Source of the DNA: an uncultured Nitrospiraceae bacterium
Lineage (GTDB): Bacteria > Nitrospirota > Thermodesulfovibrionia > Thermodesulfovibrionales > UBA6898
DNA: 64,000 bases
Assembly: GCA_963811165.1 (NCBI GenBank)
Contig: CAWEQH010000001.1
Span: 320,001-384,000 of the forward strand
Direction of reading: 5' to 3'
Numbering within the stretch: position 1 is the first letter of the stretch; every line of letters starts with the position of its first letter. The position numbers and the translations under genes were made by a program. Positions 1-64,000 of this stretch are shown here, in pieces. The notes under the pieces are model-generated. The model did no database searches and was not told where the DNA came from. It saw only the letters and a program-made list of their open reading frames with translations.

Positions 1-2
1 AG

Positions 3-1358
3 GGAGGAAAAGAGGAGGGGTTTATCCGGCTTGCCGTGCCCCTGAGGGATATCGACAGGGCGGTGAACCTTCTCAGGATAAAGATCATTTTTGTTATGCT
101 CGCGGTATTGTTGGCGACATGGGCTGTCCCTATGTGGCAGACGGACCACTTAAGAAGGCTCCTTAAGCAGATAACGGATTTTTCAAGGTCATTATCGAAA
201 GGGGAGATTGACAGGAGGCTTTTTCTGGAAAGCGCAGGGGAATTCAGCGAGATCGCGGACAATCTCACCTTGATGTCCGTCAAGCTTCGGGGCATGATGG
301 CCCAGAACGAGGAGGAACGAAACCGCCTGAATGTCGTGCTCAGGAGCGTGCCGGATGCCCTTCTGATAATCGACTCGAAGGGGATAATCACTCTTTCCAG
401 TTCTTCTTCGAAGGATTTTTTCGGTGACATTCCCATGACGCATATGCGGTTTGCAGAGGTCGTGAGAAACCATGAATTTTCCGATCTTGTGGAGCAGGTG
501 CGAAGAGACCTTGCACCCGGCATGACGACATTCTGGATAGACTCTCCAGAAGAAAAGTATCTCAGCGTAAAGGTGTCGCCGCTTTTTTACAAAGCGGACG
601 AGCTTTCGGGCTTCGTGGCGGTCTTCCATGACATTACGCAGATCGAAAAACTTGAACAGGTGAGAAAGGACTTCGTGGCAAATGTATCACACGAAATAAA
701 GACCCCTGTCACCGCGATCAAGGGGTTCGCCGATACGCTCCTTGAAGGCGCTCTTGAGGACAGGGAAAATGCCGCCAGATTCATCCGGACCATTAAGTCA
801 AACAGCGAACGCCTCAACAGCCTCGTCGACGACCTCATGACGATTTCCAAAATAGAGCTTGGCGTGATCAAGGTCGAAAAGACAATGATTGACCTTGAGG
901 ACGTGTTCGAAAATATTACGGAGATATTCAGGGCAAAAGCCGCCGCCAGAAAACTCTCATTGAGCGTATCTCAAAGGCCGGAGCTTAGGCATATCAGCGC
1001 AGACAAGAACAGACTCATCCAGATATTGACCAACCTCGTCGATAACGCGATCAAGTTTACCGAAACAGGCGGCGTCACCTTCGGTATCGATAGGAAAAGC
1101 GAAAAGACTTTTTTGTTTGTCGAAGATACCGGCATAGGAGTGCCTCCCAAGCATCTGGGAAGACTGGGAGAAAGGTTTTACCGGGTCGACCCGGCCCGCT
1201 CTAGGAAGATGGGGGGCACGGGACTGGGTCTTGCGATCGTCAAGCACCTCGTCAAGGCACACGGCTGGACCATGCAGATAGAGAGCGTTCCCGGCAAAGG
1301 CACAACGGTCAAAATTTTTTGTAAAGACGAGTCTTACCTGGATGCCAGGGGCTCGTAG
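3..1358 (+). CDS. phoR: PhoR-like sensor histidine kinase (HAMP-PAS-HisKA-HATPase), 5'-partial
   Basis: H-box FVANVSHEIKTP, N-box LTNLVDNAIKF, DTGIG, ERFYRVD..RSRKMGGTGLGLAIVKH; the frame is open from the window edge. Confidence 0.9.
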   Translation, partial: GGKEEGFIRLAVPLRDIDRAVNLLRIKIIFVMLAVLLATWAVPMWQTDHLRRLLKQITDFSRSLSKGEIDRRLFLESAGEFSEIADNLTLMSVKLRGMMAQNEEERNRLNVVLRSVPDALLIIDSKGIITLSSSSSKDFFGDIPMTHMRFAEVVRNHEFSDLVEQVRRDLAPGMTTFWIDSPEEKYLSVKVSPLFYKADELSGFVAVFHDITQIEKLEQVRKDFVANVSHEIKTPVTAIKGFADTLLEGALEDRENAARFIRTIKSNSERLNSLVDDLMTISKIELGVIKVEKTMIDLEDVFENITEIFRAKAAARKLSLSVSQRPELRHISADKNRLIQILTNLVDNAIKFTETGGVTFGIDRKSEKTFLFVEDTGIGVPPKHLGRLGERFYRVDPARSRKMGGTGLGLAIVKHLVKAHGWTMQIESVPGKGTTVKIFCKDESYLDARGS

Positions 1359-2680
1359 TCTTTTCTCAGTCCCGGTAGTGATGAGTAATACGAAGGCCTT
1401 ATCAGTTTTCCCTGGATGATCTCCTCTATTCTGTGGGCTGACCAGCCCGCCACCCTCGACATCGCAAAGATGGGCGTAAAGAGTTCTTTCGGTATGCCCA
1501 TGGACCTGTAAACGAAACCCGAATAGAAATCCACGTTTGCCGACGCTACTTTCCCTTTTTTCCTTTCAACTATGCCGGGGGCCAGCCTGGCGATTCTCTT
1601 CATAAGTTGAAACTCTTTTTCCATGTTGTTCTTCTTTGCGATCGCGGCAGCCTTTTTTTCGAGGATCACCGCCCTCGGGTCCGACTTGGTGTATACGGCG
1701 TGTCCTATGCCGTATATTTTCCCCGATTTATCGTTTGCCTTCTTGTCGAGTATCTTTCCGAGGTAGTGTGCTACTTCCTCGTCGTCATCCCAGTCCTTTA
1801 CGTGAGCCTTTATGTTTTCCATCATGCCCTCAACCGCTTCATTGGCGCCGCCGTGCAGATGACCGGAAAGCGACGCGATCCCGGAGCATATGGCCATGTA
1901 GCTGTTTGCACCGGAGGAAGATACGGTCCTTACCGTAAAAGTGGAATTGTTGCCCCCGCCGTGTTCGGCATGAAGGACGAGCATCATGTCGAACAAGTTT
2001 GCAGCCAGTCTGTCCGGTTTTTTCCCCTGCAGCATGTAAAGGAAATTCTCCGCGTGACCGAGGTCCTCTCTGGGTTCGATGAGTTCGGGCAGCTTCTTGC
2101 CCCGGCAGGCCAACGCCCGGTAGTTGTATGCAACGATGGTGGGAAACTTGGCTATCAAATCTATGCACTGCCTTGAGAGATCTTTTATGTCGGTGGAGTT
2201 TGGGTTTCCATCAAAAAGGTGCATTGCAGAGACCATGGTGTGGAGGGTACCCATCTGGTCGTCATTGGATGGACTGTGGAGGATCATGTCCCTGGCCTTT
2301 TCGGGCAGATGTCTTCTCTGTGCAAGCTCCGCCGTAAATACGTCAAGGTGATCCTTGGCCGGCAGCTCTCCGGTAAGAAGGAGATAGGACGTTTCTTCAA
2401 AGCCGAACCTACCCTCCTCCTGTTGATGTCTGACAAGGTCTTTTACGCTATACCCGCAGTAGTATAATTCACCGTCGAGGTCCAATTTCTTCTGGCTGCC
2501 GTCCCCCTGGATCTCTTTTTTGTATCCGATTACCTGTCCCTTGCTCGTTATGCCCACGAAGACCCCTGTGCCGTCTTCGTTGCGGAGCCCGAGCTTTATG
2601 TTTTTGTCCCTGACAAGCTCCGGCGAAATCTTGTCGTGCTCCAATGCCAATTTTTCGATTATCCTCAGGACGTTTTGCAT
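1334..2680 (-). CDS. gltA: Citrate synthase
   Basis: LHAEHGGGNNST, GHLHGGANE, YGIGHAVY, ANVDFYSG motifs; 3' end overlaps the phoR 3' end. Confidence 0.9.
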   Translation of the reverse strand: MQNVLRIIEKLALEHDKISPELVRDKNIKLGLRNEDGTGVFVGITSKGQVIGYKKEIQGDGSQKKLDLDGELYYCGYSVKDLVRHQQEEGRFGFEETSYLLLTGELPAKDHLDVFTAELAQRRHLPEKARDMILHSPSNDDQMGTLHTMVSAMHLFDGNPNSTDIKDLSRQCIDLIAKFPTIVAYNYRALACRGKKLPELIEPREDLGHAENFLYMLQGKKPDRLAANLFDMMLVLHAEHGGGNNSTFTVRTVSSSGANSYMAICSGIASLSGHLHGGANEAVEGMMENIKAHVKDWDDDEEVAHYLGKILDKKANDKSGKIYGIGHAVYTKSDPRAVILEKKAAAIAKKNNMEKEFQLMKRIARLAPGIVERKKGKVASANVDFYSGFVYRSMGIPKELFTPIFAMSRVAGWSAHRIEEIIQGKLIRPSYYSSLPGLRKDYEPLASR

Positions 2681-2923
2681 GTGCCTTACCTCGATGTACT
2701 GTTATTACGCTTCCGGAAAACGAAAGCCTAATAGTTTAACACATCTTACTATCCCGGATTGAGTGTATCAAAGAGGTGACATATTTTTTATTTCAGAAGA
2801 AAGCGCACCGGTTATCCGAGGGTGCGAAGGAAATACGCGACTTTCTCGCGCAGGTCGAAGATGCTGACCTTGCAGATAGAGACGGCAACTCTATATTGCA
2901 TCACCGCTTTACGGAAACTGTCC

Positions 2924-3094
2924 TCATCGTTGAAAGGCGATATACTCATCGTTTGCATCGAAGAAAAACTGGGAAATATAGGTATTGCAATTTGTCCACC
3001 CGTCGCCGATGCAGTTTTCCAGCCTGGCACATTCCAGATGCCTCGGGCTTATGCCGACCATCTCGCAAATTGTCTCTTTCATATAGGGACACAT
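2924..3094 (-). CDS. Four-Cys microprotein (56 aa), CPY-x5-C-x17-C-x7-C-NTY
   Basis: RBS AAAGGAGA before ATG 3094; Cys spacing shared with three other small ORFs; Pho-type promoter upstream. Confidence 0.7.
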   Translation of the reverse strand: MCPYMKETICEMVGISPRHLECARLENCIGDGWTNCNTYISQFFFDANDEYIAFQR

Positions 3095-3155
3095 CTTATT
3101 ATCTCCTTTGATCATTTCGTTACAGATTTGCTCATCAAATGATTCACAGGACTAA

Positions 3156-3199
3156 AGGTTAGCATAACCACGTTACATGAGTATGTCAGTTATATGAAA
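3156..3199 (-). promoter_or_regulatory. Pho-box-type promoter (3 repeats) for the microprotein gene
   Basis: Minus strand TTTCAT-n5-TGACAT-n5-TGTAAC-n10-TAACCT. Confidence 0.55.
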
Positions 3200-3292
3200 T
3201 TTTGAACGCCTAATCGAAAAGAGCAGCCTTTCGCTGTGTTCTTTCGCGGCGAAAAGGAAAACTTTCTACCGCAGTAGTCTGATGTATGGTCT

Positions 3293-3347
3293 CTTCACAC
3301 AATTATCATTATGGCTTCATCATCCTGTAATAAAAAGTAATTACCAT
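3293..3347 (+). promoter_or_regulatory. Pho-box-type promoter for the dedA-family gene
   Basis: CTTCAC-n5-TATCAT-n5-CTTCAT-n5-TGTAAT-n10-TACCAT. Confidence 0.65.
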
Positions 3348-3368
3348 ATACGTAATGAGGCGGCATTC

Positions 3369-4004
3369 GTGAGCGAAATATTCGTACTGGTTGATCGGTT
3401 CCCCACTATTGCATTATTTATCCTCCCTATCCTCGGAAGTGTCGGGCTGCCGGTCCCTGAGGACGCCATATTATTTTTGTGCGGCATATTGATTTCAAAA
3501 AAAAGCGTTTTGCCCCTCTCCGGACTTATGTCGGTGTATGCCGGCATTTTGCTTAGTGATTTTCTTCTCTATTCAATCGGGCGGAAATACGGTAGCCGGA
3601 TTGTCAGGCATAAGATATTCCGGAAAATACTCCCCCCTGAGAAGCTTGTCCTTTTAGAACAGAGATTCATCCGGTCCGGCCCTCTTATCATTTTGCTTGG
3701 CCGTCAGCTCTTTTGGGTGCGCGCAAAAGTTTTTCTCGTGGCGGGTATAATGAAAATGCCGGTTAAGAAGTTTCTGTTTATCGACGCGATCGCAGCATTG
3801 TGTACGACCGGCGTCATCGTAGCGCTTGGATATTCAGGGGGCACTTTTTTGTCATATTTCAGCCGTATTTCACCCCAAGCCGCCCGGATGGTCTGGATAG
3901 TAGTTTTTGTCCTTGCGATTATGGCTTTTATCTACCGGCTCTCAGTTTTGAAAAGCAGGAAAATATCTAAAACGTCCAGACTCCAGCTGAGCTGGCATCG
4001 GTGA
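3369..4004 (+). CDS. DedA/SNARE-associated family membrane protein
   Basis: GLPVPED, DFLLYSIGRKYG, LLGRQLFWVR motifs; start placed at GTG 3369 because the ORF-track start (3282) lies upstream of the promoter. Confidence 0.85.
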   Translation: MSEIFVLVDRFPTIALFILPILGSVGLPVPEDAILFLCGILISKKSVLPLSGLMSVYAGILLSDFLLYSIGRKYGSRIVRHKIFRKILPPEKLVLLEQRFIRSGPLIILLGRQLFWVRAKVFLVAGIMKMPVKKFLFIDAIAALCTTGVIVALGYSGGTFLSYFSRISPQAARMVWIVVFVLAIMAFIYRLSVLKSRKISKTSRLQLSWHR

Positions 4005-4258
4005 AAATCCGGCGCGAAATAGTGCGTAGATTTCTTATGGCGGCGATCCTTGCTTCCTTGTTTTTCATTAAAGCAGGCGGGGCGACGGCGAGTCTGCCAT
4101 CGCAACTATTAATCGGCTTTGACGGATCAACACGGGATAATGGTACGCCTCCTCAGCCGTGGACCGTCAGACTCAGAGAAGGAAAAGCCGGCGCAACGGT
4201 GAATTCTATAACAATTTTGCGCCCTGTTGGGCCAACCTGGACCTTACGCTCTCGTTGA
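4001..4258 (+). pseudogene. Probable truncated exported protein (signal peptide plus DUF3047-like start), running into the phoH 3' end
   Basis: GTGA overlap with the dedA stop, signal peptide, GTPPQPW segment, then overlaps the opposite-strand gene. Confidence 0.35.
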
Positions 4259-5495
4259 GATGCAGGAAACAAAAGTTTTCTTCCTGTATGAACTTGCTGA
4301 TGAGATATGCGAGTCCGTTGCTCATGGCGTCCAGGTATGGTGTATCTATCTGGTCGAGGTCTCCGGTGAAGACGATTTTAGTCCCTTCGCCGCACCTCGT
4401 GATGATCGTTTTAACGTCCAACGGCCGGAGGTTCTGAGCCTCATCAATGATGAAGTATCTCCTGGGCAGGCTTCTTCCCCGGATATAGGTAAGGGCCTCG
4501 ATCTGGAGCACGCCTGAATCGATCAGATACTGAAAATTCTTATATCCATAAAGGGCGGTGTTGTCTTTTACCTGGTCTTTCGGCGTGCGTACGATGACCT
4601 CAAGACTATCGAAGATCGGCTGCATCCAGGGCGCAAGTTTTTCGCCCACATCTCCGGGAAGGTAGCCGATATCATTTCCCATAGGAACAATCGGTCTTGC
4701 CACGACTACCTGTTCATAAAGGGGTGATCTTTTCGTTGTCTGATGTATTGCTGCGGCCAGGGCGAGGAGTGTTTTTCCTGTTCCCGCGGTTCCGGTCAAC
4801 GCCACAACCTCGATATCGGGGTTGATCAGGGCATCGATTGCGCATCGCTGTTCGACGTTCTTCGGGGATATGCCGTCAAGCGATTTGCCATTTCTGATCT
4901 TTGATGCGTCGTCTCTTCCCCTGAGCCGATATATGTCATCGGCTTCCTTCAGATACCGGACGGAATGAATGCCGTTACGATAATCACCGTTGCTTAGAAC
5001 TTTCCCGTACTGCTTGAACATCGACGTCTTGTCGTTTTTGTAATCCTCAGCATGGAGACCGAATGACTCGGCCTTTATTCTTACTGCAGTGTCTTTTGAC
5101 ACAAGTATTACGCGGGGCGCCCCCCCGTTTTTGTCCCGGGATTCAGACGCGGAGATCGAAAGGGCGGTGCTGATAATCTGGTTGTCCTCAACGCTGCAGT
5201 CAAGGGTCGGAGGCGCGGCCTCATTCGGCCCGGTGCTGACTAAGAGGACACCGCCTTGCTTTAGGGTTATCCCCGAAGAGAGAGAACCTCTTTCCCTCAG
5301 GGAGTCTATTATCCTCAAGGCCTTCCTCGCAGAAGCTGCAATTTCTCCCGGGCCTTTTTTAAGCCTGTCAAGCTCTTCGATTACGACAAAGGGGATTACA
5401 ATATCGTTCTCATCGAACCTAAAGAGAGAACTCGGATCGTGAATCAGGACATTGGTATCGAGCACAAAGATTTTTTTGGTCTCCTTCGTTTCCAT
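4206..5495 (-). CDS. phoH: PhoH-family ATPase with N-terminal PIN domain
   Basis: FVLDTNVLIHDP PIN motif, GTAGTGKT Walker A, IGYLPG, YIRGRSL, IIDEAQN, GDLDQID; start at METKE after GAAGGTGA (ORF track extends to 5570). Confidence 0.9.
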   Translation of the reverse strand: METKETKKIFVLDTNVLIHDPSSLFRFDENDIVIPFVVIEELDRLKKGPGEIAASARKALRIIDSLRERGSLSSGITLKQGGVLLVSTGPNEAAPPTLDCSVEDNQIISTALSISASESRDKNGGAPRVILVSKDTAVRIKAESFGLHAEDYKNDKTSMFKQYGKVLSNGDYRNGIHSVRYLKEADDIYRLRGRDDASKIRNGKSLDGISPKNVEQRCAIDALINPDIEVVALTGTAGTGKTLLALAAAIHQTTKRSPLYEQVVVARPIVPMGNDIGYLPGDVGEKLAPWMQPIFDSLEVIVRTPKDQVKDNTALYGYKNFQYLIDSGVLQIEALTYIRGRSLPRRYFIIDEAQNLRPLDVKTIITRCGEGTKIVFTGDLDQIDTPYLDAMSNGLAYLISKFIQEENFCFLHLNESVRSRLAQQGAKLL

Positions 5496-5716
5496 TTCAC
5501 CTTCACCGCAAAACTGATGCAAAGGACTTTTCAGTTCAGACACCTTGTTCATAGGACCCTCCGTAGGCATATTTTATTTAAGGCGAGAAAGTGCCGGGAA
5601 ATAAATCGACAGGGGAATAAAGGATACTGCAGGCCGTCGGGAAATGCGTCATGGCCGAACATTCTTGCAGCGGCGCCATGTAACTGAGTCAAGATAGCTG
5701 CCATTCAATTAGTTAT

Positions 5717-5760
5717 AGTATGGCACATTATTATTACAGAAACGTTACATTTCTGATAAA
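5717..5760 (-). promoter_or_regulatory. Pho-box-type promoter for phoH
   Basis: Minus strand TTTATC-n5-TGTAAC-n5-TGTAAT-n10-CATACT. Confidence 0.65.
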
Positions 5761-5845
5761 TATAACATCTTAGAAAAATAAAATTTTTGTTAAGTCCCAT
5801 TATTCGAAGGTCATTTCTTGAAAAGGCGGCCTGACTTTCCCGGTT

Positions 5846-5900
5846 AGTAATCGAAATGTAACGTTCCCTTAATGATAGTGTAAAATAGGCCGACTATAAT
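5846..5900 (+). promoter_or_regulatory. Pho-box-type promoter, the upstream one of two in tandem before phoB
   Basis: AGTAAT-n5-TGTAAC-n5-CTTAAT-n5-TGTAAA-n10-TATAAT. Confidence 0.75.
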
Positions 5901-6021
5901 ACCGATCATAAAAAGTAAGGAAGCAGCGGATAAAAATGGAGAAGGACGGCCCAATGCAGGCTCGGTTACGGTGTCCGTATCGGCCTCGCGGGGACTCATG
6001 GGGGCGTTATACAGGACGAGT

Positions 6022-6076
6022 TGTAACGGAAATGTAATCTTTCCTTCACACTGCGGTAATATTCGTTCTTTACACT
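6022..6076 (+). promoter_or_regulatory. Pho-box-type promoter of phoB (autoregulatory)
   Basis: TGTAAC-n5-TGTAAT-n5-CTTCAC-n5-GGTAAT-n10-TACACT. Confidence 0.8.
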
Positions 6077-6116
6077 ACTTATACCGTATGACACATGATC
6101 TTAACCTATAGGCATT

Positions 6117-6812
6117 ATGGCTGATATCCCCAGAATTCTTGCTGTCGATGACGAACCCGATATTGTCGAGTTGCTCTCCTACAATCTCAGAAAGGAGGGG
6201 TTTACCGTTTCAACGGCATCCGACGCGGAGGAGGCACTGGAAAAGATCAGGGCTGAGGACTTTTCCCTCGTTCTTCTGGATCTTATGCTCCCCGGTATGC
6301 AGGGCATGGAACTCTGCCGTGTCCTTAAGAAAGACCCCAAAACGGCAAATCTCCCCATCATTATGCTTACGGCCAAGGTCGAAGAAGTAGACAGGGTCCT
6401 CGGCCTTGAGTCCGGGGCCGATGACTATATCACAAAGCCCTTCAGTCCGAGGGAACTCGTGGCGCGCGTTAAGGCCGTCTTAAGGAGGACCGCCCCGAAG
6501 GCCCCAGGAGAGGATATTATCCGGATCGGGGAACTCATGATAAACAGGGAAACATATGCCGTGACAAAGAATGATGTCTTGTTAGATCTCAGCGCCACGG
6601 AGTTTAAACTGCTTCTCTATCTCATTGAAAGAAGAGGCAAGATATACGACCGGGAACACCTACTCAAAGCCGTATGGAAGCATGAGGCCTATGTTGAACC
6701 GAGGACTATCGATGTGCATATCAGAAGGCTGAGAACGCAGATCGAAGACGACCCTTCGAATCCGAAGTATATCAAGACAAGAAGAGGCATCGGATATTAT
6801 TTTGACGTATGA
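6117..6812 (+). CDS. phoB: PhoB/PhoP-type OmpR-family response regulator
   Basis: VDDE, LLDLMLPG, LTAK, GADDYITKPFSPREL, RTIDVHIRRLR, TRRGIGY; Pho context. Confidence 0.9.
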   Translation: MADIPRILAVDDEPDIVELLSYNLRKEGFTVSTASDAEEALEKIRAEDFSLVLLDLMLPGMQGMELCRVLKKDPKTANLPIIMLTAKVEEVDRVLGLESGADDYITKPFSPRELVARVKAVLRRTAPKAPGEDIIRIGELMINRETYAVTKNDVLLDLSATEFKLLLYLIERRGKIYDREHLLKAVWKHEAYVEPRTIDVHIRRLRTQIEDDPSNPKYIKTRRGIGYYFDV

Positions 6813-8098
6813 TGGACCCTGGCGAACACACTGATACCGGCGGTGCCCCCTTATCGCCTGCAGCATCGGGCAATCCCTTTCTCTGGGGTGTCGCAACATC
6901 TGCCTTTCAACTCGAAGGCTCTCCTTATGCAGACTGGACGACATGGGATGAAATACTGAGTCAAAAGCCCGACATCACCAACCATTACCTTCTTTACAAG
7001 GAGGACCTTGCCTTATTAAAAGACCTCGGGGTAAATGCGTACCGGTTCTCTCCTGAGTGGAGCAGGATACAGCCGCGCGAAAAGGTCTGGGACGAGAAGG
7101 CGATAAGGCATTATCAGGAGGTTGTAGAGATACTCGTCAAAAATAATATCGAACCCATGCTTACCCTGAATCACTTTACGCATCCCCTCTGGTTCATAAA
7201 AAAATATCCATGGCATGAAGAGGCATCAGTTGAAAAATTTCTGACATTTGCGGATAAGATGGTTAAGACCCTGGAAGGGGTGCGGTACTGGATCACCTTC
7301 AATGAACCGTACGTCCTTGTCCTGGCCGGCTACTTTGAGGGCTGTACGCCCCCCGCGATCAAAGATGCGTCACTTGGGGTGAAAGCCCTGACGAACATTC
7401 TTAAGGCCCATGGGGCGGCCTATGACCTCATCCACTCACATATTCCGGATGGGATGGTGAGCATAGCGCATAATATGGCGTCATTTGCCCCATGGAGCAG
7501 ATGGAACCCCCTCGACAGGCTTCTCGTAAAGATCACGAAACACTTTTACAACCATTCGCTCCTGGATGCCTTCCTAAACGGCACGCTGAGCGTGAAGTTC
7601 CCTTTCAGGAGGGTGCTCGAGATTGAAGTTCCTATCAAGGGGAAACTCGACTTTTTCGGGGTCAATTATTACACGAGGATGCATCTTCGTTTCAATCCTT
7701 TCAAGAAAATGGGGATTGAGATAAGACACAGGGACATCGATGGTCAGGGACTCACCGACATGGGATGGGAAATCCATCCGCGCGGACTTGAAAAGGTCCT
7801 GAGATACGCCTCGAAACTCAATGTCCCCCTGATAATAACGGAAAACGGAATCGCAACCCGCGACAGTCAAAGGAAGATAAAGTTTATGCAGGGGCATATC
7901 GATGTTCTCGAAAAGTGCAGACGGGAAGGGAGGGACATCCGAGGATATTTTTATTGGACCCTGATCGACAACTATGAATGGCTCCAGGGACTCGACTCAA
8001 GGTTTGGACTCTATACCGTTGACTTCCAGACCCTGGAGCGCAGACCCACGAACGCGGCCGCCTACTACTCATACCTTATTAAGAGCCGGAAACTCTGA
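6809..8098 (+). CDS. Glycoside hydrolase family 1 (beta-glucosidase-like)
   Basis: FLWGVATSAFQLEG, YRFSPEWSRI, TFNEP acid/base, ITENG nucleophile, DNYEW; overlaps the phoB stop. Confidence 0.9.
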   Translation: MMDPGEHTDTGGAPLSPAASGNPFLWGVATSAFQLEGSPYADWTTWDEILSQKPDITNHYLLYKEDLALLKDLGVNAYRFSPEWSRIQPREKVWDEKAIRHYQEVVEILVKNNIEPMLTLNHFTHPLWFIKKYPWHEEASVEKFLTFADKMVKTLEGVRYWITFNEPYVLVLAGYFEGCTPPAIKDASLGVKALTNILKAHGAAYDLIHSHIPDGMVSIAHNMASFAPWSRWNPLDRLLVKITKHFYNHSLLDAFLNGTLSVKFPFRRVLEIEVPIKGKLDFFGVNYYTRMHLRFNPFKKMGIEIRHRDIDGQGLTDMGWEIHPRGLEKVLRYASKLNVPLIITENGIATRDSQRKIKFMQGHIDVLEKCRREGRDIRGYFYWTLIDNYEWLQGLDSRFGLYTVDFQTLERRPTNAAAYYSYLIKSRKL

Positions 8099-8198
8099 TC
8101 TTGTCGCTATTACTTCCCTATGCCGGCGACAGTTCCCGCCTCCGATAAGTGCTACACTGCCCGTAGCACCTGCCCCAGAGAGTGAAACCGCCTGCAAT

Positions 8199-8253
8199 CT
8201 TCACGGAAATGTAATCCTTCCTTAATAATGCTGTAACTATCATATCGTAAGCT
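8199..8253 (+). promoter_or_regulatory. Pho-box-type promoter for the PHP-GT21 operon
   Basis: CTTCAC-n5-TGTAAT-n5-CTTAAT-n5-TGTAAC-n10-TAAGCT. Confidence 0.8.
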
Positions 8254-8290
8254 AACAACAGCATGGTGAATAAGTTGAGAACTGAGTGTA

Positions 8291-8983
8291 ATGCTGCTGT
8301 GTGATTTTCACATCCACACTACCTATTCAGACGGCTCTGTGGAGCTGAGAAGGACAATCGATCTTTTCGGACAGGCAGGCTTTGATGTTATTTCAATAAC
8401 GGACCATGTGGTCAATGGTGATAATCCGCTTGGAAAGCTCGCACATCGTTTTAAGTATTCTGTAACAGCCGATAACTTCAGTAAATATATTTCCCACATA
8501 AAAGAAGAGGCGCAAAGGGCGCAAGACAAATATGACATGCTCGTCATTCCCGGAATTGAAATAACCAAGAACCGTCTCACCATAGACAACTCAGCCCATA
8601 TGCTGATCATCGATGTCCAGGACTTCATCCCCGCGTGCATAAGTTATGAAGAGATATTCCTGGCGGCGAAGAGACAGAATGCCTTGACGATAGCATGCCA
8701 CCCGCATTATATGTCGGCAAAGAGCGACCGGGACACACTCTTTCTCTGGAACAACAGGGAAAAATATGCCCGCTACATCGACGCATGGGAGATCGCCAAC
8801 AGAGACGACGTCTTCAATGTAATAAGCCTCAAAAAATATCCGTATATCGCAAACAGCGACTTCCACAAGCCCAGACATCTTTACTCCTGGAAGACGCTTC
8901 TGAATTGCGCGAAAGACATAGACTCCATAAAACAGTGCATCAAACATAACAAGGGCGTTGCATTGACACTCTTTAGAAATTAG
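8291..8983 (+). CDS. PHP-domain phosphoesterase
   Basis: DFHIHTTYSDG, ITDH, GIEI, CHPH, ANSDFH motifs. Confidence 0.85.
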   Translation: MLLCDFHIHTTYSDGSVELRRTIDLFGQAGFDVISITDHVVNGDNPLGKLAHRFKYSVTADNFSKYISHIKEEAQRAQDKYDMLVIPGIEITKNRLTIDNSAHMLIIDVQDFIPACISYEEIFLAAKRQNALTIACHPHYMSAKSDRDTLFLWNNREKYARYIDAWEIANRDDVFNVISLKKYPYIANSDFHKPRHLYSWKTLLNCAKDIDSIKQCIKHNKGVALTLFRN

Positions 8984-8986
8984 GAG

Positions 8987-10201
8987 GTGAACATGATTTT
9001 ATTCTGGATCTTTGCGGGTATTACTTGCTTTGGGATAATCGGATATCTGCTTCAAATTGTCGCGGTCCGGTCATATACGGCATCCCCCAACTCAGGGGAA
9101 AGCGTACGCTTTCCCCAATCTTTTTCTCCGGTCTCAATCCTTAAGCCGCTCAAAGGCCTTGATGATGGGCTGTTTGACAACCTCGAAAGCTTCTGCAATC
9201 TTGAGTATCCCCACTATGAGATCATCTTTGCGCTTCAGAACCAGAATGATCCGGCCCATAAAGTGGTAAAAAAGGTAAAGGAGAAATACCCTTTAAAAGA
9301 CATAACCATTGTCGTTGAACATTGTGATGAGGGGCTGAACCCCAAGGTCAACAATCTGATCCCGGCATATAAGAGGGCCAAATATGATCTGATATTGATA
9401 AGCGACAGCAATGTCCGTGTGGAAAAAGACTACCTGGCTGCCATTGCCGGACACATGGAAGATCCGTCGGTCGGACTTGTCAGCAATATGATCAGGGGCG
9501 TACACGGCCGGTCCCTTGGGGCCCTCATGGAAAATCTCCACCTGAACACATTTATTGTGGGAAGCGTCTGCTTCCTCGATAAATATCTTAAGATGCCCTG
9601 TGTCGTGGGCAAGTCAATGCTGATGAGGAAGGCCGAGCTTGAAGCCATCGGGGGCTTCAGGTCTGTCAAGGACTTTCTTGCGGAGGACTACATAATCGGC
9701 CAAAGAATTCACGCACTCGGCAAAAGGGTCGTCCTTTCCGGCCATCTTATCAACAATGTCAATGAATATTGGGGGATAAAGAGGTTTATTAACCGTCATA
9801 CAAGATGGGGAAAGCTGAGATGGCAAATCGGAGGCGCGAAGTATTTCTCCGAATTGGCCGGCAATGCCGTATTCATGTCCTTCATGCCGATGGTCTTCAT
9901 GCCTGCGTCAAAAATTGCTTTATTGCTGGCTGCGGCGGTGAGTTCTCTGAAAATAGTCCATGATTTCTACATCGGCAACAAACTTCGCGCCGATATGAAC
10001 CCCCTGCTCTATTTGCTGTCCCCTGTCAAGGACCTTATTATCGGATTCGTATGGTTTGTGCCGATCCTGAGCAACACCGTAGCCTGGAGGGGCAACAGAT
10101 ATATCATCGGCAAGGAATCGATGCTCTCACCGTATCCGGAGACCGGCATATGGGCATGGCGGTACAGGATCATGGACGTGATAAAAACAAGGATTGCTTA
10201 G
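8987..10201 (+). CDS. Glycosyltransferase family 21 (ceramide glucosyltransferase/HpnI-like)
   Basis: SILKPLKG, NPKVNNL, ISDSNV, LAEDY, RHTRW motif; N- and C-terminal TM segments. Confidence 0.85.
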   Translation: MNMILFWIFAGITCFGIIGYLLQIVAVRSYTASPNSGESVRFPQSFSPVSILKPLKGLDDGLFDNLESFCNLEYPHYEIIFALQNQNDPAHKVVKKVKEKYPLKDITIVVEHCDEGLNPKVNNLIPAYKRAKYDLILISDSNVRVEKDYLAAIAGHMEDPSVGLVSNMIRGVHGRSLGALMENLHLNTFIVGSVCFLDKYLKMPCVVGKSMLMRKAELEAIGGFRSVKDFLAEDYIIGQRIHALGKRVVLSGHLINNVNEYWGIKRFINRHTRWGKLRWQIGGAKYFSELAGNAVFMSFMPMVFMPASKIALLLAAAVSSLKIVHDFYIGNKLRADMNPLLYLLSPVKDLIIGFVWFVPILSNTVAWRGNRYIIGKESMLSPYPETGIWAWRYRIMDVIKTRIA

Positions 10202-10232
10202 TGTATGAATGAGTATGACAAGGAGGTGCCAA

Positions 10233-10442
10233 GTGCATTGCCCGCTCAATCAAATCCCGATCGACAATCGGTCACACGCGGAGCATTCCTGCTGCCCTTA
10301 CAACGGAGCAGCCAACGGCATATGTTCCGCATCCCTTTCGACGATGATGATTGTTCCAAGCATGAGGGAGGGGTACTGTGAAAACGAGAATTACGATAAT
10401 TGCCCGATTTTCTTATCGAAAATCATGAGGAAAAAGACGTAA
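10233..10442 (+). CDS. Four-Cys microprotein, CPY-x7-C-x17-C-x7-C-PIF
   Basis: RBS AGGAGG before GTG 10233; shared Cys spacing. Confidence 0.7.
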   Translation: MHCPLNQIPIDNRSHAEHSCCPYNGAANGICSASLSTMMIVPSMREGYCENENYDNCPIFLSKIMRKKT

Positions 10443-10471
10443 CCCGTGTTTTCTTATATGGAGGTGTGTGC

Positions 10472-10855
10472 ATGATGCAGCAGAAGAAGATTCTTATCAT
10501 CGATGACGACATCCGATATCTTATTGATGCGAAACGCTGTTTGCAGTCTCGCGGGTATGCGGTGAGTATCCATGAGCATTCAGCCGGCTCGCCTGTCATG
10601 ATCAGGAACACGAAGCCGGATGTTGTGTTACTCAATATCAGAATGGGTGACCTGTCCGAAGAGAAGCTGTCATACCTCCTCGGTGCAAACCGGCATGCAC
10701 GGGGAGTTCCCGTGGTATTCTATTCCTCCCATGACGAGGAAGGCCTCAGGAATGCCGCTGTACGTCACGAGGCCGAGGGATATATACGCAAAGGAGATGT
10801 CTCCCTGCTTTGCGATAAGGTTGATGCTTTTTGTCCCATCGAGCTGAGGGCGTAA
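10472..10855 (+). CDS. Single-domain receiver protein with Asn at the phosphoacceptor position
   Basis: KILIIDDD, PDVVLLNIRM, VVFYSS, YIRKG; RBS GGAGG. Confidence 0.8.
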   Translation: MMQQKKILIIDDDIRYLIDAKRCLQSRGYAVSIHEHSAGSPVMIRNTKPDVVLLNIRMGDLSEEKLSYLLGANRHARGVPVVFYSSHDEEGLRNAAVRHEAEGYIRKGDVSLLCDKVDAFCPIELRA

Positions 10856-10978
10856 GGGCATTTTCTCCATGGCGGCCGACATGGGCTTTTTTCCGCCTAT
10901 TCCGGCGACTCTCGACACATCCGCCCTATAGGGTCAATGCCGTAAAGGGATCGTGAAACCTACAGAGATATTACGCTC

Positions 10979-11290
10979 TCAGTCTTTTGTGGTCCCCTTT
11001 TGTGCAACTATTGTCCCAGCCTCAATTCGGATTGCGGGCTCCAGGACTGAACTCAGGTGCTCCTTCACCCAAGCTCTCGCTCGGTCGTTTGCGTGGATGG
11101 CTTCAGAGAGAGTTTTGAAAACAGTAATGGACATCATTGCGCCTTTACCCAGGTCAATCCAATAATATTCGACAAATCCAGGCAGAGCGGATATTAGCGG
11201 TACGAACTTTTCATCTACTTGCTTTGCGGCGGCCGCAGGGTCCCGCACTCCTTCATATCGCCTCACTGTCGCATACATCTTCTGTTTCAT
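10979..11290 (-). CDS. ABM-like dimeric alpha-beta barrel protein
   Basis: MYATVRRY...FVPLISALPGFVEYY...SITVF pattern; RBS AAGGAGG. Confidence 0.7.
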   Translation of the reverse strand: MKQKMYATVRRYEGVRDPAAAAKQVDEKFVPLISALPGFVEYYWIDLGKGAMMSITVFKTLSEAIHANDRARAWVKEHLSSVLEPAIRIEAGTIVAQKGTTKD

Positions 11291-11342
11291 CTCGTCCTCC
11301 TTGCACATAGTAATAATAAATGCGCCTATGTTCTCTAAAAAC

Positions 11343-12650
11343 TCAGGCAATGATGTTCGTAATGTCCGGAGCCCGCTTCTTCCCCTGCTTGACAATAGCG
11401 GCCAAGAATGCCGAATTTACGGACTCAACTGCCATAGCTGCCTTGAAAGGCGGAAGTTTTTCCAATGCTCCTACTATCTTCCCCAACGCGCGATGCCCGA
11501 CTCTCCCGGGATCATCGAAGATGAGGTCAGCCAGCTTGCCCCGTTCTATTGCCATGGCGACACGCTGCTCAAAGACGGTTTCCGGAACGAGCACTCTCTG
11601 CGGACGTGGTTTCATCGTTGTCGCGCCGGTCTTGCAGACCGTGCTGCAGACACCGCATCCGAGGCAGAAATTCTCAGAGCGCACTGCCCACTTTTTCTTC
11701 GTCCGCCCTTCCGTCTTTTCCTCGATCCTTATGGCGCCTACTGGGCATGCCTTTACACACAGGCCGCAGCCTTTACACTTTGACAGGTCCACATCGGAGA
11801 TCCAGTTTGAGGTCACGATTCCAGGGCGGATATCGAAGGTCTTCAAGCCTCTCATCACGTGACAGCAGCAGCCGCAGCAGTTGCAGATGAACGTCACCTT
11901 GCGCTGGACGTTGTCTGCAGTTTGCGCAAGCGCTGCCTCCCTGCATGTTGCGAGGATGTTCATCGCCTCATCTTTTGTTATGGCCCGCGCGATGCCGTTT
12001 CGGCTAAGGTACTCTGCGCCGTAGTTGAATGTGAGGCAGGTCTCAAGGGGGCTTTCACATACTTGTTCGAGTTGTTGGGCCGTATGACGGCACTGGCAGA
12101 GGCCCACGGATATTGCCGAGGCTGAAGAGACGATATGGCTTGCCCGTTCCCAGTCCAGGACTTCGGTAAGATCATTTCCAGGGAGCGCCTCCTCCCGGAC
12201 AAGGGTGCGAAATAATGATGTCTTTCCCTGAAAGATTGTTCTTGAGAACCGGTCATTTTCATGGAAATACTGCTCAAAGAGGAGCGCGAGTTCCTTCATC
12301 GGCATGTCAGGGCGGGCGCGCATGAACGTAAATTCGAAAAAGCCAATAACAACGGGCGCAAGTGTGAAATAGCGTCGTCCATTGTGCTCGATGTCCATCA
12401 CCAGCCCCCTGCGCGCCATATCGGTCAGTCTGCCGTTGAGTTCATCCATCGGCATCTTGAGATCGCGCGATAGCCTTTCAAGCGGGGTGAGGTTATGCGG
12501 CAGCAGGCTGGCGAGGTGGGCATCCTCCGGAGAGGACAGCAGCTCAAGGATCTTCATCAGGGTCGGTGAATCGGGCGCCCCCTGGACCTTCTGTGCCAAA
12601 CGTTTCTGCAGGCGACGATGCTCATGTCCGTCACTTGCGATGTGTCCCAT
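11343..12650 (-). CDS. 4Fe-4S dicluster protein with N-terminal winged-helix-like region
   Basis: CQCR, ICNCCGCCC, CKGCGLCVKACP, CLGCGVCSTVC motifs. Confidence 0.85.
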   Translation of the reverse strand: MGHIASDGHEHRRLQKRLAQKVQGAPDSPTLMKILELLSSPEDAHLASLLPHNLTPLERLSRDLKMPMDELNGRLTDMARRGLVMDIEHNGRRYFTLAPVVIGFFEFTFMRARPDMPMKELALLFEQYFHENDRFSRTIFQGKTSLFRTLVREEALPGNDLTEVLDWERASHIVSSASAISVGLCQCRHTAQQLEQVCESPLETCLTFNYGAEYLSRNGIARAITKDEAMNILATCREAALAQTADNVQRKVTFICNCCGCCCHVMRGLKTFDIRPGIVTSNWISDVDLSKCKGCGLCVKACPVGAIRIEEKTEGRTKKKWAVRSENFCLGCGVCSTVCKTGATTMKPRPQRVLVPETVFEQRVAMAIERGKLADLIFDDPGRVGHRALGKIVGALEKLPPFKAAMAVESVNSAFLAAIVKQGKKRAPDITNIIA

Positions 12651-12939
12651 TGTTCACCCCTATTCTTACGGCAGATACTGCATTTTTACCGTCCTCCGTC
12701 TCGATGCGCGGCCAATTGAAGGGCGTTGTACCCGGCATTGAACCCGAATGCCGACTGGAGACCTAAACTTCATGATGGACCCCTAGTCACAGGCTATCAA
12801 AAGGGCCCTGGATTGTCAATCATCTTTGGGACGTTGAGCATAGCCTGGGAAGGGCCCTTTCTTCTCGTGGAGCCGCTCTTCAGCAATGTCCAACAATTCC
12901 TGTAGTGACACCTCTTCTATCTCCCAGGTTTCGGGCTCA

Positions 12940-13045
12940 AGAGTATTCCGGCGTGAAAAAGACTCCCCGTTGCCGCCCAGCAGAGCCCAAACCGGAACAG
13001 ACGGCCGGGATAAACCGGAATCAATGGCCTGAATACTTCGGAAAA
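12940..13045. mobile_element. Possible degenerate IS21-like terminal sequence
   Basis: GTATTCCGGCG followed by repeated AAACCGGAA-n3-(A/G)(C/T)GGCC units resembling multi-repeat IS ends; no transposase nearby. Confidence 0.25.
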
Positions 13046-13114
13046 TCCCGGGTAGTGTCCTATTTTAATCAGGACGCTACCAAATCCCCCGAGGCGATAA
13101 GAAACATTTATCCG

Positions 13115-13170
13115 TGTAACAGAAAATTAACATTCCTTTAATAATCCATTAACAGACGGTTTGTTATGCT
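13115..13170 (+). promoter_or_regulatory. Pho-box-type promoter for microprotein-arsC
   Basis: TGTAAC-n5-ATTAAC-n5-TTTAAT-n5-ATTAAC-n11-TATGCT; first 17 nt identical to the pstS box. Confidence 0.8.
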
Positions 13171-13190
13171 AACGAGGAGGGAGGCAACCT

Positions 13191-13379
13191 ATGAATATAA
13201 GATACATTATCTGTCCCCATCTTAAAGGCAGTTATGACGGAGCGGTCTGTAGCGGCGTCAACAAGCTGATCAAGAACATAGAAGGCGTCACCATTAAATT
13301 GTGCATGGGCAGGCATTACGAGGTGTGCTCGATATATCGGGAGTCTCTGCTGCCCCAGGAGCCTGTCAGTGCGGTGTAA
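13191..13379 (+). CDS. Four-Cys microprotein, CPH-x9-C-x17-C-x7-C-SIY
   Basis: Strong RBS GAGGAGGGAGG; shared Cys spacing. Confidence 0.75.
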
Positions 13380-13410
13380 GAATATAACGCCGCCAGCGGC
13401 ATGAGGGAAT

Positions 13411-13839
13411 ATGGAAAAAAAGAAGGTCCTTTTTGTATGCATCCATAACAGTGCCCGCAGCCAGATGGCGGAGGCATTCCTCAATCTTCTGGCAGGGGAC
13501 CGGTTTGAGGCTGAAAGCGCAGGCCTTGCTCCAGGCAGACTAAATCCTTTGGCGGTGGAAGTGATGAAGGAAATAGGGATCGATATCTCTCAGAAAGGAA
13601 CACAGGGCATCTTTGATTTTATCAAGAAGGGGAAACTGTTCCATTATGTGATCACCGTCTGTGACGAGGCGAACGCCGCCCGATGTCCTGTCTTCCCCGG
13701 ATATGCCAGGAGGGTGCACTGGAGTTTCAAGGACCCTTCGAGTCTTGATGGGCCGTACGAGGAGAGATTACGTAAGACAAGGGAAATCCGCGACGAGATA
13801 CGGGCCCGCATAGAAGGGTGGATAAAGGAAGTCAGTTAG
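13411..13839 (+). CDS. arsC: Arsenate reductase, LMW-PTP family
   Basis: [16 protein letters not shown]-loop, ITVCD...CPVFP, HWSFKDP, RDEI. Confidence 0.85.
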
Positions 13840-13917
13840 GTCTCTTTGCCCTTTTGCTGATTGCCGATGTGCCAATCTTATCGCTTCGCATAATTCAGCT
13901 CAGACCAGCCGGAAAAA

Positions 13918-13973
13918 TTTCATATTTCTTTAACCCAAATGACATCATGCCGTAAAAACCAAAATGATATCCT
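13918..13973 (+). promoter_or_regulatory. Pho-box-type promoter at the head of the HMA2/ATPase cluster
   Basis: TTTCAT-n5-TTTAAC-n5-TGACAT-n5-CGTAAA-n11-TATCCT. Confidence 0.65.
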
Positions 13974-14009
13974 TTAACCGGATCGTATTTGCGGAAGAAG
14001 GGAACTCAT

Positions 14010-14279
14010 ATGGTCACCTATATCATCAAACATCATGTCCCGGGCCGGATAAGACTGGATGTCCCCGCATTGAGAAAAATTGCCGAGCATAGGCTGAAAA
14101 AGATATCGAAGGCCATGACAAGGCTTCCTGTCTTTATGGGGATAAGAGACCTCACGGTGAATCCCGGCAACGGCAGCGTAGCTATTGAATATGACTCCGA
14201 AGTTGTCGACATTATTGATTACCTGGAGGACATGTCAGTTATCGTGGAAACGCTCGATTGTCTGGAAAGACACCGGTGA
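14010..14279 (+). CDS. HMA2-type (heavy-metal-associated-like) domain protein
   Basis: HHVPGRIRLDVP...GIRDLTVNPGNGSVAIEYD signature. Confidence 0.75.
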   Translation: MVTYIIKHHVPGRIRLDVPALRKIAEHRLKKISKAMTRLPVFMGIRDLTVNPGNGSVAIEYDSEVVDIIDYLEDMSVIVETLDCLERHR

Positions 14280-14290
14280 AGGAGAAAAAT

Positions 14291-14644
14291 ATGGCTTGTA
14301 TCGATTATCTGCAGACGGAGGCAAGGTGTTCGAGAGGGATCCCGGTTGCGCATCTTTTCAGGCATTTCTTCTGTGAGTCGAAGCCTGAAAAATGCCCGAT
14401 TGCTTTGTGGAAAGTATCTTCTCGGGAGAAGGATAACAACCACAATCATCTTAAGGAGGAAGCCATGCAATGCCCGCATCTTTTGAAATGGGTGCTATCA
14501 TCTTGCAAAGCCGCGGAGAGACCCTATGTCCCGAGCCTTTTTGAGCTGGAGGAATATTGCAGAACCGGAGAACACAGAAAGTGCCCTTTTTACCTGAGAG
14601 ATATCGTCAGGACCAACACGGCGAGGGTCAAAGTGTCCGCATAA
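14291..14644 (+). CDS. Tandem four-Cys microprotein (two modules; internal start at 14465)
   Basis: RBS AAGGAGA; module 1 C-x9-C-x14-C-x6-C; module 2 CPH-x8-C-x17-C-x7-C-PFY preceded by an internal TAAGGAGG. Confidence 0.7.
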   Translation: MACIDYLQTEARCSRGIPVAHLFRHFFCESKPEKCPIALWKVSSREKDNNHNHLKEEAMQCPHLLKWVLSSCKAAERPYVPSLFELEEYCRTGEHRKCPFYLRDIVRTNTARVKVSA

Positions 14645-14936
14645 CATCTCATGACGCAGTATGTCTGACAATCCCTCTCTGGGGAACCCGCAGCATCGCA
14701 AGGGGCCCGCGTGGACCCTTAAGCGGACCGCGTCTTGAGAGAGTCTCCCCGCCTGAAGGCCGTAAACCCCTTCACGTATCGTTGACCATTGCCGTTAAAT
14801 ATTATCCCAGGCATGAATAAAGTGCCGCGGTTTTGCGGCAGAATTTAATAGGTAGGTAATGAAAGAAGTGTTAGACAATGTGCCGTTTCAGGCGATAGAC
14901 TGATTATATATTAAGAGATTTAAGGAGAGTATTCGT

Positions 14937-15230
14937 ATGGCATTGCTTGATGATGTATTTAAAGGCGGCAACGTGGTAACAGGCTTGGCTATCGGCATCG
15001 GAGCGGCGGTGCTCGGACCGGTTGTATTGCCTATACTGGCCGGGGCTGCGAAACCGTTGGCGAAGGCCGTGATAAAGGGGGGCCTTGCGCTATGTGCAAA
15101 AGGGAAGGAGTCAGCTGCTGAGTTCGGCGAGGTCTTTGAAGACATTGTTGCAGAAGCGAAAGCGGAACTCGCGGAAGAGCACGAAAAGGCAATTCCCGTT
15201 CCGCCTGCCGAAGCTGAAGAAAGTGTCTAA
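14937..15230 (+). CDS. Small GxxxG membrane protein, DUF5132/FezA-like
   Basis: GLAIGIGAAVLGPVVLP...KPLAKAVIKGG...EVFEDIVAEAKAEL; RBS AAGGAGA. Confidence 0.8.
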   Translation: MALLDDVFKGGNVVTGLAIGIGAAVLGPVVLPILAGAAKPLAKAVIKGGLALCAKGKESAAEFGEVFEDIVAEAKAELAEEHEKAIPVPPAEAEESV

Positions 15231-15708
15231 TACCCCGGAAGCATATATAGGCCATAAGATGAATGGCAGATTGAGACTAAGGATCCCTTCGAAAAAAAAA
15301 GACGGCCTATATATGAAAAAAATTACCGAGGAATTCTCATCACTCCCGGGCATTGCGCAGGTAATCGTGAACACCGAGACATCGAGCGTTCTCTTCCTGC
15401 ATGATCTTTCGGAAGACGCAATCATGGGACATCTCAGTGCAAGCGGTCTCTTCCGGCTTTCCGGGGCTCCCACAGGCCGGGGAGACGTGCATCACGGAAT
15501 CAAAGGATGTTTTCGGGAGATGTCCGGCAAAGTCGAGAAGGCGACAGGAGGAACGATTGGCATCAGTGAAGTTGCCTTCCTCGCATTGTTTGGCGCCGGG
15601 GTTATGCAGATAGGTCGGGGGAATTTTACTGCGATCCCCTGGTACACGGCATTTTGGTATGCGCTTAATATTTTTCTGAAATCGGACGCACAGAAGGCCG
15701 GAGAATAG
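15223..15708 (+). CDS. HMA2-type domain with C-terminal membrane segment (FezC-like architecture)
   Basis: HKMNGRLRLRIP...PGIAQVIVNTETSSVLFLH; C-terminal FLALFGAGVMQ...PWYTAFWYA; start overlaps the upstream stop. Confidence 0.75.
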   Translation: MSNTPEAYIGHKMNGRLRLRIPSKKKDGLYMKKITEEFSSLPGIAQVIVNTETSSVLFLHDLSEDAIMGHLSASGLFRLSGAPTGRGDVHHGIKGCFREMSGKVEKATGGTIGISEVAFLALFGAGVMQIGRGNFTAIPWYTAFWYALNIFLKSDAQKAGE

Positions 15709-15838
15709 CTGTACCCATTCAAAACGACGGTGAAGGTGCAGTGAGCCCGAAGAGTTCTATCGTTCTCATCAGCTTTTGAAAAAGGTGAACGGCTCAATAA
15801 ATTAAAGTAACTTTTCTCAACAGAGAAGGAGGTCAGTT

Positions 15839-16522
15839 ATGTCTCGGGAAGAAGTCATGCGCGGTGCCGGTTATGCAGAAGACGTAAGCAAGGCCGGGGC
15901 GACTGTAAAAGAGGGCGTAATCAGCAGCCTTAAAGGTCTCAATGAGATTGAGGCGGAAATCGTGAGTCTCGTGAGGAACACGGTCTCAAACACTTTGCGT
16001 GCAACGGGAGAAGTGGCGATCGAAAGTGTCTCCATTTCAAAGGATGTCATCAAGGGGGCTATCCAGGCCACCGAGGAGGTCGGAACAGGACTTATCCTGA
16101 GCACGAAAAGTGTTGCCAAAGGGGTAATCATGGGGGTGAGCGATGTAGGCGGCGATGTGGTTACGGTAGCAAGCCAGACAGTTAAAGGCGCGGTTAAGGG
16201 GGCCGCTGAAGTCGGCGCGGATGTCGCCCTTGTTGCAAGACGATCTGTCGATGGAGTGATCGAGGCGACAAAGGAGATAGGAGGGAATGTGGAAGAAGTC
16301 GCGAAAGTGGCGGTCGGAGGGGCGATTGAGGCTGCAGGGACAATCGGTAATACGGCGGTGAAGGCTGTGAGGGACATGCTCGTCGGCGTAGTCGAGGGCG
16401 TAAAGGAGATTGCGGGCGCGGCCTTGCCTAAACCGAGGACCTCTTCCCCAACAGCAACAAAAGCTCCTGCGTCAAAACCGGTTGCTGCGAAAAAAGAGGC
16501 TGCGACCAGGAAAAAGAAGTAA
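15839..16522 (+). CDS. Gly/Ala/Val-rich 22-aa repeat protein with Lys/Ala/Pro-rich tail
   Basis: Consecutive 22-mers such as KGAIQATEEVGTGLILSTKSVA, KGVIMGVSDVGGDVVTVASQTV, KGAVKGAAEVGADVALVARRSV; RBS AAGGAGG. Confidence 0.8.
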   Translation: MSREEVMRGAGYAEDVSKAGATVKEGVISSLKGLNEIEAEIVSLVRNTVSNTLRATGEVAIESVSISKDVIKGAIQATEEVGTGLILSTKSVAKGVIMGVSDVGGDVVTVASQTVKGAVKGAAEVGADVALVARRSVDGVIEATKEIGGNVEEVAKVAVGGAIEAAGTIGNTAVKAVRDMLVGVVEGVKEIAGAALPKPRTSSPTATKAPASKPVAAKKEAATRKKK

Positions 16523-16534
16523 GAATAATACCCC

Positions 16535-19500
16535 GTGGTTCGGCCTGTACACGTTGCGGTAAAAGGAAGGGCCCGCTTTAAAGTAGCGGGCCTTTACCGG
16601 TCGGCCCTGCTCAAGGAGCGGATTGAACTCACCCTTAATTCACTCGACGGAATAAGAGAGGCATCGGCCGACACACGTACAGGCAATGTTTTAGTATATT
16701 TCAATTCCGAAAATACTCCCGGGTCAATCGCATCGGCAATCGCCGCTTCAATTTATGACTACAAATCTCAGCATCGTAACAACAATTCGCCGGAAAACAA
16801 AAAAGACGCAGTCGGCATCATACCAGCGCCGCGGGAAGAAGCTTCCAAAGAGCAGGTCAGGCCTGCTATCACGAGGAGGAAGTTAAGAAAGAGCATCATC
16901 AAGGCAGAGGAGCAAAAGCCTGATCCCTGGCACCAGATGGATGTCTGTGAAGTGGCCGGGCGGTTTGGCACCTCCCAGCACTACGGGCTTCCCAGTGACA
17001 TCGCAAAAACGAATCTGAAGCGGTATGGTCTCAATGTCCTTCCGGAGGCGGTGCCCCGCTCCGGGTTAAGCATCTTTCTGGGCCAGTTTAATTCACTTCC
17101 TGTGGCTCTGCTCGGCGTTGCTGCCGGGATTTCAATAGCCACGGGAGGCGTCGCCGACGCGATCGTAATTGCGGGGGTGGTGGTTATCAATGCGGTAATA
17201 GGGTATGGGACTGAAACCCAGACCGAAAAGACGATCCATGCATTGAAAAGCCTTGTCAGACCTTCTGCAACGGTCAAGCGGGACGATCAAATCATAGAGC
17301 TGGGAGCAGAGGAAGTCGTCCCCGGAGATCTGCTGATCCTCAGGCCAGGCAGTTATGTGCCGGCAGATGCAAGACTGCTTGAGACATATCACCTCAGTGT
17401 TGACGAGTCTGCCCTTACGGGAGAGAGTCTCCCTGTAATGAAGACAAGTCTGCCTTGCGCTGTCGAAGAAATCCCCCTTGCAGACAGGATCAACATGGTC
17501 TATATGGGGACTCTAGTGACCGGGGGGCAAGGGACCGCCGTGGTCGTGGCAACGGGCAGGTTTACCGAGATAGGAAAGATCCAGGCGCTCGTGGGAGAGG
17601 CGGAATCTCCAGACACCCCAATGGAGCGGCAGCTTCATAAGATGGGCACACAGCTAGTCTTTATAAGCGGAGCTGTCTGCGGACTTGTCTTTATTGTCGG
17701 ACTTCTGCGCGGATACGGTTTTTTGGAGATGCTCAAGAGTTCCATATCTCTTGCCGTTGCCGCAGTGCCGGAGGGACTCCCTACCGTTGCAACTACAACC
17801 CTGGCCCTGGGGATCAGGGACATGAGGCGGCACAACGTGCTCATCAGGCATCTAAACGCGGTCGAAACGCTGGGGGCCGTGCAGACGATCTGTCTTGACA
17901 AGACGGGGACAATCACGATGAACAGGATGTCGGTAGTCGCTGTCCATACCGGCATGAAACGATATGAGGTCTCAAATGGGACAATCGCGGCTTCACGGCA
18001 GAAGGTGAGCCCCTATTCAGTCGACGAACTTCTGAGACTCTTGCACGTGAGCGTGCTCTGCAGCGAAAGCGAGGTCGAAAGGGAAAAAGGTACTTATGCG
18101 GTCAGCGGCTCTCCTACCGAAAACGCCCTGATCTATATGGCGTTGAACGCCGGCATTAATGCCGTTTCTCTCAGGGAGAGGTTCCCCGTGTTGAATATCA
18201 CTCATCGTTCGGAAAGTCACAATTATATGTCTACTGTCCACAAATCTGAAAATGGATCGGTCATCATTGCGGTAAAGGGGAGCCCCGGAGAGGTCCTTTC
18301 AATCTGCAGCTGGCACATGAAAGACGGAGAGAAGCTTCCTTTGACGGAGGAGGAAATGCTTTTCATAGAGACGGAAAATGAACGCATGGCCGGTCAGGCG
18401 CTCAGGGTCCTCGGCGTTGCCTATTCAGCAAAGGACGATGAGGCGGCCCTTTCCGAAGATAGAAGCGATCTTCATGAAGACCTGATATGGCTCGGGCTCG
18501 TCGGTATGGCAGACCCCATCAGGGAAAATGTGAAAGAACTGGTACACGGGTTCCACGAAGCCGGAATCGATACGGTCATGATAACGGGCGACCAGAGCCC
18601 TACCGCGTATGCGATAGGAAAGGAATTAAATCTGAGCGACAACGGAGACCTCGAAATCCTTGACTCTACGCACCTTGCGAAAATCGAGCCCGAGGTCATG
18701 AAGGCCCTCTGTGAAAGGGTACACGTCTTTGCCCGCGTCAGTCCTGCACATAAGCTCCAGATTGTCCAGGCGCTCCAGTCCGCCGGGAAAGTGGTTGCAA
18801 TGACCGGAGACGGGATCAACGACGGCCCGGCGCTCAAGGCAGCGGATATCGGGATCGCCATGGGCCATACGGGCACCGATGTCGCCCGCGAGGTGGCCGA
18901 CGTGATCATCGAAGACGACAATCTCGAAACAATGCTTATCGCGGTAAGCGAAGGAAGGACGATCTATAACAATATCAGAAAGTCCGTCCACTTTCTCCTT
19001 TCGACCAACCTCAGCGAGATCATGGTGATGTTCACCGCAATATCGGGAGGACTCGGACAGCCGCTCAATGCGATGCAGCTGCTGTGGATCAATCTTATTA
19101 GCGATATATTCCCGGGGCTTGCCCTTGCCCTTGAACTTCCGGAGCCGGATGTGTTGAGCCGCTCCCCCCGCGACCCACACGAGCCGATTGTAAGAAATTC
19201 CGATTTCAAGCGGATAGCTTTCGAGTCGGCAATGCTTTCCGCTGGTTCCCTGGGGGCTTACGGGTATGGCATCGCCCGCTATGGGATAGGACCGCGGGCA
19301 GGTTCGCTTGCATTCCTCAGCCTTACGGCAGGACAGCTTCTTCACGCCCTGAGCTGCCGTTCCGAGCAGCATAGCATGTTCAGCGCCGAGAGACTGCCCC
19401 GAAACAAGTATCTTGAAATGGCACTGGGCGGTTCCTTTGCGCTTCAGATACTGGCAGTGACTGTCCCCGGTCTTAGGAGACTTTTGGGAATAGGTCCTCT

Positions 19501-19594
19501 CAGTATCCTCGACGGTCTCGTGATCGGCGGAAGCGCCGCTTTTCCGCTTCTTGTAAACGAGGCGACGAAATCCTCCTTGAGGTTGGCAAGATGA
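16535..19594 (+). CDS. P-type ATPase of SERCA/P2A type with N-terminal HMA2-type domain
   Basis: LTGES, AAVPEGLP, DKTGT, KGSPG, MITGD, TGDGINDGPALK, STNLSE, LWINLISD; N-terminus HVAVKGRARFKV...DTRTGNVLVYF. Confidence 0.9.
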   Translation: MVRPVHVAVKGRARFKVAGLYRSALLKERIELTLNSLDGIREASADTRTGNVLVYFNSENTPGSIASAIAASIYDYKSQHRNNNSPENKKDAVGIIPAPREEASKEQVRPAITRRKLRKSIIKAEEQKPDPWHQMDVCEVAGRFGTSQHYGLPSDIAKTNLKRYGLNVLPEAVPRSGLSIFLGQFNSLPVALLGVAAGISIATGGVADAIVIAGVVVINAVIGYGTETQTEKTIHALKSLVRPSATVKRDDQIIELGAEEVVPGDLLILRPGSYVPADARLLETYHLSVDESALTGESLPVMKTSLPCAVEEIPLADRINMVYMGTLVTGGQGTAVVVATGRFTEIGKIQALVGEAESPDTPMERQLHKMGTQLVFISGAVCGLVFIVGLLRGYGFLEMLKSSISLAVAAVPEGLPTVATTTLALGIRDMRRHNVLIRHLNAVETLGAVQTICLDKTGTITMNRMSVVAVHTGMKRYEVSNGTIAASRQKVSPYSVDELLRLLHVSVLCSESEVEREKGTYAVSGSPTENALIYMALNAGINAVSLRERFPVLNITHRSESHNYMSTVHKSENGSVIIAVKGSPGEVLSICSWHMKDGEKLPLTEEEMLFIETENERMAGQALRVLGVAYSAKDDEAALSEDRSDLHEDLIWLGLVGMADPIRENVKELVHGFHEAGIDTVMITGDQSPTAYAIGKELNLSDNGDLEILDSTHLAKIEPEVMKALCERVHVFARVSPAHKLQIVQALQSAGKVVAMTGDGINDGPALKAADIGIAMGHTGTDVAREVADVIIEDDNLETMLIAVSEGRTIYNNIRKSVHFLLSTNLSEIMVMFTAISGGLGQPLNAMQLLWINLISDIFPGLALALELPEPDVLSRSPRDPHEPIVRNSDFKRIAFESAMLSAGSLGAYGYGIARYGIGPRAGSLAFLSLTAGQLLHALSCRSEQHSMFSAERLPRNKYLEMALGGSFALQILAVTVPGLRRLLGIGPLSILDGLVIGGSAAFPLLVNEATKSSLRLAR

Positions 19595-20802
19595 AAAAAG
19601 ACTTCATATTTACCTCCGAATCGGTTACCGAAGGCCATCCCGACAAACTCTGTGATCAGATCAGCGACGCGCTTGTCGACCACTTCCTTCAGCAGGACCC
19701 TTTTTCGCGGGTCATTGCCGAATGTGCCGTATCAACGGCGATCATTTTCATCGCCGCGAGGTTTTCGTCCGACGCCAGTGTCGATTTCCCGAATATCGCC
19801 AGACAGGTCATCAACCAGATCGGGTATGACCAGCAGGCCTTTAACGCCAAGACCTGCAGCATAGTCACAAGCCTCAAGGAAGTGCCCTCCGAGGAAAACC
19901 GGCGCTTTGACGAGAGAAATCTGACGGAAGACGAAATCGACGCTATCCCCGTCCGTAATCAGGTCACGGTATTCGGATTTGCCTGCAACCAGACGCCCTC
20001 GCTGATGCCCCTTCCGATCTGGCTCGCCCATCGACTTGCACGAAAACTGACCGCAGTGAGACTCCAAAAGGTACTTCCCTATCTGGCGCCCGACGGAAAA
20101 ACCCAGGTCGGCGTGGAGTATAAAAATGGAAGGCCCTACCGGGTCCATACCATAACGGTCATAGCCAGTCAGAGTAAGACGGAGAAGTCGGGCGGCCCCG
20201 ACCTTAAGAGTCTTTATGGTGATATGCTGGATACCGTCATTCGTCCTGCCTTTGTTGACGAGGAGATCAGGCCCGATGCCGACACAAGGATATTCATAAA
20301 CCCCGATGGTCCATTTATCACGGGCGGGCCCTCAGTGCATTCAGGGCTCACGGGGAGGAAAAATGCGATCGACACCTATGGTGAATATTCCAGGCAAAGC
20401 GGCGCGGCGCTCAGCGGCAAGGACCCTCTTCGGATAGACAGAATCGGCGCGTATGCCGCCCGGTATGCGGCAAAAAATATTGTTGCCGCGGGCATCGCCG
20501 CCGAATGCGAAATCCAGTTGAGTTATTCCATAGGGCTTTCCCGTCCCGTAAGCATCCAGGTGGAAACGTTCGGCACAGGCCGGATTTCCGACGAAGAGAT
20601 CTCCAGGATTATCGAAGGCCGGTTTGATTTCCGCCTCGCAGGGATTGTCCGCCAGTTCAACCTCAGATTTCTCCCTTCCATAATCAAGGGAGGTTTTTAC
20701 AGAAAACTCGCCTCGTATGGTCATGTCGGCAGAATGGATATCGGTCTTCCCTGGGAATTGACGGATAAGGCAGGCATAATTCGTGACGAAGTTGCCGGGT
20801 GA
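19591..20802 (+). CDS. metK: Divergent methionine adenosyltransferase (MetK) paralogue
   Basis: FTSESVTEGHPDK, GLTGRK, SGKDP, YGHVGR present, but GAGDQG and other substrate residues replaced; ATGA overlap with the ATPase. Confidence 0.8.
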   Translation: MKKDFIFTSESVTEGHPDKLCDQISDALVDHFLQQDPFSRVIAECAVSTAIIFIAARFSSDASVDFPNIARQVINQIGYDQQAFNAKTCSIVTSLKEVPSEENRRFDERNLTEDEIDAIPVRNQVTVFGFACNQTPSLMPLPIWLAHRLARKLTAVRLQKVLPYLAPDGKTQVGVEYKNGRPYRVHTITVIASQSKTEKSGGPDLKSLYGDMLDTVIRPAFVDEEIRPDADTRIFINPDGPFITGGPSVHSGLTGRKNAIDTYGEYSRQSGAALSGKDPLRIDRIGAYAARYAAKNIVAAGIAAECEIQLSYSIGLSRPVSIQVETFGTGRISDEEISRIIEGRFDFRLAGIVRQFNLRFLPSIIKGGFYRKLASYGHVGRMDIGLPWELTDKAGIIRDEVAG

Positions 20803-20853
20803 GAGACTCATTACGAGCCTCATAATTGAATAGACATTATTCAGAATTCAGAA

Positions 20854-20952
20854 AATCTCCCCCCCTCTTTACCAGAGAGGGGATTATCCCTCTCCTTTTC
20901 TCCCCGGCGAACCCGCCTGTGTGCGGTGACAAAGGGAGGGCAGGTGGGATTT
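20854..20952. repeat. REP-like palindromic element between convergent genes
   Basis: CCCCTCT-n6-AGAGGGG hairpin and CCCTC...GAGGG arms. Confidence 0.4.
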
Positions 20953-21001
20953 TATAAAACCGTTTCTTCAACAGGGAGGTACGAGATATCCTCTTCCTAG
21001 T

Positions 21002-21877
21002 TTAGACGAAATCTTGCGTGAGATACTCTGCCGGTTCTTTCTGCTGTTTTTGTTCGTAGAGTTCAAGATAGATGTCTGAGAACCCGTACTTCTTGCGAAG
21101 ACTCTGTTTCATCTCCTTCACCCCGGCGCGGTCATAGGTCGTCCCGTTTGTTCTAATTCGTACCAGCAAGATAATTTTTTCCGGGGACAGACCCCATATG
21201 TGGAGATCCTTCACGCTGCTTATATCAGGGAAATTCGTATAGATGAATTTTTCAATCTCCGCGGGGTCTATCTTTGCGGGGTTGCCTTCCATGAGGATAT
21301 GCACGCTCTCCTTTACCAGAAAGTAGGTCGGATACGCGACGAGGAGTCCAATGATGACTGCGGTAAGGGGGTCCAGGAAATAGAGGCCCGTGAACTTTAT
21401 GACAATGGAAGAGGTTATGACCCCGACTGACCCCAGTGCATCGTTTGCGATCAGCAATAGCGCGCCTTTAAGGTTGATGTCTGCCGAGTGCCTGTAAAAC
21501 ATGATGAACCCATACGCATTGACTGCAAGTCCTATCACTGCGATTAAGAGTACCTTGTCTGCCTCGAGTGGCTGGGGATGCATGATCTTGCTATACGCGT
21601 CGGCAAAGACATAAAAAAGGAGAAACCCTACCAGTATCCCGTTGAACAGGCCCGAGATCACCTTGGCCCGTTCGTACCCGAATGTCTTGGTTTTGGTAGG
21701 CAGGCGCTTTGCGAGCCGCGCAACATAAAACGCGACGAATTGACCGGTGATATTGATCGCCATGAAAGAGGCATCGGTAACCAGGGCCAGGCTTCGGTAA
21801 TAAAGCCCGCCGAAGAGTTCGACAAAGAAGTATGCAATCGTCAGAAGGAGAACAGTTTTTTGCTGATTACTATCCAT
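21002..21877 (-). CDS. Cation diffusion facilitator (CzcD/ZitB-like) with non-canonical metal site
   Basis: SLALVTDA, KTFGYER, NLKGA...DALGSVGV, KDLHIW; six TM segments. Confidence 0.85.
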   Translation of the reverse strand: MDSNQQKTVLLLTIAYFFVELFGGLYYRSLALVTDASFMAINITGQFVAFYVARLAKRLPTKTKTFGYERAKVISGLFNGILVGFLLFYVFADAYSKIMHPQPLEADKVLLIAVIGLAVNAYGFIMFYRHSADINLKGALLLIANDALGSVGVITSSIVIKFTGLYFLDPLTAVIIGLLVAYPTYFLVKESVHILMEGNPAKIDPAEIEKFIYTNFPDISSVKDLHIWGLSPEKIILLVRIRTNGTTYDRAGVKEMKQSLRKKYGFSDIYLELYEQKQQKEPAEYLTQDFV

Positions 21878-22141
21878 GTCTTAACAGTGTTGACAGCCAG
21901 CTTTTCGGAGAGTCTTCCAAATAATGGCCAACGACATCTTTCACAGCCTTACCGAGCGAGATGTACATACTTTAATGCCTCGCTAACACTGTGTCCAACG
22001 ATTAATTCATTACTTGCCTATCCTATAGCAATAAAAGCAGAGGCAATTGGCAACCCGAAGGGCTCTTAACGCTGTGGTATAGTAATAAAAGGCCGGGGAT
22101 ATTCCGTAAAAAAAGGGAAACGAAAGGGAGGTCTTATTGAA

Positions 22142-22486
22142 ATGGACTACTACATCCATTATACGCATGGAAGGATGAGAATACAGACCCCTCATCTTCA
22201 CGAAAATCCCGCCAAGGCGAAAGAACTTGAGGACTTTCTCAAAAAAGTTTCGGGCATACTGTCGGTCGAAACAAATCCCGTTACGGGCAGCGCCCTGTTT
22301 TATTTTGACGAGAAAAAGATAAACTGCGAACAGATAATCTGCATGCTCGAAAAGAACCATTATCTTTGTCTCCTCAAGGCAGAGACGAACGATCAAGTCG
22401 TTAAAAAAACAGCCGAGAAGGTCCTGGGATTTGCCGAGAAGGTCGTTGTCGATTCCCTCGGGGAGGGACCCATTGAGGGTGAATGA
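22142..22486 (+). CDS. HMA2-type domain protein
   Basis: YIHYTHGRMRIQTP...GILSVETNPVTGSALFYFD; RBS AGGGAGG; paralogue of 32565..32933. Confidence 0.8.
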   Translation: MDYYIHYTHGRMRIQTPHLHENPAKAKELEDFLKKVSGILSVETNPVTGSALFYFDEKKINCEQIICMLEKNHYLCLLKAETNDQVVKKTAEKVLGFAEKVVVDSLGEGPIEGE

Positions 22487-22549
22487 AGTGCTATAGATAG
22501 TGGCAACAGGACCGACCAAGAGATGTACCTTAGCATCAGATAAAGCCAA

Positions 22550-22792
22550 TTATATTGCAACGGCCAAAACAAAAGGCGAGATTAAAAGCATAAATCCGGT
22601 CCAAAAAATCCATCTCTCTTTTGCCGATAGATTGCTCCAGTATCTCTCGAGTAAGGAGTTTTCACCCGATTTAACAGCCCCCGCTCTTGAAATGATCCGG
22701 CTCTCGACATAGCTTATTTCTATAGCGCCCATTGCGCACAAACTACTAATTATTATTTCTGCAGTTTTTACCATATTGCCCATCGCCCCCAT
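22550..22792 (-). CDS. Small two-TM hypothetical protein
   Basis: Two hydrophobic segments; no recognisable family. Confidence 0.45.
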   Translation of the reverse strand: MGAMGNMVKTAEIIISSLCAMGAIEISYVESRIISRAGAVKSGENSLLERYWSNLSAKERWIFWTGFMLLISPFVLAVAI

Positions 22793-23271
22793 ACAAAATG
22801 ATTGAGGTGCCTTTCTCAGATCGACTCTTCATCATAGGGCCTGCACGCTAAGGGTATCCGGTCTCTTTATGAGTAAAGAATAACAATTTCTCCTATCAAA
22901 GTGAATGCAATCATAGGCAGATAATGAAAAAACAGCAGAGGGTATCTCACATCCTCCGGAGCTTTGGTGATACACTTTAATCCAGAGAACCGATAGGCCA
23001 AATCCTTTCGAGAAGGAGGAGATGAGTCGGGTACTACAAGCAACGTTCCGCAAATTTTCGTAGGATAAGCGATGGCAAGTCGGCCTGGTTACGTATAAAC
23101 ATTTGTTGTGCCTATTACAGGCGGAGGGGTGTAATGAATGCTGAAGCGACCGGTAACGTACATGACGGCCCTTTCCGAAGCCATACCATGACATAGAGAA
23201 GGGCGATTACGGAGCAGTCTTTTCTATTTGCAATGTTCTTTTTTTACTTTTTTTGTAAGGATGAGGGAATC

Positions 23272-23493
23272 ATGGAAGGTGTATGTCCGTATGACAACGA
23301 TGCGGAAGAGAGACAACATGCGAAGGCCATCCAGATGCTCGCAAGAGATTTGGGCGTGCCCGAGAAGAAGATAAGAGAACTTTACGAGGAATTTCTTTGC
23401 AGTATCAAGGGAGGGGCAAGGATAAAGGATTATCTCACTGTTTTGGCGAGTCGTAACGTAAAAGAGGTGATAAGGAGGGGTTCGCTTCAGTAA
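23272..23493 (+). CDS. Small helical protein, DUF3562-like
   Basis: AIQMLARDLGV...ARIKDYLTVLASRNVKE pattern; RBS GAGGG. Confidence 0.65.
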   Translation: MEGVCPYDNDAEERQHAKAIQMLARDLGVPEKKIRELYEEFLCSIKGGARIKDYLTVLASRNVKEVIRRGSLQ

Positions 23494-23639
23494 CCGCATC
23501 GAGGCGGAGGGAATTTGTAAGCTGTCTCTTTGGTAGTACCGAGGATCTTATGTCTAGCCGATAGTTCCCACTGTGTGAATTCAAGCCAGTCAGTTCATCC
23601 CGGCTGATTCCATTCGCGTTTTTTCCGCAGTACGTACAA

Positions 23640-23694
23640 TTTCACGGAATTTTAATTCAATCGTAATGATAGGGTAATTTGAGAATTGTACAAT
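23640..23694 (+). promoter_or_regulatory. Pho-box-type promoter
   Basis: TTTCAC-n5-TTTAAT-n5-CGTAAT-n5-GGTAAT-n10-TACAAT. Confidence 0.8.
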
Positions 23695-23732
23695 GCAGTA
23701 TCGATTCAAATTTTTTTTCCGAGGGAACCAAA

Positions 23733-23936
23733 ATGGAGGATAAGGGAAAGGAGGAGATGGCAATGAATGTGGACCTGCATGATGTAATACAGCAGCTTGC
23801 ATGCGAACTCTATGTGAAAAGCGGAAAGGCTGAGGGTCGTGATCTTAACAACTGGATCGAGGCGGAATGGATTATCACAAATCGCTTCGCGCGTACCGAA
23901 GATCTCAACAATATCTTCGCAGAAGTGGCGGGGTGA
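23733..23936 (+). CDS. DUF2934-like small protein
   Basis: IQQLACELYVKSGKAEGRDLNNWIEAE; start may be 23757. Confidence 0.7.
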   Translation: MEDKGKEEMAMNVDLHDVIQQLACELYVKSGKAEGRDLNNWIEAEWIITNRFARTEDLNNIFAEVAG

Positions 23937-24070
23937 TTAAGGTCGGCACTCTGGTGGGCATGAGTATAGTGACCACAGGGAAAGCTCAAGGCTGAGCCGT
24001 GATCGGTCGTATGAAGTGCCGGACGATCGTAAAGACATCGTTGAATTCTCACTTAATAACTAGGAGGCAA

Positions 24071-24547
24071 ATGGTGACAAAGAATGGATCGAAGGAATTA
24101 GCAAAAGGAAAACCGGTAAAGCCTGTTTCTCCCGTCGCAACCAAACAAAATCTTGGCAAGAAGGACCAAATAAAAAAGGGGAAGGGCCTGCAAGAGACAG
24201 CGCCGGAGCGTGAGACTCAAAGCAGGCCGGAAAAAGGAAATGGAGGTATAGAGAGAACGTATGTACCTGAGGCCTCCTCCTGCGAGGTAATCTTTCGACT
24301 GCCAGGGGAATTGGCCGGCGTTGCCAAAAAGGCTTCACTCGTCGGTGATTTCACCCATTGGGAAAAAGGCGCGCTGCCGATGAAGAGGCTCAAAAGCGGT
24401 GACTTTGAAATAATCCTTGAATTACCATCCAATGCGGAATATAGGTTCCGGTATCTCATCGATGAGTGTCGGTGGGAGAATGATCCTCATGCCGATGCAT
24501 ACAACCCCAATCCTTATGGGTGTGAGGATTCAGTGCTTATCGTCTGA
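24071..24547 (+). CDS. Isoamylase early-set/CBM48 (AMPK-type glycogen-binding) domain protein with Lys-rich N-terminus
   Basis: VIFRLP, LVGDFTHW, YRFRYLIDECRWENDPHAD; RBS AGGAGG. Confidence 0.8.
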   Translation: MVTKNGSKELAKGKPVKPVSPVATKQNLGKKDQIKKGKGLQETAPERETQSRPEKGNGGIERTYVPEASSCEVIFRLPGELAGVAKKASLVGDFTHWEKGALPMKRLKSGDFEIILELPSNAEYRFRYLIDECRWENDPHADAYNPNPYGCEDSVLIV

Positions 24548-24735
24548 GCCTTCCGGCGCCGACCCTGCTGAGTCCATAGGCCGGCCGATCAATCTTGCCG
24601 CGAAGGTAATTGTGGTAAGAGGGGCTTTTCGGGCGCAGGCAGGCGGGTAATCCAAAACAGGATGTCCGGGACGATTACGTGCGCCTGTTCTACGGGCAGC
24701 CGCAGCCAACTTTCCTATACGGAACAGTTGCCTGA

Positions 24736-24791
24736 TTTAACAAACAATTGATGCAGCATTCATTATGGCGTAACAACGATTCTGATTTAAT
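24736..24791 (+). promoter_or_regulatory. Pho-box-type promoter for the pentapeptide-repeat/phosphatase operon
   Basis: TTTAAC-n5-ATTGAT-n5-ATTCAT-n5-CGTAAC-n11-TTTAAT. Confidence 0.6.
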
Positions 24792-24895
24792 AGCTATAGG
24801 ATATTTCGCTGATCTTGGCGAAGGGCACAGGGGATGGATATGCGACTAACGATCCCTTTGTGAAATAGTGATTGCATCCGATGAGGAGATCGAAA

Positions 24896-25708
24896 ATGAA
24901 GATAAGGCCTGTAGCACTGATGGGGGTAACCATTTTTTTCGTACTTCAGATAGGCACTATCGTGTACGGTTTCAAGCCGGCTGATCTGGATAGATTGAGG
25001 GCAACCAATCAATGTCCCCAGTGTGACCTGAGCGGGGCGGACCTGAGCGGGCTGGACCTGGCGGGGCAGGATCTCAACGGGGCGGACCTGAGCGGGGCGA
25101 ACCTGAGCGGGACGGACCTGAGCGGGACGGACCTGAGCGGGGTGAACCTTAACGGGGCGAACCTGGGCGGGGCGAACCTCAACGGGGTGGACCTGAGCGG
25201 GGCGAACCTCAACGGGGCGGACCTAAACGGAGGGGACCTCAACGGGGGAAACCTGGACGGGGTGGACCTGAGCGGGGCGAACCTCAACGGGGTGACCCTA
25301 AGCGGTGTGAACCTGGACGAGGTGAACCTCAGAGGGGCGGACCTGGAAGGGGCCAACCTAGAAGGGGCCAACCTCAACGTGGTGAACCTGGACGAAGTGA
25401 ATCTGACCGGGGTGAACCTGGACAAGGTGAACCTGGCTGGCACAGACACGGCCGAAACGAACCCGGATGGAACGAACCCAAAAGAGACTAGCACAAAGGG
25501 AGCTAATCCGCATGAAGCGAACCCGGATGGAGCGAATCCGGATAGCGCTGATCAGAACGTGCCAAGCGCGGATAGTGCGTCTTTGAGGGACGCAGATCTT
25601 TCAACCTTGGATAAGCAGGGCAATAGATCCAGCAACAACGGCAGCCCTCTTTTGACTGCCGGACAGCAGATAGTCACCATAAAAGGGGGTGAGATAAAGA
25701 TTCATTAG
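24896..25708 (+). CDS. Exported acidic pentapeptide-repeat protein
   Basis: Signal peptide, CPQCDL cap, long run of A(D/N)LxG repeats, then xNPDG-type repeats. Confidence 0.85.
   Translation: MKIRPVALMGVTIFFVLQIGTIVYGFKPADLDRLRATNQCPQCDLSGADLSGLDLAGQDLNGADLSGANLSGTDLSGTDLSGVNLNGANLGGANLNGVDLSGANLNGADLNGGDLNGGNLDGVDLSGANLNGVTLSGVNLDEVNLRGADLEGANLEGANLNVVNLDEVNLTGVNLDKVNLAGTDTAETNPDGTNPKETSTKGANPHEANPDGANPDSADQNVPSADSASLRDADLSTLDKQGNRSSNNGSPLLTAGQQIVTIKGGEIKIH
25025..25440 (+). repeat. 15-bp tandem repeat encoding the pentapeptide units
   Basis: Iterated variants of GGGGCG(G/A)ACCTGAGC / GGGGTGAACCTCAAC. Confidence 0.8.
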
Positions 25709-25764
25709 GCATTGCAGGGTGAGAAGCGTCAATAACAGCAGCATACCATAAACAAAAAGGAGAG

Positions 25765-27567
25765 ATGAATACCATGAAGAAAAAAGTATTGACTAGTTTA
25801 GTTTTTGTGCTGGCCTTTGCTGTGTTCAGCACGGCGGCTTTCGCAGGCATTCTGAAAAAGCCCTACTTGATTTACCCGGGGGTGAACACCCAGATGGAGG
25901 TGGTCTGGCAGGACGACACCGCGAGCGAGACGAATACCATTAGTTGGGGCACCGACATGACGTACAGCATGGGTAATGTGACGGCGCCTGAGTTCGGCGA
26001 CAGGCAGCACAAGTACACAATCACCGGACTGACGCCGAACAAGAAATACTACTACCAGGTGGCTGACCAGACCAGCGGCGCCATCTACGGCGCCGGATCG
26101 TTTATCACTGCGCCCCACGGAAGCGCAACTGCGGTAAGGTTCCTCGCATTGGGTGATTCCAGGAGCCAGCCATTTGCCCTGGACAACGTGATGCAGGCGA
26201 TGCGCAGCTTTTATTCACAGCCAGGCAACGAGGACTATCAACGCCTTACCATTCATAACGGGGACTGGGTGAGCACCGACGGCGAAAGCTACTGGACGAC
26301 CCAGTGGTTCGACGCGACCAAGACGGACATCGTCGCATTTACGGCGAATTCGCCCATCGACGGATGCAAGGGTAATCATGATAACGCTTCAGGGTACAGC
26401 GCTACCTTCCCGAAGTACTTTCCCTTCCCGTATACGAATATGACTTCTAAAACAGTTGCTCCTACAACAGATGCCAGTGGTAATCCTTACTACAATAACC
26501 TCTACTGGTCCTTCGATTACGGTCCGGTCCACTTCACCGTTGTCGACGAGTACTCAAGCTATGCTCCAGGCTCCCCCCAGTACAACTGGCTCGTAAACGA
26601 TCTGGCCACGACAACAAAGCCGTGGAAGATCCTAATATACCACGAGCCGTCGTATTCCGCCGGCAAAGACGGCGACAACATCACTGCGAGGGCGCTCGAA
26701 CCTCTCATCACTCAATATAATGTGGACCTGGTCTATGCCGGCCACAGCCACAACTATGCCCGCACCGGGGCCTATACTTCCGCCCAGGCAAACGGTGACC
26801 AGATCGCCCTGAATGTCCCGCATATCACCAGCGGCGGCGGCGGCGCACCAGTTTATCAGCCCGATATGACCAATGAGGGCAACTTTCCGCACGTAATCAC
26901 AGCCTGGCCGGCCATGGAGTTCATGACCTTCGACGTAGATGGGGAAAACCTCACCATGACCGCCTATCAGGTAAACAACGTGAGTACGTCCGCTATCCAG
27001 CCTTCGTCGGCGCTGTCCCTTTCACCGATCGAGACTGTTGCTCTCCATCACTTTACCGACGTCTCATCGCAGGTAAGCGTAAAAACCACCCACATGACTT
27101 ACAATCCTGCGACCCAGCTATACCGGTGCAACCTGGAGATCACTAATAACGGCCCCGCCCTCACCGGTAACATCCACGTTGTTCTGGACGGCATTGTCAA
27201 CCTCCAGGGGGTCGGCAATGCAGATAACGAATACAGCACCACCACTCCGAAAATTGCCTCAAAGATCGCCCAGAACACCGGCCTCATCACGGACGTCACG
27301 CTGGTCAATGCAACCGGTTCGAACAATGGTGAGCCGATGATCCGGGCTAAACATACCGGATTGGCCAAAAGAGACTCGGTCGTCGTTCCGCTATCGTTCA
27401 GCAATCCGAATAACACAGCGATTACCTTTACGCCTGTGGTGTTGCTTGAACGAGAACATGGGCGTCAGTGCAACCGGCGCGAACAATGTCGAACCGATGA
27501 TGATAAGGGCTACGACCAATGGTCTGGCAGCCGGCAAGAAGACAGTCATTCCGCTGAAGGTCGGTGA
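25765..27567 (+). CDS. Secreted purple-acid-phosphatase-like metallophosphoesterase with FN3 domain
   Basis: Signal peptide; GLTPNKKYYYQV FN3; LGDSR, HNGDWV, GNHD, YHEP, AGHSHNY metal motifs. Confidence 0.85.
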   Translation: MNTMKKKVLTSLVFVLAFAVFSTAAFAGILKKPYLIYPGVNTQMEVVWQDDTASETNTISWGTDMTYSMGNVTAPEFGDRQHKYTITGLTPNKKYYYQVADQTSGAIYGAGSFITAPHGSATAVRFLALGDSRSQPFALDNVMQAMRSFYSQPGNEDYQRLTIHNGDWVSTDGESYWTTQWFDATKTDIVAFTANSPIDGCKGNHDNASGYSATFPKYFPFPYTNMTSKTVAPTTDASGNPYYNNLYWSFDYGPVHFTVVDEYSSYAPGSPQYNWLVNDLATTTKPWKILIYHEPSYSAGKDGDNITARALEPLITQYNVDLVYAGHSHNYARTGAYTSAQANGDQIALNVPHITSGGGGAPVYQPDMTNEGNFPHVITAWPAMEFMTFDVDGENLTMTAYQVNNVSTSAIQPSSALSLSPIETVALHHFTDVSSQVSVKTTHMTYNPATQLYRCNLEITNNGPALTGNIHVVLDGIVNLQGVGNADNEYSTTTPKIASKIAQNTGLITDVTLVNATGSNNGEPMIRAKHTGLAKRDSVVVPLSFSNPNNTAITFTPVVLLEREHGRQCNRREQCRTDDDKGYDQWSGSRQEDSHSAEGR

Positions 27568-27664
27568 ATCGGACCACTGGAAGCATTAATCCGAATAATG
27601 CCGGCCTTACCTTTTACCCCTGTGACATTGCAGGAACAGGAGAAAAAAATGCAGTAATTATGTC

Positions 27665-27698
27665 TGCAGACCAGGGGCCTTCGGGCCCCCGTTTGCAT
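27665..27698 (+). terminator. GC-rich hairpin downstream of the phosphatase gene
   Basis: GGGGCC-TTCG-GGCCCC flanked by TGCA...TGCA. Confidence 0.5.
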
Positions 27699-27724
27699 TA
27701 TCATCGACAGCTTCTGAGTATCGC

Positions 27725-27779
27725 TTTAACGAAAAAATAATATTCATGTAATACTCACGCAATATAAAAGGAATACTAT
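27725..27779 (+). promoter_or_regulatory. Pho-box-type promoter for the radical SAM operon
   Basis: TTTAAC-n5-AATAAT-n5-TGTAAT-n5-CGCAAT-n10-TACTAT. Confidence 0.7.
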
Positions 27780-27809
27780 TTACTGTGAGAAAAAACAGAG
27801 ACCAATACA

Positions 27810-28916
27810 ATGACAACCAAAAAGGATATGCCGCGGCTTAAGCGTACCAAGCTCATTTCATTGATTATTCTTGCGCTCTTCGGGAGCCTGTTGTTGCCGC
27901 CGCTCTCCGGATCTGCGACCCAGGACAGCACGGCAGTGGACGAGCTTAAGCAGAAGGCCCAGCAGGCGTATATCGGCAGCCGCTATTCCGAGGCCGCCGC
28001 CACTTTCATTGAAATCGCCGAGAAGCATCCTGAAAGTGCGCCCCGTCGTTACGCCGTACAGATGCTGGGGACCCTGTATGAAGACAACCTTGTCGACATA
28101 AAGAAGGCGATCAAATGGGACCGGGAATTTCTGGAGAAATATGCTGGCCCCAGGCAGATCGCTTTTTACAAGGAGAAACTGGCCTCTCTCGAAAAGCTGA
28201 TGAACCAGGAGCAGGCCTTCAAGACCTATCAGGCGATCCGGTTCGCCAATGCCGGAGATGAAATCATGGTGAAGAAATTCGAGGCGTTGCTGAAGGAACG
28301 CCCTGATTTTCTTTTGAAGGACGATGTCCTGAGGGAGCTCGGATATGCCTATGACCGCATGGACAAGCGCCGGCAAAGCTATCTCGCCTTTAAGGCCATT
28401 GCCGCCCATAACGGCGAAAATAAACTCTCTGCAAGCGATCAGGTGGCCTATGAAGCGGCGAGCCGCCACTGGCAAATGTCATGGGCCTGGGCATGGGCCG
28501 CATGGGCAGTCATAGTGGCGCTCTGGGCTGCGGTCCTGCTGATGAATCCGTGGAAACAGCTTTCCCGATCCTCGATCAGAAATTTCCTGATTGTGGTTCT
28601 CCTTTGGGTGCTTTTGAATGCTCTCAGGATGCCGACCTTCTATTCCATGGAGACCGGGGGCTATCCAATCGTCATCCCCGATACTGTGGTTTACATGGTT
28701 GCCGGACTCAACTTGACGGTCCTCTTCTGGCTGCTGCTCCTGACCGGAGGAAAATTCTGGCAGACCCACCCCAGGGCGCTGCGCTGGCTCAGCCCCGTCC
28801 TCACCCTGCTGATGACCACGGCAGTTCTCTATCTATTTTTTGTATACCATCCCAATGGACCAGCGATTATAGACATTTTTGTCGACACGTTACGGTACAA
28901 AGCAGGGCTTCTGTAG
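27810..28916 (+). CDS. Membrane protein with extracytoplasmic TPR-like helical domain and four C-terminal TM segments
   Basis: Signal peptide, TPR-like helices (LGTLYED, LGYAYD), hydrophobic C-terminus. Confidence 0.75.
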   Translation: MTTKKDMPRLKRTKLISLIILALFGSLLLPPLSGSATQDSTAVDELKQKAQQAYIGSRYSEAAATFIEIAEKHPESAPRRYAVQMLGTLYEDNLVDIKKAIKWDREFLEKYAGPRQIAFYKEKLASLEKLMNQEQAFKTYQAIRFANAGDEIMVKKFEALLKERPDFLLKDDVLRELGYAYDRMDKRRQSYLAFKAIAAHNGENKLSASDQVAYEAASRHWQMSWAWAWAAWAVIVALWAAVLLMNPWKQLSRSSIRNFLIVVLLWVLLNALRMPTFYSMETGGYPIVIPDTVVYMVAGLNLTVLFWLLLLTGGKFWQTHPRALRWLSPVLTLLMTTAVLYLFFVYHPNGPAIIDIFVDTLRYKAGLL

Positions 28917-29008
28917 CGGACTGGGGGAACAATGAGCAGGAGACCGCGGCAAATGAACCGCACAGATCCCTGGAACAAAGAGAAAAAAGAAGAAGGAAGG
29001 TGAAAGAA

Positions 29009-29233
29009 ATGAAAGGACGAATCCTGAAGGTCAAGACTGGCTACAACCCGAATTCAAGCAGTATCGGCGTAGATATGGTGGTCTTCTTCACCGCCGGAGC
29101 GGCCATGACGGTCCTTTTCAATACTTTTGCTGCGGTCGTTAGTACGGCAAAGGGCCATGAGCACGGGCGACCGGAAGAAATGATAGAAATGCCCCTGCTT
29201 AGTCATGGGGAAGAGAAGGGGCGAGCGTTATGA
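29009..29233 (+). CDS. 74-aa protein with GYNPNSSS motif and one hydrophobic segment (candidate radical SAM substrate)
   Basis: MKGRILKVKTGYNPNSSSIG; purine-rich RBS; ATGA overlap with the radical SAM gene. Confidence 0.65.
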   Translation: MKGRILKVKTGYNPNSSSIGVDMVVFFTAGAAMTVLFNTFAAVVSTAKGHEHGRPEEMIEMPLLSHGEEKGRAL

Positions 29234-30369
29234 AGCATCGGTTTGAGTCGTTTGGAGGGATCCTGGCCCTGGAAAATCCCCCGACGCTGGTGCATGTAGA
29301 CCGGGACTTCATGCAAGGACTCGGTTATGATCACAGCCCGCTATGGGAAGGGCCTGAAACCCATGTTCTGTCCGCCCCCCTGGAGGTCCATTTTTCTGTG
29401 ACCAACGCCTGTTCCCAACGATGCAGTCACTGCTATATGGATTCTGGAGTAAGGGATACAGGCGAACTTTCGGCTGAGGATTTCCGCAAGGCAGTCGACC
29501 TGCTCGCCGAGATGGGCGTGTTCCATATGGCCCTGGGCGGCGGAGAGGCGCTGGAGCGAGCCGATTTCTTTGAATTGGCCTCCTATGTGCGCGATCGCGG
29601 TATAGTTCCCAACCTGACCACCAGCGGCGTCCTGATGACCCGAGAAAGCGCTGCAAAGTGCCGCGTGTTCGGGCAGGTAAATGTCAGCATCGACGGCACT
29701 GTGAGTTTCGAGAAAGCCGGCCGGAGTCCCATTGCTCTTCCGGCGGCAATACAAGGCGTGGACATGCTTCTTGAGGCGGGCGTCAGCGTGGGGCTGAACT
29801 GTGTGGTGAGCCGGCAAAGCTTCGATCAACTGAGCGAGTTGTTCATCTTTGCCCAGGAAAGAGAGCTTTCCGATGTCGAGCTTTTGCGACTCAAACCCTC
29901 GGGAAGAGGGACACAGGACTACTTCGAAAGGCGATTGACGCCGGCCCAGAACCGGGAATTCTATCCAACGATCCAGCGCCTTTCACAGGAATATGGGGTC
30001 CCGGCAAAGATCGACTGTTCATTCGTCCCGATGTTCTGCTGGCACCGGCCGGACAAAACGATTATGGAGCGGTTTTCGGTCTACGGATGCGAGGCAGGTA
30101 ACGTCCTCTTGGGGGTCCGTTCCGACGGCAGGTTTGCCGGCTGCTCCTTCTTATCCGGTGAGGAGAATATTTTCGATCTGCCCCGGCTCTGGACCGGCTC
30201 TGAACATCTCTCGCGCTTGCGCTCCTGGATTGACCGGGCGCCAGAGCCCTGTCGGTCGTGTGATTATCTCGATATCTGCAAGGGCGGCTGTCGTGCCGTG
30301 GCCGGCTTCGCCTCCGGAGACATTTACGCTCCCGACCCGGAGTGCCCTTTTGTTGTCGAGGTGGAGTGA
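29230..30369 (+). CDS. Radical SAM protein with SPASM domain
   Basis: CSQRCSHC, LGGGE, CEAG...GCSF...CRSCDYLDICKGGCRA...DPEC. Confidence 0.9.
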   Translation: MKHRFESFGGILALENPPTLVHVDRDFMQGLGYDHSPLWEGPETHVLSAPLEVHFSVTNACSQRCSHCYMDSGVRDTGELSAEDFRKAVDLLAEMGVFHMALGGGEALERADFFELASYVRDRGIVPNLTTSGVLMTRESAAKCRVFGQVNVSIDGTVSFEKAGRSPIALPAAIQGVDMLLEAGVSVGLNCVVSRQSFDQLSELFIFAQERELSDVELLRLKPSGRGTQDYFERRLTPAQNREFYPTIQRLSQEYGVPAKIDCSFVPMFCWHRPDKTIMERFSVYGCEAGNVLLGVRSDGRFAGCSFLSGEENIFDLPRLWTGSEHLSRLRSWIDRAPEPCRSCDYLDICKGGCRAVAGFASGDIYAPDPECPFVVEVE

Positions 30370-30426
30370 AGTATCAGATGTGGGAAAGGATATTTTTAAA
30401 AAAATGTCGACAAAGGAGAATGAAGT

Positions 30427-31044
30427 ATGATCAACCAATTTCTGACAGCGTTTCTGTTTACCACAGCTTATGCAGTCATTCGGTATGCAGGGTTCGGACA
30501 TGTCTCACTGATTCACGCACCTGTCTATATCATGAACAAAGCCGTATGCATGACAGCGGTAGAAGCGATGTTTATGGCGGCCCTCGGTCTCATGCGCGCG
30601 GAGAGGGACGCGGTCCGATTCTGGACAAACGCATGTTCGCAGCTGGTATTCGTCCACGTCCTGCTGTCGCTCGGCATCCTTTCGCAAGGATACTACGTTA
30701 ATTTCTTTGAAGGCGATAAGATGAGCCTGACGGGAGAACTGGTGCTGTTCATGGGAGTGCTGGCTGTCTATTGTTTCTGGCGCCTGCAAGCGACCCCAAT
30801 AAAACCGGACCTTAAGCGGACACTTACGATTCTTGCGTGCGCCCTCGTCTCAGGCCATCTTTTTGCGATGGGCTACAGGGATACGCTGAATGTCCAGAAG
30901 TGGAACGGGGGCCTGCCGCCTATGAGCATGTTAAGCTTCTTACTTGCCGTCTCCAGCCTGATTATGTTCGTGATGGCCAATAAGAAGTCCGCATCTTTAT
31001 CATCCGAGGAAGGCCGCGTCTTGCTATCGAAAATCGACTCTTAA
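30427..31044 (+). CDS. Multi-pass membrane protein with intramembrane His residues
   Basis: About six TM segments, VFVHVL and SGHLF; RBS AAAGGAG. Confidence 0.7.
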   Translation: MINQFLTAFLFTTAYAVIRYAGFGHVSLIHAPVYIMNKAVCMTAVEAMFMAALGLMRAERDAVRFWTNACSQLVFVHVLLSLGILSQGYYVNFFEGDKMSLTGELVLFMGVLAVYCFWRLQATPIKPDLKRTLTILACALVSGHLFAMGYRDTLNVQKWNGGLPPMSMLSFLLAVSSLIMFVMANKKSASLSSEEGRVLLSKIDS

Positions 31045-31075
31045 CCCGTTTGCTCATGCGAGGGACTTTGCGATT

Positions 31076-32464
31076 ATGCTATTGAGAAAACAATTTTTAT
31101 TAGTCATAACGTTTCTGTTACTTCTCACAACTGTTCCTGCCTTTGCTCACAACCTGTCTATGGGGGGGTCCAGGTGGTGTTTTGGCAAAAACACTATTAT
31201 CGGCAATGTTGACCTTGCTCCATCCTTATTAGCGGAAATAAAAGGAATAAAGGAGGGACATTATGAGCTTGATTCACTTTCCGATACGCAACTGCAGCAA
31301 GTTGCAAAGGATGTAATTCAGCCTTACATCAATAATAAGCTTTCCATAACGGTCAACGATACGAAATATCCTGTAAAGCTAAATAAAATAGCCAGAAATG
31401 GAGACTTATATACATTATGGCTGTCAGTAGATAATATCAGCTTTAATAACCCTGTAAATCCCGTCAGGATCGATTACACCTTATTATTTGAAGAGACAAA
31501 CAACGCGCATGTGAACCTCGCCTACGGATATTTGTCCGAGGCCACAGGAGCTGCGTTGCAAAAGGTGTTCGATTTTTCCCAGCCCGTATTCCAAAACACT
31601 TTTGACTATAAGGCCCCGGTATGGGAAGTCTCCATTAATGGAGCTGCAAATGCGTCTGCTTTGGAGCATAAGGCCGAGACCCCTGTCGTAACCGGCAGCT
31701 CGGACAGCCTTAAGGAAATTGCGACGCAAAAAAACGCTGCGGGCAATCCGCCGTCGGCAGGGCCTGTCGGCGACGATCGCCAAAGCAAGCCGGCGCCGGA
31801 TAAGTCGTCAGCCGAATCACCAATACATCCCCCTGGCAAGTCCTATTCCAAAGACAGAGAACACGGTTCTGTTTTGCGCATTCCCGGGGAAAGGTCCATA
31901 TGGGCCAATATAGGTCAATTTTTGGTCCTCGGCATTGAGCATATTTTGACCGGGTATGACCACATAGCATTTCTGCTGGCATTGATCGTTATCGGGCTTT
32001 CTTTAAAGGAAGTACTGAAGATCATTACCGCGTTTACCACTGCGCACAGCATAACCCTTCTTTTAGCGGCATTGCGGATTGTCAGCCTGAACTCAAGGCT
32101 TGTTGAAAGTGCAATAGCGCTTTCTATCTGCTATGTTGCGGCCGAAAACCTGCTCAAAAAGGAAGTTAATTACCGCTGGCTTGTAACATTCGGTTTCGGT
32201 CTGGTCCATGGATTCGGATTTGCGAGTGCTCTTCAGGAATTAATTGTGGGAAAGGCAAATTTGCTTCTCTCAGTGCTCTCCTTCAACATGGGAGTAGAAA
32301 TCGGACAATTGATGATAATCTTCGTTATGCTTCCCGTTTTGTACCTGCTTAGGAAGCAGTTTGAATTCAGGATAATAACTGCCGGCGCATCAGTAGCTAT
32401 CTTTGCCATTGGTTTTACCTGGCTTATTGAGCGGGTGTTCAACCTGAAACTGCTGGCGTTTTAG
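31076..32464 (+). CDS. HupE/UreJ-family protein with large N-terminal exported domain
   Basis: PAFAH signal site, LGIEHILTGYDHIAFL, TAFTTAHSITL, FGLVHGFGFA, FNMGVEIGQ. Confidence 0.85.
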   Translation: MLLRKQFLLVITFLLLLTTVPAFAHNLSMGGSRWCFGKNTIIGNVDLAPSLLAEIKGIKEGHYELDSLSDTQLQQVAKDVIQPYINNKLSITVNDTKYPVKLNKIARNGDLYTLWLSVDNISFNNPVNPVRIDYTLLFEETNNAHVNLAYGYLSEATGAALQKVFDFSQPVFQNTFDYKAPVWEVSINGAANASALEHKAETPVVTGSSDSLKEIATQKNAAGNPPSAGPVGDDRQSKPAPDKSSAESPIHPPGKSYSKDREHGSVLRIPGERSIWANIGQFLVLGIEHILTGYDHIAFLLALIVIGLSLKEVLKIITAFTTAHSITLLLAALRIVSLNSRLVESAIALSICYVAAENLLKKEVNYRWLVTFGFGLVHGFGFASALQELIVGKANLLLSVLSFNMGVEIGQLMIIFVMLPVLYLLRKQFEFRIITAGASVAIFAIGFTWLIERVFNLKLLAF

Positions 32465-32564
32465 ATTTAAGAAGATCGGGGAGTCCAGAAGAGGAAAAAA
32501 TAATTTGCCTTACGTTTGGAAAGGTACTTTATGGTTTGCCGAACATTTTACCGCTACCGGGGAT

Positions 32565-32933
32565 TTACAATAGGAGCCCAAGCAGTGACAGAGCGGACCC
32601 CTCAAATGCCCTGTCCACAAAGACTCCGAACGCGGCCTTGCCAAGGACCTTCCCTGCATTGGATGCCGCTGTCTGGATATACTGGTCGTTTGATATGGCC
32701 TTGGTCTCATCGAAATAGCCCGCCCTCTGAAGGGTATTGATTATGTCTTTGTCATTGATTTGGGATGCATTGTAGTGTATCGTCAGGCTTCCAGTGGTGC
32801 TGTTGATATCGATTGTGGCTATTCCTATGAGGACCGAAAGCAACATTTTTATATGATCGTGGGTGTTTTTGTTCTTGAAAACAGGGTTCCTCATGCGCAA
32901 TCTCCCTGGCGTGGTGTGAATGTAACAGTTCAT
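32565..32933 (-). CDS. HMA2-type domain protein with hydrophobic C-terminus
   Basis: YIHTTPGRLRMRNP...INSTTGSLTIHYN; RBS AAGGAGG. Confidence 0.8.
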   Translation of the reverse strand: MNCYIHTTPGRLRMRNPVFKNKNTHDHIKMLLSVLIGIATIDINSTTGSLTIHYNASQINDKDIINTLQRAGYFDETKAISNDQYIQTAASNAGKVLGKAAFGVFVDRAFEGSALSLLGLLL

Positions 32934-33232
32934 ACTATTTTATCCTCCTTCATTCTGAACTTCCTGAAATGCTTGCACTCAGGATATCCTGAACACCGGA
33001 ACCTGATTACGTCCCCTTCAATTTTGTAGACATGCATGGGCTTGCCGCATTCCTGACATGCAGGTTTCCCCTTGATCTCAGAAACCTTTGATCCATTTGT
33101 GAACTGCTTTCCGCAAATTATGCAGAGAAATCTCTGTTTCCCGGTCCCTGCCCTGCCGTAGCGGTATACTGCTTCGGAGTTGCAGGAGGGGCATGTCGAG
33201 TCTGTTTTTGACTTCTCATGCAACGTAATCAT
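32930..33232 (-). CDS. Double zinc-ribbon protein (IS1 InsA-like ribbon plus topoisomerase C4-type ribbon)
   Basis: CPSCNS..VYRYG...GKQRFLCIICGKQF and CQECGKPM...FRCSGYPEC. Confidence 0.75.
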   Translation of the reverse strand: MITLHEKSKTDSTCPSCNSEAVYRYGRAGTGKQRFLCIICGKQFTNGSKVSEIKGKPACQECGKPMHVYKIEGDVIRFRCSGYPECKHFRKFRMKEDKIV

Positions 33233-33238
33233 GGCTAC

Positions 33239-33294
33239 ATTATATATCGATAGGTGTTACACCCAAGTGAAGGCAATGTTACATTTCGGTTAAA
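33239..33294 (-). promoter_or_regulatory. Pho-box-type promoter, divergent from pstS
   Basis: Minus strand TTTAAC-n5-TGTAAC-n5-CTTCAC-n5-TGTAAC-n11-TATAAT. Confidence 0.8.
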
Positions 33295-33384
33295 TTTTTG
33301 GCGGTGCGTGGAAGGGTTTCCTTCCCTTACGACGGATAAGGGCTAAAATCAATTTATCTGCTTTCGGACAGTGTCATACACCCA

Positions 33385-33439
33385 ATAAATGCAAACTTAA
33401 TAATTCCTTAATATTGCTGTAACAATTCAATGTTATTTT
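33385..33439 (+). promoter_or_regulatory. Pho-box-type promoter upstream of the main pstS promoter
   Basis: ATAAAT-n5-CTTAAT-n5-CTTAAT-n5-TGTAAC-n10-TATTTT. Confidence 0.65.
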
Positions 33440-33630
33440 AGGTCATGCGAATGATCTTCTTGAGTCTCATGATTCGCCCGGTTGCAATAGTTGTTCCCTG
33501 TGAAGGCAGCCCTAATCTCTCTATATAGAGGAGATCTTCGATAAAAAATATGCGAGGAACTGCCATTTCGGTTATTTGCTATCGTGTGTATATGGCGGTA
33601 AAATCAGAAGGAGGTGAGATTGTCACGGCA

Positions 33631-33685
33631 TGTAACAGAAAATTAACTTCCTTGTAACAGTATTGTAACAATCAGTCTGTATCCT
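33631..33685 (+). promoter_or_regulatory. Pho-box promoter of pstS
   Basis: TGTAAC-n5-ATTAAC-n5-TGTAAC-n5-TGTAAC-n10-TATCCT. Confidence 0.85.
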
Positions 33686-33713
33686 AAGAGTAACTATTAA
33701 AAAGGAGAAAAAA

Positions 33714-34724
33714 ATGAGAGTTTTTCTTAAATTTGCATTAGCAATAGCGTTGATCTTTTCGTTCACCCAGGTGCATGCGGCAGAAACCCTTAACGGCGCA
33801 GGGGCGACTTTCCCCTATCCCGTATATTCCGCATGGGCTTTTGACTATAATAAGGTCGCCGGCGTACAGCTCAACTATCAGTCCATAGGCTCCGGCGGCG
33901 GTATCAGGCAGATCACGGACAGGACAGTAGATTTCGGCGCATCCGATGCGCCTCTTGCTCCGGAGCAGCTTCATAAAGACAAACTGCTTCAGTTCCCTGC
34001 GGTCATCGGCGGAGTGGTGCCGGTAGTGAATCTCCCGGGTGTGAAGGCAGGCCAGATGAAGCTCGATTCCGAGGCTGTCTGCAAGATATATCTTGGCGAG
34101 ATAAAGAAATGGGACGACCCCAAAATCAAGTCCCTGAATCCAAAGGTCAAATTGCCTGACATAGACATTACCGTCGTCCACAGGTCTGACGGCTCGGGGA
34201 CAACAGCGATATTTACGAATTATCTCAGCGGCGTCTGCCCCGAGTGGAAAAGCAAGGTGGGGGCCGGCACCTCCGTCAAATGGCCTGTCGGGATCGGCGG
34301 CAAGGGAAATGAGGGTGTTGCAAATTACACAAAGAGATCAGCCGACTCAATCGGGTATGTCGAGTTGGCCTATGCGCAGCAGAACAAGCTTGCGTATGTG
34401 CTTCTTAAAGAACCCTGCCGGCAATTTTGTGGAGCCGACCTTCAAGAGCTTTCGAGGATGCTGCCGCCACCGCACAATTTCGACCCCAAAAAGGACTTTA
34501 ATCTCTGGCTCGTCAATGCTCCCGGCAAACAATCATGGCCTATAGCAGGAGCGACTTTCATACTTCTTGCGAAAGAGAAGACCGATTCAAACAAGAAAGT
34601 GGTCGCCTTTTATGACTGGGCGTTCAAAAATGGAGACAAGAAGGCGAAAGAACTGGTTTACGTGCCGCTTCCCGCGTCTCTCAAGGACAAGATAAGGGCA
34701 TACTGGAAGGCAAACGGGATTTAA
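33714..34724 (+). CDS. pstS: Phosphate ABC transporter substrate-binding protein
   Basis: GAGATFPYP, YQSIGSGGG, DFGASD, RSDGSGTT, GKGNEGV; short out-of-frame stretch around 34410-34470 (compensating indels). Confidence 0.95.
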   Translation: MRVFLKFALAIALIFSFTQVHAAETLNGAGATFPYPVYSAWAFDYNKVAGVQLNYQSIGSGGGIRQITDRTVDFGASDAPLAPEQLHKDKLLQFPAVIGGVVPVVNLPGVKAGQMKLDSEAVCKIYLGEIKKWDDPKIKSLNPKVKLPDIDITVVHRSDGSGTTAIFTNYLSGVCPEWKSKVGAGTSVKWPVGIGGKGNEGVANYTKRSADSIGYVELAYAQQNKLAYVLLKEPCRQFCGADLQELSRMLPPPHNFDPKKDFNLWLVNAPGKQSWPIAGATFILLAKEKTDSNKKVVAFYDWAFKNGDKKAKELVYVPLPASLKDKIRAYWKANGI

Positions 34725-34740
34725 TAAACGCAGGAAAAAT

Positions 34741-34775
34741 GGAGCGGGTCCCTAAAAGGCCCGCTCCCATATTTT
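34741..34775 (+). terminator. Stem-loop between pstS and pstC
   Basis: GGAGCGGGTC-n7-GGCCCGCTCC followed by an AT-rich tract. Confidence 0.6.
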
Positions 34776-34803
34776 ACAGATATTCAGCCGGAAAGTTGGC
34801 TTA

Positions 34804-35763
34804 ATGAAAAGGTTGACAATATAAATGGCAAGAACCGCAAAAAGAATCCAGTTGATATGATCTTTTCATTTATCACTGCCGTAGCTTCCTTTTCGGTCTT
34901 ATATTTATTATCGGAATCCTTTATGTGCTTATATCAGAGTCTTCCCTGGCGATCGGCAAATTCGGGATTATCAAATTCCTTACTTCAACGGACTGGGACC
35001 CGGTAACAGAATCTTTCGGCGCCCTGACAAATATTTACGGAACAGTAGTCACGACTATTCTTTCCCTTATTATCGCGATCCCTGTTGCGATCGGCATTGC
35101 GATATTTGTCACCGAAATATCCCCGAATTTTCTGAAAGGACCGATCGGGGTGGCTATAGAACTTCTTGCAGCAATACCGAGCATCATCTACGGCATGTGG
35201 GGACTTTTCACCCTTTCGCCGATAATGAGCAATCATATAGAGCCATTTCTGAAGAAGATCTTCGCGGGCGTGCCCTTTATAGGGATACTTTTCCAGGGCA
35301 CGCCTATGGGGATCGATATCCTGACTGCAAGCATAATCTTGAGCATCATGATCATTCCCTTTACCGCCAGCATATCAAGGGATTCCTTTAATCTCACACC
35401 GGCGGTGGTGAAGGAATCCGCCTATGCCCTCGGCGCCACAAAATGGGAAGTTGTAAAGAATGTCGTTCTACCGTATTCAAAGCTTGGGTATTCGGGGGGA
35501 TAGTCCTCTCCCTTGGCAGGGCGCTTGGCGAGACCATGGCGGTAGCCTTTGTCCTTGGAAACAACCACAGGATAACAACATCTCTCTTTGACGCGGCCGC
35601 GACTATTACTGTTACCCTTGCCAATGAGTTTGCCGAGGCGGACAATGACATTTATCTGTCGTCCCTTTTTTATCTTGCGCTGGTGCTCTTTGTAATGAGT
35701 TTCATCACCCTTGCCATAGCGAAATTCTTTCTCCTGAAGGCAGAGAGGAAGTATTCACGATGA
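34804..35763 (+). CDS. pstC: Phosphate ABC transporter permease, frameshifted in this assembly
   Basis: ELLAAIPSIIYGMWG, ESAYALGATKWEV, GRALGETMAV split over frames. Confidence 0.85.
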
Positions 35764-36603
35764 CAAGAGAACAATGGAGAAAAACTGAAGGGGTCATCGC
35801 CCTCTTGCTGAGCACTCTGGCGGCATTTCTGGGTCTCTTCTGGCTCGTATTTATTCTCGGAGACGTGCTTGTCCACGGGATAAAGGCGCTGAATCTGGGC
35901 TCTGTTCATGAATGACCCTGCGCCGCCCGGTGTTGAAGGAGGCGGACTGAGAAACGCCTTTGTCGGGCAACTGCTGATAACCTTCTGCGCAACATTGATA
36001 GGGGTGCCTGTCGGCGTGCTCGGAGGCACGTTTCTTGCCGAATATGCGCGGGGCAGAAAGATCGCAAGGATTATCAGCGTACTGGCCGACATCATGGTCA
36101 GCGTCCCTTCCATCGTCATAGGCACCTTTATCTATGCTATACTGGTCAAACCTGTCGGCCACTTTAACGGCTGGGCCGGGGCTGTTGCGCTTTCGATAAT
36201 CATGATCCCTGTTGTCCTCAGGACAACCGAAGACATGCTTTCACTTGTGCCGTGGACATTAAGGGAGGCCGCATTTGCCCTCGGCGCTCCCTATTACAAA
36301 GTGATTACCCAGGTGGTTTATCGCGGGGCGGCAACAGGAATACTGACGGGCATTTTGCTTTCTATCGCGAGGGTGGCAGGGGAGACCGCGCCGCTGTTTG
36401 TTTACCTCATTTAATAATTCATTTTTCTCACTCAATATGAAACAGCCTATTGCTTCCCTTACTGTAACCATATTTCAATATGCCATGGGGCCTTATGATA
36501 ACTGGCATGCCCAGGCATGGGCCGCGGCATTTGTGATTACGATATTCATTCTGCATTCTTACAATTACAGGAAGCGTTTAATCATAAAATGGAGGTACAA
36601 ATA

Positions 36604-36604
<1 letters not shown>
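35760..36604 (+). CDS. pstA: Phosphate ABC transporter permease, frameshifted in this assembly
   Basis: FLAEY, SVPSIVIG, LREAAFALGA, ARVAGETAPL, ASLTVTIFQYA split over frames. Confidence 0.85.
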
Positions 36605-37371
<767 letters not shown>

Positions 37372-37372
<1 letters not shown>

Positions 37373-38042
37373 TGAGTGTTTTTGATGAGGAATTACAGCA
37401 CCTGAAAGAAAAGATCCTTAAAATGGGGTCCCTTGTCGAGGACGCGATAAAACATTCCGTGCAGGCCCTTGTGGAAAGGGACAATGAACTTGCGCAGAAA
37501 AGTCATCGATAATGACCGGCTCATAAATACGCTCGATGTCGAGATAGATGAAGAATCAATCCGGCTGATCGCCTTAAGGCAGCCGATGGCGGGCGATCTG
37601 AGGTTTATCACCACAGCCATGAAGATAACGACTGATCTCGAAAGGATGGGAGACCTGGCGGTAAATATTGCGGAAAGGGCGATTGAACTCAACGAAGAAC
37701 CGATACTTAAGCCCTATATCGACATCCCAAGAATGAGGGAGATTGCCCAGGGGATGACAAGGGACGCGCTCGACGCCTTCGTGAGAAAGGACAAGACAAC
37801 TCGCCATGGATGTGATCATGCGGGATGATGAGGTCGACGATCTCAAACATTCCGTATTACAGGAACTCGCCTTCTTCATGGTCCAGGACCCGACGACGGT
37901 AACCCGGGCGATGAAGATCAGTTTTGTGGCCACATATCTTGAACGTATTGCCGATCATGCGACGAATATCGCCGAGATGGTCATATACCTTGTTGAGGGG
38001 AAGATAATCAGACATATGGACCTGCCCCCCGAAAAAGGGTAA
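37372..38042 (+). CDS. phoU: Phosphate signalling protein PhoU, frameshifted in this assembly
   Basis: QPMAGDLR, DLERMGDLAVNIA, YLERIADHATNIAE split over frames. Confidence 0.85.
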
Positions 38043-38207
38043 AGGATACTGTCCCGGGCCTTTTGGTCTGAAACGTGTCGCTCCCCGACTCTCTGTATTC
38101 TCCCAACCCCTGTCCATATTTAGCGTTTTTGGGATATAATACATTCTTTCTGGGGCTTTATAAAAGGCCATGTAAAAACAGTGGCTTGACGGAAAGGGGC
38201 GGCTGAA

Positions 38208-39401
38208 ATTAAGAAATTACCTGACAAAAGAGGCTACTTTGGAGCGTACGGCGGACGTTTTGCGCCCGAGACGCTCATCCCCGCACTCGATGAACTGGAG
38301 CATGCCTATCACAAGTTCAAAAAAGACAAGGAGTCCCGCCTGGAGCTTTCTTATCTCATGAAGAATTATGTCGGCAGGCCGACGCCGCTCTATTTTGCCA
38401 AGAGGCTGACGGAGTCCCTGGGCGGGGCGAAGGTCTATCTCAAACGCGAAGACCTTGCGCATACCGGAGCACATAAGATAAATAACGCCCTCGGGCAGGC
38501 ACTCCTCGCAAAAAAAATGGGGAAAAAGAGGCTGATCGCCGAGACCGGCGCCGGCCAGCATGGCGTTGCGACCGCCACGGGGGCTGCCCTCTGCGGTCTC
38601 GAGTGCGAAATCTATATGGGGTCGGACGATATCGCGAGGCAGTCTCTGAATGTCTTTAGGATGAAGCTGCTCGGTGCCGAAGTGGCTGAGGTCTCGATCG
38701 GGTCAAAAACATTGAAAGACGCGATCAACGAGGCGATGCGCGACTGGACAACGAACGTAGCGACTACGCATTATGTCCTGGGCACTGTGTTCGGCCCTCA
38801 CCCTTTCCCGGCGATAGTGAGGGACTTCCAGTCCGTGATCGGCAGGGAGGCAAGAAAACAGATCATCGCTGAAGAGGGGAGGATGCCGGATTATCTGATA
38901 GCATGTATCGGGGGAGGGAGTAACGCGATGGGGCTTTTCCACCATTTTATCGGAGACAGGAACGTCAAGATGATTGGAGTAGAGGCCGGAGGAAGAGGCA
39001 TTGTCCCCGGTGAGCACGCTGCACGGTTCGCAGGCGGATCCGTAGGCGTTCTGCAGGGAACCAAGAGTTTCCTTCTTCAGGACGACGACGGCAATATCTT
39101 AGGCACCCATTCTGTTTCGGCAGGCCTTGACTATGCGGCTGTAGGGCCGGAACATGCTTTTCTCAGGGACTCGGAAAGGGCCAGTTATACCTATGCCACC
39201 GACGAAGAAGCGCTCAGCGCCTTTGAGCATCTCTCAAGGACGGAGGGCATTATTCCGGCACTGGAGTCTTCCCATGCCCTTGCCGAGGCGATCAAGCTGG
39301 CCCCAAGGCTTTCGAAAGACAAGGTGATCATCGTCAATCTCTCGGGCCGCGGCGACAAGGACGTGCAGCATGTCGCACGGATAAAAGGGATAGAGCTGTG
39401 A
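38208..39401 (+). CDS. trpB: Tryptophan synthase beta chain
   Basis: [15 protein letters not shown] in frame upstream of the ORF-track start; [33 protein letters not shown]; true start codon unclear. Confidence 0.95.
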
Positions 39402-40177
39402 TGTCCCGGATAGAGAAGAAATTCAAAGAGGTGCTCGGACGAAAGGGAAAGGCCTTTATTCCGTATGTGATGGCGGGAGACCCCAATCTTGAAAGGACGA
39501 AAGAACTGGTGGGGATACTTGAGGAATGCGGGGCGGACATCATCGAGCTAGGCGTACCTTTTTCCGACCCTCTGGCAGACGGCCCGACGATACAGAAGGC
39601 GGCCCAGCGGGCGCTCAGGGAAGGGGTCACGCTGAAGAAGGTGATCGAGTTCGTCGGCGATGTAAGAAAGACCACCCAGATCCCGATCGTATTGATGACC
39701 TACTATAACCTTATATATAAATACGGCGAAGAAAAGTTTGTTCGGGATGCCTCAGGCGCCGGCGTGGACGGAATAATAGTCCCTGATCTGCCGCCGGACG
39801 AAGCGGACAGGCTGCTCTTTTTTTCGAAAAAAACCGGTTTTGACGTTATCTTCCTCGTTGCTCCCACTTCCACCGGCGAAAGGATTAAGAAAGTGGCGAG
39901 GTCCTCCAGGGGCTTTATATACTATGTCTCTATTACTGGGATAACTGGTTCAAAGCTTTCGGTGGACCCTTCCATCGGCTCTCATGTCGCAAAGATACGG
40001 GAGACGGGCAGGAAACCTGTTGCGGTAGGGTTCGGTATTTCAACTCCCGGGGAGGCCGCGGAGATCGCCCGAATCGCAGACGGCGTGATAGTGGGCAGCT
40101 CGATCGTGAAACGGGTGGAAGATACCGATGAAAATCTGAAGAAATATCTTATTGCCTTGAGAAACGCGATCAAATGA
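39398..40177 (+). CDS. trpA: Tryptophan synthase alpha chain
   Basis: [37 protein letters not shown]. Confidence 0.95.
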
Positions 40178-40281
40178 GCCAAGACCTGGAAAAAAAGTAC
40201 CGGCAGCTTAACGCCCCTATGGAACTTTCGGCCCTACGCATGGCGCGCATATGAGTCTGCAAGAAGTGAGAAGGTGGATAT

Positions 40282-41115
40282 ATGGCCTGGTTTAAGAAGA
40301 GCAAAGAGATCAAGACCGATAAGAAAGTAAAGATCCCCGAGGGACTTTGGGTAAAGTGCGAGAGCTGCCGCGAGATCATCTATAAGAAGGAGATAGACAA
40401 GAACCTAAGGATATGCCCGAAGTGCAACTATCATTTCAGGATCAGCGCCAGGGAACGTCTCAAACTCCTTGTGGATGAAGGGAGTTTCGTTGAGATGGAC
40501 GCCGGTCTGTCTTCCAAGGACCCTCTGAATTTCAAGGACAAGGTCTTATACAAGGAAAAGCTTGAAGAAAACAGGAGGAAGACCGGCCTTGAAGATGCCG
40601 CAATTTCAGGAGAGGCCACGGTAGAGGGACATCCTGCCATCCTGGTAATTATGGATTTCTCCTTCATAGGCGGGAGTATGGGGTCCGTTGTCGGAGAGAA
40701 GATCGTAAGGGCCGCAGAAGCCGCTACTGAGACGGGCAGGCCCCTTATTACGGTGGCCTCCTCAGGCGGGGCGAGGATGCAGGAGGGGATATTTTCCCTT
40801 ATGCAGATGGCGCGGGTGTCTGCTGCCGTGGGCAGATTAAAGGACAACGGACTGCTCTACATCTCGATCCTGGCCGACCCGACGTTCGGAGGGGTCACGG
40901 CCAGTTTTGCGATGCTTGGGGACGTGATATTTGCCGAGCCGAAGAGCCTTATCGGGTTTGCCGGAAGAGGCGTTATCGAGCAGACAATCAAGCAGCAGCT
41001 CCCCGAAGATTTTCAGCGGGCCGAGTTTCTTCTTGAGCATGGGTTTATAGACAAGATCGTCGACAGGAAAGATATCAGAAAGACCGTTGCAAAGATCATA
41101 GAATTGCTTGTATGA
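40282..41115 (+). CDS. accD: Acetyl-CoA carboxylase carboxyltransferase beta subunit
   Basis: LWVKCESC...CPKC zinc finger, GGSMGSVVGEK, SGGARMQEG. Confidence 0.95.
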   Translation: MAWFKKSKEIKTDKKVKIPEGLWVKCESCREIIYKKEIDKNLRICPKCNYHFRISARERLKLLVDEGSFVEMDAGLSSKDPLNFKDKVLYKEKLEENRRKTGLEDAAISGEATVEGHPAILVIMDFSFIGGSMGSVVGEKIVRAAEAATETGRPLITVASSGGARMQEGIFSLMQMARVSAAVGRLKDNGLLYISILADPTFGGVTASFAMLGDVIFAEPKSLIGFAGRGVIEQTIKQQLPEDFQRAEFLLEHGFIDKIVDRKDIRKTVAKIIELLV

Positions 41116-42419
41116 GCTATCCACGCACGATCGAATATCTTTACGGTCTTCAAAAGTTCGGCATGAAATTCGGCCTCGATAATATCCGGAAACTCATGTC
41201 CGCTCTTCATGATCCCCAGGACTCTTTCCGGTCTGTCCACGTGGCAGGGACCAATGGAAAGGGTTCCACCTCGGCGATGATCGCATCTATCCTAAGGACG
41301 GCGGGCGTGAAGACCGGCCTTTTTTCTTCTCCTCACCTCATCAGTTTTACGGAGCGGATAAGGATAAACGGCGAGGAAATTACCGAACGGGACGTCATAA
41401 CCCTCGCTGAGGAAGTGAGGGCCGTAGCGGAGGAGATCGGGGATTTTTCTCCCACTTTTTTCGAGGTCGTCACTGCGATGGCCTTCCTGCATTTTAGGAA
41501 TGCGGGCGTCGAGTGGGCGGTGATAGAGACAGGATTGGGCGGCAGGCTCGACGCGACCAACGTGGTCGTCCCCGATGTCACGGTCATTACGAGGATCGGT
41601 ATCGATCACTGCGAGTTTCTCGGTAAGACGTTAAGAGAGATCGCGTCGGAAAAGGCGGGCGTCATAAAGGCCGGAATCCCCGTGGTGTCGGCCCCTCAGG
41701 AGACTGAGGCGATGGAGGTCATCGGGAGGAAGGCGGCCGAGAGGGGCTCGCAGCTGCTTACGTATGGAGAATCATTTAAGTCGGAGTTGATATCGGAATC
41801 TCTCCGGGGGATATCGTTTCATTATGCCGGCCAGGGCCGAAGTCAAGACCTTTCAGTCTCTTTGGCCGGCAGACATCAGATGACCAATGCGTCGGTGGCG
41901 GTAAAAACGGCTGAGATACTCATGAGAAAATACCCGGGAATGAGGTGTGACATAGGAAAGGGACTTTCTTCGGTGCAGTGGCCAGGCAGGCTTCAGATGG
42001 TGAATGACGACCCTCCAGTCCTCATCGACGGCGCCCATAATCCCCAGGCCGCCTCGGCCCTCTCTGTGTACCTTAAGGAGGTCGCGCTTTCAAGGTATAA
42101 GAGGATCATACTGGTGGTCGGCGCGATGGGCGACAAGGATGTCGGGGGCATACTCGATCCGCTTCTGCCGATTGCATCTGAGATCATTTTTACGGCGCCC
42201 GCGTACGGCAGGTCGGCCCCACCGGAGCGGCTTGCTGCAGATGCGGCCGCCAAAGGATATTCCTCGGTCGTTGTCCCGGGCGTGGCTGAGGCCGTAAAAA
42301 AGGCCGAAGAGATGAGCCTTCCCGGGGACCTTGTCGTTATTACCGGCTCTTTCTACACCCTTGGCGAGGCAATAGAGTCTTTCGGAAATAAAGGTGTGCT
42401 TACGAGGCTCAGGGAATAA
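41112..42419 (+). CDS. folC: Folylpolyglutamate/dihydrofolate synthase
   Basis: HVAGTNGKGS, ETGLGGRLDATN, WPGRL, DGAHNP. Confidence 0.95.
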   Translation: MSYPRTIEYLYGLQKFGMKFGLDNIRKLMSALHDPQDSFRSVHVAGTNGKGSTSAMIASILRTAGVKTGLFSSPHLISFTERIRINGEEITERDVITLAEEVRAVAEEIGDFSPTFFEVVTAMAFLHFRNAGVEWAVIETGLGGRLDATNVVVPDVTVITRIGIDHCEFLGKTLREIASEKAGVIKAGIPVVSAPQETEAMEVIGRKAAERGSQLLTYGESFKSELISESLRGISFHYAGQGRSQDLSVSLAGRHQMTNASVAVKTAEILMRKYPGMRCDIGKGLSSVQWPGRLQMVNDDPPVLIDGAHNPQAASALSVYLKEVALSRYKRIILVVGAMGDKDVGGILDPLLPIASEIIFTAPAYGRSAPPERLAADAAAKGYSSVVVPGVAEAVKKAEEMSLPGDLVVITGSFYTLGEAIESFGNKGVLTRLRE

Positions 42420-42473
42420 AAAAAGGCAGTAAATAGTTGGAAGTGAAAAGTGAAAGGATAATTACCGGAACAC

Positions 42474-44468
42474 GTGAAAAACATGGGGCATCGAATTACC
42501 TTCTCTTCTTTATATTTTGTTTTATTATTGCTTGCTATTTATTTTTCACTTTTTACTTTCGTCTGTTTTGCCGGGGATGCCGATACCACCATCATCACTT
42601 CGGATAAGCTTGAATATTTCGGTGAAACGAAAACGTATATCGCCACCGGGGCGGCGACGGTCGAAAAAGGCGCCGCTGTCTTAAAATCCGACGAAATAAC
42701 TTTCCATGAGGACACCTCTGAGGCGCTGGCCGTCGGTGCGGTCAGTTACGACGACCCGGAGACCTCGATAAAGGCGGCCAGGGCCGGGATGAATCTCGAT
42801 GCAAAAACAGGGACACTCTTTGACGCGGAGGTATTCTATAAGAAATACAATTATCATATCTCGGGAAAAGAGATAGAGAAGAGGGCCGAGGATTACTACT
42901 ATAGTCCTGACGCCACGTTTACTACGTGCGACGCGCCTGTGCCTGCCTGGTGTTTCAAGGGCAAGGACGTGAACGCCGTGGTGGAAAAGAAATTGATCGC
43001 AAAAGATGCGACCTTCCGGATCAAGGACCTCCCTGTTTTATATACGCCCTATTTGTATGCGCCTCTTTTGAAAGACCGGCAGACCGGTTTTTTGATCCCC
43101 CTCGTTTCAAACAGCAGTTCGCGCGGGGCGTCGCTCACCCTCCCGTTTTATTGGGCGATTTCTGAAAACAGGGACGCCACGTTTGTGCTCGATGCGTACA
43201 GCAAGCGTGGCATAGGTACCGGGCTCGAATACCGTTTCGTCGAACCGGGAGGAGCAAACGGCAACTGGTGGACCTATAACATAAAGGATACCCTACTTGA
43301 GAAGGATTTCTTTGAGGTCAGAGGCCTCTACGAAAACCGCAGGCCGGAAAGTCTCGGAGGGTATCTCAATGTCAATTACGTAAACGATAAGGATTTTTAT
43401 CAGCAGTTCAGTACCCGCCGGGACATTCGTACGCTCCGGTATCTCGAATCCACCGGTGAGGTGAATCTGCCCATGAACGATTCGAGGCTTTATCTTCTTT
43501 CTCAATATTGGAAGGACTTGCTAAACGATACCTCTTCCGTCCCCCAGAAACTTCCGGAGGCCGGATACGTCCTGAATTACACCCCGCTTGGCGACGTTAT
43601 GTTTTCTGCGGCCGCTAACGCAGCCAACCTCTGGAGGGAAAACGGGACATCGGCGGAGAGGATCGATCTGTATCCCCGGGTCCTTCATTCCATTGGGAAA
43701 GACGTGGTCTTGACCCAGGCGGTTGCGCTCAGGGAGACCGCATATTCCTTTTACAACGACCAGGATGCGGACAACTTCAAACAAAGAGGGGCCTACGAAT
43801 ACGATGCGATCTTGCATACGAGGCTCTATAAGACATATTCATCATTTACTCATGTAATCGAGCCTTCGGTGCGGTATCACTTTATCTACAGTTCAAGCAA
43901 CGATCTTCCCCTTTTGGATTCCACCGAGCTTTTCGGGAAGACCTCGGACATAGAGTTGAGCGTGTTAAACAGGGCCATGGCCAAAGGCACGGAGTTGTTT
44001 GCGGTACGGCTCACCCAGCCGATCGATACCTATAATGGAAGACCCTTTCAGCCCCTGAGACTGGAAGTCGCTGTCAAATCCCCGGTTGCTCTTACAATGG
44101 AAGCATCCTATGACATGTACTCGGGCAGTCTCGATACCGTGACCTCTCTCATCACCTTCCAGGCGTTTAAGACGAACTTTACCTTAGGCGAAAGGTATAA
44201 CAGAAAGGACGATATTATGATGTATACCGGCTACGTCGGCTTCAACCCGCTTAAGACCCTGCAGATATCCGGACAGATCTGGTATGACGCAAAAGGTCCG
44301 GGACTCCAGGACCTTGTCCTAGACGTAAAATATCAAAAACAGTGCTGGGGGGTGCGATTTGAGGCGGTGAAAAGCCCGGGTGATTTCACGATGAAGGTCC
44401 TCTTCGACATTACGGGAATTTCTTCGAAGTCTCAGATGAAGGTCCGGGAGTATTCACCTACGCTCTGA
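42474..44468 (+). CDS. lptD: LPS-assembly outer membrane protein
   Basis: Signal peptide, FTTCD...W, DRQTGFLIP, beta-rich C-terminus with QCW. Confidence 0.85.
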   Translation: MKNMGHRITFSSLYFVLLLLAIYFSLFTFVCFAGDADTTIITSDKLEYFGETKTYIATGAATVEKGAAVLKSDEITFHEDTSEALAVGAVSYDDPETSIKAARAGMNLDAKTGTLFDAEVFYKKYNYHISGKEIEKRAEDYYYSPDATFTTCDAPVPAWCFKGKDVNAVVEKKLIAKDATFRIKDLPVLYTPYLYAPLLKDRQTGFLIPLVSNSSSRGASLTLPFYWAISENRDATFVLDAYSKRGIGTGLEYRFVEPGGANGNWWTYNIKDTLLEKDFFEVRGLYENRRPESLGGYLNVNYVNDKDFYQQFSTRRDIRTLRYLESTGEVNLPMNDSRLYLLSQYWKDLLNDTSSVPQKLPEAGYVLNYTPLGDVMFSAAANAANLWRENGTSAERIDLYPRVLHSIGKDVVLTQAVALRETAYSFYNDQDADNFKQRGAYEYDAILHTRLYKTYSSFTHVIEPSVRYHFIYSSSNDLPLLDSTELFGKTSDIELSVLNRAMAKGTELFAVRLTQPIDTYNGRPFQPLRLEVAVKSPVALTMEASYDMYSGSLDTVTSLITFQAFKTNFTLGERYNRKDDIMMYTGYVGFNPLKTLQISGQIWYDAKGPGLQDLVLDVKYQKQCWGVRFEAVKSPGDFTMKVLFDITGISSKSQMKVREYSPTL

Positions 44469-44524
44469 CCCGGAGTTGTCGCTCTTCTTATTCGCGCGTG
44501 GCCAAAAAAATTGTATAATAAGTC

Positions 44525-44731
44525 ATGAAGAGTGCGTATCTCGATAAGCATTATTCCGAGACAACGGGCAAGCTTCATATCCCCTGCCCGCACAGAAACA
44601 CAACGGGTATCGAAGTACATGTGGTAATAAAAGACGGGTACTGCTACCGTTCGTGTGATTGCATGGTCATAAAGTGCAAATTCAACCGCATGCAGTCAGA
44701 TATAGGCTGTCTTCTCTCGCTTACCTGGTAA
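44525..44731 (+). CDS. Small Cys-rich hypothetical protein
   Basis: 68-aa ORF with CPH, CYRSCDC, CKF; TATAAT just upstream of the ATG. Confidence 0.5.
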   Translation: MKSAYLDKHYSETTGKLHIPCPHRNTTGIEVHVVIKDGYCYRSCDCMVIKCKFNRMQSDIGCLLSLTW

Positions 44732-44744
44732 AATTTTTCTCTCT

Positions 44745-45191
44745 GGGGCTTCGCCCCATACCCCAGTTACCTTTCTTGCTCGCTCCAAGAAAGCTAACGT
44801 AAAGAACGGCGCCCCGACGAAAATTTTTCACGGCTTGCTTGGTCGGCCTCGGTAGATTTTAGGAACTCGCCTGCGGCTCAGACAGCCTAAAATCTTTCAC
44901 CCTCGGCCTCAGTCGCAAACCTAAATTTTCGAAGGGGATTAAACGACTTAAAGACATCTTCAAAAGATATTTGTGTTATGTATTAGTGGGGCCCCTTTGG
45001 AAAATCCCGGTTTGCGATCGAGGGCCGGCGTAAGAAATTTTAGACTGTCTGAGTCCCGCTTCGGGGCGAGTTTCTAAAATTTAGCCGGACCGACAGAGCA
45101 AAGCGAAAGGGATTTTCCGTGGGGTGCGTGCTTTTGGGCACTTTTCATTGGCATTAATGAAAAGCGCCCGGGGTATAAGGGGCAGAGCCCC
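44745..45191. repeat. Inverted pair of diverged ~200-nt structured repeats (REP/MITE-like)
   Basis: 44745-44940 aligns to the reverse complement of 44988-45191 (GGGGCT..GCCCC, ATTTTAG.AACTCGCC...CTCAGACAG.CTAAAAT, TCGCAAAC, AAGGGG). Confidence 0.75.
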
Positions 45192-45612
45192 TTTTTCCCC
45201 GCCCGGAGTGCCTGCCTGCCGGTAGGCAGAAAACTCCGCATCTGTTGATTTAGACTTTTTAAATTTCCAAATAAGAGATAACAGAGACGGGGCTTTGCCC
45301 CGCACCCTCTTTCACGCTTGTCTTATTGGAAATGCCGGATCTCAAAAAAGAGAAGGGGATTTTCAGTCAATCGATATTGCCGCAGCGGTGGAGGGCTTGC
45401 CCGCCAGTCCGTTTGGAGGGCTGCAATAAAGGGCGGTAGCCTGCCCGCCGTCGGTCCGGAGGGCTGCCGAGATTCAGCCGCGGCGTTAGGGGAAGGTATT
45501 CGCTCAGAAGTCACTGATTGTAGACGATATTTCCGTCCACAGAATCCCCGTGACTGCAATATTAATATCACAGTCACTATAATATTAATATTCAAGGTTC
45601 GGTATATTACAG

Positions 45613-46428
45613 ATAGCTTCACCAAGCGATGTTGCTTCTGAAAGAAATATAATTCGCGAAGTGTTATCGGAGTGGAACATTGTCAACGCTGATACCAGAA
45701 AAATGGTATTGCTGCCGGTCGGATGGGAGACCCATACTTCGCCAGCAATGGGCGACCGGCCACAAGCAATAATAAACAAGCAAATCTTGAAAGACTGTGA
45801 TCTTCTCGTTGGCGTCTTTTGGACGCGCATTGGCACGTCAACCGGCGACTATGTTAGCGGAACGGTTGAGGAAATTGAGGAACACATCAAAGCTGGCAAA
45901 CCTGTGATGTTATACTTTTCGGGTGCACCTGTTCATCAAGATAGCGTAGATACTGATCAATATACAGAACTTAAAAAGTTTAGGGAGTCATGTAAATCAC
46001 GTGGGGTATTTGAAACGTATACCGATTTAAACGACTTTAAGTCGAAATTTTATAGACAACTTCAGCTTAAGGTAAATCAAGATTCCTATTTTATAAAAGA
46101 AAAGCAAGCCGCCGCTGTTGTTAGAAACATCAGCGAAACAGTCCTTCCAGATATACCGTCATTATCCCGCGAAGCTCAGACACTACTAAAAGAAGCAAGT
46201 CAGGACGCCAACGGTATGATTCTTTGTCTCCATACACTTGGCGGCTTTCATATACAAACAAATGGAAAAGACTTCGTGGGTGACAACAATCCTCGTAACC
46301 GTGCCATTTGGGAAGGAGCACTCGGCGAACTTGAGCGTCACGCATTAGTAAGTGACGCTGGGCATAAAAGAGAAGTCTTCCAGCTGACGCGACGGGGCTG
46401 CGAAATTGCGGAAATTATTAACCCATAA
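45613..46428 (+). pseudogene. DUF4062-like protein lacking its start (5'-truncated cassette gene)
   Basis: IASPSDVASERNII in frame upstream of GTG 45661 with no start codon after stop 45586; CDLLVGVFWTRIGT, SGTVEEIE. Confidence 0.65.
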
Positions 46429-46431
46429 GCA

Positions 46432-46524
46432 GCCCAACAGAACTTTCCAGCCGACCGGTGCTAACTCTGGTTTGGTTTTCACTCTTAGCGTGCTTGCCCC
46501 GGCGGCTGAAAGACCTCGTTATAA
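46432..46524 (+). mobile_element. attC-like integron cassette recombination site
   Basis: GCCCAAC (RYYYAAC) just after the stop, TTCCAGCCGACCGG...CCGGCGGCTGAAA arms, terminal CGTTATAA. Confidence 0.65.
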
Positions 46525-46583
46525 CCAAAATTAAAGATATAAAGAAACTTGACAAATGATGTCATACATTGTAAACATATACC

Positions 46584-46853
46584 ATGGTCGTTTATGAAGC
46601 GAATGTCAGGAAGGCAGTAATTAAAGGCTCTTTACCAAGAGATATTTTCGAACGATTCAATAATGTCTTTATCTCACTTGATACAACGCATGATCTCGGC
46701 CTATTTGACGTCAAAAAGCTGAAGTCGGCTGGAAAAAGAACGTATTATCGAGTCAGAAAGGGAAAATACAGAGCTATTTTTTACATCGAAGAAAGTAATT
46801 TTTTTGTTATTTCGATTGCAAAGAGAGAGGAGGCATACGATAAATGGGAGTGA
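46584..46853 (+). CDS. RelE/ParE-family toxin
   Basis: DVKKLK...YYRVRKGKYRAIF...IAKREEAY. Confidence 0.8.
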   Translation: MVVYEANVRKAVIKGSLPRDIFERFNNVFISLDTTHDLGLFDVKKLKSAGKRTYYRVRKGKYRAIFYIEESNFFVISIAKREEAYDKWE

Positions 46854-47059
46854 TATCGATTAGATTAAATAAAGACGAAGAAAAGATACTGAAGAAATTA
46901 TCCGAGCATTTTCATGAGGATAAATCGGCGCTGGTCAAAAAATCATTGTTAGATCTATATGAAAACGTCATGGATTTGGATGAGATAAAGAAATTTGAAG
47001 CTAAGGAGCGTAAAGGAAAGTCGTCCTTTTTTTCAGCAGAAGATATTCTGAAAAAATAA
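46844..47059 (+). CDS. Ribbon-helix-helix antitoxin (DUF6290-like)
   Basis: VISIRLNKDEEKIL...KSALVKKSL; overlaps the toxin stop. Confidence 0.75.
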   Translation: MGVISIRLNKDEEKILKKLSEHFHEDKSALVKKSLLDLYENVMDLDEIKKFEAKERKGKSSFFSAEDILKK

Positions 47060-47071
47060 TCAATCACGTTA

Positions 47072-47240
47072 GGCTGGGAGAGCGCCATTCTGTTTTGATA
47101 AGATGCTAAGAGAGGCTTAGCAAGGAGGGATAGAGTGGCGGGATACAAGGCATACAACTATTCGCAGGGGAAATTCATCCCGCTACAGTTCGACAAGCAG
47201 ATACTTCCCGGGACATTTGAGCACACCCTTCACTATTTTT
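47072..47240 (+). mobile_element. Left end and 5' fragment of an IS1182-like transposase gene
   Basis: RBS AGGAGG, GTG 47135 reading AGYKAYNYSQGKFIPLQFDKQILPGTFEHTLHY, then similarity stops. Confidence 0.55.
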
Positions 47241-47289
47241 TAAAAATAGTTAATTTGACAATATTGTTCCGCTCGGTTAAGTTAAAGCT

Positions 47290-47568
47290 ATGATGTCCTA
47301 TGAAGGAAAGGAGAGAAGACATCGGCGGAAAATCTATGTCAGCGCCTTTGCCTACCGCTTGCCTTCCCGTTCTTCTGAAGTCTTTTTCGGCGTCACCTCA
47401 AACATAAGCGATTCCGGGATGTGCATCTATTCGGACGCTCGGCCGGATGAAGGTGAAAGCATGGAATTCAGAAGTGCCCTCCCTATCCCATACCCGAAGG
47501 CAACAGTAAAGTGGGTCAAGGACGATGTAGGCGGCATTTACAGGATGGGGCTCATGTTTGACGAGTAG
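47290..47568 (+). CDS. PilZ-domain protein
   Basis: ERRHRR and NISDSGMCI motifs, ATVKWV, MGLMF. Confidence 0.8.
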   Translation: MMSYEGKERRHRRKIYVSAFAYRLPSRSSEVFFGVTSNISDSGMCIYSDARPDEGESMEFRSALPIPYPKATVKWVKDDVGGIYRMGLMFDE

Positions 47569-47580
47569 GAACGGTTTCAC

Positions 47581-48108
47581 TCACCGAAGTATGTTCTTAA
47601 TATAGTCGCTGATCTTATCCGCCCCATCCTCAACCGATGTCCTTTCCGCGTCAATCACGATCTCAGGACTCACCGGTTCCTCATAAGGCGCGTTTACGCC
47701 TGGAACGGGCCAGCCTTTCTCCCCTTTTTTATATATGTCTTTTGGCGCGCCCCGGGTGTCTTGCCTCAGTATCTCCCTTCTCCTGCACTCTTCAATATCA
47801 CATTTCAGATAGACCTCGATATAACCGGGGATGACGGCCCGCGCAAGCCCACGCCATTTCCTTAAGTTGCCGGTTGCATCGATGATCACGTGATGACCGA
47901 GGCCCGTCAGCTCCTTTGCGACAAAGACAAGGCAGCGGTAAACGATATCGCGCTCTCCCTCTGAGTAAGAAGGCTCAGGGGTGAGGACCTTCCTTAGCTC
48001 ATCCATGCGGAGGATAATGAAATCGGGACACCTTTTTTTCAAGGAATCGGCGATACTGCTCTTTCCGCTTCCGGGAAGACCGGTTATCCAAACAGCAATC
48101 CCGCCCAT
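47581..48108 (-). CDS. cysC: Adenylyl-sulfate kinase family protein
   Basis: VWITGLPGSGKS, EVYLKC, PGVNAPYEEPVSPE. Confidence 0.8.
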   Translation of the reverse strand: MGGIAVWITGLPGSGKSSIADSLKKRCPDFIILRMDELRKVLTPEPSYSEGERDIVYRCLVFVAKELTGLGHHVIIDATGNLRKWRGLARAVIPGYIEVYLKCDIEECRRREILRQDTRGAPKDIYKKGEKGWPVPGVNAPYEEPVSPEIVIDAERTSVEDGADKISDYIKNILR

Positions 48109-48197
48109 AGTGAAAGCTTATCCCCAACTGCGTGCATTATCAAGGCAACACATTCTCTAAGGGCAATGACCTGCCTACTTAGCTCAAATCCGCTATG

Positions 48198-48319
48198 ACC
48201 TTGCGCGGGGACGCATTCGAACGGCTTCAGCGGGCCGTGTTGTCTCACCTCTTAAGGTGAGGCGGCCCGGTGCCTCGGAGCGAAGCGAGAATGAGTGAGG
48301 ATGCGTCCTCGCGCAAGGT
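48198..48319. repeat. Long intergenic inverted repeat with internal hairpins
   Basis: ACCTTGCGCGGGGACGCAT...ATGCGTCCTCGCGCAAGGT enclosing CTCACCT-CTTA-AGGTGAG and GAGCGAAGCGAG. Confidence 0.65.
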
Positions 48320-48349
48320 ATGAGTTTTTTGAAGGTTGCTGTTGCTATC

Positions 48350-49300
48350 TTAGGCGGAAAAACCGTTCTCTGCAGGGTGTAGGGAAAGTATCTCTTTTGC
48401 CGCCTCTATATCCGATTTTATCTGAGACACGAGGGCCTCGGCCCCCTTGAATTTTTTTTCCTCCCTGATCTTTCTTAGGAAGTAAAGCGAGATGTCCTCG
48501 CCGTAAATGTCCTCACTGAAATTGAAGACATGGACCTCGATGGCGAGTACTTTTTTATTGAAGGTGGGGCGCATGCCTATATTTGCGATCCCGTCGTAGA
48601 CCCGCTCCCGGACCACGAGCCTGACCGCATATACACCGTCTGAGGGGATGATGATGTGCTTCGAGGCTATGTTTGCCGTAGGGAAGCCGAGGCCCTTTCC
48701 CCTCCCGTCCCCCCTGACTACTATGCCGGTGATCGCATAGTTTCGTCCCAGGAGTTTTGCGGCATGTTCCACATCGCCGTCACGAAGCAGGGTACGGATT
48801 TTGGTGCTGCTTATCGCCTCACCGTCAACGGCTATCTGTTCGATCTCCCTTACCGTGAAGCCGTATTTTTCTCCGAGGGCCCTCAATTTTTGAATGTCCC
48901 CTTCCCTTCCCCTTCCGAAACGGTAATTGTACCCCACAAATATCTCCTTGGCCCCGAGGGTGTCGCACAGGATATCTCTTACAAAGTCCTCGGGAGACAT
49001 TGAGGAAAATTCGAGGGTGAAGGGTATTTTCACGAGGACGTCGATCCCGAGTCTCTCAAAGAGCCTGATCTTTTCCTCGTAGATGCTTATGAGGGGAGGG
49101 CATTTGTCGGGAGCGAGAATCTTAAGCGGGTGCGGCCTGAAGGTCACGACCATGCTTAATGCCCCCACTTCCCTTGCCCGCTGGATTATCATCCTCACCA
49201 GCTCCTGATGTCCCAGGTGGAGACCGTCGAAGTTCCCTAGCGTAAGAATGCTGTTGTCGAATTTCTTCTTTATGTTCTTAAGGTCGGTGATCAATATCAT
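48350..49300 (-). CDS. ribF: Riboflavin kinase/FAD synthetase
   Basis: LGNFDGLHLGH, ISSTKIR, GKGLGFPTAN, NIGMRPT, IEVH. Confidence 0.95.
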   Translation of the reverse strand: MILITDLKNIKKKFDNSILTLGNFDGLHLGHQELVRMIIQRAREVGALSMVVTFRPHPLKILAPDKCPPLISIYEEKIRLFERLGIDVLVKIPFTLEFSSMSPEDFVRDILCDTLGAKEIFVGYNYRFGRGREGDIQKLRALGEKYGFTVREIEQIAVDGEAISSTKIRTLLRDGDVEHAAKLLGRNYAITGIVVRGDGRGKGLGFPTANIASKHIIIPSDGVYAVRLVVRERVYDGIANIGMRPTFNKKVLAIEVHVFNFSEDIYGEDISLYFLRKIREEKKFKGAEALVSQIKSDIEAAKEILSLHPAENGFSA

Positions 49301-50060
49301 CCGGTAAGCTCCCAATCAGATTTCCCATTTCGCGGTAGATCTCGTTTCCGATCTCCATCCCCAGGTCGATAAATTCAGGCCCGAACCGCCGCCCCGTTTC
49401 TGTCCTGAAGGTCTCTTTTATCCTTCCGACGCCCTTCATCTTTTCGAGGAAATTGCGGTAAAGTGTATAGGCGGGTGTTCCCGAAGATTCCATGATGAGC
49501 CAAAGAGTGGTCGTGAAATTGTCAGGTCCCCACCGGAACTTGTCCGCATCATACAGCGAGTCGCTGACCAATTTCGCCTCTTCATCCTCTGAAGCAAGGA
49601 CTTCCTTGAAGGCCTCGTGATTCCTGATCGCGGCAGCTATGTAACGTTTATACCGGGCATCCAGATCAAAATCTTCGAGTATCTTTTCAGCCTCTTTGCC
49701 TCCTTTGCTAGTATGGTCTTCCTCGTTGCGCTTGATGTCGTGAAAAAGGCCTGCTATCTGCACGCAGAGCACAAGTTCTTCCCTCTTTTCCAGGAGCCCG
49801 CTCCCCAGGGCGCTTTCGATCTGCAGTATCGCTCCCGCCTCTATCGCCACCATCTCCCCGTGCTGAATGCCATGGGCGGGATGCAGCTTCGATTCGTCAA
49901 TGAAGGACCTGCACCTATGGATCACCCTGCTGCCGGAAAAGCTCCGGAGCGACCTCTTAAGTTCCTTCTTATGGGCACGGTAAAAGGAAGGGGGCCCGAT
50001 CTGCCGGGCGACGGCAGTTGCCTTCTCTTTTAACTTTGGATAAATAGGTTCCTTTAACAA
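49278..50060 (-). CDS. HD-domain protein
   Basis: HGIQH, GLFHDIKR, IRNHE, LYDADKFRWG; start estimated at TTG 50060. Confidence 0.75.
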   Translation of the reverse strand: MLKEPIYPKLKEKATAVARQIGPPSFYRAHKKELKRSLRSFSGSRVIHRCRSFIDESKLHPAHGIQHGEMVAIEAGAILQIESALGSGLLEKREELVLCVQIAGLFHDIKRNEEDHTSKGGKEAEKILEDFDLDARYKRYIAAAIRNHEAFKEVLASEDEEAKLVSDSLYDADKFRWGPDNFTTTLWLIMESSGTPAYTLYRNFLEKMKGVGRIKETFRTETGRRFGPEFIDLGMEIGNEIYREMGNLIGSLPDDIDHRP

Positions 50061-50165
50061 AATGATCCACAATCCCGAACTTTCATATAATATAATTATA
50101 ATCATTTTCGGGCGATGTTTTCTTTGTCCTTTATAAAAACGGCGGGAGGAGGCCAGCGTGGACCA

Positions 50166-52226
50166 ATGTTCGACAAGAAACTGAAACTTCACTCTCGGAT
50201 CCTCAACCACATCGCAGACGGTATCTGCTTCGTCGGCAGTGACAGAAAGGTCCTTTACTGGAATGAAGGGGCGGCTGCAATCACCGGTTTCTCTCCGGAA
50301 GATGTGGTCGGCGGGGACTGTTATACCGATCTGCTCGGTCATGAAGACGAAAAAGGCAATGCCCTCTGTGACCTTGGGTGTCCGTTGACGGCCGCCACGG
50401 AGAGCGGTCCCCTCAGGAGAAACCTCTTCCTAAGGGCCAAAGACGGCAGAAAGATCCTGGTAGAGGAGCACATCTCCTCTTTGTATGAGAGGGGAAAACT
50501 GGCCGGCGTGATCATCGCTTTCAGGGAGGTCTCGGCCTTCATGGGCCTTAGACCCTTTCAACTGCGGACACAAAAGATGGAACGCCTTATCCCGATCTGC
50601 GGATGGTGCAAGAAGATAAGGGGGGGGACCGGGACATGGGAGCAGCTGGAGGCCTTTCTGGCGGATGAGGGGTTCGGAGATTTTACCCACTCAATGTGCC
50701 CTGCATGCGCGGAAAAGATATTCACGAAGAAAATCTATATGGAGAACTACCAAAATATATGCAAGTCGATAAGCACGAGCCTTTCTTTGGAGGAAGTCCT
50801 GAAGCTCATCGTGACGAACGTGGTCAGGGTCATGAACGTGAAGGCAAGCCTCCTTAGGCTCCTGAACAAAGAGACCAACCGGCTCGAGCTCGCGGCCTAC
50901 CACGGCCTGAGTGCGAGTTATGCGAACAAGGGGCCCGTCGAATACGACGCGAGTATCGATGACGCCCTGGCAGGTAAGCCCGTGTCCATCTACGATATCA
51001 CGGCAGACGGGAACGCAAAGTACGGGAAAGAAGCTGAAAGAGAAGGCATACGGAGCATCCTCTCTATCCCGCTTAGGTTCAAGGACACAGTGATCGGTGT
51101 GCTGAGGATGTATACCGCCGAGCCTGTAGAATATTCAGATGAGGACCTCAAGTTCGTAGCCGCGATCGCCGAGCAGGCCGCCATCGCGATCATGAACGCC
51201 CGCATGTTCGAAACGTCCGTTTCAAGGGAGAGGGAATATCTGAACGTCTTTCAGACGGTGACGGATGCGGTGAGCGGGACGCTCAACGTAAGTGAGGTCC
51301 TCGACCTGATCGTCAAGAAGATCCCCGAGGTCCTTCACCTCAAGGGGGCAACGATCCGCCTCCTCAACGAGACCGGCACCGAACTGAAACTTGTTGCCGC
51401 CCATGGCCTCAGCGAGAAATACCTCAATAAGGGACCGGTCGACACCGAGGAGAATGTCAGGGCCGCCCTGAATGAAAACCCGGCAGCGATCAATGACGCC
51501 GCCACCGACCCGAGGATACGATACAAGAAAGAGGCCGAAGAGGAGGGCATAAAGAGCATGCTTACCCTCCCGATCGTTGCCCGGGGAAAGGTCATCGGCG
51601 TCCTGAGGCTTTTGACCGGATATCCGCGGAATTTTTCAGCCGAGGAGATAGATTTTGCGGCCTCCCTTGCCAAGCAATGCGGCGCTGCAATAGAGAACGC
51701 CCGGCTGTATGAAGGGCAGTACCGGGAGATACAGTACCTAAAGACGATACAGGAAGTCTCCAGGGCGATCAGTTCAACCCTGAACGTCAGGGAGGTCCTG
51801 GATATGATAGTCCAAAAAATACCCCGTATCATGAATACGAAGGCGGCGACGATCAGGCTCCTTGACGGTTCCGGGAAGAAACTCGAACTCGTCGCTTCCC
51901 ACGGCCTTAGCGAACGGTACCTGAACCGGGGACCCGTCGACGCCGAGGAGAGCATGTCACTCGCCCTTGAGGGAAGTCCGCTTGCCATTTATGACGCTAC
52001 GACAGACCCGAGGATCTTTTACCGTGACGCTGCAAGGGAAGAAGGAATAAAGAGCATGCTTGTGGTGCCTATCGTTGTGTTGGGAAGGGTCATCGGCATC
52101 ATGCGGCTCCTGACTGAGGAATATCGCTTGTTCCGGCAGGAGGAGATAGAGTTTGCGGTTGCCCTTGCCGAACAGGGCGGCATCGCCATTGAAAACGCCA
52201 GAATGTATGAGAAGACGAAAAAGTGA
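50166..52226 (+). CDS. PAS + CxxC/CxxC metal site + three GAF domains, no output domain
   Basis: YWNEGAAAITG PAS, IPICGWCKKIR...FTHSMCPAC, three GAF repeats each ending AIAIxNAR. Confidence 0.85.
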   Translation: MFDKKLKLHSRILNHIADGICFVGSDRKVLYWNEGAAAITGFSPEDVVGGDCYTDLLGHEDEKGNALCDLGCPLTAATESGPLRRNLFLRAKDGRKILVEEHISSLYERGKLAGVIIAFREVSAFMGLRPFQLRTQKMERLIPICGWCKKIRGGTGTWEQLEAFLADEGFGDFTHSMCPACAEKIFTKKIYMENYQNICKSISTSLSLEEVLKLIVTNVVRVMNVKASLLRLLNKETNRLELAAYHGLSASYANKGPVEYDASIDDALAGKPVSIYDITADGNAKYGKEAEREGIRSILSIPLRFKDTVIGVLRMYTAEPVEYSDEDLKFVAAIAEQAAIAIMNARMFETSVSREREYLNVFQTVTDAVSGTLNVSEVLDLIVKKIPEVLHLKGATIRLLNETGTELKLVAAHGLSEKYLNKGPVDTEENVRAALNENPAAINDAATDPRIRYKKEAEEEGIKSMLTLPIVARGKVIGVLRLLTGYPRNFSAEEIDFAASLAKQCGAAIENARLYEGQYREIQYLKTIQEVSRAISSTLNVREVLDMIVQKIPRIMNTKAATIRLLDGSGKKLELVASHGLSERYLNRGPVDAEESMSLALEGSPLAIYDATTDPRIFYRDAAREEGIKSMLVVPIVVLGRVIGIMRLLTEEYRLFRQEEIEFAVALAEQGGIAIENARMYEKTKK

Positions 52227-52272
52227 GAGCGGGCCGGGGTGCTGCTATTTGAGGTAGTGTTGACGAAGTCGA

Positions 52273-52602
52273 CTATTGGTTATCTTTATTGCCCAAGTAA
52301 TCGCCGAGCATCCCCCTGCTATGCTCGTCCTCGTGGCAATAGATACAGAGATTTTCCCAGTTGGAGCCATCCTGGGGATTATTTCTGTGGTTGCCGTCTT
52401 TGTGATGGACGGTCAAAAGATGCCGGTCTTTGTATTCAAACTCCCTGCCGCATTTCGCGCAGATGAGCCCGTGTATTTTAAGAGACTGCTCCCTGTAATC
52501 GTTTGGCGGAGCAGAAGCCTGCTTTAGTTCCCGCGCGATCTCTTCTGCGGATTTCCCGCTTCCGTGTATCTTCCTGAGATCACCGAGTCGTCTGCGCCTC
52601 AC
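52273..52602 (-). CDS. yajD: YajD-family HNH nuclease
   Basis: YREQSLK, CAKCGREF, LTVHHKDGNH.NNP.DGSNWENLCIYCHEDEH. Confidence 0.85.
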   Translation of the reverse strand: MRRRRLGDLRKIHGSGKSAEEIARELKQASAPPNDYREQSLKIHGLICAKCGREFEYKDRHLLTVHHKDGNHRNNPQDGSNWENLCIYCHEDEHSRGMLGDYLGNKDNQ

Positions 52603-52609
52603 GTATTCC

Positions 52610-52813
52610 TCACCGTCCCTGCTTTCTCCTTGCGGTAACGGTCTCCCCTCCTATCCCCCAATTGTCCGTCTCTACTTCCTCGATCACGACTACTGTAGTC
52701 TGGGGGTTCTTCCCCAAAACATCCGCCAGCAGCCGGGTCACTCCCTGAATAAGCGCTGCCTTTTTTTCCGGCGGCGCCCCGTCTTTTGTGATCTTGATAT
52801 TCACGTAAGGCAT
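52610..52813 (-). CDS. 4-oxalocrotonate tautomerase family protein
   Basis: Pro-1 start MPYVNIKI, NWGIGG. Confidence 0.85.
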   Translation of the reverse strand: MPYVNIKITKDGAPPEKKAALIQGVTRLLADVLGKNPQTTVVVIEEVETDNWGIGGETVTARRKQGR

Positions 52814-52839
52814 ACGCACCTCCCTAGAAATTCACCAGG

Positions 52840-53490
52840 TCACTTACAGTTTTTTGCCAGCTCCTCAAAGGAGCTGCGCCAGGACCCAGACAGGGCCGGG
52901 ACATCAAGGACCTTCCCGATGCCCTCGCAATTCTTCCTGTCATGATGATAGATGCTGTTTGCAAACGCTACGGATATTTTATGCCGGTCTCTCTCTTTGA
53001 GTATAAAGGGACTGTTTTTCTCCACCTTCCCTTCTTCTAAAACCCGGCAGTAAAATCCGGTGCGTCCTGAATCCACTACCAGCTTGACCATATCCGCCCT
53101 GCCGTATCGGGCCGCCAGGGTCGAGCAGGGTTGCCGGGGCTGGGAGACCTGGACAGTTGCCGTCCCCAGTTCAAAGATATCGCCGATGCAGACGTCCTCC
53201 TCAATAATACCCCTGGTGGTGAGGTTTTCGCCGAATGCGGCAACCGGCAATAGTATGCCGAGTACATCTTCCCAGTAAGGATAATGGTCGAACCCATAGA
53301 GACAGACCGCCTTGTCACGGCCGCCATGGTGCTTCATGTCCCCCACGCCGTCACCCTCGAATCCAAGGCCCCTCAGGCGTATCGGTCCGGGAACAGGGGT
53401 TTTGCACATACCGGTGAGTATCTCTTTGCCGGAAAATATTTCCTTCTTCGGCAGTCCGATATTAAGCGATTCAATCTTTACGTGTTTCAT
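52840..53490 (-). CDS. MOSC-domain protein (YiiM-like)
   Basis: HHGGRDKAV, FGENL, VSQPRQPC, TGFYCRVLEEG. Confidence 0.85.
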   Translation of the reverse strand: MKHVKIESLNIGLPKKEIFSGKEILTGMCKTPVPGPIRLRGLGFEGDGVGDMKHHGGRDKAVCLYGFDHYPYWEDVLGILLPVAAFGENLTTRGIIEEDVCIGDIFELGTATVQVSQPRQPCSTLAARYGRADMVKLVVDSGRTGFYCRVLEEGKVEKNSPFILKERDRHKISVAFANSIYHHDRKNCEGIGKVLDVPALSGSWRSSFEELAKNCK

Positions 53491-53565
53491 ATATCCATGG
53501 TAGGTGAAAGGACGGAAGTTATCAAGGGCAAGGGAGAAAAATAAATTTCCTTTCGGGGAGAAATA

Positions 53566-53591
53566 AAAAGGCCGTGTCGCCACGGCCTTTT
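53566..53591 (-). terminator. Intrinsic terminator after atpE (bidirectional form)
   Basis: AAAAGGCCGTG-TCGC-CACGGCCTTTT. Confidence 0.75.
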
Positions 53592-53609
53592 AGGAACTGA
53601 TGTCCGAAA

Positions 53610-53969
53610 CTAAACCTTGAAAGGATTCACAAAGAGCAGGATCAACGCCACGACAAGGGCGTAAATCGCGAGGGACTCGATCATGGCAAGACCGATGATC
53701 AGGGTCGTTGTGATCTTTCCGGATGCGCCGGGGTTTCTTGCGATACCCTCTGTGGCGCCCTTCAGGCCCATTCCCTGGCCGATACTTGCACCGAAGGCCG
53801 CAATCCCTATTGCGAGGCCGCAGGCGAGCGCCGCTACCCCGTAATACTTGAGTTTTGCGTCTCCCGGCGCAGCGACTGCTCCGGCTGCCGCCTCTTCTGC
53901 GAATACCACAGGTGCAAGCAGGACGACCAGTGACAATACCAGAAGAATTACTGAGATGGTTTTCTTCAT
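53610..53969 (-). CDS. atpE: ATP synthase F0 subunit c with signal-like N-terminal extension
   Basis: [20 protein letters not shown]. Confidence 0.95.
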
Positions 53970-54000
53970 GTTTCTTTCCTCCTTTCTCAAGGACTTTGGA

Positions 54001-54687
54001 TTAATGTGCCTCTTCTACGGCACCAGCAAGATAAAGCGCTGTCAAGAGGGTGAAGACAAACGCCTGGATTACACTTACGAGCACGCCCAGAATAAGTATT
54101 ATTACCGGAACGACCCAGGGTGAAAGGATCGCGAGCACGCCGATGATGTAATGCTTTGCGATCATATTGCCGAAAAGCCTGACCGATAGCGTCAGCGGCC
54201 TGGCGATGTGTCCGATGAATTCAATGACAAACATCAGGATCATAAGAGGAAGTGCAAATATCGAACGTATAGGGCCGAGGAAGTGCTTGATGTAACCAAA
54301 TCCATGGACGTATACGCCATAGACATGGGTGGCCAGAAAAACGGGTATCGCCATCGCGGCATTAGTGTTGATATTGCTTGTAGGCGACATAAAGCCGGGG
54401 ATCAGACCCATGAAATTGGAGACCAAGATAAAAAGAAAGAGCGTTCCCACCAGAGGGAAGAGGGGCCTTGCCCAGTGATGACCGATGTTTTCCTCAGCGA
54501 GGTTCAGGAGGGCTTCAATAATCGTTTCCACAACATTTTGCGCCCCGCTCGGTATGAGTTTAAGCGAGCTCCTCACGATTAATGCGAGCCCTATCAAAAG
54601 GAGGGAAGCGAGGAATGCGTAAGAGACATAATGCGGGACCACTTCGGGATTGAAGAATATATCCATTAAAAGTTTTTCTTCGTGCAT
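54001..54687 (-). CDS. atpB: ATP synthase F0 subunit a
   Basis: [29 protein letters not shown]. Confidence 0.95.
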
Positions 54688-54851
54688 AAGGTGCCTCCTT
54701 CTTGAAAAATCCGTGTAATGTTACAAAAGGCAAGCGGTAAATGTCAACACCAAAGATAAAAAAACTTGCTTTTTCTAATTTGATAATGTATTAATAATTA
54801 AAATTAATATGCGGATTGGATAAAACTAATTATAATATGGCAAGAGGAACA

Positions 54852-55271
54852 ATGAGAAGAGACCTGAGCGAAGAAGAAAAAAAGGAGATGCCGCTTTACC
54901 CGATCGGAATCGTTGCGGAACTGATCGGCACCACTGACCAGACCCTGAGACTTTATGAAAAGCACGGACTCATTAAACCTGCAAGGAGGAACAAAAACAG
55001 GTTTTACTCCGAAAACGACATAAAGTGGCTGAGGTGTTTGAGGGAACTTATCCATCACAAGAAGATCAGCATCGAGGGAATAAAAAAACTTCTCGACTAC
55101 GCTCCGTGCTGGGAAATAACGGCCTGCACCGACGACAGAAAGAACAAATGCTCGGCCTATATAGACAGGACAAAGCCCTGCTGGGAGCTTAACCGGATGA
55201 TCTGTAATACCCAATCCGGCCGGATCTGCGAGGACTGCATCGTCTATATCTCCAAGAAGGCCGCTAAGTAA
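54852..55271 (+). CDS. MerR/HspR-family regulator with Cys-rich C-terminal domain
   Basis: LYPIGIVAEL...TLRLYEKHGLIKP; CWE...C...CSAY...CWE...C...CEDCIVY. Confidence 0.85.
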   Translation: MRRDLSEEEKKEMPLYPIGIVAELIGTTDQTLRLYEKHGLIKPARRNKNRFYSENDIKWLRCLRELIHHKKISIEGIKKLLDYAPCWEITACTDDRKNKCSAYIDRTKPCWELNRMICNTQSGRICEDCIVYISKKAAK

Positions 55272-55283
55272 GAAGTTCCCGCG

Positions 55284-57587
55284 TCAATCGAAGTCTATTC
55301 GGGAAGGCTCCTTAATCTCCAAAAGAGACTTTGAGGGCGAGAGCTGTCTGGGCTGAGTGCCCTCCTTAAAATATTCCCTGATGCCCGATTCATCGCGTGA
55401 AAGCAGGCCCGTCTTCGGATCTATCACGGAGGATACAATGCCCTCCGGCACCGCAAACTCTTCGGAGCCGCCGCCCCGCAGCGCATTTTGCATAAAGGAA
55501 ACCCATATCGGAGACGCCGCCCTCGCCCCCGTCTCAAGAGGACCAAGTGTCTTAAAGTTGTCGAACCCCACCCATACGCAGGAAACAAGGTTTGAGCTGT
55601 AGCCGACAAACCAGGCGTCTTTATAATCGTTGGTAGTCCCGGTCTTCCCTGCAACAGGCAGCCCGAGCGCTTTGGCGCGCCAGCCTGTCCCGTACTTCAC
55701 GACGTCTTCCATCATCGAGGTTATCAAAAAAGTCGTCTGGGGGCTTAGGACCTGCTCGGGTTCGGGCTCGTTGCTCTCCAATATCCTGCCCTTTTTGTCC
55801 GTGACATATTTAATAGAAATCGGTTTTACCTTCATTCCGTTGCTTGCAAAAAGATCATAGACCATAGCAAGTTGGAACGGGGTGATATTGAAAGACCCGA
55901 GCGCCACACTGAGATTGCGCGGGATGTCCCCCTCGAAACCGATCGTCCGGGCGAAGTTTAAAAGGTTGTCGATGCCCATCGCATCGACAACCTTCACCGT
56001 GACGACGTTCCTCGAATACGTCAGCGCCTCTCGAAGACGGGTAGGTCCGTAGAATTTATGGTCATAGTTTTCCGGCGTCCATTCTCCTTTTTGGCCTCCC
56101 ATGTAAGATACCGGCTCGTCATTGATGATGCTTGCCGGAGTGAAGCCGTTGTCCATTGCCGCCGCGTAGATGACCGGTTTGAACGCCGATCCGGGTTGCC
56201 GCTTGGCGAGTATGACCCTGTTGAAATCGCTGCGGGTGAAATCATACCCCCCCACCATGGCCCTGATGAAGCCGGAATAGGGCTCGACGGAGATCAGGGC
56301 CCCCTCCACCTCAGGGTCCTGCTCGAGCGCGAGTTGGATGTTATTGTTGAGGATACTCTTGATGCTTACCTTTACGACGTCGCCCGGACTTAATATCTTC
56401 GACAAGGTAAAGTTACGTATCATCTTTGACACGCCGTTTTTGGTAAGGGTCTTCGATGCCCAGACGGCGTCTTTTATCCCGAGTTTTCCTATGACGCCAC
56501 GGGTTTTGATGAGGGCGTCCTTATCAGAGACCTTCAGAACAAGGCCGGAATAAATATCGCCCGGGTTTATCGCCACTGTCCCTGAAAGCTCTTTCGTTTT
56601 GAGTTCCTTTTCGAAATCCGTATCTTTTTTGTGCTCAAGCGGGCCGCGCCAGCCCCTTCTCTTGTCCACCTCCTTAAGTCCTGCCTGCACCGCGTTTACC
56701 GCAGAGACCTGCATCCCCCTGTTTAGGGTGGTATATACCTTCAGCCCGCTCTTATATACGGTGTCGACGCCGTATTTCTCTTCGAGGTATTTCTTCACAT
56801 AATCGATGAAATAGCTGTTTGCCTCTATGCCTTTTTTGGGGCTCGACAGATAAAGCGGCTGCCGGGATGCGGCTTCCCTTTCTGATTTATTGATGTACCC
56901 TTCCTCCTCCATCCGGGACAAAACAGTGGCCTGTCTGTCCTTTGCCTTTGATAGGTCGTTAAAAGGCGAATAGAGGGTAGGCGCCTTTACGAGACCGGCT
57001 ATAAGAGAGGCCTCGGCCAGTGTCAGGTGTCTCACGGATTTGCCGAAATACACTTTTGACGCCATCTCCACTCCGTAAGCCCCGTGGCCGAAATAGACCT
57101 TATTCAGATACAGTTCCAGTATCTCTTTCTTACTGAGGGTTTTTTCTATCTTTATCGCAAGCGAGGCCTCCATCAATTTCCTCTTTAAGGTCTTCTCGGG
57201 GCTCAGAAAAACTACTTTGGCCAACTGCTGGGTGAGTGTGCTGCCGCCTTCCTTGAGGCTGGCGTGGATGACGTCCTTGACGACGGCCCTCGCTATCGCG
57301 ATATAGTCTATCCCCTTATGTTTCCAGAACCTGGAGTCTTCAACAGCGATAATGGCGTTGATCATATTTTTGGGCATGCTCTCCAGCGGGACGAAGATGC
57401 CCTTCTCTATCTTCAGTTCACCGATCAATACATCGTCGTCGGAGTAAATCTTCGTCCCTTCCACGTGATGATATTGCTTAAGTTCTTCAATCGAAGGTAT
57501 CCCCTTCGCTATTGCGATATAGCCGCCCGCAATGCCCCCCAAAAGAAGCGCGGCTAACGTGAAAACGATGATTAACCTGTATTTCAT
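55284..57587 (-). CDS. mrcA: Penicillin-binding protein 1A
   Basis: EDSRF, GGSTLTQQ, RKLME, SAFK, SRN, KTGTT motifs. Confidence 0.9.
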   Translation of the reverse strand: MKYRLIIVFTLAALLLGGIAGGYIAIAKGIPSIEELKQYHHVEGTKIYSDDDVLIGELKIEKGIFVPLESMPKNMINAIIAVEDSRFWKHKGIDYIAIARAVVKDVIHASLKEGGSTLTQQLAKVVFLSPEKTLKRKLMEASLAIKIEKTLSKKEILELYLNKVYFGHGAYGVEMASKVYFGKSVRHLTLAEASLIAGLVKAPTLYSPFNDLSKAKDRQATVLSRMEEEGYINKSEREAASRQPLYLSSPKKGIEANSYFIDYVKKYLEEKYGVDTVYKSGLKVYTTLNRGMQVSAVNAVQAGLKEVDKRRGWRGPLEHKKDTDFEKELKTKELSGTVAINPGDIYSGLVLKVSDKDALIKTRGVIGKLGIKDAVWASKTLTKNGVSKMIRNFTLSKILSPGDVVKVSIKSILNNNIQLALEQDPEVEGALISVEPYSGFIRAMVGGYDFTRSDFNRVILAKRQPGSAFKPVIYAAAMDNGFTPASIINDEPVSYMGGQKGEWTPENYDHKFYGPTRLREALTYSRNVVTVKVVDAMGIDNLLNFARTIGFEGDIPRNLSVALGSFNITPFQLAMVYDLFASNGMKVKPISIKYVTDKKGRILESNEPEPEQVLSPQTTFLITSMMEDVVKYGTGWRAKALGLPVAGKTGTTNDYKDAWFVGYSSNLVSCVWVGFDNFKTLGPLETGARAASPIWVSFMQNALRGGGSEEFAVPEGIVSSVIDPKTGLLSRDESGIREYFKEGTQPRQLSPSKSLLEIKEPSRIDFD

Positions 57588-57640
57588 GGCAATTTTAATT
57601 ATAACCCCGCGCCCGAAATGCTGTCAAAATGACCGGAAAA

Positions 57641-59620
57641 TCAGCCGATCAGTTTCAGGATAAAGTTCACTCCTCCGCCGATAAGAAGGGCAAAAGTCGT
57701 GATAAGGGAAAACATGAGGAAGGCGGTCTTTGCCCCCCGCTCCTTGATGATCATGAACAAGCTTGCCAGACAAGGGACAAAGAGGGTCAGCGTAATAATG
57801 CTCACTATTATCTGGTCGGTGCTTAGGAGGCCCTGTTTGGAGAGCTGAAAGAGGCCTGCAGCGCCGTAGTCTCTTCTTAGGAACCCCAGAATCAGGACGC
57901 TCGTTGTTTTTTCAGGCAGGCCCAGAAAGCTGACAACGACGGGAGACGCGGCGCTTTCGAGCCATCTTAAGACATTTGTTTTGTCCAGGACAAAGAGCAC
58001 AAAGGTGCCGAGGACAAATAACGGTACCGCTTCCTTAAGGTACCACTCGATCCTTCCCGCGGTCTTCATGAGGATATTGCCCATTCGCGGAAGCCTGATG
58101 GGGGGTATCTCGAGAAAAAAGTCCGCCTTTTCTCCCGGTACTACTAGCGAGGCGATATACCCTCCAAGCATCAGGACCGAAATGACCGCACCCCCCCACC
58201 ACAGAGCAACTTTAAGGGGATAGGGGCCGAGCATTCCCAGTATTACCCCCAGCTGGGCAGAGCAGGGGATGGCTAGGGCTATAAGGAACGTCGCGATAAT
58301 CCTTTCTCTTTTTGTCTCGAGTATCCTCGTGGTCATGGTAGCCATCGTCCCGCACCCGAGTCCCAGAACCATAGGAAGCACCGCCTTCCCGTTCAATCCT
58401 ATCTTCGAAAAAGCGCTGTTTGCGAGGACCGCGATCCTGGGCAGATACCCGCTGTCTTCAAGGAATCCGAATGCGACAAAGAAAGTCGCGGTTATCGGGA
58501 GGATTATCGCAACTGCGTAAGTTATCGCCATAGTAAACATTCCGTACTGGCCGACAAAAAAGTCCTGAGCCAGGGTGAAGGGTATGAGGTACCTGACCGC
58601 TTTTATCATTCCCGGGCTTATATATCGGCCGAATATGACTTCTTCGAAAAAATTGACTAATATTCCGGCGCCGAATTTCCCCACGAACTCGTAAAAGCAA
58701 AAAAGTGCAAATATGAGGAAAAAGACGCCCCAGAAAGGATGCATAGACCACTTGCCTATCCATTGGGCCGTCTGTCCTGCGCGGGCGCCGCTTTTTTCCA
58801 TAACCGCCCCGACTATTTTTTCCGACATCTCTATCCTCTTTCTGGAGATGACGGTTGCGACCTGCTCTTTTTGCTTTGTTTGGGCCTCGTCTCTTATGTC
58901 CTCGATCTCTTTGATCTTGTCGGAGTTGAGATTGGCGATGAACCACCCTCTCATGCTGTCGTCGCCGGAGAGGACCATAAGGGCCAGGGCCCGCTTCGAG
59001 ATGCTTGCATCGGGCAACAGCGCCGAGACCCTGTCGACGTATTTTTCGATACTGTCTCCGTAATGCGTGTTGATTTTCGGTTTCGTGGGGGTAAGAAGCG
59101 CCTCTTTCAGTTTCGGGATGCCTTTTCTTTGGGGGGCGACCGTGGCTATGACCTTAATGCCGAGCATTTCCTCAAGCTTTTTGTAATCTATCTCGATCCC
59201 CCTGGCGGTAGCCTCGTCTTCCATGTTCAATGCTAGGATACACGGCAGGCCCATTTCAGCGAGTTGGAGCAGGAGCATGAGGGCCCTTTTCAGATTTTTT
59301 GAATCAGCAACCAGGACGACGTTTTCCGGCCTTTCGGCAAGGAGAATATCACGCGTGACGCGTTCATCCTCGCTCATCGGCACGAAGCTGTTTACCCCCG
59401 GGGAATCGACGATAAGCATCCTCTTGCCGTCAAGGCTGAGGTTGCCGTGTGAGACCTCCACGGTCGTACCTGGATAGTTAGAGACAGTAACGTATTTCCC
59501 TGTCAGAAGACCGAAGATAACGCTTTTGCCCACATTTGGGTTGCCGACCAGAACGACCCTGCCGTATTTCTGTTTTTTCTTTTCCTCTTTTACCGCTTTT
59601 ACGTCCCGCATTTTTTGCAA
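57641..59620 (-). CDS. feoB: Ferrous iron transporter B
   Basis: GNPNVGKS, NYPGTTVE, DSPG, LEDSGYLPR, IPCSAQ, VPC. Confidence 0.9.
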   Translation of the reverse strand: MQKMRDVKAVKEEKKKQKYGRVVLVGNPNVGKSVIFGLLTGKYVTVSNYPGTTVEVSHGNLSLDGKRMLIVDSPGVNSFVPMSEDERVTRDILLAERPENVVLVADSKNLKRALMLLLQLAEMGLPCILALNMEDEATARGIEIDYKKLEEMLGIKVIATVAPQRKGIPKLKEALLTPTKPKINTHYGDSIEKYVDRVSALLPDASISKRALALMVLSGDDSMRGWFIANLNSDKIKEIEDIRDEAQTKQKEQVATVISRKRIEMSEKIVGAVMEKSGARAGQTAQWIGKWSMHPFWGVFFLIFALFCFYEFVGKFGAGILVNFFEEVIFGRYISPGMIKAVRYLIPFTLAQDFFVGQYGMFTMAITYAVAIILPITATFFVAFGFLEDSGYLPRIAVLANSAFSKIGLNGKAVLPMVLGLGCGTMATMTTRILETKRERIIATFLIALAIPCSAQLGVILGMLGPYPLKVALWWGGAVISVLMLGGYIASLVVPGEKADFFLEIPPIRLPRMGNILMKTAGRIEWYLKEAVPLFVLGTFVLFVLDKTNVLRWLESAASPVVVSFLGLPEKTTSVLILGFLRRDYGAAGLFQLSKQGLLSTDQIIVSIITLTLFVPCLASLFMIIKERGAKTAFLMFSLITTFALLIGGGVNFILKLIG

Positions 59621-60021
59621 TGTCCCCTTATCTCAAGCATATGGCTTGATCCGGCGAAACTGTTTTTTTTGCAGATCTCGTCCTGGAGGTTCTCCAGTTT
59701 CTCGGAATAGAATTCTATGATCTCCCCGCAGCCTTCGCAGATCATATGATCGTGATGCGTATGTCCGTACGTGTGTTCGTAGATATTGCCTTTATCGGTC
59801 CTGGTGACCCGGTTGACGAGACCACACTCCACAAGAAGGCTCAACGTCCTGTACACCGACGCCCGCGACGCCTTGGACCCGGAGTCCTTTATCCGTAAAT
59901 AGAGGTATTCGGGATCAAAATGACCGTGGAAGGAGTAGACCTCGCTGAGGACCGCGGTGCGCTCCTTAGTGAGTTTCAGTCCCTTCCCCCCGAGAAAATT
60001 ACGAAAGATCAGATTTTCCAT
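59599..60021 (-). CDS. fur: Fur-family transcriptional regulator
   Basis: ASVYRTL, HHDHMICEGCG, C-terminal CKKC. Confidence 0.9.
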   Translation of the reverse strand: MENLIFRNFLGGKGLKLTKERTAVLSEVYSFHGHFDPEYLYLRIKDSGSKASRASVYRTLSLLVECGLVNRVTRTDKGNIYEHTYGHTHHDHMICEGCGEIIEFYSEKLENLQDEICKKNSFAGSSHMLEIRGHCKKCGT

Positions 60022-60030
60022 TTGGTTAGT

Positions 60031-60061
60031 CTAACTGAAATTGAGACTGAATTGCAATTAG
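60031..60061. promoter_or_regulatory. Inverted repeat, candidate Fur operator of fur-feoB
   Basis: CTAACTGAAATTGAG-A-CTGAATTGCAATTAG, 12 of 15 positions complementary, about 10 nt upstream of the fur start. Confidence 0.6.
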
Positions 60062-60227
60062 ACCGTGCATACATTGGGCGAAGGCCCTCGGGAAGGATGC
60101 CGTCAACGCGGGTTTTTGCAATTTTACATTTATTTTGCATTTGTGCTAAGGTTAAAAATTGGTTTCGGGTACTTCGTGCCGGAACGGCTTTACGCTACGC
60201 TGAACAGTTTTCCTTTGGAGGCTCAAG

Positions 60228-61427
60228 ATGGTCAAAAAGATAGTGCTTGCATATTCAGGGGGTCTCGATACCTCTGTGGCGATAAAGTGGCTTAAAGAGA
60301 CGTACAACGCGGATGTTATTGCCTTCTGTGCCGATCTCGGGCAGGGTGAGGACCTGAGGGAAGCCAAACAGAAGGCCCTTAAGACAGGGGCCTCAAAGGT
60401 ATACATCGAGGACCTTAGAGAAGAGTTCGTCAAGGATTATATATTCCCGATGCTTAGGGGCAATGCCGTCTATGAAGGTTTTTATCTTTTGGGTACGTCG
60501 ATTGCAAGGCCCCTTATTGCGAAAAGACAAATAGAGATAGCGAAGCGGGAAGGGGCGGACGCCGTGGCCCACGGAGCAACAGGCAAGGGCAATGACCAGA
60601 TACGGTTTGAGTTGACGAGCTACGCGCTTAATCCCGACATAAAGATCATCGCCCCGTGGAGGGAATGGACCTTTGATTCGCGGAAGTCTCTGATGGACTA
60701 CGCAAGAAAGCACGGCATCCCGGTCACCGCAACCAAAAAGAAACCCTTTAGCACCGACAGGAACATCTTACATATAAGCTATGAAGGAGGGATCCTCGAA
60801 GACCCCTGGAAAGAGCCTCCTTCCGACATGTACACGATGACGGCGCCGCTTGAGAAGACCCCGGACAGACCCGCATACATCGAAATAGACTTCGAAAAAG
60901 GAGATCCTGTCAGCGTCAACGGCAAGAGGATGTCTCCCGCCCGACTCCTTGAGACGCTGAACTCAATTGGGGGGAGGCACGGCATAGGGAGGATCGATAT
61001 CGTCGAAAACAGGCTGGTCGGCATAAAGTCCCGCGGAGTGTACGAGACCCCTGGCGGGACATTGCTTCACATCGGCAGAAGGGCCGTCGAATCGATCACG
61101 CTAGACAGGGAAGTGAAACATCTGGCCGACTCTCTGATGCCTAAGTACGCTGAACTTATATATTATGGATACTGGTTTTCGCCGGAGCGTCTGGCCCTTC
61201 AGAACATGATCGACGGGATGCAGAAGGTGGTCAACGGTACGGTCAGACTTAAACTCTACAAAGGCAACTGCGTGGTGACCGGCAGGAAGTCTCCGGGTTC
61301 TCTTTATGATGCCAGACTGGCAACGTTCGAAGAAGAGGACGTGTATGATCAAAAGGACGCCGAGGGGTTCATAAAGCTTCTTGCCCTCAGGCTTAAGGCC
61401 GATAGGTCCCTGAGGAAAAAGGCATGA
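60228..61427 (+). CDS. argG: Argininosuccinate synthase
   Basis: [30 protein letters not shown]. Confidence 0.95.
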
Positions 61428-62512
61428 CTGATATCAGGTATTGGGTCGGTCTCTCCCTTGTCCCCGAGGTCGGCCCGGTCTTGTCCCGGAAGTTGCTTTC
61501 AGAGCTGGGAAGCCCCGAAAATATCTTTGAGGCCGGAACTGACGACCTGCTTTCGATAAGGGGGCTGGGCAAGGAAAAGGCGGCCGGGATAAAGGCGTTT
61601 CGGCACTGGGACAGGGTCGATACCATCGTAAAGGTCACGGAGAAAAAAGGCATACGAATTGTCGGATATCAGGACCCGAATTATCCCGAGGTATTGAAGG
61701 AGCTCGACGGGGCCCCCGTAGTTCTGTATATGAAAGGCGACTATTGCTGCGAGGACAGATTCGGTATCGCCGTTGTCGGGTCGCGCAAACATACCGCCTA
61801 TGGCGAGGCCGTCACGCGGAAGATATCCGGTGAACTCGCCTCATCGGGATTTACCATTATAAGCGGAATGGCGCGGGGGATCGACACGTTTTCCCACGAA
61901 AGCGCGCTGGCAGCGGGGGGCAGGACGATTGCGGTACTGGGCTCGGGTCTCGATGTGCATTATCCTGCGGAAAACAAGGGACTTATGGAGAGAATAATAT
62001 TATCGGGCTGTGCGGTAAGTGAATTCCCCCCGGGTACGATGCCGAGCAGGGAGAATTTCCCCCGGAGAAACAGGTTGATCAGCGGTCTTTCCCTGGGCGT
62101 ACTGGTCGTCGAGGCGGCCTCCGACAGCGGGTCTTTGATCACGGCCAACTTTGCCCTTGAGCAGAATAAAGAGATCTTTGCGGTGCCTGGACAAATAACC
62201 TCCCGCAACTCCGACGGGACGAACGGCCTCATAAAACAGGGTGCAAAAGTTGTACTCGCTGCGGACGATATCATAGAAGAGCTGGCCCCTGTATTGAGAG
62301 GTTTTATCAGGAAGAGCGACTGCCGGCCCCCCGCAGAGATCTCTGAAGAAGAAGGCAGGATGTGCGGGGTCCTGACGCGGGAGCCTCAACATATCGATCT
62401 GCTTTCAAGGGAGAGCGGGCTGCCGGTCCATACCGCACTCAATCTGCTCCTTTCTCTGGAACTCAAAGGCGTTGTCAGGCAGTCAAACGGGAAAAGATTT
62501 TATCTGGTATGA
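61424..62512 (+). CDS. dprA: DNA-processing protein DprA
   Basis: [32 protein letters not shown]. Confidence 0.95.
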
Positions 62513-62517
62513 GGTGA

Positions 62518-62805
62518 ATGGTGTCAAAGAAACTGATAAAGATATTAAAGATGATCACACAGGACCTTAAAGAAACCGAATTTTATTCCGAGGAGATACT
62601 CAATACTGTTCAGTACGATGATCCCGATCTGGTCGATATCGGCGAGGAACTTGCGGCGCTCGAGTCTTCCGAAAGCCTTGACGACGACGAACTCGATATA
62701 TTAAAGTCTCTTCTCGTCTACATCATGCTGAAGAAGAGTTCGTATGAAAAGGAAGACATTTATTCTTTGGTGTTCGGAGGAGGAAGAAGGATTATATGGC
62801 AGTGA
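62518..62805 (+). CDS. Acidic hypothetical protein between dprA and topA
   Basis: 95-aa ORF with RBS GAGG, in the position often held by Smg/DUF494. Confidence 0.65.
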   Translation: MVSKKLIKILKMITQDLKETEFYSEEILNTVQYDDPDLVDIGEELAALESSESLDDDELDILKSLLVYIMLKKSSYEKEDIYSLVFGGGRRIIWQ

Positions 62806-62839
62806 TATATCGGGGTAACAGGTACGCAGGAGGTCGGCA

Positions 62840-64000
62840 ATGAAGTCTCTTGTCATCGTTGAGTCTCCTGCGAAGGCGAAAACGATCAGCAAGATACTCG
62901 GGAGCTCCTTCGAGGTCAAGGCATCGGTCGGGCATGTCAAGGACCTCCCTGTAAAGGAAATGGGGATCGACATCGAAAACAACTTCACCCCCAACTACAT
63001 TGTCATCCCCGGTAAGGAGAAGGTGATCAGGGAGCTCAAGAAGGCCTCAAAAGAGGCGGAAACGATTTATCTCGCCCCCGACCCTGACAGGGAAGGTGAG
63101 GCGATCGCCTGGCATATCGCCGACGAGATCAAGGGAAAATCCAAAAAGGTCTACAGAATAAAGTTTAATGAGATCACGAAGGCGGCAGTGCTTGAATCGA
63201 TCAAGCATCCCGGGGAGATCGACCTTCAGAAGGTCGATGCACAGCAGGCCCGGCGCGTTTTAGACAGGCTTGTGGGATATGAACTGAGCCCCCTGCTTTG
63301 GAGGAAGGTCAGAAGAGGGCTCAGCGCCGGAAGGGTCCAGTCCGTGGCGGTCAGGCTCGTCGTGGAGAGGGAACGCGAGATCGAGGCATTCAAATCAGAA
63401 GAGTACTGGTCGATCAACGCCGAGTTCGAAGGCTCCAGTAAGCCGCTTTTCTGGGCGAAACTGTTTAAGTATAACGGTGAGAAGATAGATATCAAGAACT
63501 CCGAGACTGCAGAGGCGGTGTTGGCGGACATCAAGGGCAGCAGTTTCATCCTTGCAAAGATCGAGCGGAAGACAAAGAAAAGGATGCCTTCGCCTCCTTT
63601 TATTACGAGCACTCTCCAGCAGGAGGCTGCGAGGAAACTGCGCTTTACCGCGAAAAAAACAATGTCCGTTGCCCAACAGCTTTATGAGGGGATCGAACTG
63701 GGCGAAGAAGGAGCGGCCGGCCTTATCACGTATATGAGGACGGATTCATTGCGGGTGGCCGCCGAGGCGCAGCAGGCGGGGAGGGAGTTCATCCTGACGA
63801 CCTACGGCAAGGAGTATCTGCCCGAAAAACCCCCGTTCTACAAAAGCAAGGAATCCGCCCAGGAAGCACATGAAGCGATAAGGCCCACCTATATGACCAA
63901 CACCCCCGAGGGGATAAAATCGTATCTGACCAAAGACCAGCTCTCACTCTATAAACTGATCTGGAACCGTTTTGTGGCGAGCCAGATGGCCCCGGCCCAG
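62840..64000 (+). CDS. topA: DNA topoisomerase I, 3'-partial
   Basis: MKSLVIVESPAKAKTI, DPDREGEAIAWH, SAGRVQSV, LITYMRTDS, QEAHEAIRP read from the sequence. Confidence 0.95.
   Translation, partial: MKSLVIVESPAKAKTISKILGSSFEVKASVGHVKDLPVKEMGIDIENNFTPNYIVIPGKEKVIRELKKASKEAETIYLAPDPDREGEAIAWHIADEIKGKSKKVYRIKFNEITKAAVLESIKHPGEIDLQKVDAQQARRVLDRLVGYELSPLLWRKVRRGLSAGRVQSVAVRLVVEREREIEAFKSEEYWSINAEFEGSSKPLFWAKLFKYNGEKIDIKNSETAEAVLADIKGSSFILAKIERKTKKRMPSPPFITSTLQQEAARKLRFTAKKTMSVAQQLYEGIELGEEGAAGLITYMRTDSLRVAAEAQQAGREFILTTYGKEYLPEKPPFYKSKESAQEAHEAIRPTYMTNTPEGIKSYLTKDQLSLYKLIWNRFVASQMAPAQ

Follow-up and report, generated by a model that had tools for sequence, protein, structure and literature searches.

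A very likely Pho regulon gathered between phoBR and pstSCAB-phoU in an uncultured Nitrospirota bacterium

RESULTS

The window, a 64,000-nucleotide stretch of the genome of an uncultured bacterium, contains 14 arrays of hexamers repeated at an 11-bp pitch, which precede pstS, phoH, and phoB2, among other genes, and are concentrated between phoBR and pstSCAB-phoU (Table 1). These arrays are real and conserved, and we are confident that they are Pho boxes, through which binding, activation, and induction would presumably take place. Based on these arrays and their conservation, we conclude that they very likely mark the Pho regulon of a bacterium of the Thermodesulfovibrionales (Nitrospirota) and that most of its predicted phosphate-starvation genes are most likely gathered in one 31-kb stretch. 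The switch itself is ordinary; the interest of the locus is its cargo, including unexplained genes.

All 14 arrays located by an initial annotation are present where it placed them, each with 3 to 4 hexamers and together giving the consensus (T/C)(G/T)T(A/C)A(C/T). Its coordinate is the first hexamer for plus-strand arrays and the far end of the -10 element for the three minus-strand arrays, whose true starts are 3199, 5760, and 33294. Four hexamers are found in 12 arrays, and three clear hexamers in those at 3199 and 5760. A TAnnnT element 10 to 11 nt past the last hexamer, proposed for every array, is found in 12 of the 14 (11 in the four-repeat register, plus 3199 in the three-repeat register); the arrays at 5760 and 24736 have weaker -10 candidates, CATACT at a gap of 10 and TTTAAT at a gap of 11. 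There is no good -35 element, as had been proposed: the best TTGACA match at a 16- to 18-nt spacer has 1 to 4 of 6 positions (11 sites tested). The housekeeping half was likewise correctly described as free of arrays, with none in the right-hand 26 kb and a best score there of 8.8.

Table 1. Repeat arrays and genes of the phoBR-pstS region (window coordinates unless noted)
Feature	Position	Strand	Remarks
DUF47-like, PiT-like, phoB1, phoR start	G000:C1:317240-319999		Immediately upstream of window
phoR-like sensor kinase, 3' part	1..1358	+	
Citrate synthase	1334..2680	-	Possibly linked to 3199 box
56-aa four-cysteine (Cys4) microprotein	2924..3094	-	Kept in relatives
Array, 3 hexamers	3156..3199	-	TAACCT, gap 10
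Array, 4 hexamers	3293..3347	+	TACCAT
DedA/VTT membrane protein	3369..4004	+	Weakly UptA-like
PIN-PhoH protein	4206..5552	-	
Array, 3 hexamers	5717..5760	-	CATACT, gap 10; phoH promoter
Array	5846..5900	+	TATAAT; phoB2 upstream promoter
Array	6022..6076	+	TACACT; phoB2 proximal promoter
phoB2, second PhoB-like regulator	6117..6812	+	69% identity to phoB1
GH1 glycosidase	6809..8098	+	
Array	8199..8253	+	TAAGCT
PHP phosphoesterase, GT21/HpnI-like glycosyltransferase, Cys4 protein, receiver protein	8291..10855	+	Likely glycolipid substitution
69-aa Cys4 protein	10233-10442	+	
Array	13115..13170	+	TATGCT
62-aa Cys4 protein, ArsC-like LMW phosphatase/arsenate reductase	13191..13839	+	
Array	13918..13973	+	TATCCT
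HMA_2 (CoBaHMA) protein, two Cys4 units	14010..14644	+	
DUF5132 protein	14937..15230	+	GxxxG hydrophobic N-terminus; FezA-like
HMA_2 protein, C-terminal hydrophobic segments	15208..15708	+	FezC-like; start uncertain
227-aa protein, 22-residue repeats, basic tail	15839..16522	+	No Pfam family; predicted helical solenoid
P2A (Ca/Mn-type) P-type ATPase	16535..19594	+	N-terminal HMA_2
MetK paralogue	19591..20802	+	Triphosphate/metal ligands kept; methionine-site residues replaced
Array	23640..23694	+	TACAAT
DUF2934 protein, CBM48 protein	23763..24547	+	
Array	24736..24791	+	Weak TTTAAT
Pentapeptide-repeat protein, purple-acid-phosphatase-like metallophosphoesterase	24896..27567	+	N-terminus signal-peptide-like
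Array	27725..27779	+	TACTAT
368-aa uncharacterised protein, 74-aa peptide, radical SAM protein, 205-aa membrane protein, HupE/UreJ protein	27810..32464	+	
Double zinc-ribbon protein, HMA_2 protein	32565..33232	-	
Array	33239..33294	-	TATAAT
Array	33385..33439	+	TATTTT; pstS upstream promoter
Array	33631..33685	+	TATCCT; pstS proximal promoter
pstSCAB-phoU	33714..38040	+	About 13 single-base indels

A matrix built from the 14 sites gives 24 matches scoring ≥14 in the whole genome, and 14 of these are the arrays themselves, with leave-one-out scores of 13.0 to 27.7. In the control with wrong pitches (8 to 10 and 12 to 15), there are 0 to 6 matches genome-wide and none inside the interval, and 12 column-shuffled matrices give 1 to 10 genome-wide matches each. 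When only the pstS, phoH, and 6022 sites are used, six held-out arrays are in the genome's top 10 and four more rank 18 to 28, with 3293 outside the top 40. A matrix of relatives' sites, only partly independent because those sites were located with the matrix from this genome, places 13 interval arrays among the genome's top 16 sites.

Conservation in relatives upholds the Pho-box reading. Related loci have 260 arrays at a pitch of 11 versus 1 to 2 at other pitches, and the pattern matches 163 times in 31 genomes versus 6 for the reversed control. A -10 element at a gap of 10 or 11, a feature absent from the matrix that found the sites, is present in 177 of 244 relatives' sites (shuffle mean, 17.7; maximum, 31). 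Across 11 pairs of orthologous promoters, identity is 93% in hexamers versus 79% in spacers and 57% in the flank, and an array lies directly upstream of pstS in 19 of 22 pstS-bearing relatives. The correspondence is not perfect: relative G025 has phoB and pstS and no pattern matches, and relative G009, without a close PhoB, has 8, mostly of the TTCAA-ended type. The motif had been suggested to be lineage specific; it is found across Nitrospirota and is a Pho box of the usual kind, intermediate between those of E. coli and cyanobacteria.

It is extremely unlikely that the arrays are chance patterns in AT-rich intergenic DNA. The motif is indeed degenerate and AT-rich, and arrays of the TTCAT/TTCAA type are also seen where a genome has no close PhoB. 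Against this stand the pitch control in related loci, the fixed -10 spacing with footprint conservation, and the finding that, outside the interval, a site scoring ≥15 is present in only 6 of 555 AT-rich non-coding gaps. These controls rule out chance for the strong arrays; the weakest (3199 and 24736) are less certain.

The gene at 6117 had been taken as the PhoB of the system. It does encode a PhoB-like regulator, but it is a boxed duplicate, and the phoR-linked phoB1, syntenic with pst, lies upstream of the window, where no box was found ahead of it. The same division is seen in relatives: 0 of 11 phoB copies preceding phoR are boxed within 260 bp, and of 6 copies preceding GH1, 5 are boxed and the other has its box at a distance of 324 bp. 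We take the unboxed phoB1-phoR pair to be a probable constitutive sensor and the boxed phoB2 to be a probable induced amplifier. On phosphate shortage, PhoR would phosphorylate PhoB, and PhoB~P would occupy the 3 to 4 repeats in place of a -35 element, turning on the downstream genes.

That the arrays serve another OmpR-family regulator, for example of the metal or envelope-stress type, seems to us very unlikely. Metal-related genes (HMA, CDF, P-type ATPase, and HupE) abound in the interval, the genome has five more OmpR-like matches, and the 6117 protein is not a textbook PhoB: its best NCBIfam match is PhoB (TIGR02154), with a score of 273.5, below the cut-off of 296.2 and close to that for YycF (266.4), and the nearest PDB sequences to its DNA-binding domain are YycF/WalR, with PhoB ranking lower. 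However, the strongest and most constant site precedes pstS throughout the order, several relatives have phoBR within 3 kb of a boxed pstS, and in the four relatives without a close PhoB only 1 of 10 matches ends in the typical YGTAAY. The linkage of phoB1 to phoR and the synteny with pst also speak for a PhoB orthologue.

The proposal that many genes of the interval are under Pho control is plausible for most operons, which are boxed. Since the genes at 10979-12650, 21002-21877 (CDF), and 22142-23493 have no box, regulon membership is not established for every interval gene. Many PhoB sites of E. coli are described as transcriptionally inert (PMC10294691). The proposed roles of the cassettes are scavenging (phosphatases and Pst), lipid substitution (PHP-GT21, GH1, and DedA), and arsenate handling (the ArsC-like protein). 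The uncharacterised cargo would comprise the conserved, ferrosome-like pump module and the Cys4 microproteins. Further boxed or adjoining phosphate-starvation genes in relatives encode PsiE, phosphatases, methylglyoxal synthase, and a GNAT and acyltransferase pair, which we take to resemble OlsB/OlsA of ornithine-lipid synthesis. The indels in pstSCAB-phoU are probably assembly errors. Real loss of pst was considered and set aside: the genes are intact in relative G002, and related contigs in four runs, all from other strains, lack the extra bases wherever these positions are listed.

The Cys4 proteins matched no Pfam or NCBIfam family, and their predicted structure is weak (pLDDT of 58). The two units at 14010..14644 are fused here and are separate genes in G002; no longer fused forms were found, which is weak evidence. 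Their Atlas neighbours are without names.

The extent of the region, put at ~38 kb, depends on its limits: the arrays span 30.5 kb, and the distance from phoB1 to phoU is about 39 kb. It had also been called an island. We consider it highly unlikely that the region was acquired horizontally as a mobile genomic island with its own regulon, a reading that is largely refuted. Its content does differ among relatives, in which the phoBR-pstS interval ranges from 1.5 to 37 kb. In another family, 6 of 44 genomes have the cassette of the 74-aa peptide, which is boxed there too, and no other sampled genome of this order has it; single cassettes have therefore probably moved. However, no tRNA and no integrase of the tyrosine type scanned for was found in the interval, the GC content is 0.504 compared with 0.49 to 0.51 in the flanks, the interval ranks 101 of 222 by tetranucleotide distance, DNA identity to G002 is 82 to 91% inside and 79 to 87% outside, and flanking synteny is preserved. 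Rfam and tRNA scans gave no matches, and the 74-aa peptide had no match in plasmids. The interval is better described as an elastic chromosomal neighbourhood, which would gather boxed cassettes.

The pump module combines DUF5132 and HMA_2 proteins with a calcium-type pump, and the five HMA_2 domains encoded by the genome all fall inside the interval. The ATPase has ordinary P2A residues; in its family, PEGL is present in 61 of 61 sequences and the P1B-6 motifs D[Y/F]SCA and HNxxT in 0 of 61. The model of the repeat protein (pLDDT of 72) best matches designed helical repeats (Z ≤13.4), which are uninformative on function. Some homologues of this protein are fused to MucR domains. In the MetK paralogue family, 11 triphosphate and Mg/K ligand positions are kept in 57 to 58 of 58 sequences, under a numbering that we assume for ligands other than H14 and D163. 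Like MetK as described in PMC8727953, the paralogue belongs to this fold family (TIGR01034 above cut-off) and has His14, Asp163, and other triphosphate/metal ligands; unlike MetK, it has lost the residues that contact SAM or methionine, with E55 replaced by R and D238 by H (each 58 of 58) and Q98 and R229 also replaced, all four being retained in the canonical housekeeping copy elsewhere in the genome. Because the methionine site proved to be replaced, we dropped the idea that the paralogue supplies SAM for betaine lipids; no betaine-lipid genes were among the recurring neighbours scanned.

DISCUSSION

The regulon resembles known Pho systems, as far as these are covered in the accounts cited. 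Like the E. coli PhoB regulon, with its 11-nt repeats of CTGTCAT, it has direct repeats, PhoR-PhoB, and pstSCAB-phoU, phoH, and phosphatase targets, and TGTCAT occurs here as a variant hexamer; unlike it, the regulon usually has four repeats, TGTAAC/TTTAAC as the commonest hexamer, a duplicated phoB, and most strong sites in one interval (PMC4415409). Cyanobacterial SphR boxes, described as at least three CTTAACCT repeats, share the repeat number, the 11-bp pitch, the YTTAAC core, and the position before pstS and phosphatases, whereas the last repeat here is mostly TGTAAC and both phylum and cargo are different (PMC1906773). The experimentally validated PhoB (DVU1083) box of the anaerobe Desulfovibrio vulgaris, (c/t)GT(n)AC, is also a direct repeat and shares its core letters with the boxes here, there before pstSCA, but has a 6-bp repeat, a 4-bp spacer, and replication and energy targets not seen here (PMC3333781). 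Prochlorococcus hypervariable islands also cluster phosphate acquisition and arsenic genes in a variable region; here, in contrast, neither composition nor mobility gives a signal, nearly every operon is boxed, and the cargo is unrelated (PMC3686209, PMC3349580). The word Nitrospirota was not found among the literature matches listed on the topic.

The module is similar to published ferrosome fez clusters in its GxxxG small membrane protein, HMA-plus-TM protein, R-rich N-termini, and P-type ATPase, a likeness judged by motif against the published description rather than by alignment to Fez sequences (bioRxiv 10.1101/2020.01.10.902569). It differs in having a P2A Ca/Mn pump instead of P1B-6, an extra repeat protein and MetK paralogue, and a location among Pho boxes. 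In the Microcystis ccyA neighbourhood, DUF5132 and CoBaHMA (HMA_2) proteins likewise adjoin a calcium transporter, but that is a CAX exchanger with calcyanin, and no calcyanin is among the genes annotated here (bioRxiv 10.1101/2024.07.07.602159).

The pump cluster may store phosphate. In the specific form that we considered, the Pho regulon would control a ferrosome-like, membrane-bounded store of calcium phosphate (or short polyphosphate) replacing the missing polyphosphate kinases; we regard this as unlikely. DUF5132 and CoBaHMA proteins would give the compartment its shape and the 22-mer repeat protein would form its coat; the P2A pump would load Ca, and triphosphate would be made or split by the MetK paralogue, whose methionine site has become cationic. 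Searches of 151 genomes of the order turned up neither PPK1 nor PPK2, and among 201 genomes of the phylum, 31 have the MetK paralogue, 60 have PPK, 1 has both, and about 111 have neither, a split that follows family lines. Alternatively, the boxes are PhoB sites and the module is a mere neighbour with its own promoters, serving Ca/Mn homeostasis or enzyme metallation instead of phosphate storage, which is a substantial possibility although not one that we would bet on. Of 60 loci, only 22 have a sense-strand box directly ahead of the module, which here has its own sigma70-like sites at 14872 and 15776, and the pump residues are plain P2A; on the other side, boxes are present in 54 of 60 module loci, 31 of 60 have pst or phoBR within 10 kb, and the HMA_2 domains are confined to the interval.

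The Pho-box assignment provides a testable, well-controlled map of the phosphate-starvation response in mostly uncultured sediment and wetland anaerobes. It also links several protein families without function to a condition, phosphate shortage, which makes them assayable. If the storage reading is false, this is an unusually tidy, otherwise ordinary Pho regulon. Should the pump module prove to store phosphate in a lineage that has no polyphosphate kinases, it would represent both a new type of organelle and a new way for microbes to store phosphorus.

Structure and specificity of the arrays

All 14 Pho-box-like arrays listed by the initial annotation are present in the sequence; they span 30.5 kb in the interval from phoBR to pstS. 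Pooling their repeats gives the monomer (T/C)(G/T)T(A/C)A(C/T), spaced at 11 bp, with four repeats in 12 of the 14 arrays and three in those at 3199 and 5760. The TAnnnT-like -10 element said to accompany them lies 10 to 11 nt downstream in 12 of 14 cases, while the arrays at 5760 and 24736 have a weaker -10. The reported lack of a TTGACA element was borne out at the 11 sites tested, where the best -35 match is 1 to 4 of 6 positions.

At a score of ≥14, the 3.66-Mb source genome (G000) contains 24 sites, and 14 of these are the window arrays. Other pitches gave 0 to 6 matches, none of them inside the interval, and shuffled matrices gave 1 to 10 matches genome-wide. A matrix trained on the pstS, phoH, and 6022 sites alone places six held-out sites in the genome top 10 and four further sites at ranks 18 to 28, with 3293 beyond the top 40. 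The objection that such a motif might be equally frequent in random AT-rich intergenic DNA is not upheld for the strong sites, since a site scoring ≥15 occurs in 6 of 555 AT-rich gaps outside the interval.

The arrays recur in relatives. In 79 loci (of 139 found) fetched with the 227-aa repeat protein of the pump module (1.24 Mb), pitch 11 yields 260 arrays versus 1 or 2 for each of pitches 9, 10, 12, and 13, and 67 of the 79 loci have at least one. After removal of one duplicate locus and of identical cores, TAnnnT occurs at a gap of 10 or 11 in 177 of 244 relatives' sites (shuffle mean, 17.7), with the -10 element absent from the matrix. Across 11 site pairs, G000 and its relative G002 are 93% identical in the hexamers, 79% in the spacers, and 57% in ungapped flanks. 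When sites are ranked by a position model derived from the relatives' arrays, 13 of those in the window fall within the genome top 16, and 3199 comes 21st. Among 31 genomes, an IUPAC pattern has 163 matches, of which 150 are listed, versus 6 for its reverse. Of 22 pstS-bearing relatives, 19 have an array no more than about 300 bp from that gene (18 among the pattern matches listed, plus G014); none is near pstS in G015, G016, or G025, and a close PhoB is absent from G015 and present in G025. The arrays are real and very probably form a PhoB-bound regulon.

In the parts of the cited reports consulted, the Pho box consists of 11-nt repeats (CTGTCAT in Escherichia coli), with PhoB touching sigma70 (PMC4415409); SphR boxes have three or more CTTAACCT repeats (PMC1906773); and the PhoB binding motif of D. 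vulgaris is (c/t)GT(n)AC (PMC3333781). The array motif falls among these forms and is therefore not lineage-specific in kind, contrary to what had been proposed.

Regulator copies

The phoB1 (C1:318894) and phoR genes are directly upstream of the window, beside genes that we take, from their sequence appearance, to be DUF47-like and PiT-like. The gene at 6117 is a second phoB copy (phoB2), 69% identical to phoB1; its score falls below the PhoB family cutoff, so that its orthology rests on context. No box lies within 260 bp of any of 11 phoR-linked phoB copies, nor of that of G000. GH1-linked phoB copies have one within 260 bp in 5 of 6 cases, and the box of the sixth is at 324 bp. The phoB tree is compatible with one or more origins of the GH1-linked copies. 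We infer that phoB1-phoR is a constitutive sensor pair and phoB2 an induced amplifier.

Cargo of the arrays

Cargo of known type comprises Pst, PIN-PhoH, a purple-acid-phosphatase-like enzyme, an ArsC-like protein, DedA, and PHP plus GT21 with GH1. In relatives, this cargo also includes PsiE, GNAT plus acyltransferase, other phosphoesterases, and methylglyoxal synthase. Unboxed passengers include a CDF gene and two stretches listed in the table. Compared with G002, about 13 single-base indels in pstS-phoU break pstC, pstA, pstB, and phoU. These are probably consensus errors, because the extra bases are missing from related contigs at the places listed; the same probably applies to the missing trpB start.

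Coordinates of features in the window, elsewhere in the source genome (contigs C1, C4, C8), and in loci of relatives (L)
Position	Feature	Observation
11343-12650	Fe-S protein gene	Unboxed
14291-14644	Fused 117-aa Cys4 ORF	Two separate Cys4 genes in G002; internal RBS and start at 14465
22142-23493	Passenger genes	Unboxed
27810-32464	Boxed operon	Conserved 74-aa peptide gene overlapping radical SAM gene; membrane protein, HupE/UreJ
34408-37796	pstS-phoU	Indels
38200-38360	trpB	Normal start missing
44745-47570	Region without G002 counterpart	DUF4062, small toxin-antitoxin-like ORFs, PilZ protein
57641-60021	fur-feoB pair	Housekeeping half of window
C4:390513	Box ahead of Cys4 paralogue	Divergent DedA gene too; hemerythrin-like gene and IS nearby
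C1:139818	Box ahead of Cys4 paralogue	
C4:139644	Box ahead of Cys4 paralogue	
C8:157210-159460	Cys4 gene behind distinct 11-bp array	TTCAC/TTCAT/TTCAA type; just upstream of hgcA-like gene and hgcB-like ferredoxin
L007:16368, L019:13214, L014:18628	GH1-linked phoB of G004, G007, G014	Recognition helix VHISRIR instead of VHIRRLR
L022:19652-20035	127-aa phasin-like helical protein	Lysine-rich tail; no Pfam family

Of the Cys4 units in the genome, five are inside the interval and eight outside it. The four cysteines are invariant among 33 aligned members, which matched no Pfam or NCBIfam family; these proteins likely bind metal. Three of the eight outside units, 69-aa Cys4 paralogues, each stand behind one of the three strongest boxes beyond the interval. 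Among the remaining five, one has a TTCAA-type array and four are unboxed. Arrays near-identical to the one on C8 occur in G002, G003, G004, and G007. The C8 hgcA-like gene encodes the hgcA motif NVWCAAGK, and it and its hgcB-like neighbor are probable mercury methylation genes.

The pump module keeps together DUF5132, an HMA_2-TM protein, the 227-aa repeat protein, an ATPase, and a MetK paralogue; its core is found in 60 of the 79 loci, 55 of them also with MetK. Within the order, 33 of 151 genomes have the ATPase and 32 the MetK paralogue. Structurally, the pump is closest to Listeria LMCA1, SPCA1, and SERCA, and PEGL is present in all 61 family ATPases, FezB motifs in none of the 61. By motif, the small proteins fit the published description of FezA and FezC, and the calcium-carbonate gene ccyA is likewise flanked by DUF5132 and HMA_2 proteins. 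The MetK paralogue and housekeeping MetK share 48% identity. Across 58 sequences of the paralogue, 11 triphosphate and metal ligands are retained, E55R, D238H, and K269R are universal (58/58), and Q98 and R229 are lost; E55, Q98, R229, and D238 are among the SAM contacts described in the consulted part of PMC8727953. Homologues of the 227-aa protein (P0001, P0002, P0005, P0007, and others) are fused to a MucR domain (PF05443). The 127-aa phasin-like protein is near the module in 16 loci (L022 and 15 similar ORFs) and was not seen in the window.

A box stands directly ahead of the module on the sense strand in 22 of 60 loci, or 36 of 60 with divergent boxes counted. Direct Pho control of the pump module is only partly supported. 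Searches of G000 and the 151 order genomes returned no PPK1 or PPK2 (controls positive in 7 to 8 of 14). Among 201 genomes of the phylum, 31 have the MetK paralogue, 60 have PPK, and one has both, a split that is confounded by kinship and in which most genomes have neither. That the module serves a storage compartment is unlikely.

Accretion rather than a single element

The initial annotation described a regulon island of ~38 kb. A single mobile element is not borne out: composition of the interval is normal, neither a tRNA nor a tyrosine integrase was found in it, gene order is shuffled among genomes, and cassettes are gained or lost together with their boxes. The phoB-pstS distance is 1.5 to 3 kb in several relatives, 5 to 10 kb in others, and 28 to 37 kb in G004, G000, and G002, and boxes per examined stretch range from 0 to 2 up to 12 to 15. 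The 368-aa/74-aa/radical SAM cassette of the operon at 27810-32464, which could be a peptide-modification system, also occurs in another family, where 6 of 44 genomes have it adjoining a phosphatase operon. All six copies are boxed, five with the box near the gene and the sixth with it some 950 bp away. Fragmented assemblies restrict assessment of clustering in other genomes; in G020, G021, and G023, pattern matches lie at several places. In Prochlorococcus, according to the sections consulted, phosphate genes are found in variable regions (PMC3686209, PMC3349580). We conclude that the interval is an accretion into a chromosomal neighborhood and not one mobile element. The mechanism of the predicted regulon is ordinary; its clustering and its cargo are unusual.

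Follow-up and report, generated by a model that had tools for sequence, protein, structure and literature searches.

A conserved operon of several bacterial phyla combining a putative calcium-type pump, ferrosome-type small proteins and an altered MetK copy

What does a cell build with a gene cluster that resembles a ferrosome locus but has a calcium-type pump at its center? The question arises from a 64,000-nucleotide stretch of the genome of an uncultured Nitrospiraceae bacterium (here, the window; Table 1). Ferrosome (fez) clusters encode FezA, the P1B-6 ATPase FezB, and FezC, and combine a GxxxG protein, an R-rich pump N terminus, and membrane and soluble R-rich proteins (bioRxiv 10.1101/2020.01.10.902569). 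The ferrosome mineral is described as a metal phosphate. The present cluster likewise unites a GxxxG membrane protein, an R-rich pump N-terminal domain, and HMA_2 proteins. Unlike fez, it has a P2A pump with a Ca2+-type site instead of FezB, a Pho setting rather than surrounding iron-homeostasis genes, an added MetK copy (MetK2) and repeat protein, and an HMA_2-TM protein whose membrane part does not align with that of FezC. Ferrosomes form as an organelle; here a compartment is a proposal. The HMA2 proteins, DUF5132 protein, 22-residue repeat protein, P-type ATPase, and MetK paralogue named in a preliminary description of this DNA were all confirmed by profile and sequence analysis.

Table 1. 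Features of the cluster and its surroundings, in window coordinates
Feature	Position	Strand	Evidence or remark
Pho-box-type site, four 11-bp repeats, heading hma1-orf14258	13917..13956	+	matrix score 19.4
hma1, soluble CoBaHMA (HMA_2) protein, peripheral	14010..14279	+	PF19991 E 6e-9
orf14258, small Cys-rich ORF, peripheral, start uncertain	14258..14644	+	without Pfam match
DUF5132 protein, core	14937..15230	+	PF17195 E 7e-16, 58.5 bits
HMA_2-TM protein (CoBaHMA plus C-terminal membrane segment, PWYxxxW motif), core	15223..15708	+	PF19991 E 2e-11
22-residue helical-repeat protein, accessory	15839..16522	+	period test
P2A-type ATPase with N-terminal CoBaHMA domain, core	16535..19594	+	profile, PDB matches, tree
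MetK2, MetK paralogue, core	19591..20802	+	residue alignment
CDF (ZitB-like) transporter	21002..21877	-	occasional neighbor, outside core
hma4, soluble CoBaHMA protein	22142..22486	+	PF19991 E 2.5e-15
hma5, soluble CoBaHMA protein	32565..32933	-	PF19991 E 3e-10
Double Zn-ribbon protein coupled to hma5	32930..33232	-	recurs beside operon

Synteny comparison gives a core gene order of DUF5132, HMA_2-TM, an optional repeat gene, P2A, and MetK2. With MetK2 as the anchor, the pump precedes it in 78 of 80 loci. With the pump as the anchor, MetK2 comes after it in 65 of 68 loci (Nitrospirota, Desulfobacterota, and Cyanobacteria), and the arrangement was recovered in 25 of 40 loci under a third, different anchor. 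In 11 of the same 40 loci, DUF5132 and HMA_2 genes stand beside P1B pumps whose TM4 motif is D[YFL]xTG; a quick tree places this group together with FezB (DYSCA). Cyanobacterial copies are minimal, consisting of three genes; cultured carriers include Cylindrospermum sp. NIES-4074 (locus L056) and Sphaerospermopsis kisseleviana NIES-73 (L109). By these comparisons, the cluster is a conserved, multi-phylum operon made up of a putative Ca-type pump, ferrosome-type small proteins, and an altered MetK copy, bearing out the idea that the set is kept together in other genomes. A literature search found no description of this pump-MetK2-HMA_2/DUF5132 system. Recurrent neighbors among 146 pooled loci include CorA (12), CDF (11), TerC (9), and MntP-like (8) transporters, and GT21 (12), PHP (11), and acyltransferase genes also recur. 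The CDF gene, originally counted as a member of the cluster, was rejected as a core gene: it lies antisense to metK2 and is transcribed toward it, a terminator-like hairpin (20875-20894) separating the two, and occurs in 1 of 80 MetK2-anchored loci.

The pump is P2A-like rather than P1B, as proposed earlier from its motifs and now supported by its best PDB matches (LMCA1/SPCA/SERCA) and by a quick tree in which these pumps form one clade among P2 pumps; among NCBIfam models, IIA2 and IIA1 score best, both under cut-off. Its motifs are VPEGLP, STNLSE, and WINLISD, the latter two aligning with SSNVGE and WVNLVTD of SERCA2. The SERCA ion ligands E309, N768, E771, N796, T799, D800, and E908 correspond to E413, N825, E828, N853, S856, D857, and Q934. 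All 94 pump homologues examined share N825, E828, N853, and D857, as well as the E309 equivalent, although the latter is partly imposed by the sequence filter; position 799 is Ser or Thr, and position 908 is Gln in 87 of 94. The pumps share the TM4/TM5/TM6 ion ligands and the DKTGT and TGES motifs with LMCA1, SPCA1, and SERCA, but differ from them in the N-terminal CoBaHMA domain (H6, G11, R12, and R14 in 93 of 94 homologues), the Gln at E908, an invariant His three residues past it, and the dedicated partner genes. The pump would move Ca2+, with Mn2+ or other ions as conceivable substrates. FezB, the gene that defines ferrosomes, is a P1B-6 ATPase with D[Y/F]SCA and HNxxT motifs. Ten P-type ATPases were found in the genome, and D[YF]SCA is absent from every one; with no P1B-6 FezB, the system is therefore not a ferrosome.

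A six-frame scan of the 3.66-Mb genome yielded five HMA_2 (PF19991) domains and no other matches, in agreement with the preliminary count, which included a fifth at 32565. Scores are 36.4 bits for the protein at 14010, 44.7 for that at 15223, 57.2 for that at 22142, and 40.5 for that at 32933-32565 (-), while the pump N terminus is borderline (26.5 bits by hmmscan and 30.2 in the six-frame scan, against a cut-off of 30). H..GRxR is present in all five domains and CxxC in none. The HMA_2-TM gene has a GTG start overlapping the DUF5132 stop, and its tail is conserved. The soluble proteins are less fixed: hma1 is on the opposite strand in loci L038, L039, L041, L042, L101, and L110, the hma4 family recurs near the operon with varying position and strand, and hma5 is the second gene of a Zn-ribbon/HMA_2 pair with a Pho box at 33295 (-). 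Paralogues of orf14258 occur on two other contigs (C4 and C8).

The DUF5132 protein consists of one TM helix with GLAIG (GxxxG; hydropathy peak 2.3) and an acidic amphipathic helix, making it a candidate FezA/PacL-like scaffold by sequence. Complex prediction of the pump CoBaHMA domain with DUF5132 was indecisive (score 0.02). Profiles of both small membrane proteins were compared with Desulfovibrionaceae proteins that occupy the FezA and FezC places in loci of the fezABC type. DUF5132 matches the FezA-position proteins weakly and in the cytosolic helix only (P 77%, E 2e-5, 43 columns), and the two belong to different Pfam families. The HMA_2-TM protein resembles FezC (an HMA domain plus two TM segments) in overall architecture, but the match to FezC-position proteins (P 96.7%) covers the HMA_2 domain only, with the membrane segments unaligned. 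The expected resemblance to Fez proteins is thus found at the level of broad families.

Self-similarity of the repeat protein at lag 22 is 1.28, whereas 500 shuffles reach 0.18 at most. An alignment-based AlphaFold model (pLDDT 78.7; single-sequence fold, 49.9) predicts a compact alpha-solenoid, not an extended membrane coat; the best fold matches are mainly designed helical repeats and uninformative on function. A sequence-atlas search gave DUF6781 as a lead (score 0.77). Strong matches occur in 51 of 401 genomes of the phylum, and the protein was not found in cyanobacterial or Magnetominusculus loci; it is dispensable to the system.

A similar scaffold without an organelle is used by PacL-type efflux platforms, an analogy overlooked in the preliminary description: PacL/Ctp pairs form membrane patches for efflux (bioRxiv 10.1101/2021.10.01.462712; PMC13043812). 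PacL shares with the DUF5132 protein a small single-TM, glycine-groove plan with a Glu/Ala-rich tail beside a P-type ATPase, and its relative DUF6110 is weakly matched by the FezA-position proteins. DUF5132 could accordingly act as PacL does, stabilizing and clustering the pump in the cytoplasmic membrane for Ca2+/Mn2+ export, with no compartment; export would take place when the cell is short of phosphate ligands or takes up much phosphate, and MetK2 would be a triphosphate-sensing regulator. We regard this as a real possibility, if a somewhat doubtful one. It fits the minimal cyanobacterial form, the further divalent-cation transporters that recur close by, and the view that P2A pumps hold cytosolic Ca2+ low, preventing phosphate precipitation (PMC10654040). 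However, the window protein is DUF5132 rather than DUF1490 (at E up to 0.05, DUF5132 was its sole Pfam match, with neither DUF1490 nor DUF6110) and lacks the C-terminal His metal motif of PacL; the pump is P2A; and CoBaHMA, repeat, and MetK2 genes are added, whereas the PacL descriptions consulted include no FezC-like or soluble CoBaHMA partners, both of which are present here. The genome also already has a separate, plain P2A-type pump (contig C10), and a near-obligate MetK2 is left unexplained by simple efflux.

MetK2 is the pump's most constant partner and has a rebuilt methionine site, a point the preliminary description missed although it rightly saw the coupling: the metK2 start overlaps the pump stop (ATGA). 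MetK2 retains the three MAT domains of E. coli MetK and H14, D16, K17, E42, D163, K165, R244, K245, K265, and D271, the catalytic His and the triphosphate/Mg/K residues being kept at 78 to 80 of 80 per position. Apart from His14, these residues serve in MetK as ligands of triphosphate, Mg2+, and K+. In contrast, MetK2 carries the replacements E55R, Q98V, D118N, D238H, and K269R (E. coli numbering), so that pocket acids are exchanged for Arg, His, and Asn; the window protein has R57, V98, H250, and R281 at the methionine site. D238H and K269R occur in 80 of 80 and, in a further count, in 147 of 147. E55, Q98, D238, and K269 bind methionine in MetK (PMC3853416; PMC1282579), and His14 is catalytic (PMC3853416). 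Taken by annotation, the locus might consist of a conventional calcium pump and another functional SAM synthetase, chance neighbors of unrelated small genes: MetK2 passes TIGR01034 (373.7, cut-off 309.4), and sequence-atlas clusters label it methionine adenosyltransferase. This is very improbable, given that the residues for the methionine amino and carboxyl groups are replaced, that gene order is fixed across phyla, and that MetK2 was always an extra copy, canonical metK being retained in 11 of 11 genomes checked (here on contig C4).

A clear Pho box had been reported at 13918, and the site is indeed real, ranking 19th of 7.3 million positions under a matrix built from eight further sites, with the 13917 box held out. 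It heads hma1 and orf14258 and does not directly precede the pump operon: where hma1 is divergent in relatives, the box is oriented toward it, and orf14258 and DUF5132 lie 290 bp apart with a hairpin in the gap. A weak two-repeat site once noted before 14937 is not above background (best three-repeat score 4.0, rank ~1820), and a Pho box there was rejected; in the window genome, no box lies directly upstream of DUF5132 or the repeat gene. Among relatives, a box directly precedes repeat-pump-MetK2 in 23 of 82; 4 of 99 DUF5132 genes have a box, and one lies upstream of the Zn-ribbon gene in 47 of 57. Pho-type boxes accompany 25 of 25 pump loci of the phylum but only 1 of 11 loci with P1B pumps, 4 of 174 tiles of the genome, and 2 of 37 cyanobacterial loci. 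PhoB presumably binds this motif, since it precedes pstS, phoB, and phoH. Judged by the motif, the cluster sits in Pho islands outside cyanobacteria; of the phosphate control first proposed, this setting stands, while direct control of the pump operon here and control in cyanobacteria are weakened.

The island itself encodes a purple-acid-phosphatase-type protein and GT21/PHP/GH1 genes, and a Pho-response role in supporting the envelope may be considered. Ca2+ would be delivered outward to extracytoplasmic phosphatases, or the pump would act during phospholipid replacement, with CoBaHMA, hypothesized to bind anionic lipids, reading such lipids and MetK2 adenosylating an anionic acceptor for a separate product. 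The recurrence of GT21, PHP, and acyltransferase genes and the Arg, His, and Asn of the MetK2 pocket agree with such a role. Such neighbors are, however, far less constant than the core, possibly an island effect only, and are missing from cyanobacterial loci, and we think this role distinctly unlikely.

An intracellular calcium deposit would have a parallel in Microcystis, where DUF5132 and CoBaHMA genes flank ccyA and cax, genes linked to intracellular CaCO3 (bioRxiv 10.1101/2024.07.07.602159; PMC8890360). Both neighborhoods adjoin these genes to a Ca2+ transporter, but there it is a Ca2+/H+ exchanger in a carbonate context and here an ATPase in a phosphate context; no family like calcyanin, which has a triple GlyZip domain, was noticed among the recurrent gene clusters of our loci. 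Canonical polyphosphate, an earlier candidate for the deposit, is unlikely: PPK1 and PPK2 were not found in the window genome, nor PPK1 in 51 of 55 carriers. An anti-correlation between PPK1 and the operon was rejected, as PPK1 is rare in these families with or without the operon, and every PPK1 gene found in families f3 (2 of 35) and f25 (1 of 64) belongs to a carrier.

Our leading reading, held tentatively and with rather less than even confidence, is that a Fez-type module has been rebuilt around a calcium pump, giving a pump-filled compartment that stores calcium phosphate. The DUF5132 and HMA_2-TM proteins would cluster the pump into a dedicated membrane domain, which would bud inward, as with ferrosomes, to form a lipid-bounded compartment. 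The pump would load it with Ca2+ (possibly Mn2+) from the cytosol, to be held as amorphous calcium phosphate. MetK2 would make no SAM; with its Mg/K site intact, it would bind tripolyphosphate or ATP there, and may hydrolyze or produce PPPi or signal phosphate status to the pump. Phosphate deposition under a starvation regulon is counter-intuitive and speaks against a store, but the compartment could be prepared in advance during phosphate limitation, much as fez genes are upregulated in low iron. The more specific proposal of a calcium counterpart of the ferrosome, a Ca (tri)phosphate store in lineages mostly without polyphosphate kinase whose anion-pocket MetK makes or breaks tripolyphosphate, is unlikely.

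If the compartment reading is true, the Fez/PacL scaffold principle, so far tied to P1B pumps for heavy metals, would extend to calcium-type pumps, and the operon would supply candidate genes, independent of calcyanin, for calcium minerals inside cells. MetK2 represents a MetK subfamily of several phyla whose members score above the cut-off for metK annotation despite a lost methionine site. The three-gene version is present in cultured Nostocales, which makes the system directly testable.

The operon under study, whose last gene, MetK2, encodes a MetK paralogue, is real and widespread. In 78 of the best 80 of 235 confirmed MetK2 stretches, the pump gene is the immediate upstream neighbour of MetK2; of the two loci without it, L082 is cut off by the end of its contig, and L097 is a genuine exception. 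These 80 loci also contain matches to DUF5132 (44), the HMA_2-TM protein (33), the repeat protein (24), and the CDF (1), and their hosts include Nitrospirota (with Magnetominusculus), Desulfobacterota, many Nostocales, Coleofasciculus, and one gammaproteobacterium. With the pump as anchor in metagenomes, the best 80 of 379 yielded 78 loci, 68 of them with at least 400 nt downstream; MetK2 comes next after the pump in 65 of the 68 (63 by script, plus L224 and L225 in the same output), and none lies behind it in the other 3. In 40 DUF5132-anchored regions, selected from 65 positive genomes among 401, we found the pump with MetK2 in 25, the pump alone in 1, a P1B pump with DYGTG in 11, and no pump in range in 3; DUF5132 is present in 52 of the 55 MetK2 genomes of that sample. 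Conservation of the gene set in other genomes, raised in the preliminary description, is seen under all three anchors, in sets that overlap and contain related genomes that are not independent. In the cyanobacterial version, DUF5132 and the C-terminal half of the HMA_2 model are joined in a single protein, the pump and MetK2 follow, and general-stress-type genes surround the operon.

Its closest named relative, L031 (96% identity in MetK2), places the host in the Thermodesulfovibrionales group of the Nitrospirota. Among 14 other genomes sampled from the host's family, none was found to contain the repeat protein, DUF5132, or MetK2, so the module is patchy and was probably acquired. One pump-MetK2 pair (L061) is carried by a Nostoc plasmid, which fits horizontal spread.

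All features named in the preliminary description are present in the window; the CDF among them is encoded on the other strand. Besides the five HMA_2 domains of the window, the genome (95% complete) contains no others. All five show the signature by which PMC8890360 defines CoBaHMA, a His ahead of beta1 and a basic RxR, and CxxC is absent from each. The 22-residue period of the repeat protein is genuine, and its helices are amphipathic. In an alignment-based model (pLDDT 78.7) short helices are stacked, and designed helical repeats rank highest among the fold matches (Z 16.9, rmsd 5.1, 173 aligned). A scaffold role is plausible; the model lends no support to a membrane-coat role. Among proteins P0001-P0081 the repeat domain is also fused to MucR (PF05443) and receiver (PF00072) domains, and some genomes hold as many as five copies.

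A quick tree of 34 proteins unites the 19 CoBaHMA pumps in a single group (SH-aLRT 100) that is placed with P2 pumps and is separate from CopA, FezB, and KdpB, in agreement with the earlier assignment to the P2 rather than the P1B type. The nearest solved relatives are LMCA1, SPCA1, and SERCA. Across 94 homologues N825, E828, N853, and D857 are invariant, as is H937 (94/94), and Q934, aligned to the SERCA2 TM8 Glu, occurs in 87. E828 is retained, whereas LMCA1 and SPCA1 have Ala. Judged from these residues, Ca2+ is the likeliest ion.

We compared MetK2 residues with E. coli MetK, whose numbering is used here, and over 80 family members. H14, D16, K17, E42, D163, K245, K265, and D271 are invariant, and R244 (79/80) and K165 (78/80) nearly so; the retained residues occupy what we take to be triphosphate and metal ligand positions. 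E55 is replaced by Arg in 66/80, Q98 mostly by Leu, and D118 by Asn in 65/80 (Asp in 10/80), while D238 is His and K269 is Arg in 80/80, and in 147/147 of a larger motif-filtered set. According to PMC3853416 and PMC1282579, the amino group of methionine is bound by E55 and D238 of MetK, its carboxyl by Q98 and K269. A canonical metK coexists with MetK2 in the window genome and in 10 of 10 other genomes checked. The invariant replacements point to selection for a new function rather than decay, and a pocket more cationic than the canonical site suggests an anionic ligand.

The small proteins had been likened to those of fez clusters. In a Desulfovibrionaceae survey (HMA_2 in 68 of 121 genomes), seven of 20 fetched regions have the fezABC order (small gene, DYSC[AT] pump, HMA_2 gene). 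Compared without an unrelated-protein control, DUF5132 aligns with FezA-position proteins over the cytosolic helix only (P 77%, E 2e-5) and the HMA_2-TM protein with FezC-position proteins over the HMA_2 domain only; FezA-position proteins match DUF6110 below cut-off. The operon and fez therefore share an accessory kit at superfamily level, and one kit serves both P1B and P2A pumps. Excerpts of earlier work link this kit to ferrosomes (bioRxiv 10.1101/2020.01.10.902569), to the ccyA neighbourhood (bioRxiv 10.1101/2024.07.07.602159; PMC8890360), and, via PacL and DUF6110, to efflux patches with no organelle (10.1101/2021.10.01.462712; PMC13043812). We tentatively favor a Fez-type compartment that would be loaded by the P2A pump, by a narrow margin over an effluxosome-like platform in place of a compartment, because CoBaHMA partners of both kinds, membrane and soluble, are present, as in fez clusters. 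Beyond gene content, we infer every step of the compartment proposal.

Other DUF5132/HMA_2 clusters (loci L116-L121, L137-L141, and L151-L153) contain P1B pumps whose TM4 motif is D[YFL][GAC]TG and which the quick tree places as the sister group of FezB. Hosts of these clusters are other Nitrospirota families, cyanobacteria, and Magnetominusculus, and a ParA-like gene adjoins several. The clusters may represent a Fez-related system with a different specificity.

A four-repeat 11-bp motif lies upstream of pstS, phoB, phoH, and several more island genes. The preliminary description had a Pho box heading the cluster. The site, at 13917, is strong, ranking 19 among 7.3 million positions although held out of training; in relatives with hma1 divergent from DUF5132, however, it points to hma1. 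Judged by this orientation the box is that of hma1, not of the pump operon, with read-through into the operon possible in the window genome. Using a Pho-type matrix trained on the window genome, with control groups of differing GC, we found sites scoring at least 19 in 25/25 of the phylum's pump loci no shorter than 10 kb, with one locus below that length left out, and in 23/34 non-cyanobacterial versus 2/37 cyanobacterial MetK2 loci. Such sites occur in 1/11 P1B loci, 1/19 Desulfovibrionaceae P1B loci, 4/174 background genome tiles, and no more than 4% of shuffles. Boxes lie upstream of the Zn-ribbon/HMA_2 pair (47/57), pstS (21/24), the core repeat gene (23/82), and DUF5132 (4/99). Genes for pst, phoU, or psiE are found in 8/30 long non-cyanobacterial loci versus 1/35 cyanobacterial ones.

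Neither PPK1 nor PPK2 was found in the window genome; PPK1 is present in 4 of 55 operon carriers (two lists compared by eye) and in both cyanobacteria checked. On three contigs (G321:C63, G158:C113, G379:C7) PPK1 lies about 14 kb or less from the operon, or beside repeat-protein paralogues or a DUF5132/P1B cluster. Among the island neighbours, comparison with locus L124 shows that frame changes interrupt each of the genes pstC, pstA, and phoU, reflecting sequencing indels or decay. The two Cys-rich small-ORF families have no Pfam match; Pho-type boxes precede them and DUF2934. The GH1, PHP, and GT21 genes may serve phospholipid-to-glycolipid remodelling.

Features of the island, with positions in the window
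Feature	Position	Content or context
GH1, PHP, and GT21 genes	6809-10201	downstream of Pho-type boxes; recur near operon
Small recurrent island ORFs	13191-13376, 14258-14644, 23233-23493, 23679-23936	two Cys-rich families, DUF3562, DUF2934
hma1	14010	soluble CoBaHMA (HMA_2) gene
DUF5132	14937	operon
HMA_2-TM	15223	operon
Repeat protein	15839	operon
P2A pump	16535	operon
MetK2	19591	operon
CDF	21002-21877	minus strand
Pho-boxed set	24872-32464	pentapeptide-repeat protein, purple-acid-phosphatase-type protein, 368-aa membrane protein, radical SAM/SPASM enzyme, HupE/UreJ protein
pstC, pstA, phoU	34925-38036	

Full-text literature searches yielded no description of the operon or the MetK2 subfamily; the CoBaHMA paper (10.1002/prot.26668) and the ferrosome bioRxiv supplements may already list a CoBaHMA-P2A architecture. 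Related work comprises 10.64898/2025.12.07.689555, PMC11773610, PMC11672702, PMC10654040, and 10.64898/2026.06.16.732667. The operon is not a ferrosome; it is an apparently undescribed variant of the Fez/PacL type that carries a repurposed MetK.

Follow-up and report, generated by a model that had tools for sequence, protein, structure and literature searches.

The closest described relatives of the gene studied here are the canonical methionine adenosyltransferases (MetK; EC 2.5.1.6), the producers of the cellular methyl donor SAM, represented by the enzymes of E. coli (PDB 1FUG/7LOO) and Lactobacillus plantarum (7R3B), which have the same three-domain fold as the protein encoded at 19591-20802 and share 41-47% identity with it. 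MetK is among the most conserved and best studied of enzymes. Twelve catalytic residues of MAT are listed in the accessible part of PMC7271947, and this source and PMC6850014, as far as available, assign methionine-ligand roles to human Glu70, Gln113 and Asp258. The accessible part of PMC6850014 also describes human patient mutants, Asp258Gly and Lys289Asn among them, in which SAM synthesis is lost and phosphatase activity is unaffected, E. coli MAT gating-loop mutants with kcat lowered more than 200-fold and tripolyphosphate hydrolysis unchanged, and human MAT Gln113Ala, which keeps about 75% of its activity. A MetK paralogue in a specialised operon is likewise known in E. coli, where GrpR is named 'propanediol utilization system methionine adenosyltransferase'; compared by annotation only, GrpR counts as a working SAM synthetase for a radical-SAM-dependent system and is not linked to a pump.

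Two further systems resemble the surroundings of the gene. The P2A Ca-ATPases (LMCA1, SPCA1, SERCA) share the DKTGT, PEGL and TGDGxND motifs and the TM4-TM6 residues with the pump encoded next to it, which differs from them in that a CoBaHMA domain of some 130 residues has been added at its N-terminus and a MetK-like gene is its obligate neighbour, calcium transport being predicted. The neighbourhood of ccyA (calcyanin) in Microcystis aeruginosa PCC 7806 resembles the present cluster in placing HMA_2/CoBaHMA and DUF5132 proteins beside calcium-type transport genes, according to the accessible parts of bioRxiv 10.1101/2024.07.07.602159 and PMC8890360. That neighbourhood is associated with carbonate biomineralisation, whereas the cluster described here has no calcyanin gene and its predicted context is phosphate starvation. 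Within the portions of these two sources open to a word search, neither a MetK-like gene nor a P-type ATPase headed by CoBaHMA is mentioned; the paper defining CoBaHMA may mention such pumps.

The window, that is, the whole 64,000-nucleotide stretch of DNA analysed, contains the MetK-like gene and its neighbours listed in Table 1. The stop-free translation of the gene is 403 aa long and is matched by PF00438, PF02772 and PF02773 (E 1e-35 to 5e-53), as in the three-domain MetK fold. Its identity to E. coli K-12 MetK is 41% by BLASTP; the AF2 model has a pLDDT of 95.5 and a pTM of 0.94, and its top Foldseek matches are all MetK/MAT structures (TM 0.85-0.91). An ESM Atlas search with the protein returned generic MetK clusters only. 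The initial annotation had called the gene a paralogue of MetK, which is borne out because a canonical metK is present in the same genome, on contig 4 (595.1 bits with TIGR01034). An assembly duplicate of metK was ruled out, the two copies being 47% identical and lying in different contexts. A decaying pseudogene was also ruled out, given the open frame, a dN/dS of 0.067 and a protein 60-97% identical across phyla.

Table 1. Features of the MetK-like gene cluster, with positions counted from the first nucleotide of the window.
Feature	Coordinates	Strand	Remarks
Pho-box-like array	13115..13158	+	four 7-mers in 11-bp phase (TGTAACA / ATTAACA / TTTAATA / ATTAACA), ~10 nt, then TATGCT
Low-molecular-weight phosphatase / ArsC-like	13411..13839	+	PF01451 LMWPc, E 1.8e-17; between Pho-box array and cluster
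Small HMA_2 (CoBaHMA-type) protein	13989..14279	+	96 aa; motif HVPGRIRLDV; PF19991, E 6.9e-9
DUF5132 small membrane protein	14937..15230	+	PF17195, E 6.8e-16
HMA_2 (CoBaHMA) protein with hydrophobic C-terminal hairpin	15085..15708	+	PF19991, E 1.7e-11; true start probably internal, near MNGRLRLRIP at ~15259
Gly/Val/Ala/Glu-rich helical-repeat protein	15839..16522	+	227 aa; no Pfam match
P2-type (Ca-type) P-type ATPase with N-terminal HMA_2/CoBaHMA domain	16535..19594	+	Pfam, NCBIfam; stop overlaps MetK-like start
MetK-fold paralogue, 'H-type'	19591..20802	+	H250 for D238, R281 for K269, R57 for E55; triphosphate/metal site intact
Terminator-like hairpins, both strands	20859..20894		consensus scan only; between MetK-like and convergent CDF gene
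CDF-family divalent-cation efflux transporter	21002..21877	-	PF01545, TIGR01297; convergent here

The protein was compared with E. coli K-12 MetK and 77 canonical MetKs. This alignment and the structure model, both of which had been proposed in the initial annotation, confirmed the motif changes recorded there and an intact fold. Thus GGEIT has become AARFS, with R57 at the position of E. coli E55; GAGDQG has become PVRNQV (D118 corresponding to N123); GRF has become GPF; GDCGLTGRK has become VHSGLTGRK (D238 corresponding to H250); and SKVDR has become LRIDR, a change that includes K269 to R281, which had not been singled out before. The QSPDI motif is lost, its site falling inside a gating loop that is 10 residues longer than in MetK, acidic and conserved (FDE..L[ST][DE].E[IM][DE]), and a further insertion (LPSxxKGG) sets the H-type apart from canonical MetK. 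GAGDQG and GGGAFSGKD are signature loops of the MetK family, G115, A116, G117, D118, Q119 and G120 being present in 71-77 and G258, G259 and G260 in 76-77 of the 77 canonical proteins; the second loop here reads SGAALSGKD. The motifs earlier listed as retained are indeed present, namely GHPDK (15-19), D168-G-K170, G255-R-K257, G276-K-D278 and D283-R284.

The E. coli triphosphate, Mg and K residues H14, D16, K17, E42, K165, R244, K245, K265 and D271 are all present, each in 119-120 of 120 close relatives as well, and show little or no variation among the 37 family members taken from genomes; the change of K269 to Arg is a conservative one. Eight of the 12 catalytic residues in the accessible list are kept (human His29, Asp31, Glu57, Lys181, Arg264, Lys265, Lys285 and Asp291, here H16, D18, E44, K170, R256, K257, K277 and D283), the triphosphate-Mg-K site and the dimer salt-bridge residues Arg264 and Glu57 being shared with canonical MetK. 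The four that are changed are the methionine ligands Glu70, Gln113 and Asp258, together with Lys289. In E. coli numbering the methionine-binding side chains E55, Q98 and D238 are replaced by R57, V98 and H250, the second position being Leu in most relatives; loss of Q98 alone proves little, because human Gln113Ala retains most of its activity in the source described above. The claim that methionine and adenosine residues had been rewritten while phosphate and metal ligands were kept therefore stands, family-wide, for methionine and for phosphate and metal. It goes too far for adenosine, the contacts to which are only partly rewritten: the stacking Phe F230 (F242 here) and the ribose Asp D163 (D168) are kept, so ATP binding may persist in this protein, and the positions of human Ser247 and Arg249 are occupied by Asp and Pro.

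A genuine SAM synthetase isozyme, that is, an additional MetK adapted to phosphate starvation or to supplying SAM locally, would be in keeping with the TIGR01034 equivalog cut-off, which the protein passes (373.7 bits vs 309.4), with the annotation as methionine adenosyltransferase in every source name seen for H-type proteins, and with the example of grpR, annotated as a real enzyme. However, all three methionine-ligand side chains are replaced and GAGDQG is gone, and at two of the changed positions the human mutants cited above from PMC6850014 have lost SAM synthesis. The positions altered in MAT1A Asp258Gly, Lys289Asn and Arg249Trp and in the E. coli gating-loop mutants, as given in the available part of that paper, are the same ones that are naturally changed in the H-type; in the mutants, SAM synthesis is abolished while PPPi is still hydrolysed. 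Those mutants are loss-of-function SAM synthetases, whereas in the H-type the changes have become fixed and co-adapted, and are conserved from phylum to phylum. The tree of the MetK-like gene, moreover, conflicts with the species relationships seen in the canonical copy. We consider the isozyme reading very unlikely.

The distribution of SAM synthetases among carrier genomes bears on the same question. With the protein encoded at 19591-20802 as query, scores across 301 Nitrospirota genomes were bimodal, falling at 550 bits or above or at 371 bits or below. The paralogue was found in 43 of the 301, and another SAM synthetase in 41 of these 43, namely canonical metK in 39 and an archaeal-type MAT in two. 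One genome (G212) has a split bacterial metK and an archaeal MAT, and in genus g100, which lacks bacterial metK or has it split, the paralogue coexists with an archaeal-type MAT, which argues against the paralogue making SAM. Both copies also occur in all five other genomes checked, four of Nostocales and one of Magnetominusculus. No other SAM synthetase was seen in G193 (100% complete by markers, 300 contigs) or in G127 (89% complete). The H-type is thus almost never the sole SAM synthetase, in contrast to canonical MetK, and the paralogue does not seem to stand in for metK.

The H-type is a widespread, undescribed sister family of MetK, with members in Nitrospirota, Thermodesulfobacteriota, Nostocales and one gammaproteobacterium; full-text searching of the literature found no description of a pump-linked family of this kind. 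In the tree, a branch with SH-aLRT 97 sets the H-type proteins (32 rows) apart, and support for the core clade is 99. Across the clade the changes E55R, D118N, D238H and K269R (E. coli numbering) are fixed, E55R and K269R each occurring in 120 of 120 close relatives. H250, R281, D283, K257, K277, H16, D18 and K19 are invariant in the 37 genome-derived members, which are 51-96% identical, and even among 16 distant cluster representatives H238 is found in all and R269 in 15. Among 77 positions conserved at 90% or more in the 77 canonical MetKs, the H-type set keeps 59 unchanged and has nine switched, eight of them in active-site motifs; because residues 55, 118 and 238 helped to define the two groups, the comparison is circular for those columns, though not for the others. 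Measured against locus L003, the dN/dS is that given above for the MetK-like gene and 0.104 for the pump gene. The initial annotation had proposed neofunctionalisation, with tripolyphosphatase, polyphosphate-related chemistry or use of another nucleophile as candidate activities; neofunctionalisation is supported over decay by the monophyletic clade, the low dN/dS, the near-obligate pump linkage described below and the near-constant presence of another SAM synthetase.

The adenosine side of the site allows another function to be envisaged, in which the protein would be a nucleoside-5' transferase or hydrolase, passing the nucleoside of an NTP to another acceptor (an anionic or neutral nucleophile) or to water (ATP to adenosine and PPPi) and then hydrolysing PPPi. 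The stacking Phe is kept here and in 114 of 120 close relatives, and D163 in all 120; the Glu to Arg and Asp to His swaps would suit an acceptor that carries no ammonium group; and Asp or Glu at the position of human Ser247 (119 of 120) could alter base preference, since Ser247 contacts adenine N1 according to the accessible part of PMC6850014. Against this, the stacking aromatic, present in 77 of 77 canonical MetKs, is lost in 15 of 37 members, all of them more divergent, its position in the distant cluster representatives being F, Y, L, P, V, S, G or R. More divergent pump-linked members also differ greatly in the adenine-pocket loop (positions T227, R229 and F230). The conserved neighbourhood of the gene, furthermore, holds no candidate acceptor pathway. 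A transferase or hydrolase of this kind seems quite unlikely.

Linkage to the pump gene is nearly constant. In 78 of 80 genome loci the MetK-like gene is immediately preceded, on the same strand, by a homologue of the pump gene, and so it is in 5 of 5 H-type metagenome loci that could be assessed; this arrangement was seen at none of 74 canonical metK loci, of which 59 had over 600 nt of upstream sequence. At one locus (L069) the pump gene was absent within 8 kb upstream. Translational coupling to the ATPase by an ATGA overlap, as initially annotated, can be read directly: the sequence runs ...gcaagATGAaaaaa, with the ATG at 19591, the TGA at 19592-19594 and a GAGG about 10 nt upstream, and the two genes often overlap at other loci as well. 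The pump itself reads DKTGT, PEGL and TGDGIND. Its best solved relatives are the Listeria Ca-ATPase LMCA1 (E 1.1e-145), SPCA1 and SERCA, the E values of the set running from 1e-145 to 1e-119, and it has the acidic and Asn side chains in TM4, TM5 and TM6 that make up the calcium sites of SERCA. At 69 loci, conservation of the pump's N-terminus starts as early as residue 1-5, and the CoBaHMA region of the pump (residues 1-130) is basic, with a pI of 10.0.

Such linkage would also suit a silent pseudoenzyme serving the pump in a structural or regulatory role, such as a subunit that senses PPPi, ATP, SAM or Ca2+ and gates transport. The strict adjacency and frequent overlap of the genes are consistent with this, the long acidic gating loop could act as a lid or cation-binding element, and the basic CoBaHMA region of the pump also speaks for it. 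On the other hand, members at 51-96% identity show no variation at the general-acid His, at the two Mg-ligand Asp residues or at any of the phosphate-binding Lys and Arg residues. Together with the low dN/dS, this is what one would sooner expect of a working active site, though a ligand-binding sensor would conserve these residues too. Pump and MetK-like domains were found joined in three singletons (947, 790 and 1090 aa) among 130 longer proteins. These natural fusions were rejected as a sign of physical coupling, and are read as deletions or chimeras, because all three have lost large parts of both genes. We regard a catalytically silent subunit as unlikely.

The surroundings of the pair suggest a link to phosphate. 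In the anaerobic lineages the cluster also includes small CoBaHMA and DUF5132 membrane proteins and has Pho-box-like arrays in front. DUF5132 homologues occur in 23 of 26 selected anaerobe loci, homologues of the larger HMA_2 protein in 22 of 26 and those of the helical-repeat protein in 18 of 26, the last (62-92% identity) preceding the pump gene at most anaerobe loci; of 36 cyanobacterial loci, 23 have a longer DUF5132-like ORF. The array at the head of the cluster (Table 1) is a candidate phosphate-starvation promoter. Its architecture is that of a five-repeat array at 33620-33670 before a PstS-like gene, and further Pho-box-like arrays precede PhoH-like and response-regulator genes. The two-repeat pattern has 16 matches in the window against 2.3 expected, and none of 100 shuffles reached 16. 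A same-strand triple array was found within 3.5 kb upstream in 18 of 31 anaerobe loci, compared with a shuffle mean of 0.73. Phosphate-starvation control is therefore predicted in the anaerobic lineages. No Pho box was seen at 15700-15840, directly before the repeat-protein gene. At the 36 cyanobacterial loci, no convincing array was found with the consensus YTTAAYYW at 11-bp phase; with three mismatches allowed this gave 625 scattered matches and a weak peak only. Phosphate control may thus be limited to some lineages.

Taken together, the residues and the gene context suggest, with a probability that we put at roughly 0.55, that the H-type protein is a partner of the pump that does not make SAM and depends on its triphosphate site, possibly a tri- or polyphosphatase. 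It would be a folded, MetK-derived protein under strong selection in which SAM synthesis has been lost and the ancestral triphosphate/Mg/K site is still used. The replacement of E55, Q98, D238 and K269 by Arg, a hydrophobic residue, His and Arg, the change of D118 to Asn and the rebuilding of the GAGDQG and GGGAF loops take three negative charges out of the former methionine/adenosine pocket and place side chains that are positive or His next to the triphosphate site. The protein, produced in fixed register with the CoBaHMA-headed Ca-type P2 ATPase, would work together with it. It may bind and hydrolyse inorganic tri- or short polyphosphate, or a nucleotide triphosphate, in what would amount to MetK's own second half-reaction made autonomous, phosphate being released while the pump removes Ca2+ freed from, or competing with, polyanions. 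The data show that the gene is a paralogue with a conserved residue pattern, that it is under purifying selection, linked to the pump gene and accompanied by a true SAM synthetase, and that Pho-box-like arrays are present; we infer the loss of SAM synthesis, the substrate, the physical contact with the pump and the pumped ion. Against this account are the equivalog score, the retention of F230 and D163 in this protein, genomes G193 and G127, locus L069 and the negative search for Pho boxes at the cyanobacterial loci.

A more specific version can be offered as speculation, and is improbable as a whole. The MetK fold would have turned into a tri- or polyphosphatase docked on the pump, which in phosphate starvation would cleave phosphate at the membrane from short polyphosphate complexed with Ca/Mg, the Ca2+ set free passing straight to a dedicated, CoBaHMA-regulated Ca2+ pump. 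The two proteins would make up a new kind of machine in which polyphosphate mobilisation is coupled to the extrusion or sequestration of calcium, and the unit would have spread horizontally between anaerobes and filamentous cyanobacteria.

If a large MetK sister family in several phyla has kept only the triphosphate half of the site, it would represent a natural half-reaction turned into a new function. That the gene is so nearly always paired with a single P-type ATPase family suggests that its product is an accessory enzyme or subunit of the pump; no ion pump is known to us to have one of this kind. Since H-type proteins are named methionine adenosyltransferase and pass the NCBI equivalog cut-off, a false SAM synthetase may be counted when the metabolism of Nitrospirota, sulfate reducers and Nostocales is reconstructed. 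The cluster also ties the poorly understood CoBaHMA and DUF5132 proteins, hitherto discussed only near the cyanobacterial calcium-carbonate gene, to predicted phosphate-starvation control. The pair is carried by culturable Nostoc and Anabaena strains and can therefore be tested; candidate carriers are the Nostoc, Anabaena, Cylindrospermum and Aliinostoc strains of loci L028, L038, L044 and L081.

Two minor observations concern replicons and the downstream flank. Among 72,556 plasmid records no H-type copy was found at E 1e-100, the sole match being a canonical metK (46.5% identity); one of the genome loci (L033) is titled as a Nostoc plasmid. A CDF gene recurs as a neighbour elsewhere: it follows the MetK-like gene in L007, and likewise in G179, where the two genes point in the same direction.

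Translation of the MetK-like gene gave an uninterrupted protein of 403 residues (P0001), which matched all three S-adenosylmethionine synthetase domains of Pfam, scored 373.7 bits against the NCBI metK equivalog model TIGR01034 (cut-off 309.4) and had bacterial MetKs as its closest solved structures (E 1e-98 to 1e-92). It was 41% identical to E. coli K-12 MetK, taken from the annotated record, in a direct comparison, and 47% identical to the canonical MetK of its own genome. AlphaFold2, given 61 sequences, produced a confident model (pLDDT 95.5, pTM 0.94) that covered the lengthened gating loop (pLDDT 83 in blocks 101-110), and the top Foldseek matches of this model were only MetK/MAT structures (TM 0.85-0.91, 38-43% identity). 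The initial annotation had described a MetK paralogue with methionine and adenosine residues rewritten and phosphate and metal ligands kept. Alignment with the E. coli enzyme reproduced each replacement named there (GGEIT to AARFS, loss of QSPDI, GAGDQG to PVRNQV, GRF to GPF, GDCGLTGRK to VHSGLTGRK and SKVDR to LRIDR) and the retention of GHPDK, DGK, GRK, GKD and DR; the ATPase stop codon upstream and the MetK-like start codon overlapped in an ATGA at 19591-19594, and a canonical metK (595.1 bits) was located on another contig, adjoining an ORF read from its sequence alone as an adenosylhomocysteinase gene. With altered motifs, retained motifs, overlap and second metK all found, the observation was confirmed, with one correction: the rewriting is complete at the methionine site, but the adenine-stacking F242 and the ribose-side D168 are kept in P0001.

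The pattern of kept and changed residues was followed in 229 aligned full-length proteins, with columns numbered by E. coli MetK minus its initial Met. In all 120 close relatives of P0001, E8, H14, D16, K17, D20, E42, D163, K165, Q167, K245, K265, D271 and R272 were unchanged (R244 in 119), and E55R, I56F, G253E, G258S, F262L, K269R and V270I were fixed as new residues. D118 had become N in 114 (D in six), G120 V in 112, T227 D or E in 119, R229 P in 109, G117 R or K in 108 and Q98 L or M in 108. An unbiased count took the 77 positions conserved at 90% or more among 77 canonical proteins and scored them in the H-type set, the MetK-like proteins with His at the E. coli D238 position. Of these, 59 were identical, nine were without conservation and nine had changed to a different conserved residue (G54A, E55R, D118N, G120V, H189Q, D238H, G258S, K269R and V270I), columns 55, 118 and 238 being circular because the groups were defined by them, and the other columns independent. 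Among 37 genome-derived members (51-96% identity), H16, P17, D18, K19, C21, D22, E44, H250, K257, K277, R281, D283 and R284 were invariant, R57 and N123 varied in some lineages, and distant representatives had the same kept and changed pattern. The loop that holds adenine in MetK was highly variable in the family, its stacking Phe being replaced in 15 of the 37. A nucleoside transferase or hydrolase that uses a new acceptor would be compatible with the F242 and D168 kept in P0001, but this variability of the adenine pocket weakens that alternative, which we consider quite unlikely.

As described in two structural studies of human MAT (PMC6850014, PMC7271947), Glu70, Gln113 and Asp258 bind the methionine main chain, Asp179, Ser247, Arg249 and Phe250 position ATP, Arg264 and Glu57 form a salt bridge at the dimer interface, and a catalytic set of 12 residues (His29, Asp31, Glu57, Glu70, Gln113, Lys181, Asp258, Arg264, Lys265, Lys285, Lys289 and Asp291) is strongly conserved among 2963 sequences. 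When these were placed in the E. coli numbering according to their motifs, P0001 retained eight of the 12, and the changed residues were exactly the three methionine ligands and Lys289, which had become Arg. The numbering offsets between human and E. coli enzymes, which we take to be 15 and 20, match the ranges of the structure alignments. In patient mutants, among them Asp258Gly, Lys289Asn and Arg249Trp, SAM production is low and phosphatase activity intact, and gating-loop mutants of the E. coli enzyme lower kcat more than 200-fold and hydrolyse tripolyphosphate as before; Gln113Ala by itself leaves about 75% activity, so the change at Gln113 alone is weak evidence (PMC6850014). Taken together, the fixed changes remove three acidic side chains (E55, D118 and D238) and place Arg, Arg/Lys and His next to an intact triphosphate site, which suggests a polyanionic ligand for the H-type site. 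On the evidence as a whole, P0001 has probably given up SAM synthesis and would retain a working triphosphate/metal site in the service of the pump (probability about 0.55). A ligand-sensing pseudoenzyme subunit is an alternative that we regard as unlikely.

A genuine SAM synthetase isozyme would be in keeping with the TIGR01034 score and with database names, since the clusters at 75-97% identity to P0001 found by word-indexed search (at least 120, mainly Nitrospirota and Thermodesulfovibrionales) are called methionine adenosyltransferase or S-adenosylmethionine synthetase where a source name is given. A search of 301 Nitrospirota genomes with P0001 gave cleanly bimodal matches, with 44 paralogue sites in 43 genomes (62-100% identity, at least 550 bits) and canonical copies making up the remainder (at most 50% identity and 371 bits). 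A canonical copy was also present in 39 of the 43, and the other four were screened with family models. In G151 and G179 the screen gave a SAM synthetase of archaeal type (PF01941, about 537-539 bits), encoded next to a phoBR-like two-component pair at a distance of 6-7 kb from the paralogue. G212, of the same genus (g100), carried the archaeal enzyme together with a bacterial metK in two pieces, with one TGA; the archaeal enzyme seems to have taken the place of bacterial MetK in this genus. The archaeal-type enzyme is thus found alongside the paralogue in these three genomes where bacterial metK is absent or split. The family models found no second SAM synthetase in G127 (89% complete) or G193 (100% by markers, 300 contigs). 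From the canonical copies and this screen, another SAM synthetase accompanies the paralogue in 41 of the 43 genomes. We hold the isozyme to be improbable. Another MetK paralogue set in a specialised operon is grpR ('propanediol utilization system methionine adenosyltransferase'), annotated in 1138 of 5426 E. coli genomes.

Among genomes sampled at one per species, 235 relatives were found; the best 80 came from Nitrospirota, lineages of Thermodesulfobacteriota ('delta'), the cyanobacteria Nostocales and Coleofasciculus (68-74% identity) and, at 50%, a single gammaproteobacterium. A further 16 full-length members, more distant and with the D238-to-His change, came from an exhaustive HMMER search of representatives at 50% identity. 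A quick maximum-likelihood tree computed for 124 proteins placed these H-type proteins on one side of a branch (SH-aLRT 97; 32 rows, including P0136 with Asn at the D238 position), united the close relatives in a clade (support 99), and left the genome's own canonical MetK and E. coli MetK among the canonical enzymes. Both copies were present in four Nostocales genomes and in Candidatus Magnetominusculus. The genome's canonical MetK was 76% identical to the Magnetominusculus copy and 60-61% to those of Nostocales, whereas the paralogue was 61% and 72% identical, respectively; because these identities run in opposite directions, the module of pump and MetK-like gene has moved between phyla. Many long MetK homologues (e.g. 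P0282-P0376), some named as Aenigmarchaeota, carried intein and LAGLIDADG domains (PF14890, PF14528).

The upstream pump had E1-E2, Hydrolase and N- and C-terminal Cation_ATPase domains, a weak HMA_2 match at its N-terminus, and Listeria LMCA1 (a Ca-ATPase), SPCA1 and SERCA as its closest solved structures. With L003, the nearest genome locus, as reference, dN/dS was 0.104 for the pump gene and 0.067 for the MetK-like gene. By tblastn with the window neighbour proteins, a pump homologue was the immediate upstream neighbour, in the same orientation, in 78 of 80 genome loci, with estimated spacings from small overlaps up to about 340 nt; the exceptions were L054 (just 81 nt upstream, not assessable) and L069 (no pump within 8 kb). 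As the pump alignment begins at residue 1-5 in 69 loci, the CoBaHMA-type (HMA_2, PF19991) head belongs to the conserved architecture of the pump. When metagenomes were scanned from the most divergent H-type subclade as seed, 80 loci were recovered, six H-type and 74 canonical, the latter serving as internal control. The pump gene was upstream in all five assessable H-type loci, including L084 (44% identical to P0001), but in none of the 74 canonical loci (59 with more than 600 nt and 38 with more than 3000 nt upstream). In 36 grouped cyanobacterial loci, recurrence nearby was limited to the pump and the MetK-like gene, each in all 36, and a DUF5132-like ORF, in 23; in 26 anaerobe loci, selected for their long flanks, DUF5132 recurred in 23, small CoBaHMA proteins in 23 and 22, and a helical-repeat protein in 18. 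The CDF-family gene that immediately follows the MetK-like gene, also found in two other loci, may be part of the same unit for cation handling. Full-text literature searching found no description of the H-type family, and the CoBaHMA/DUF5132 literature covered mentioned no MetK-like gene or CoBaHMA-headed P-type ATPase; what is new is the active-site design and the pump partnership, the fold being already known. The singletons P0276, P0277 and P0301, in which pump domains are fused to MetK-like domains, each lack the C-terminal membrane part of the pump, the MetK N-domain or both, and probably reflect deletion through the gene junction or chimeric assembly.

Features in the window and in compared loci
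Feature	Position	Strand	Remarks
Pho-box-like arrays	5721-5760; 6022-6039	(-) for the first	Sites before PhoH-PIN and OmpR-type regulator genes
PHP-domain and GT21 glycosyltransferase genes	8291-10201	(+)
Four-repeat Pho-box-like array	13115-13158		Contains the 13115-13132 site; then about 10 nt, then TATGCT
Small Cys-rich ORFs	13191-13379; 14258-14644	(+)	No Pfam match
P2-type ATPase (pump)	16535-19594		Directly upstream of MetK-like gene
MetK-like gene (P0001)	19591-20802	(+)
CDF-family cation-efflux gene	21002-21877	(-)	After MetK-like gene, convergent
ORFs	22010-22549; 22832-23194	(-)	No Pfam match
Purple-acid-phosphatase-like gene	25765-27567
Five TGTAACA-like 7-mers	33620-33670		11-bp phase; before PstS-like gene
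PstS-like and permease genes	33714 onward
CDF gene, L007	5053-5898		After MetK-like gene, co-directional
CDF gene, G179 (L164)	9811-10713		After MetK-like gene, co-directional
Archaeal-type SAM synthetase, L164 (G179:C46)	3560-4831	(-)	PF01941
Archaeal-type SAM synthetase	G151:C70:5491-6675; G212:C2:330366-331553		PF01941

The phosphate-related genes of the window are the PstS-like and permease genes, the purple-acid-phosphatase-like gene, and the PhoH-PIN, OmpR-type regulator and GT21 genes. A two-repeat pattern (at most three mismatches) matched 16 times in the window against 2.3 expected, a count reached in none of 100 shuffles, and the matches included the sites before the PhoH-PIN and regulator genes and that at 13115-13132. 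Together, the Pho-box-like arrays, all made of TGTAACA-like 7-mers at 11-bp phase, mark a putative phosphate-starvation island at roughly 4-37 kb. Downstream of the four-repeat array runs a same-strand series of LMWPc/ArsC-like, HMA_2, DUF5132, HMA_2 with membrane hairpin, repeat-protein, pump and MetK-like genes, with terminator-like hairpins at its end; since gaps of 130-290 nt leave room for internal promoters, a single transcript is only putative. The stretch up to 3.5 kb before the pump start was scanned for three-repeat arrays, allowing 6 mismatches in 21, in 31 anaerobe loci whose upstream sequence reached 900 nt or more. Such an array was present on the same strand in 18 of them, compared with a mean of 0.73 and a maximum of 2 over 30 rounds of dinucleotide shuffling, and on the opposite strand in eight. 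With a cyanobacterial Pho-box consensus (YTTAAYYW at 11-bp phase), no convincing array was seen upstream of the cyanobacterial loci. If P0001 has indeed exchanged SAM synthesis for service to the pump, its most likely chemistry would be the hydrolysis of tri- or short polyphosphate, which would supply phosphate when it is scarce, with the pump taking care of the Ca2+ borne by these polyanions, a scheme we put forward tentatively and as rather doubtful.

The two Cys-rich ORFs are putative genes within the cluster, between the four-repeat array and the DUF5132 gene. Weak homologues of the two ORFs beyond the CDF gene lie close to the module elsewhere, and the matching region of L003 encodes small CoBaHMA-like proteins with a YVPGRMRI motif. 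The PHP and GT21 genes inside the island, homologues of which also accompany the module in L012 and L070, may reflect the synthesis of phosphate-free glycolipids when phosphate is limiting.
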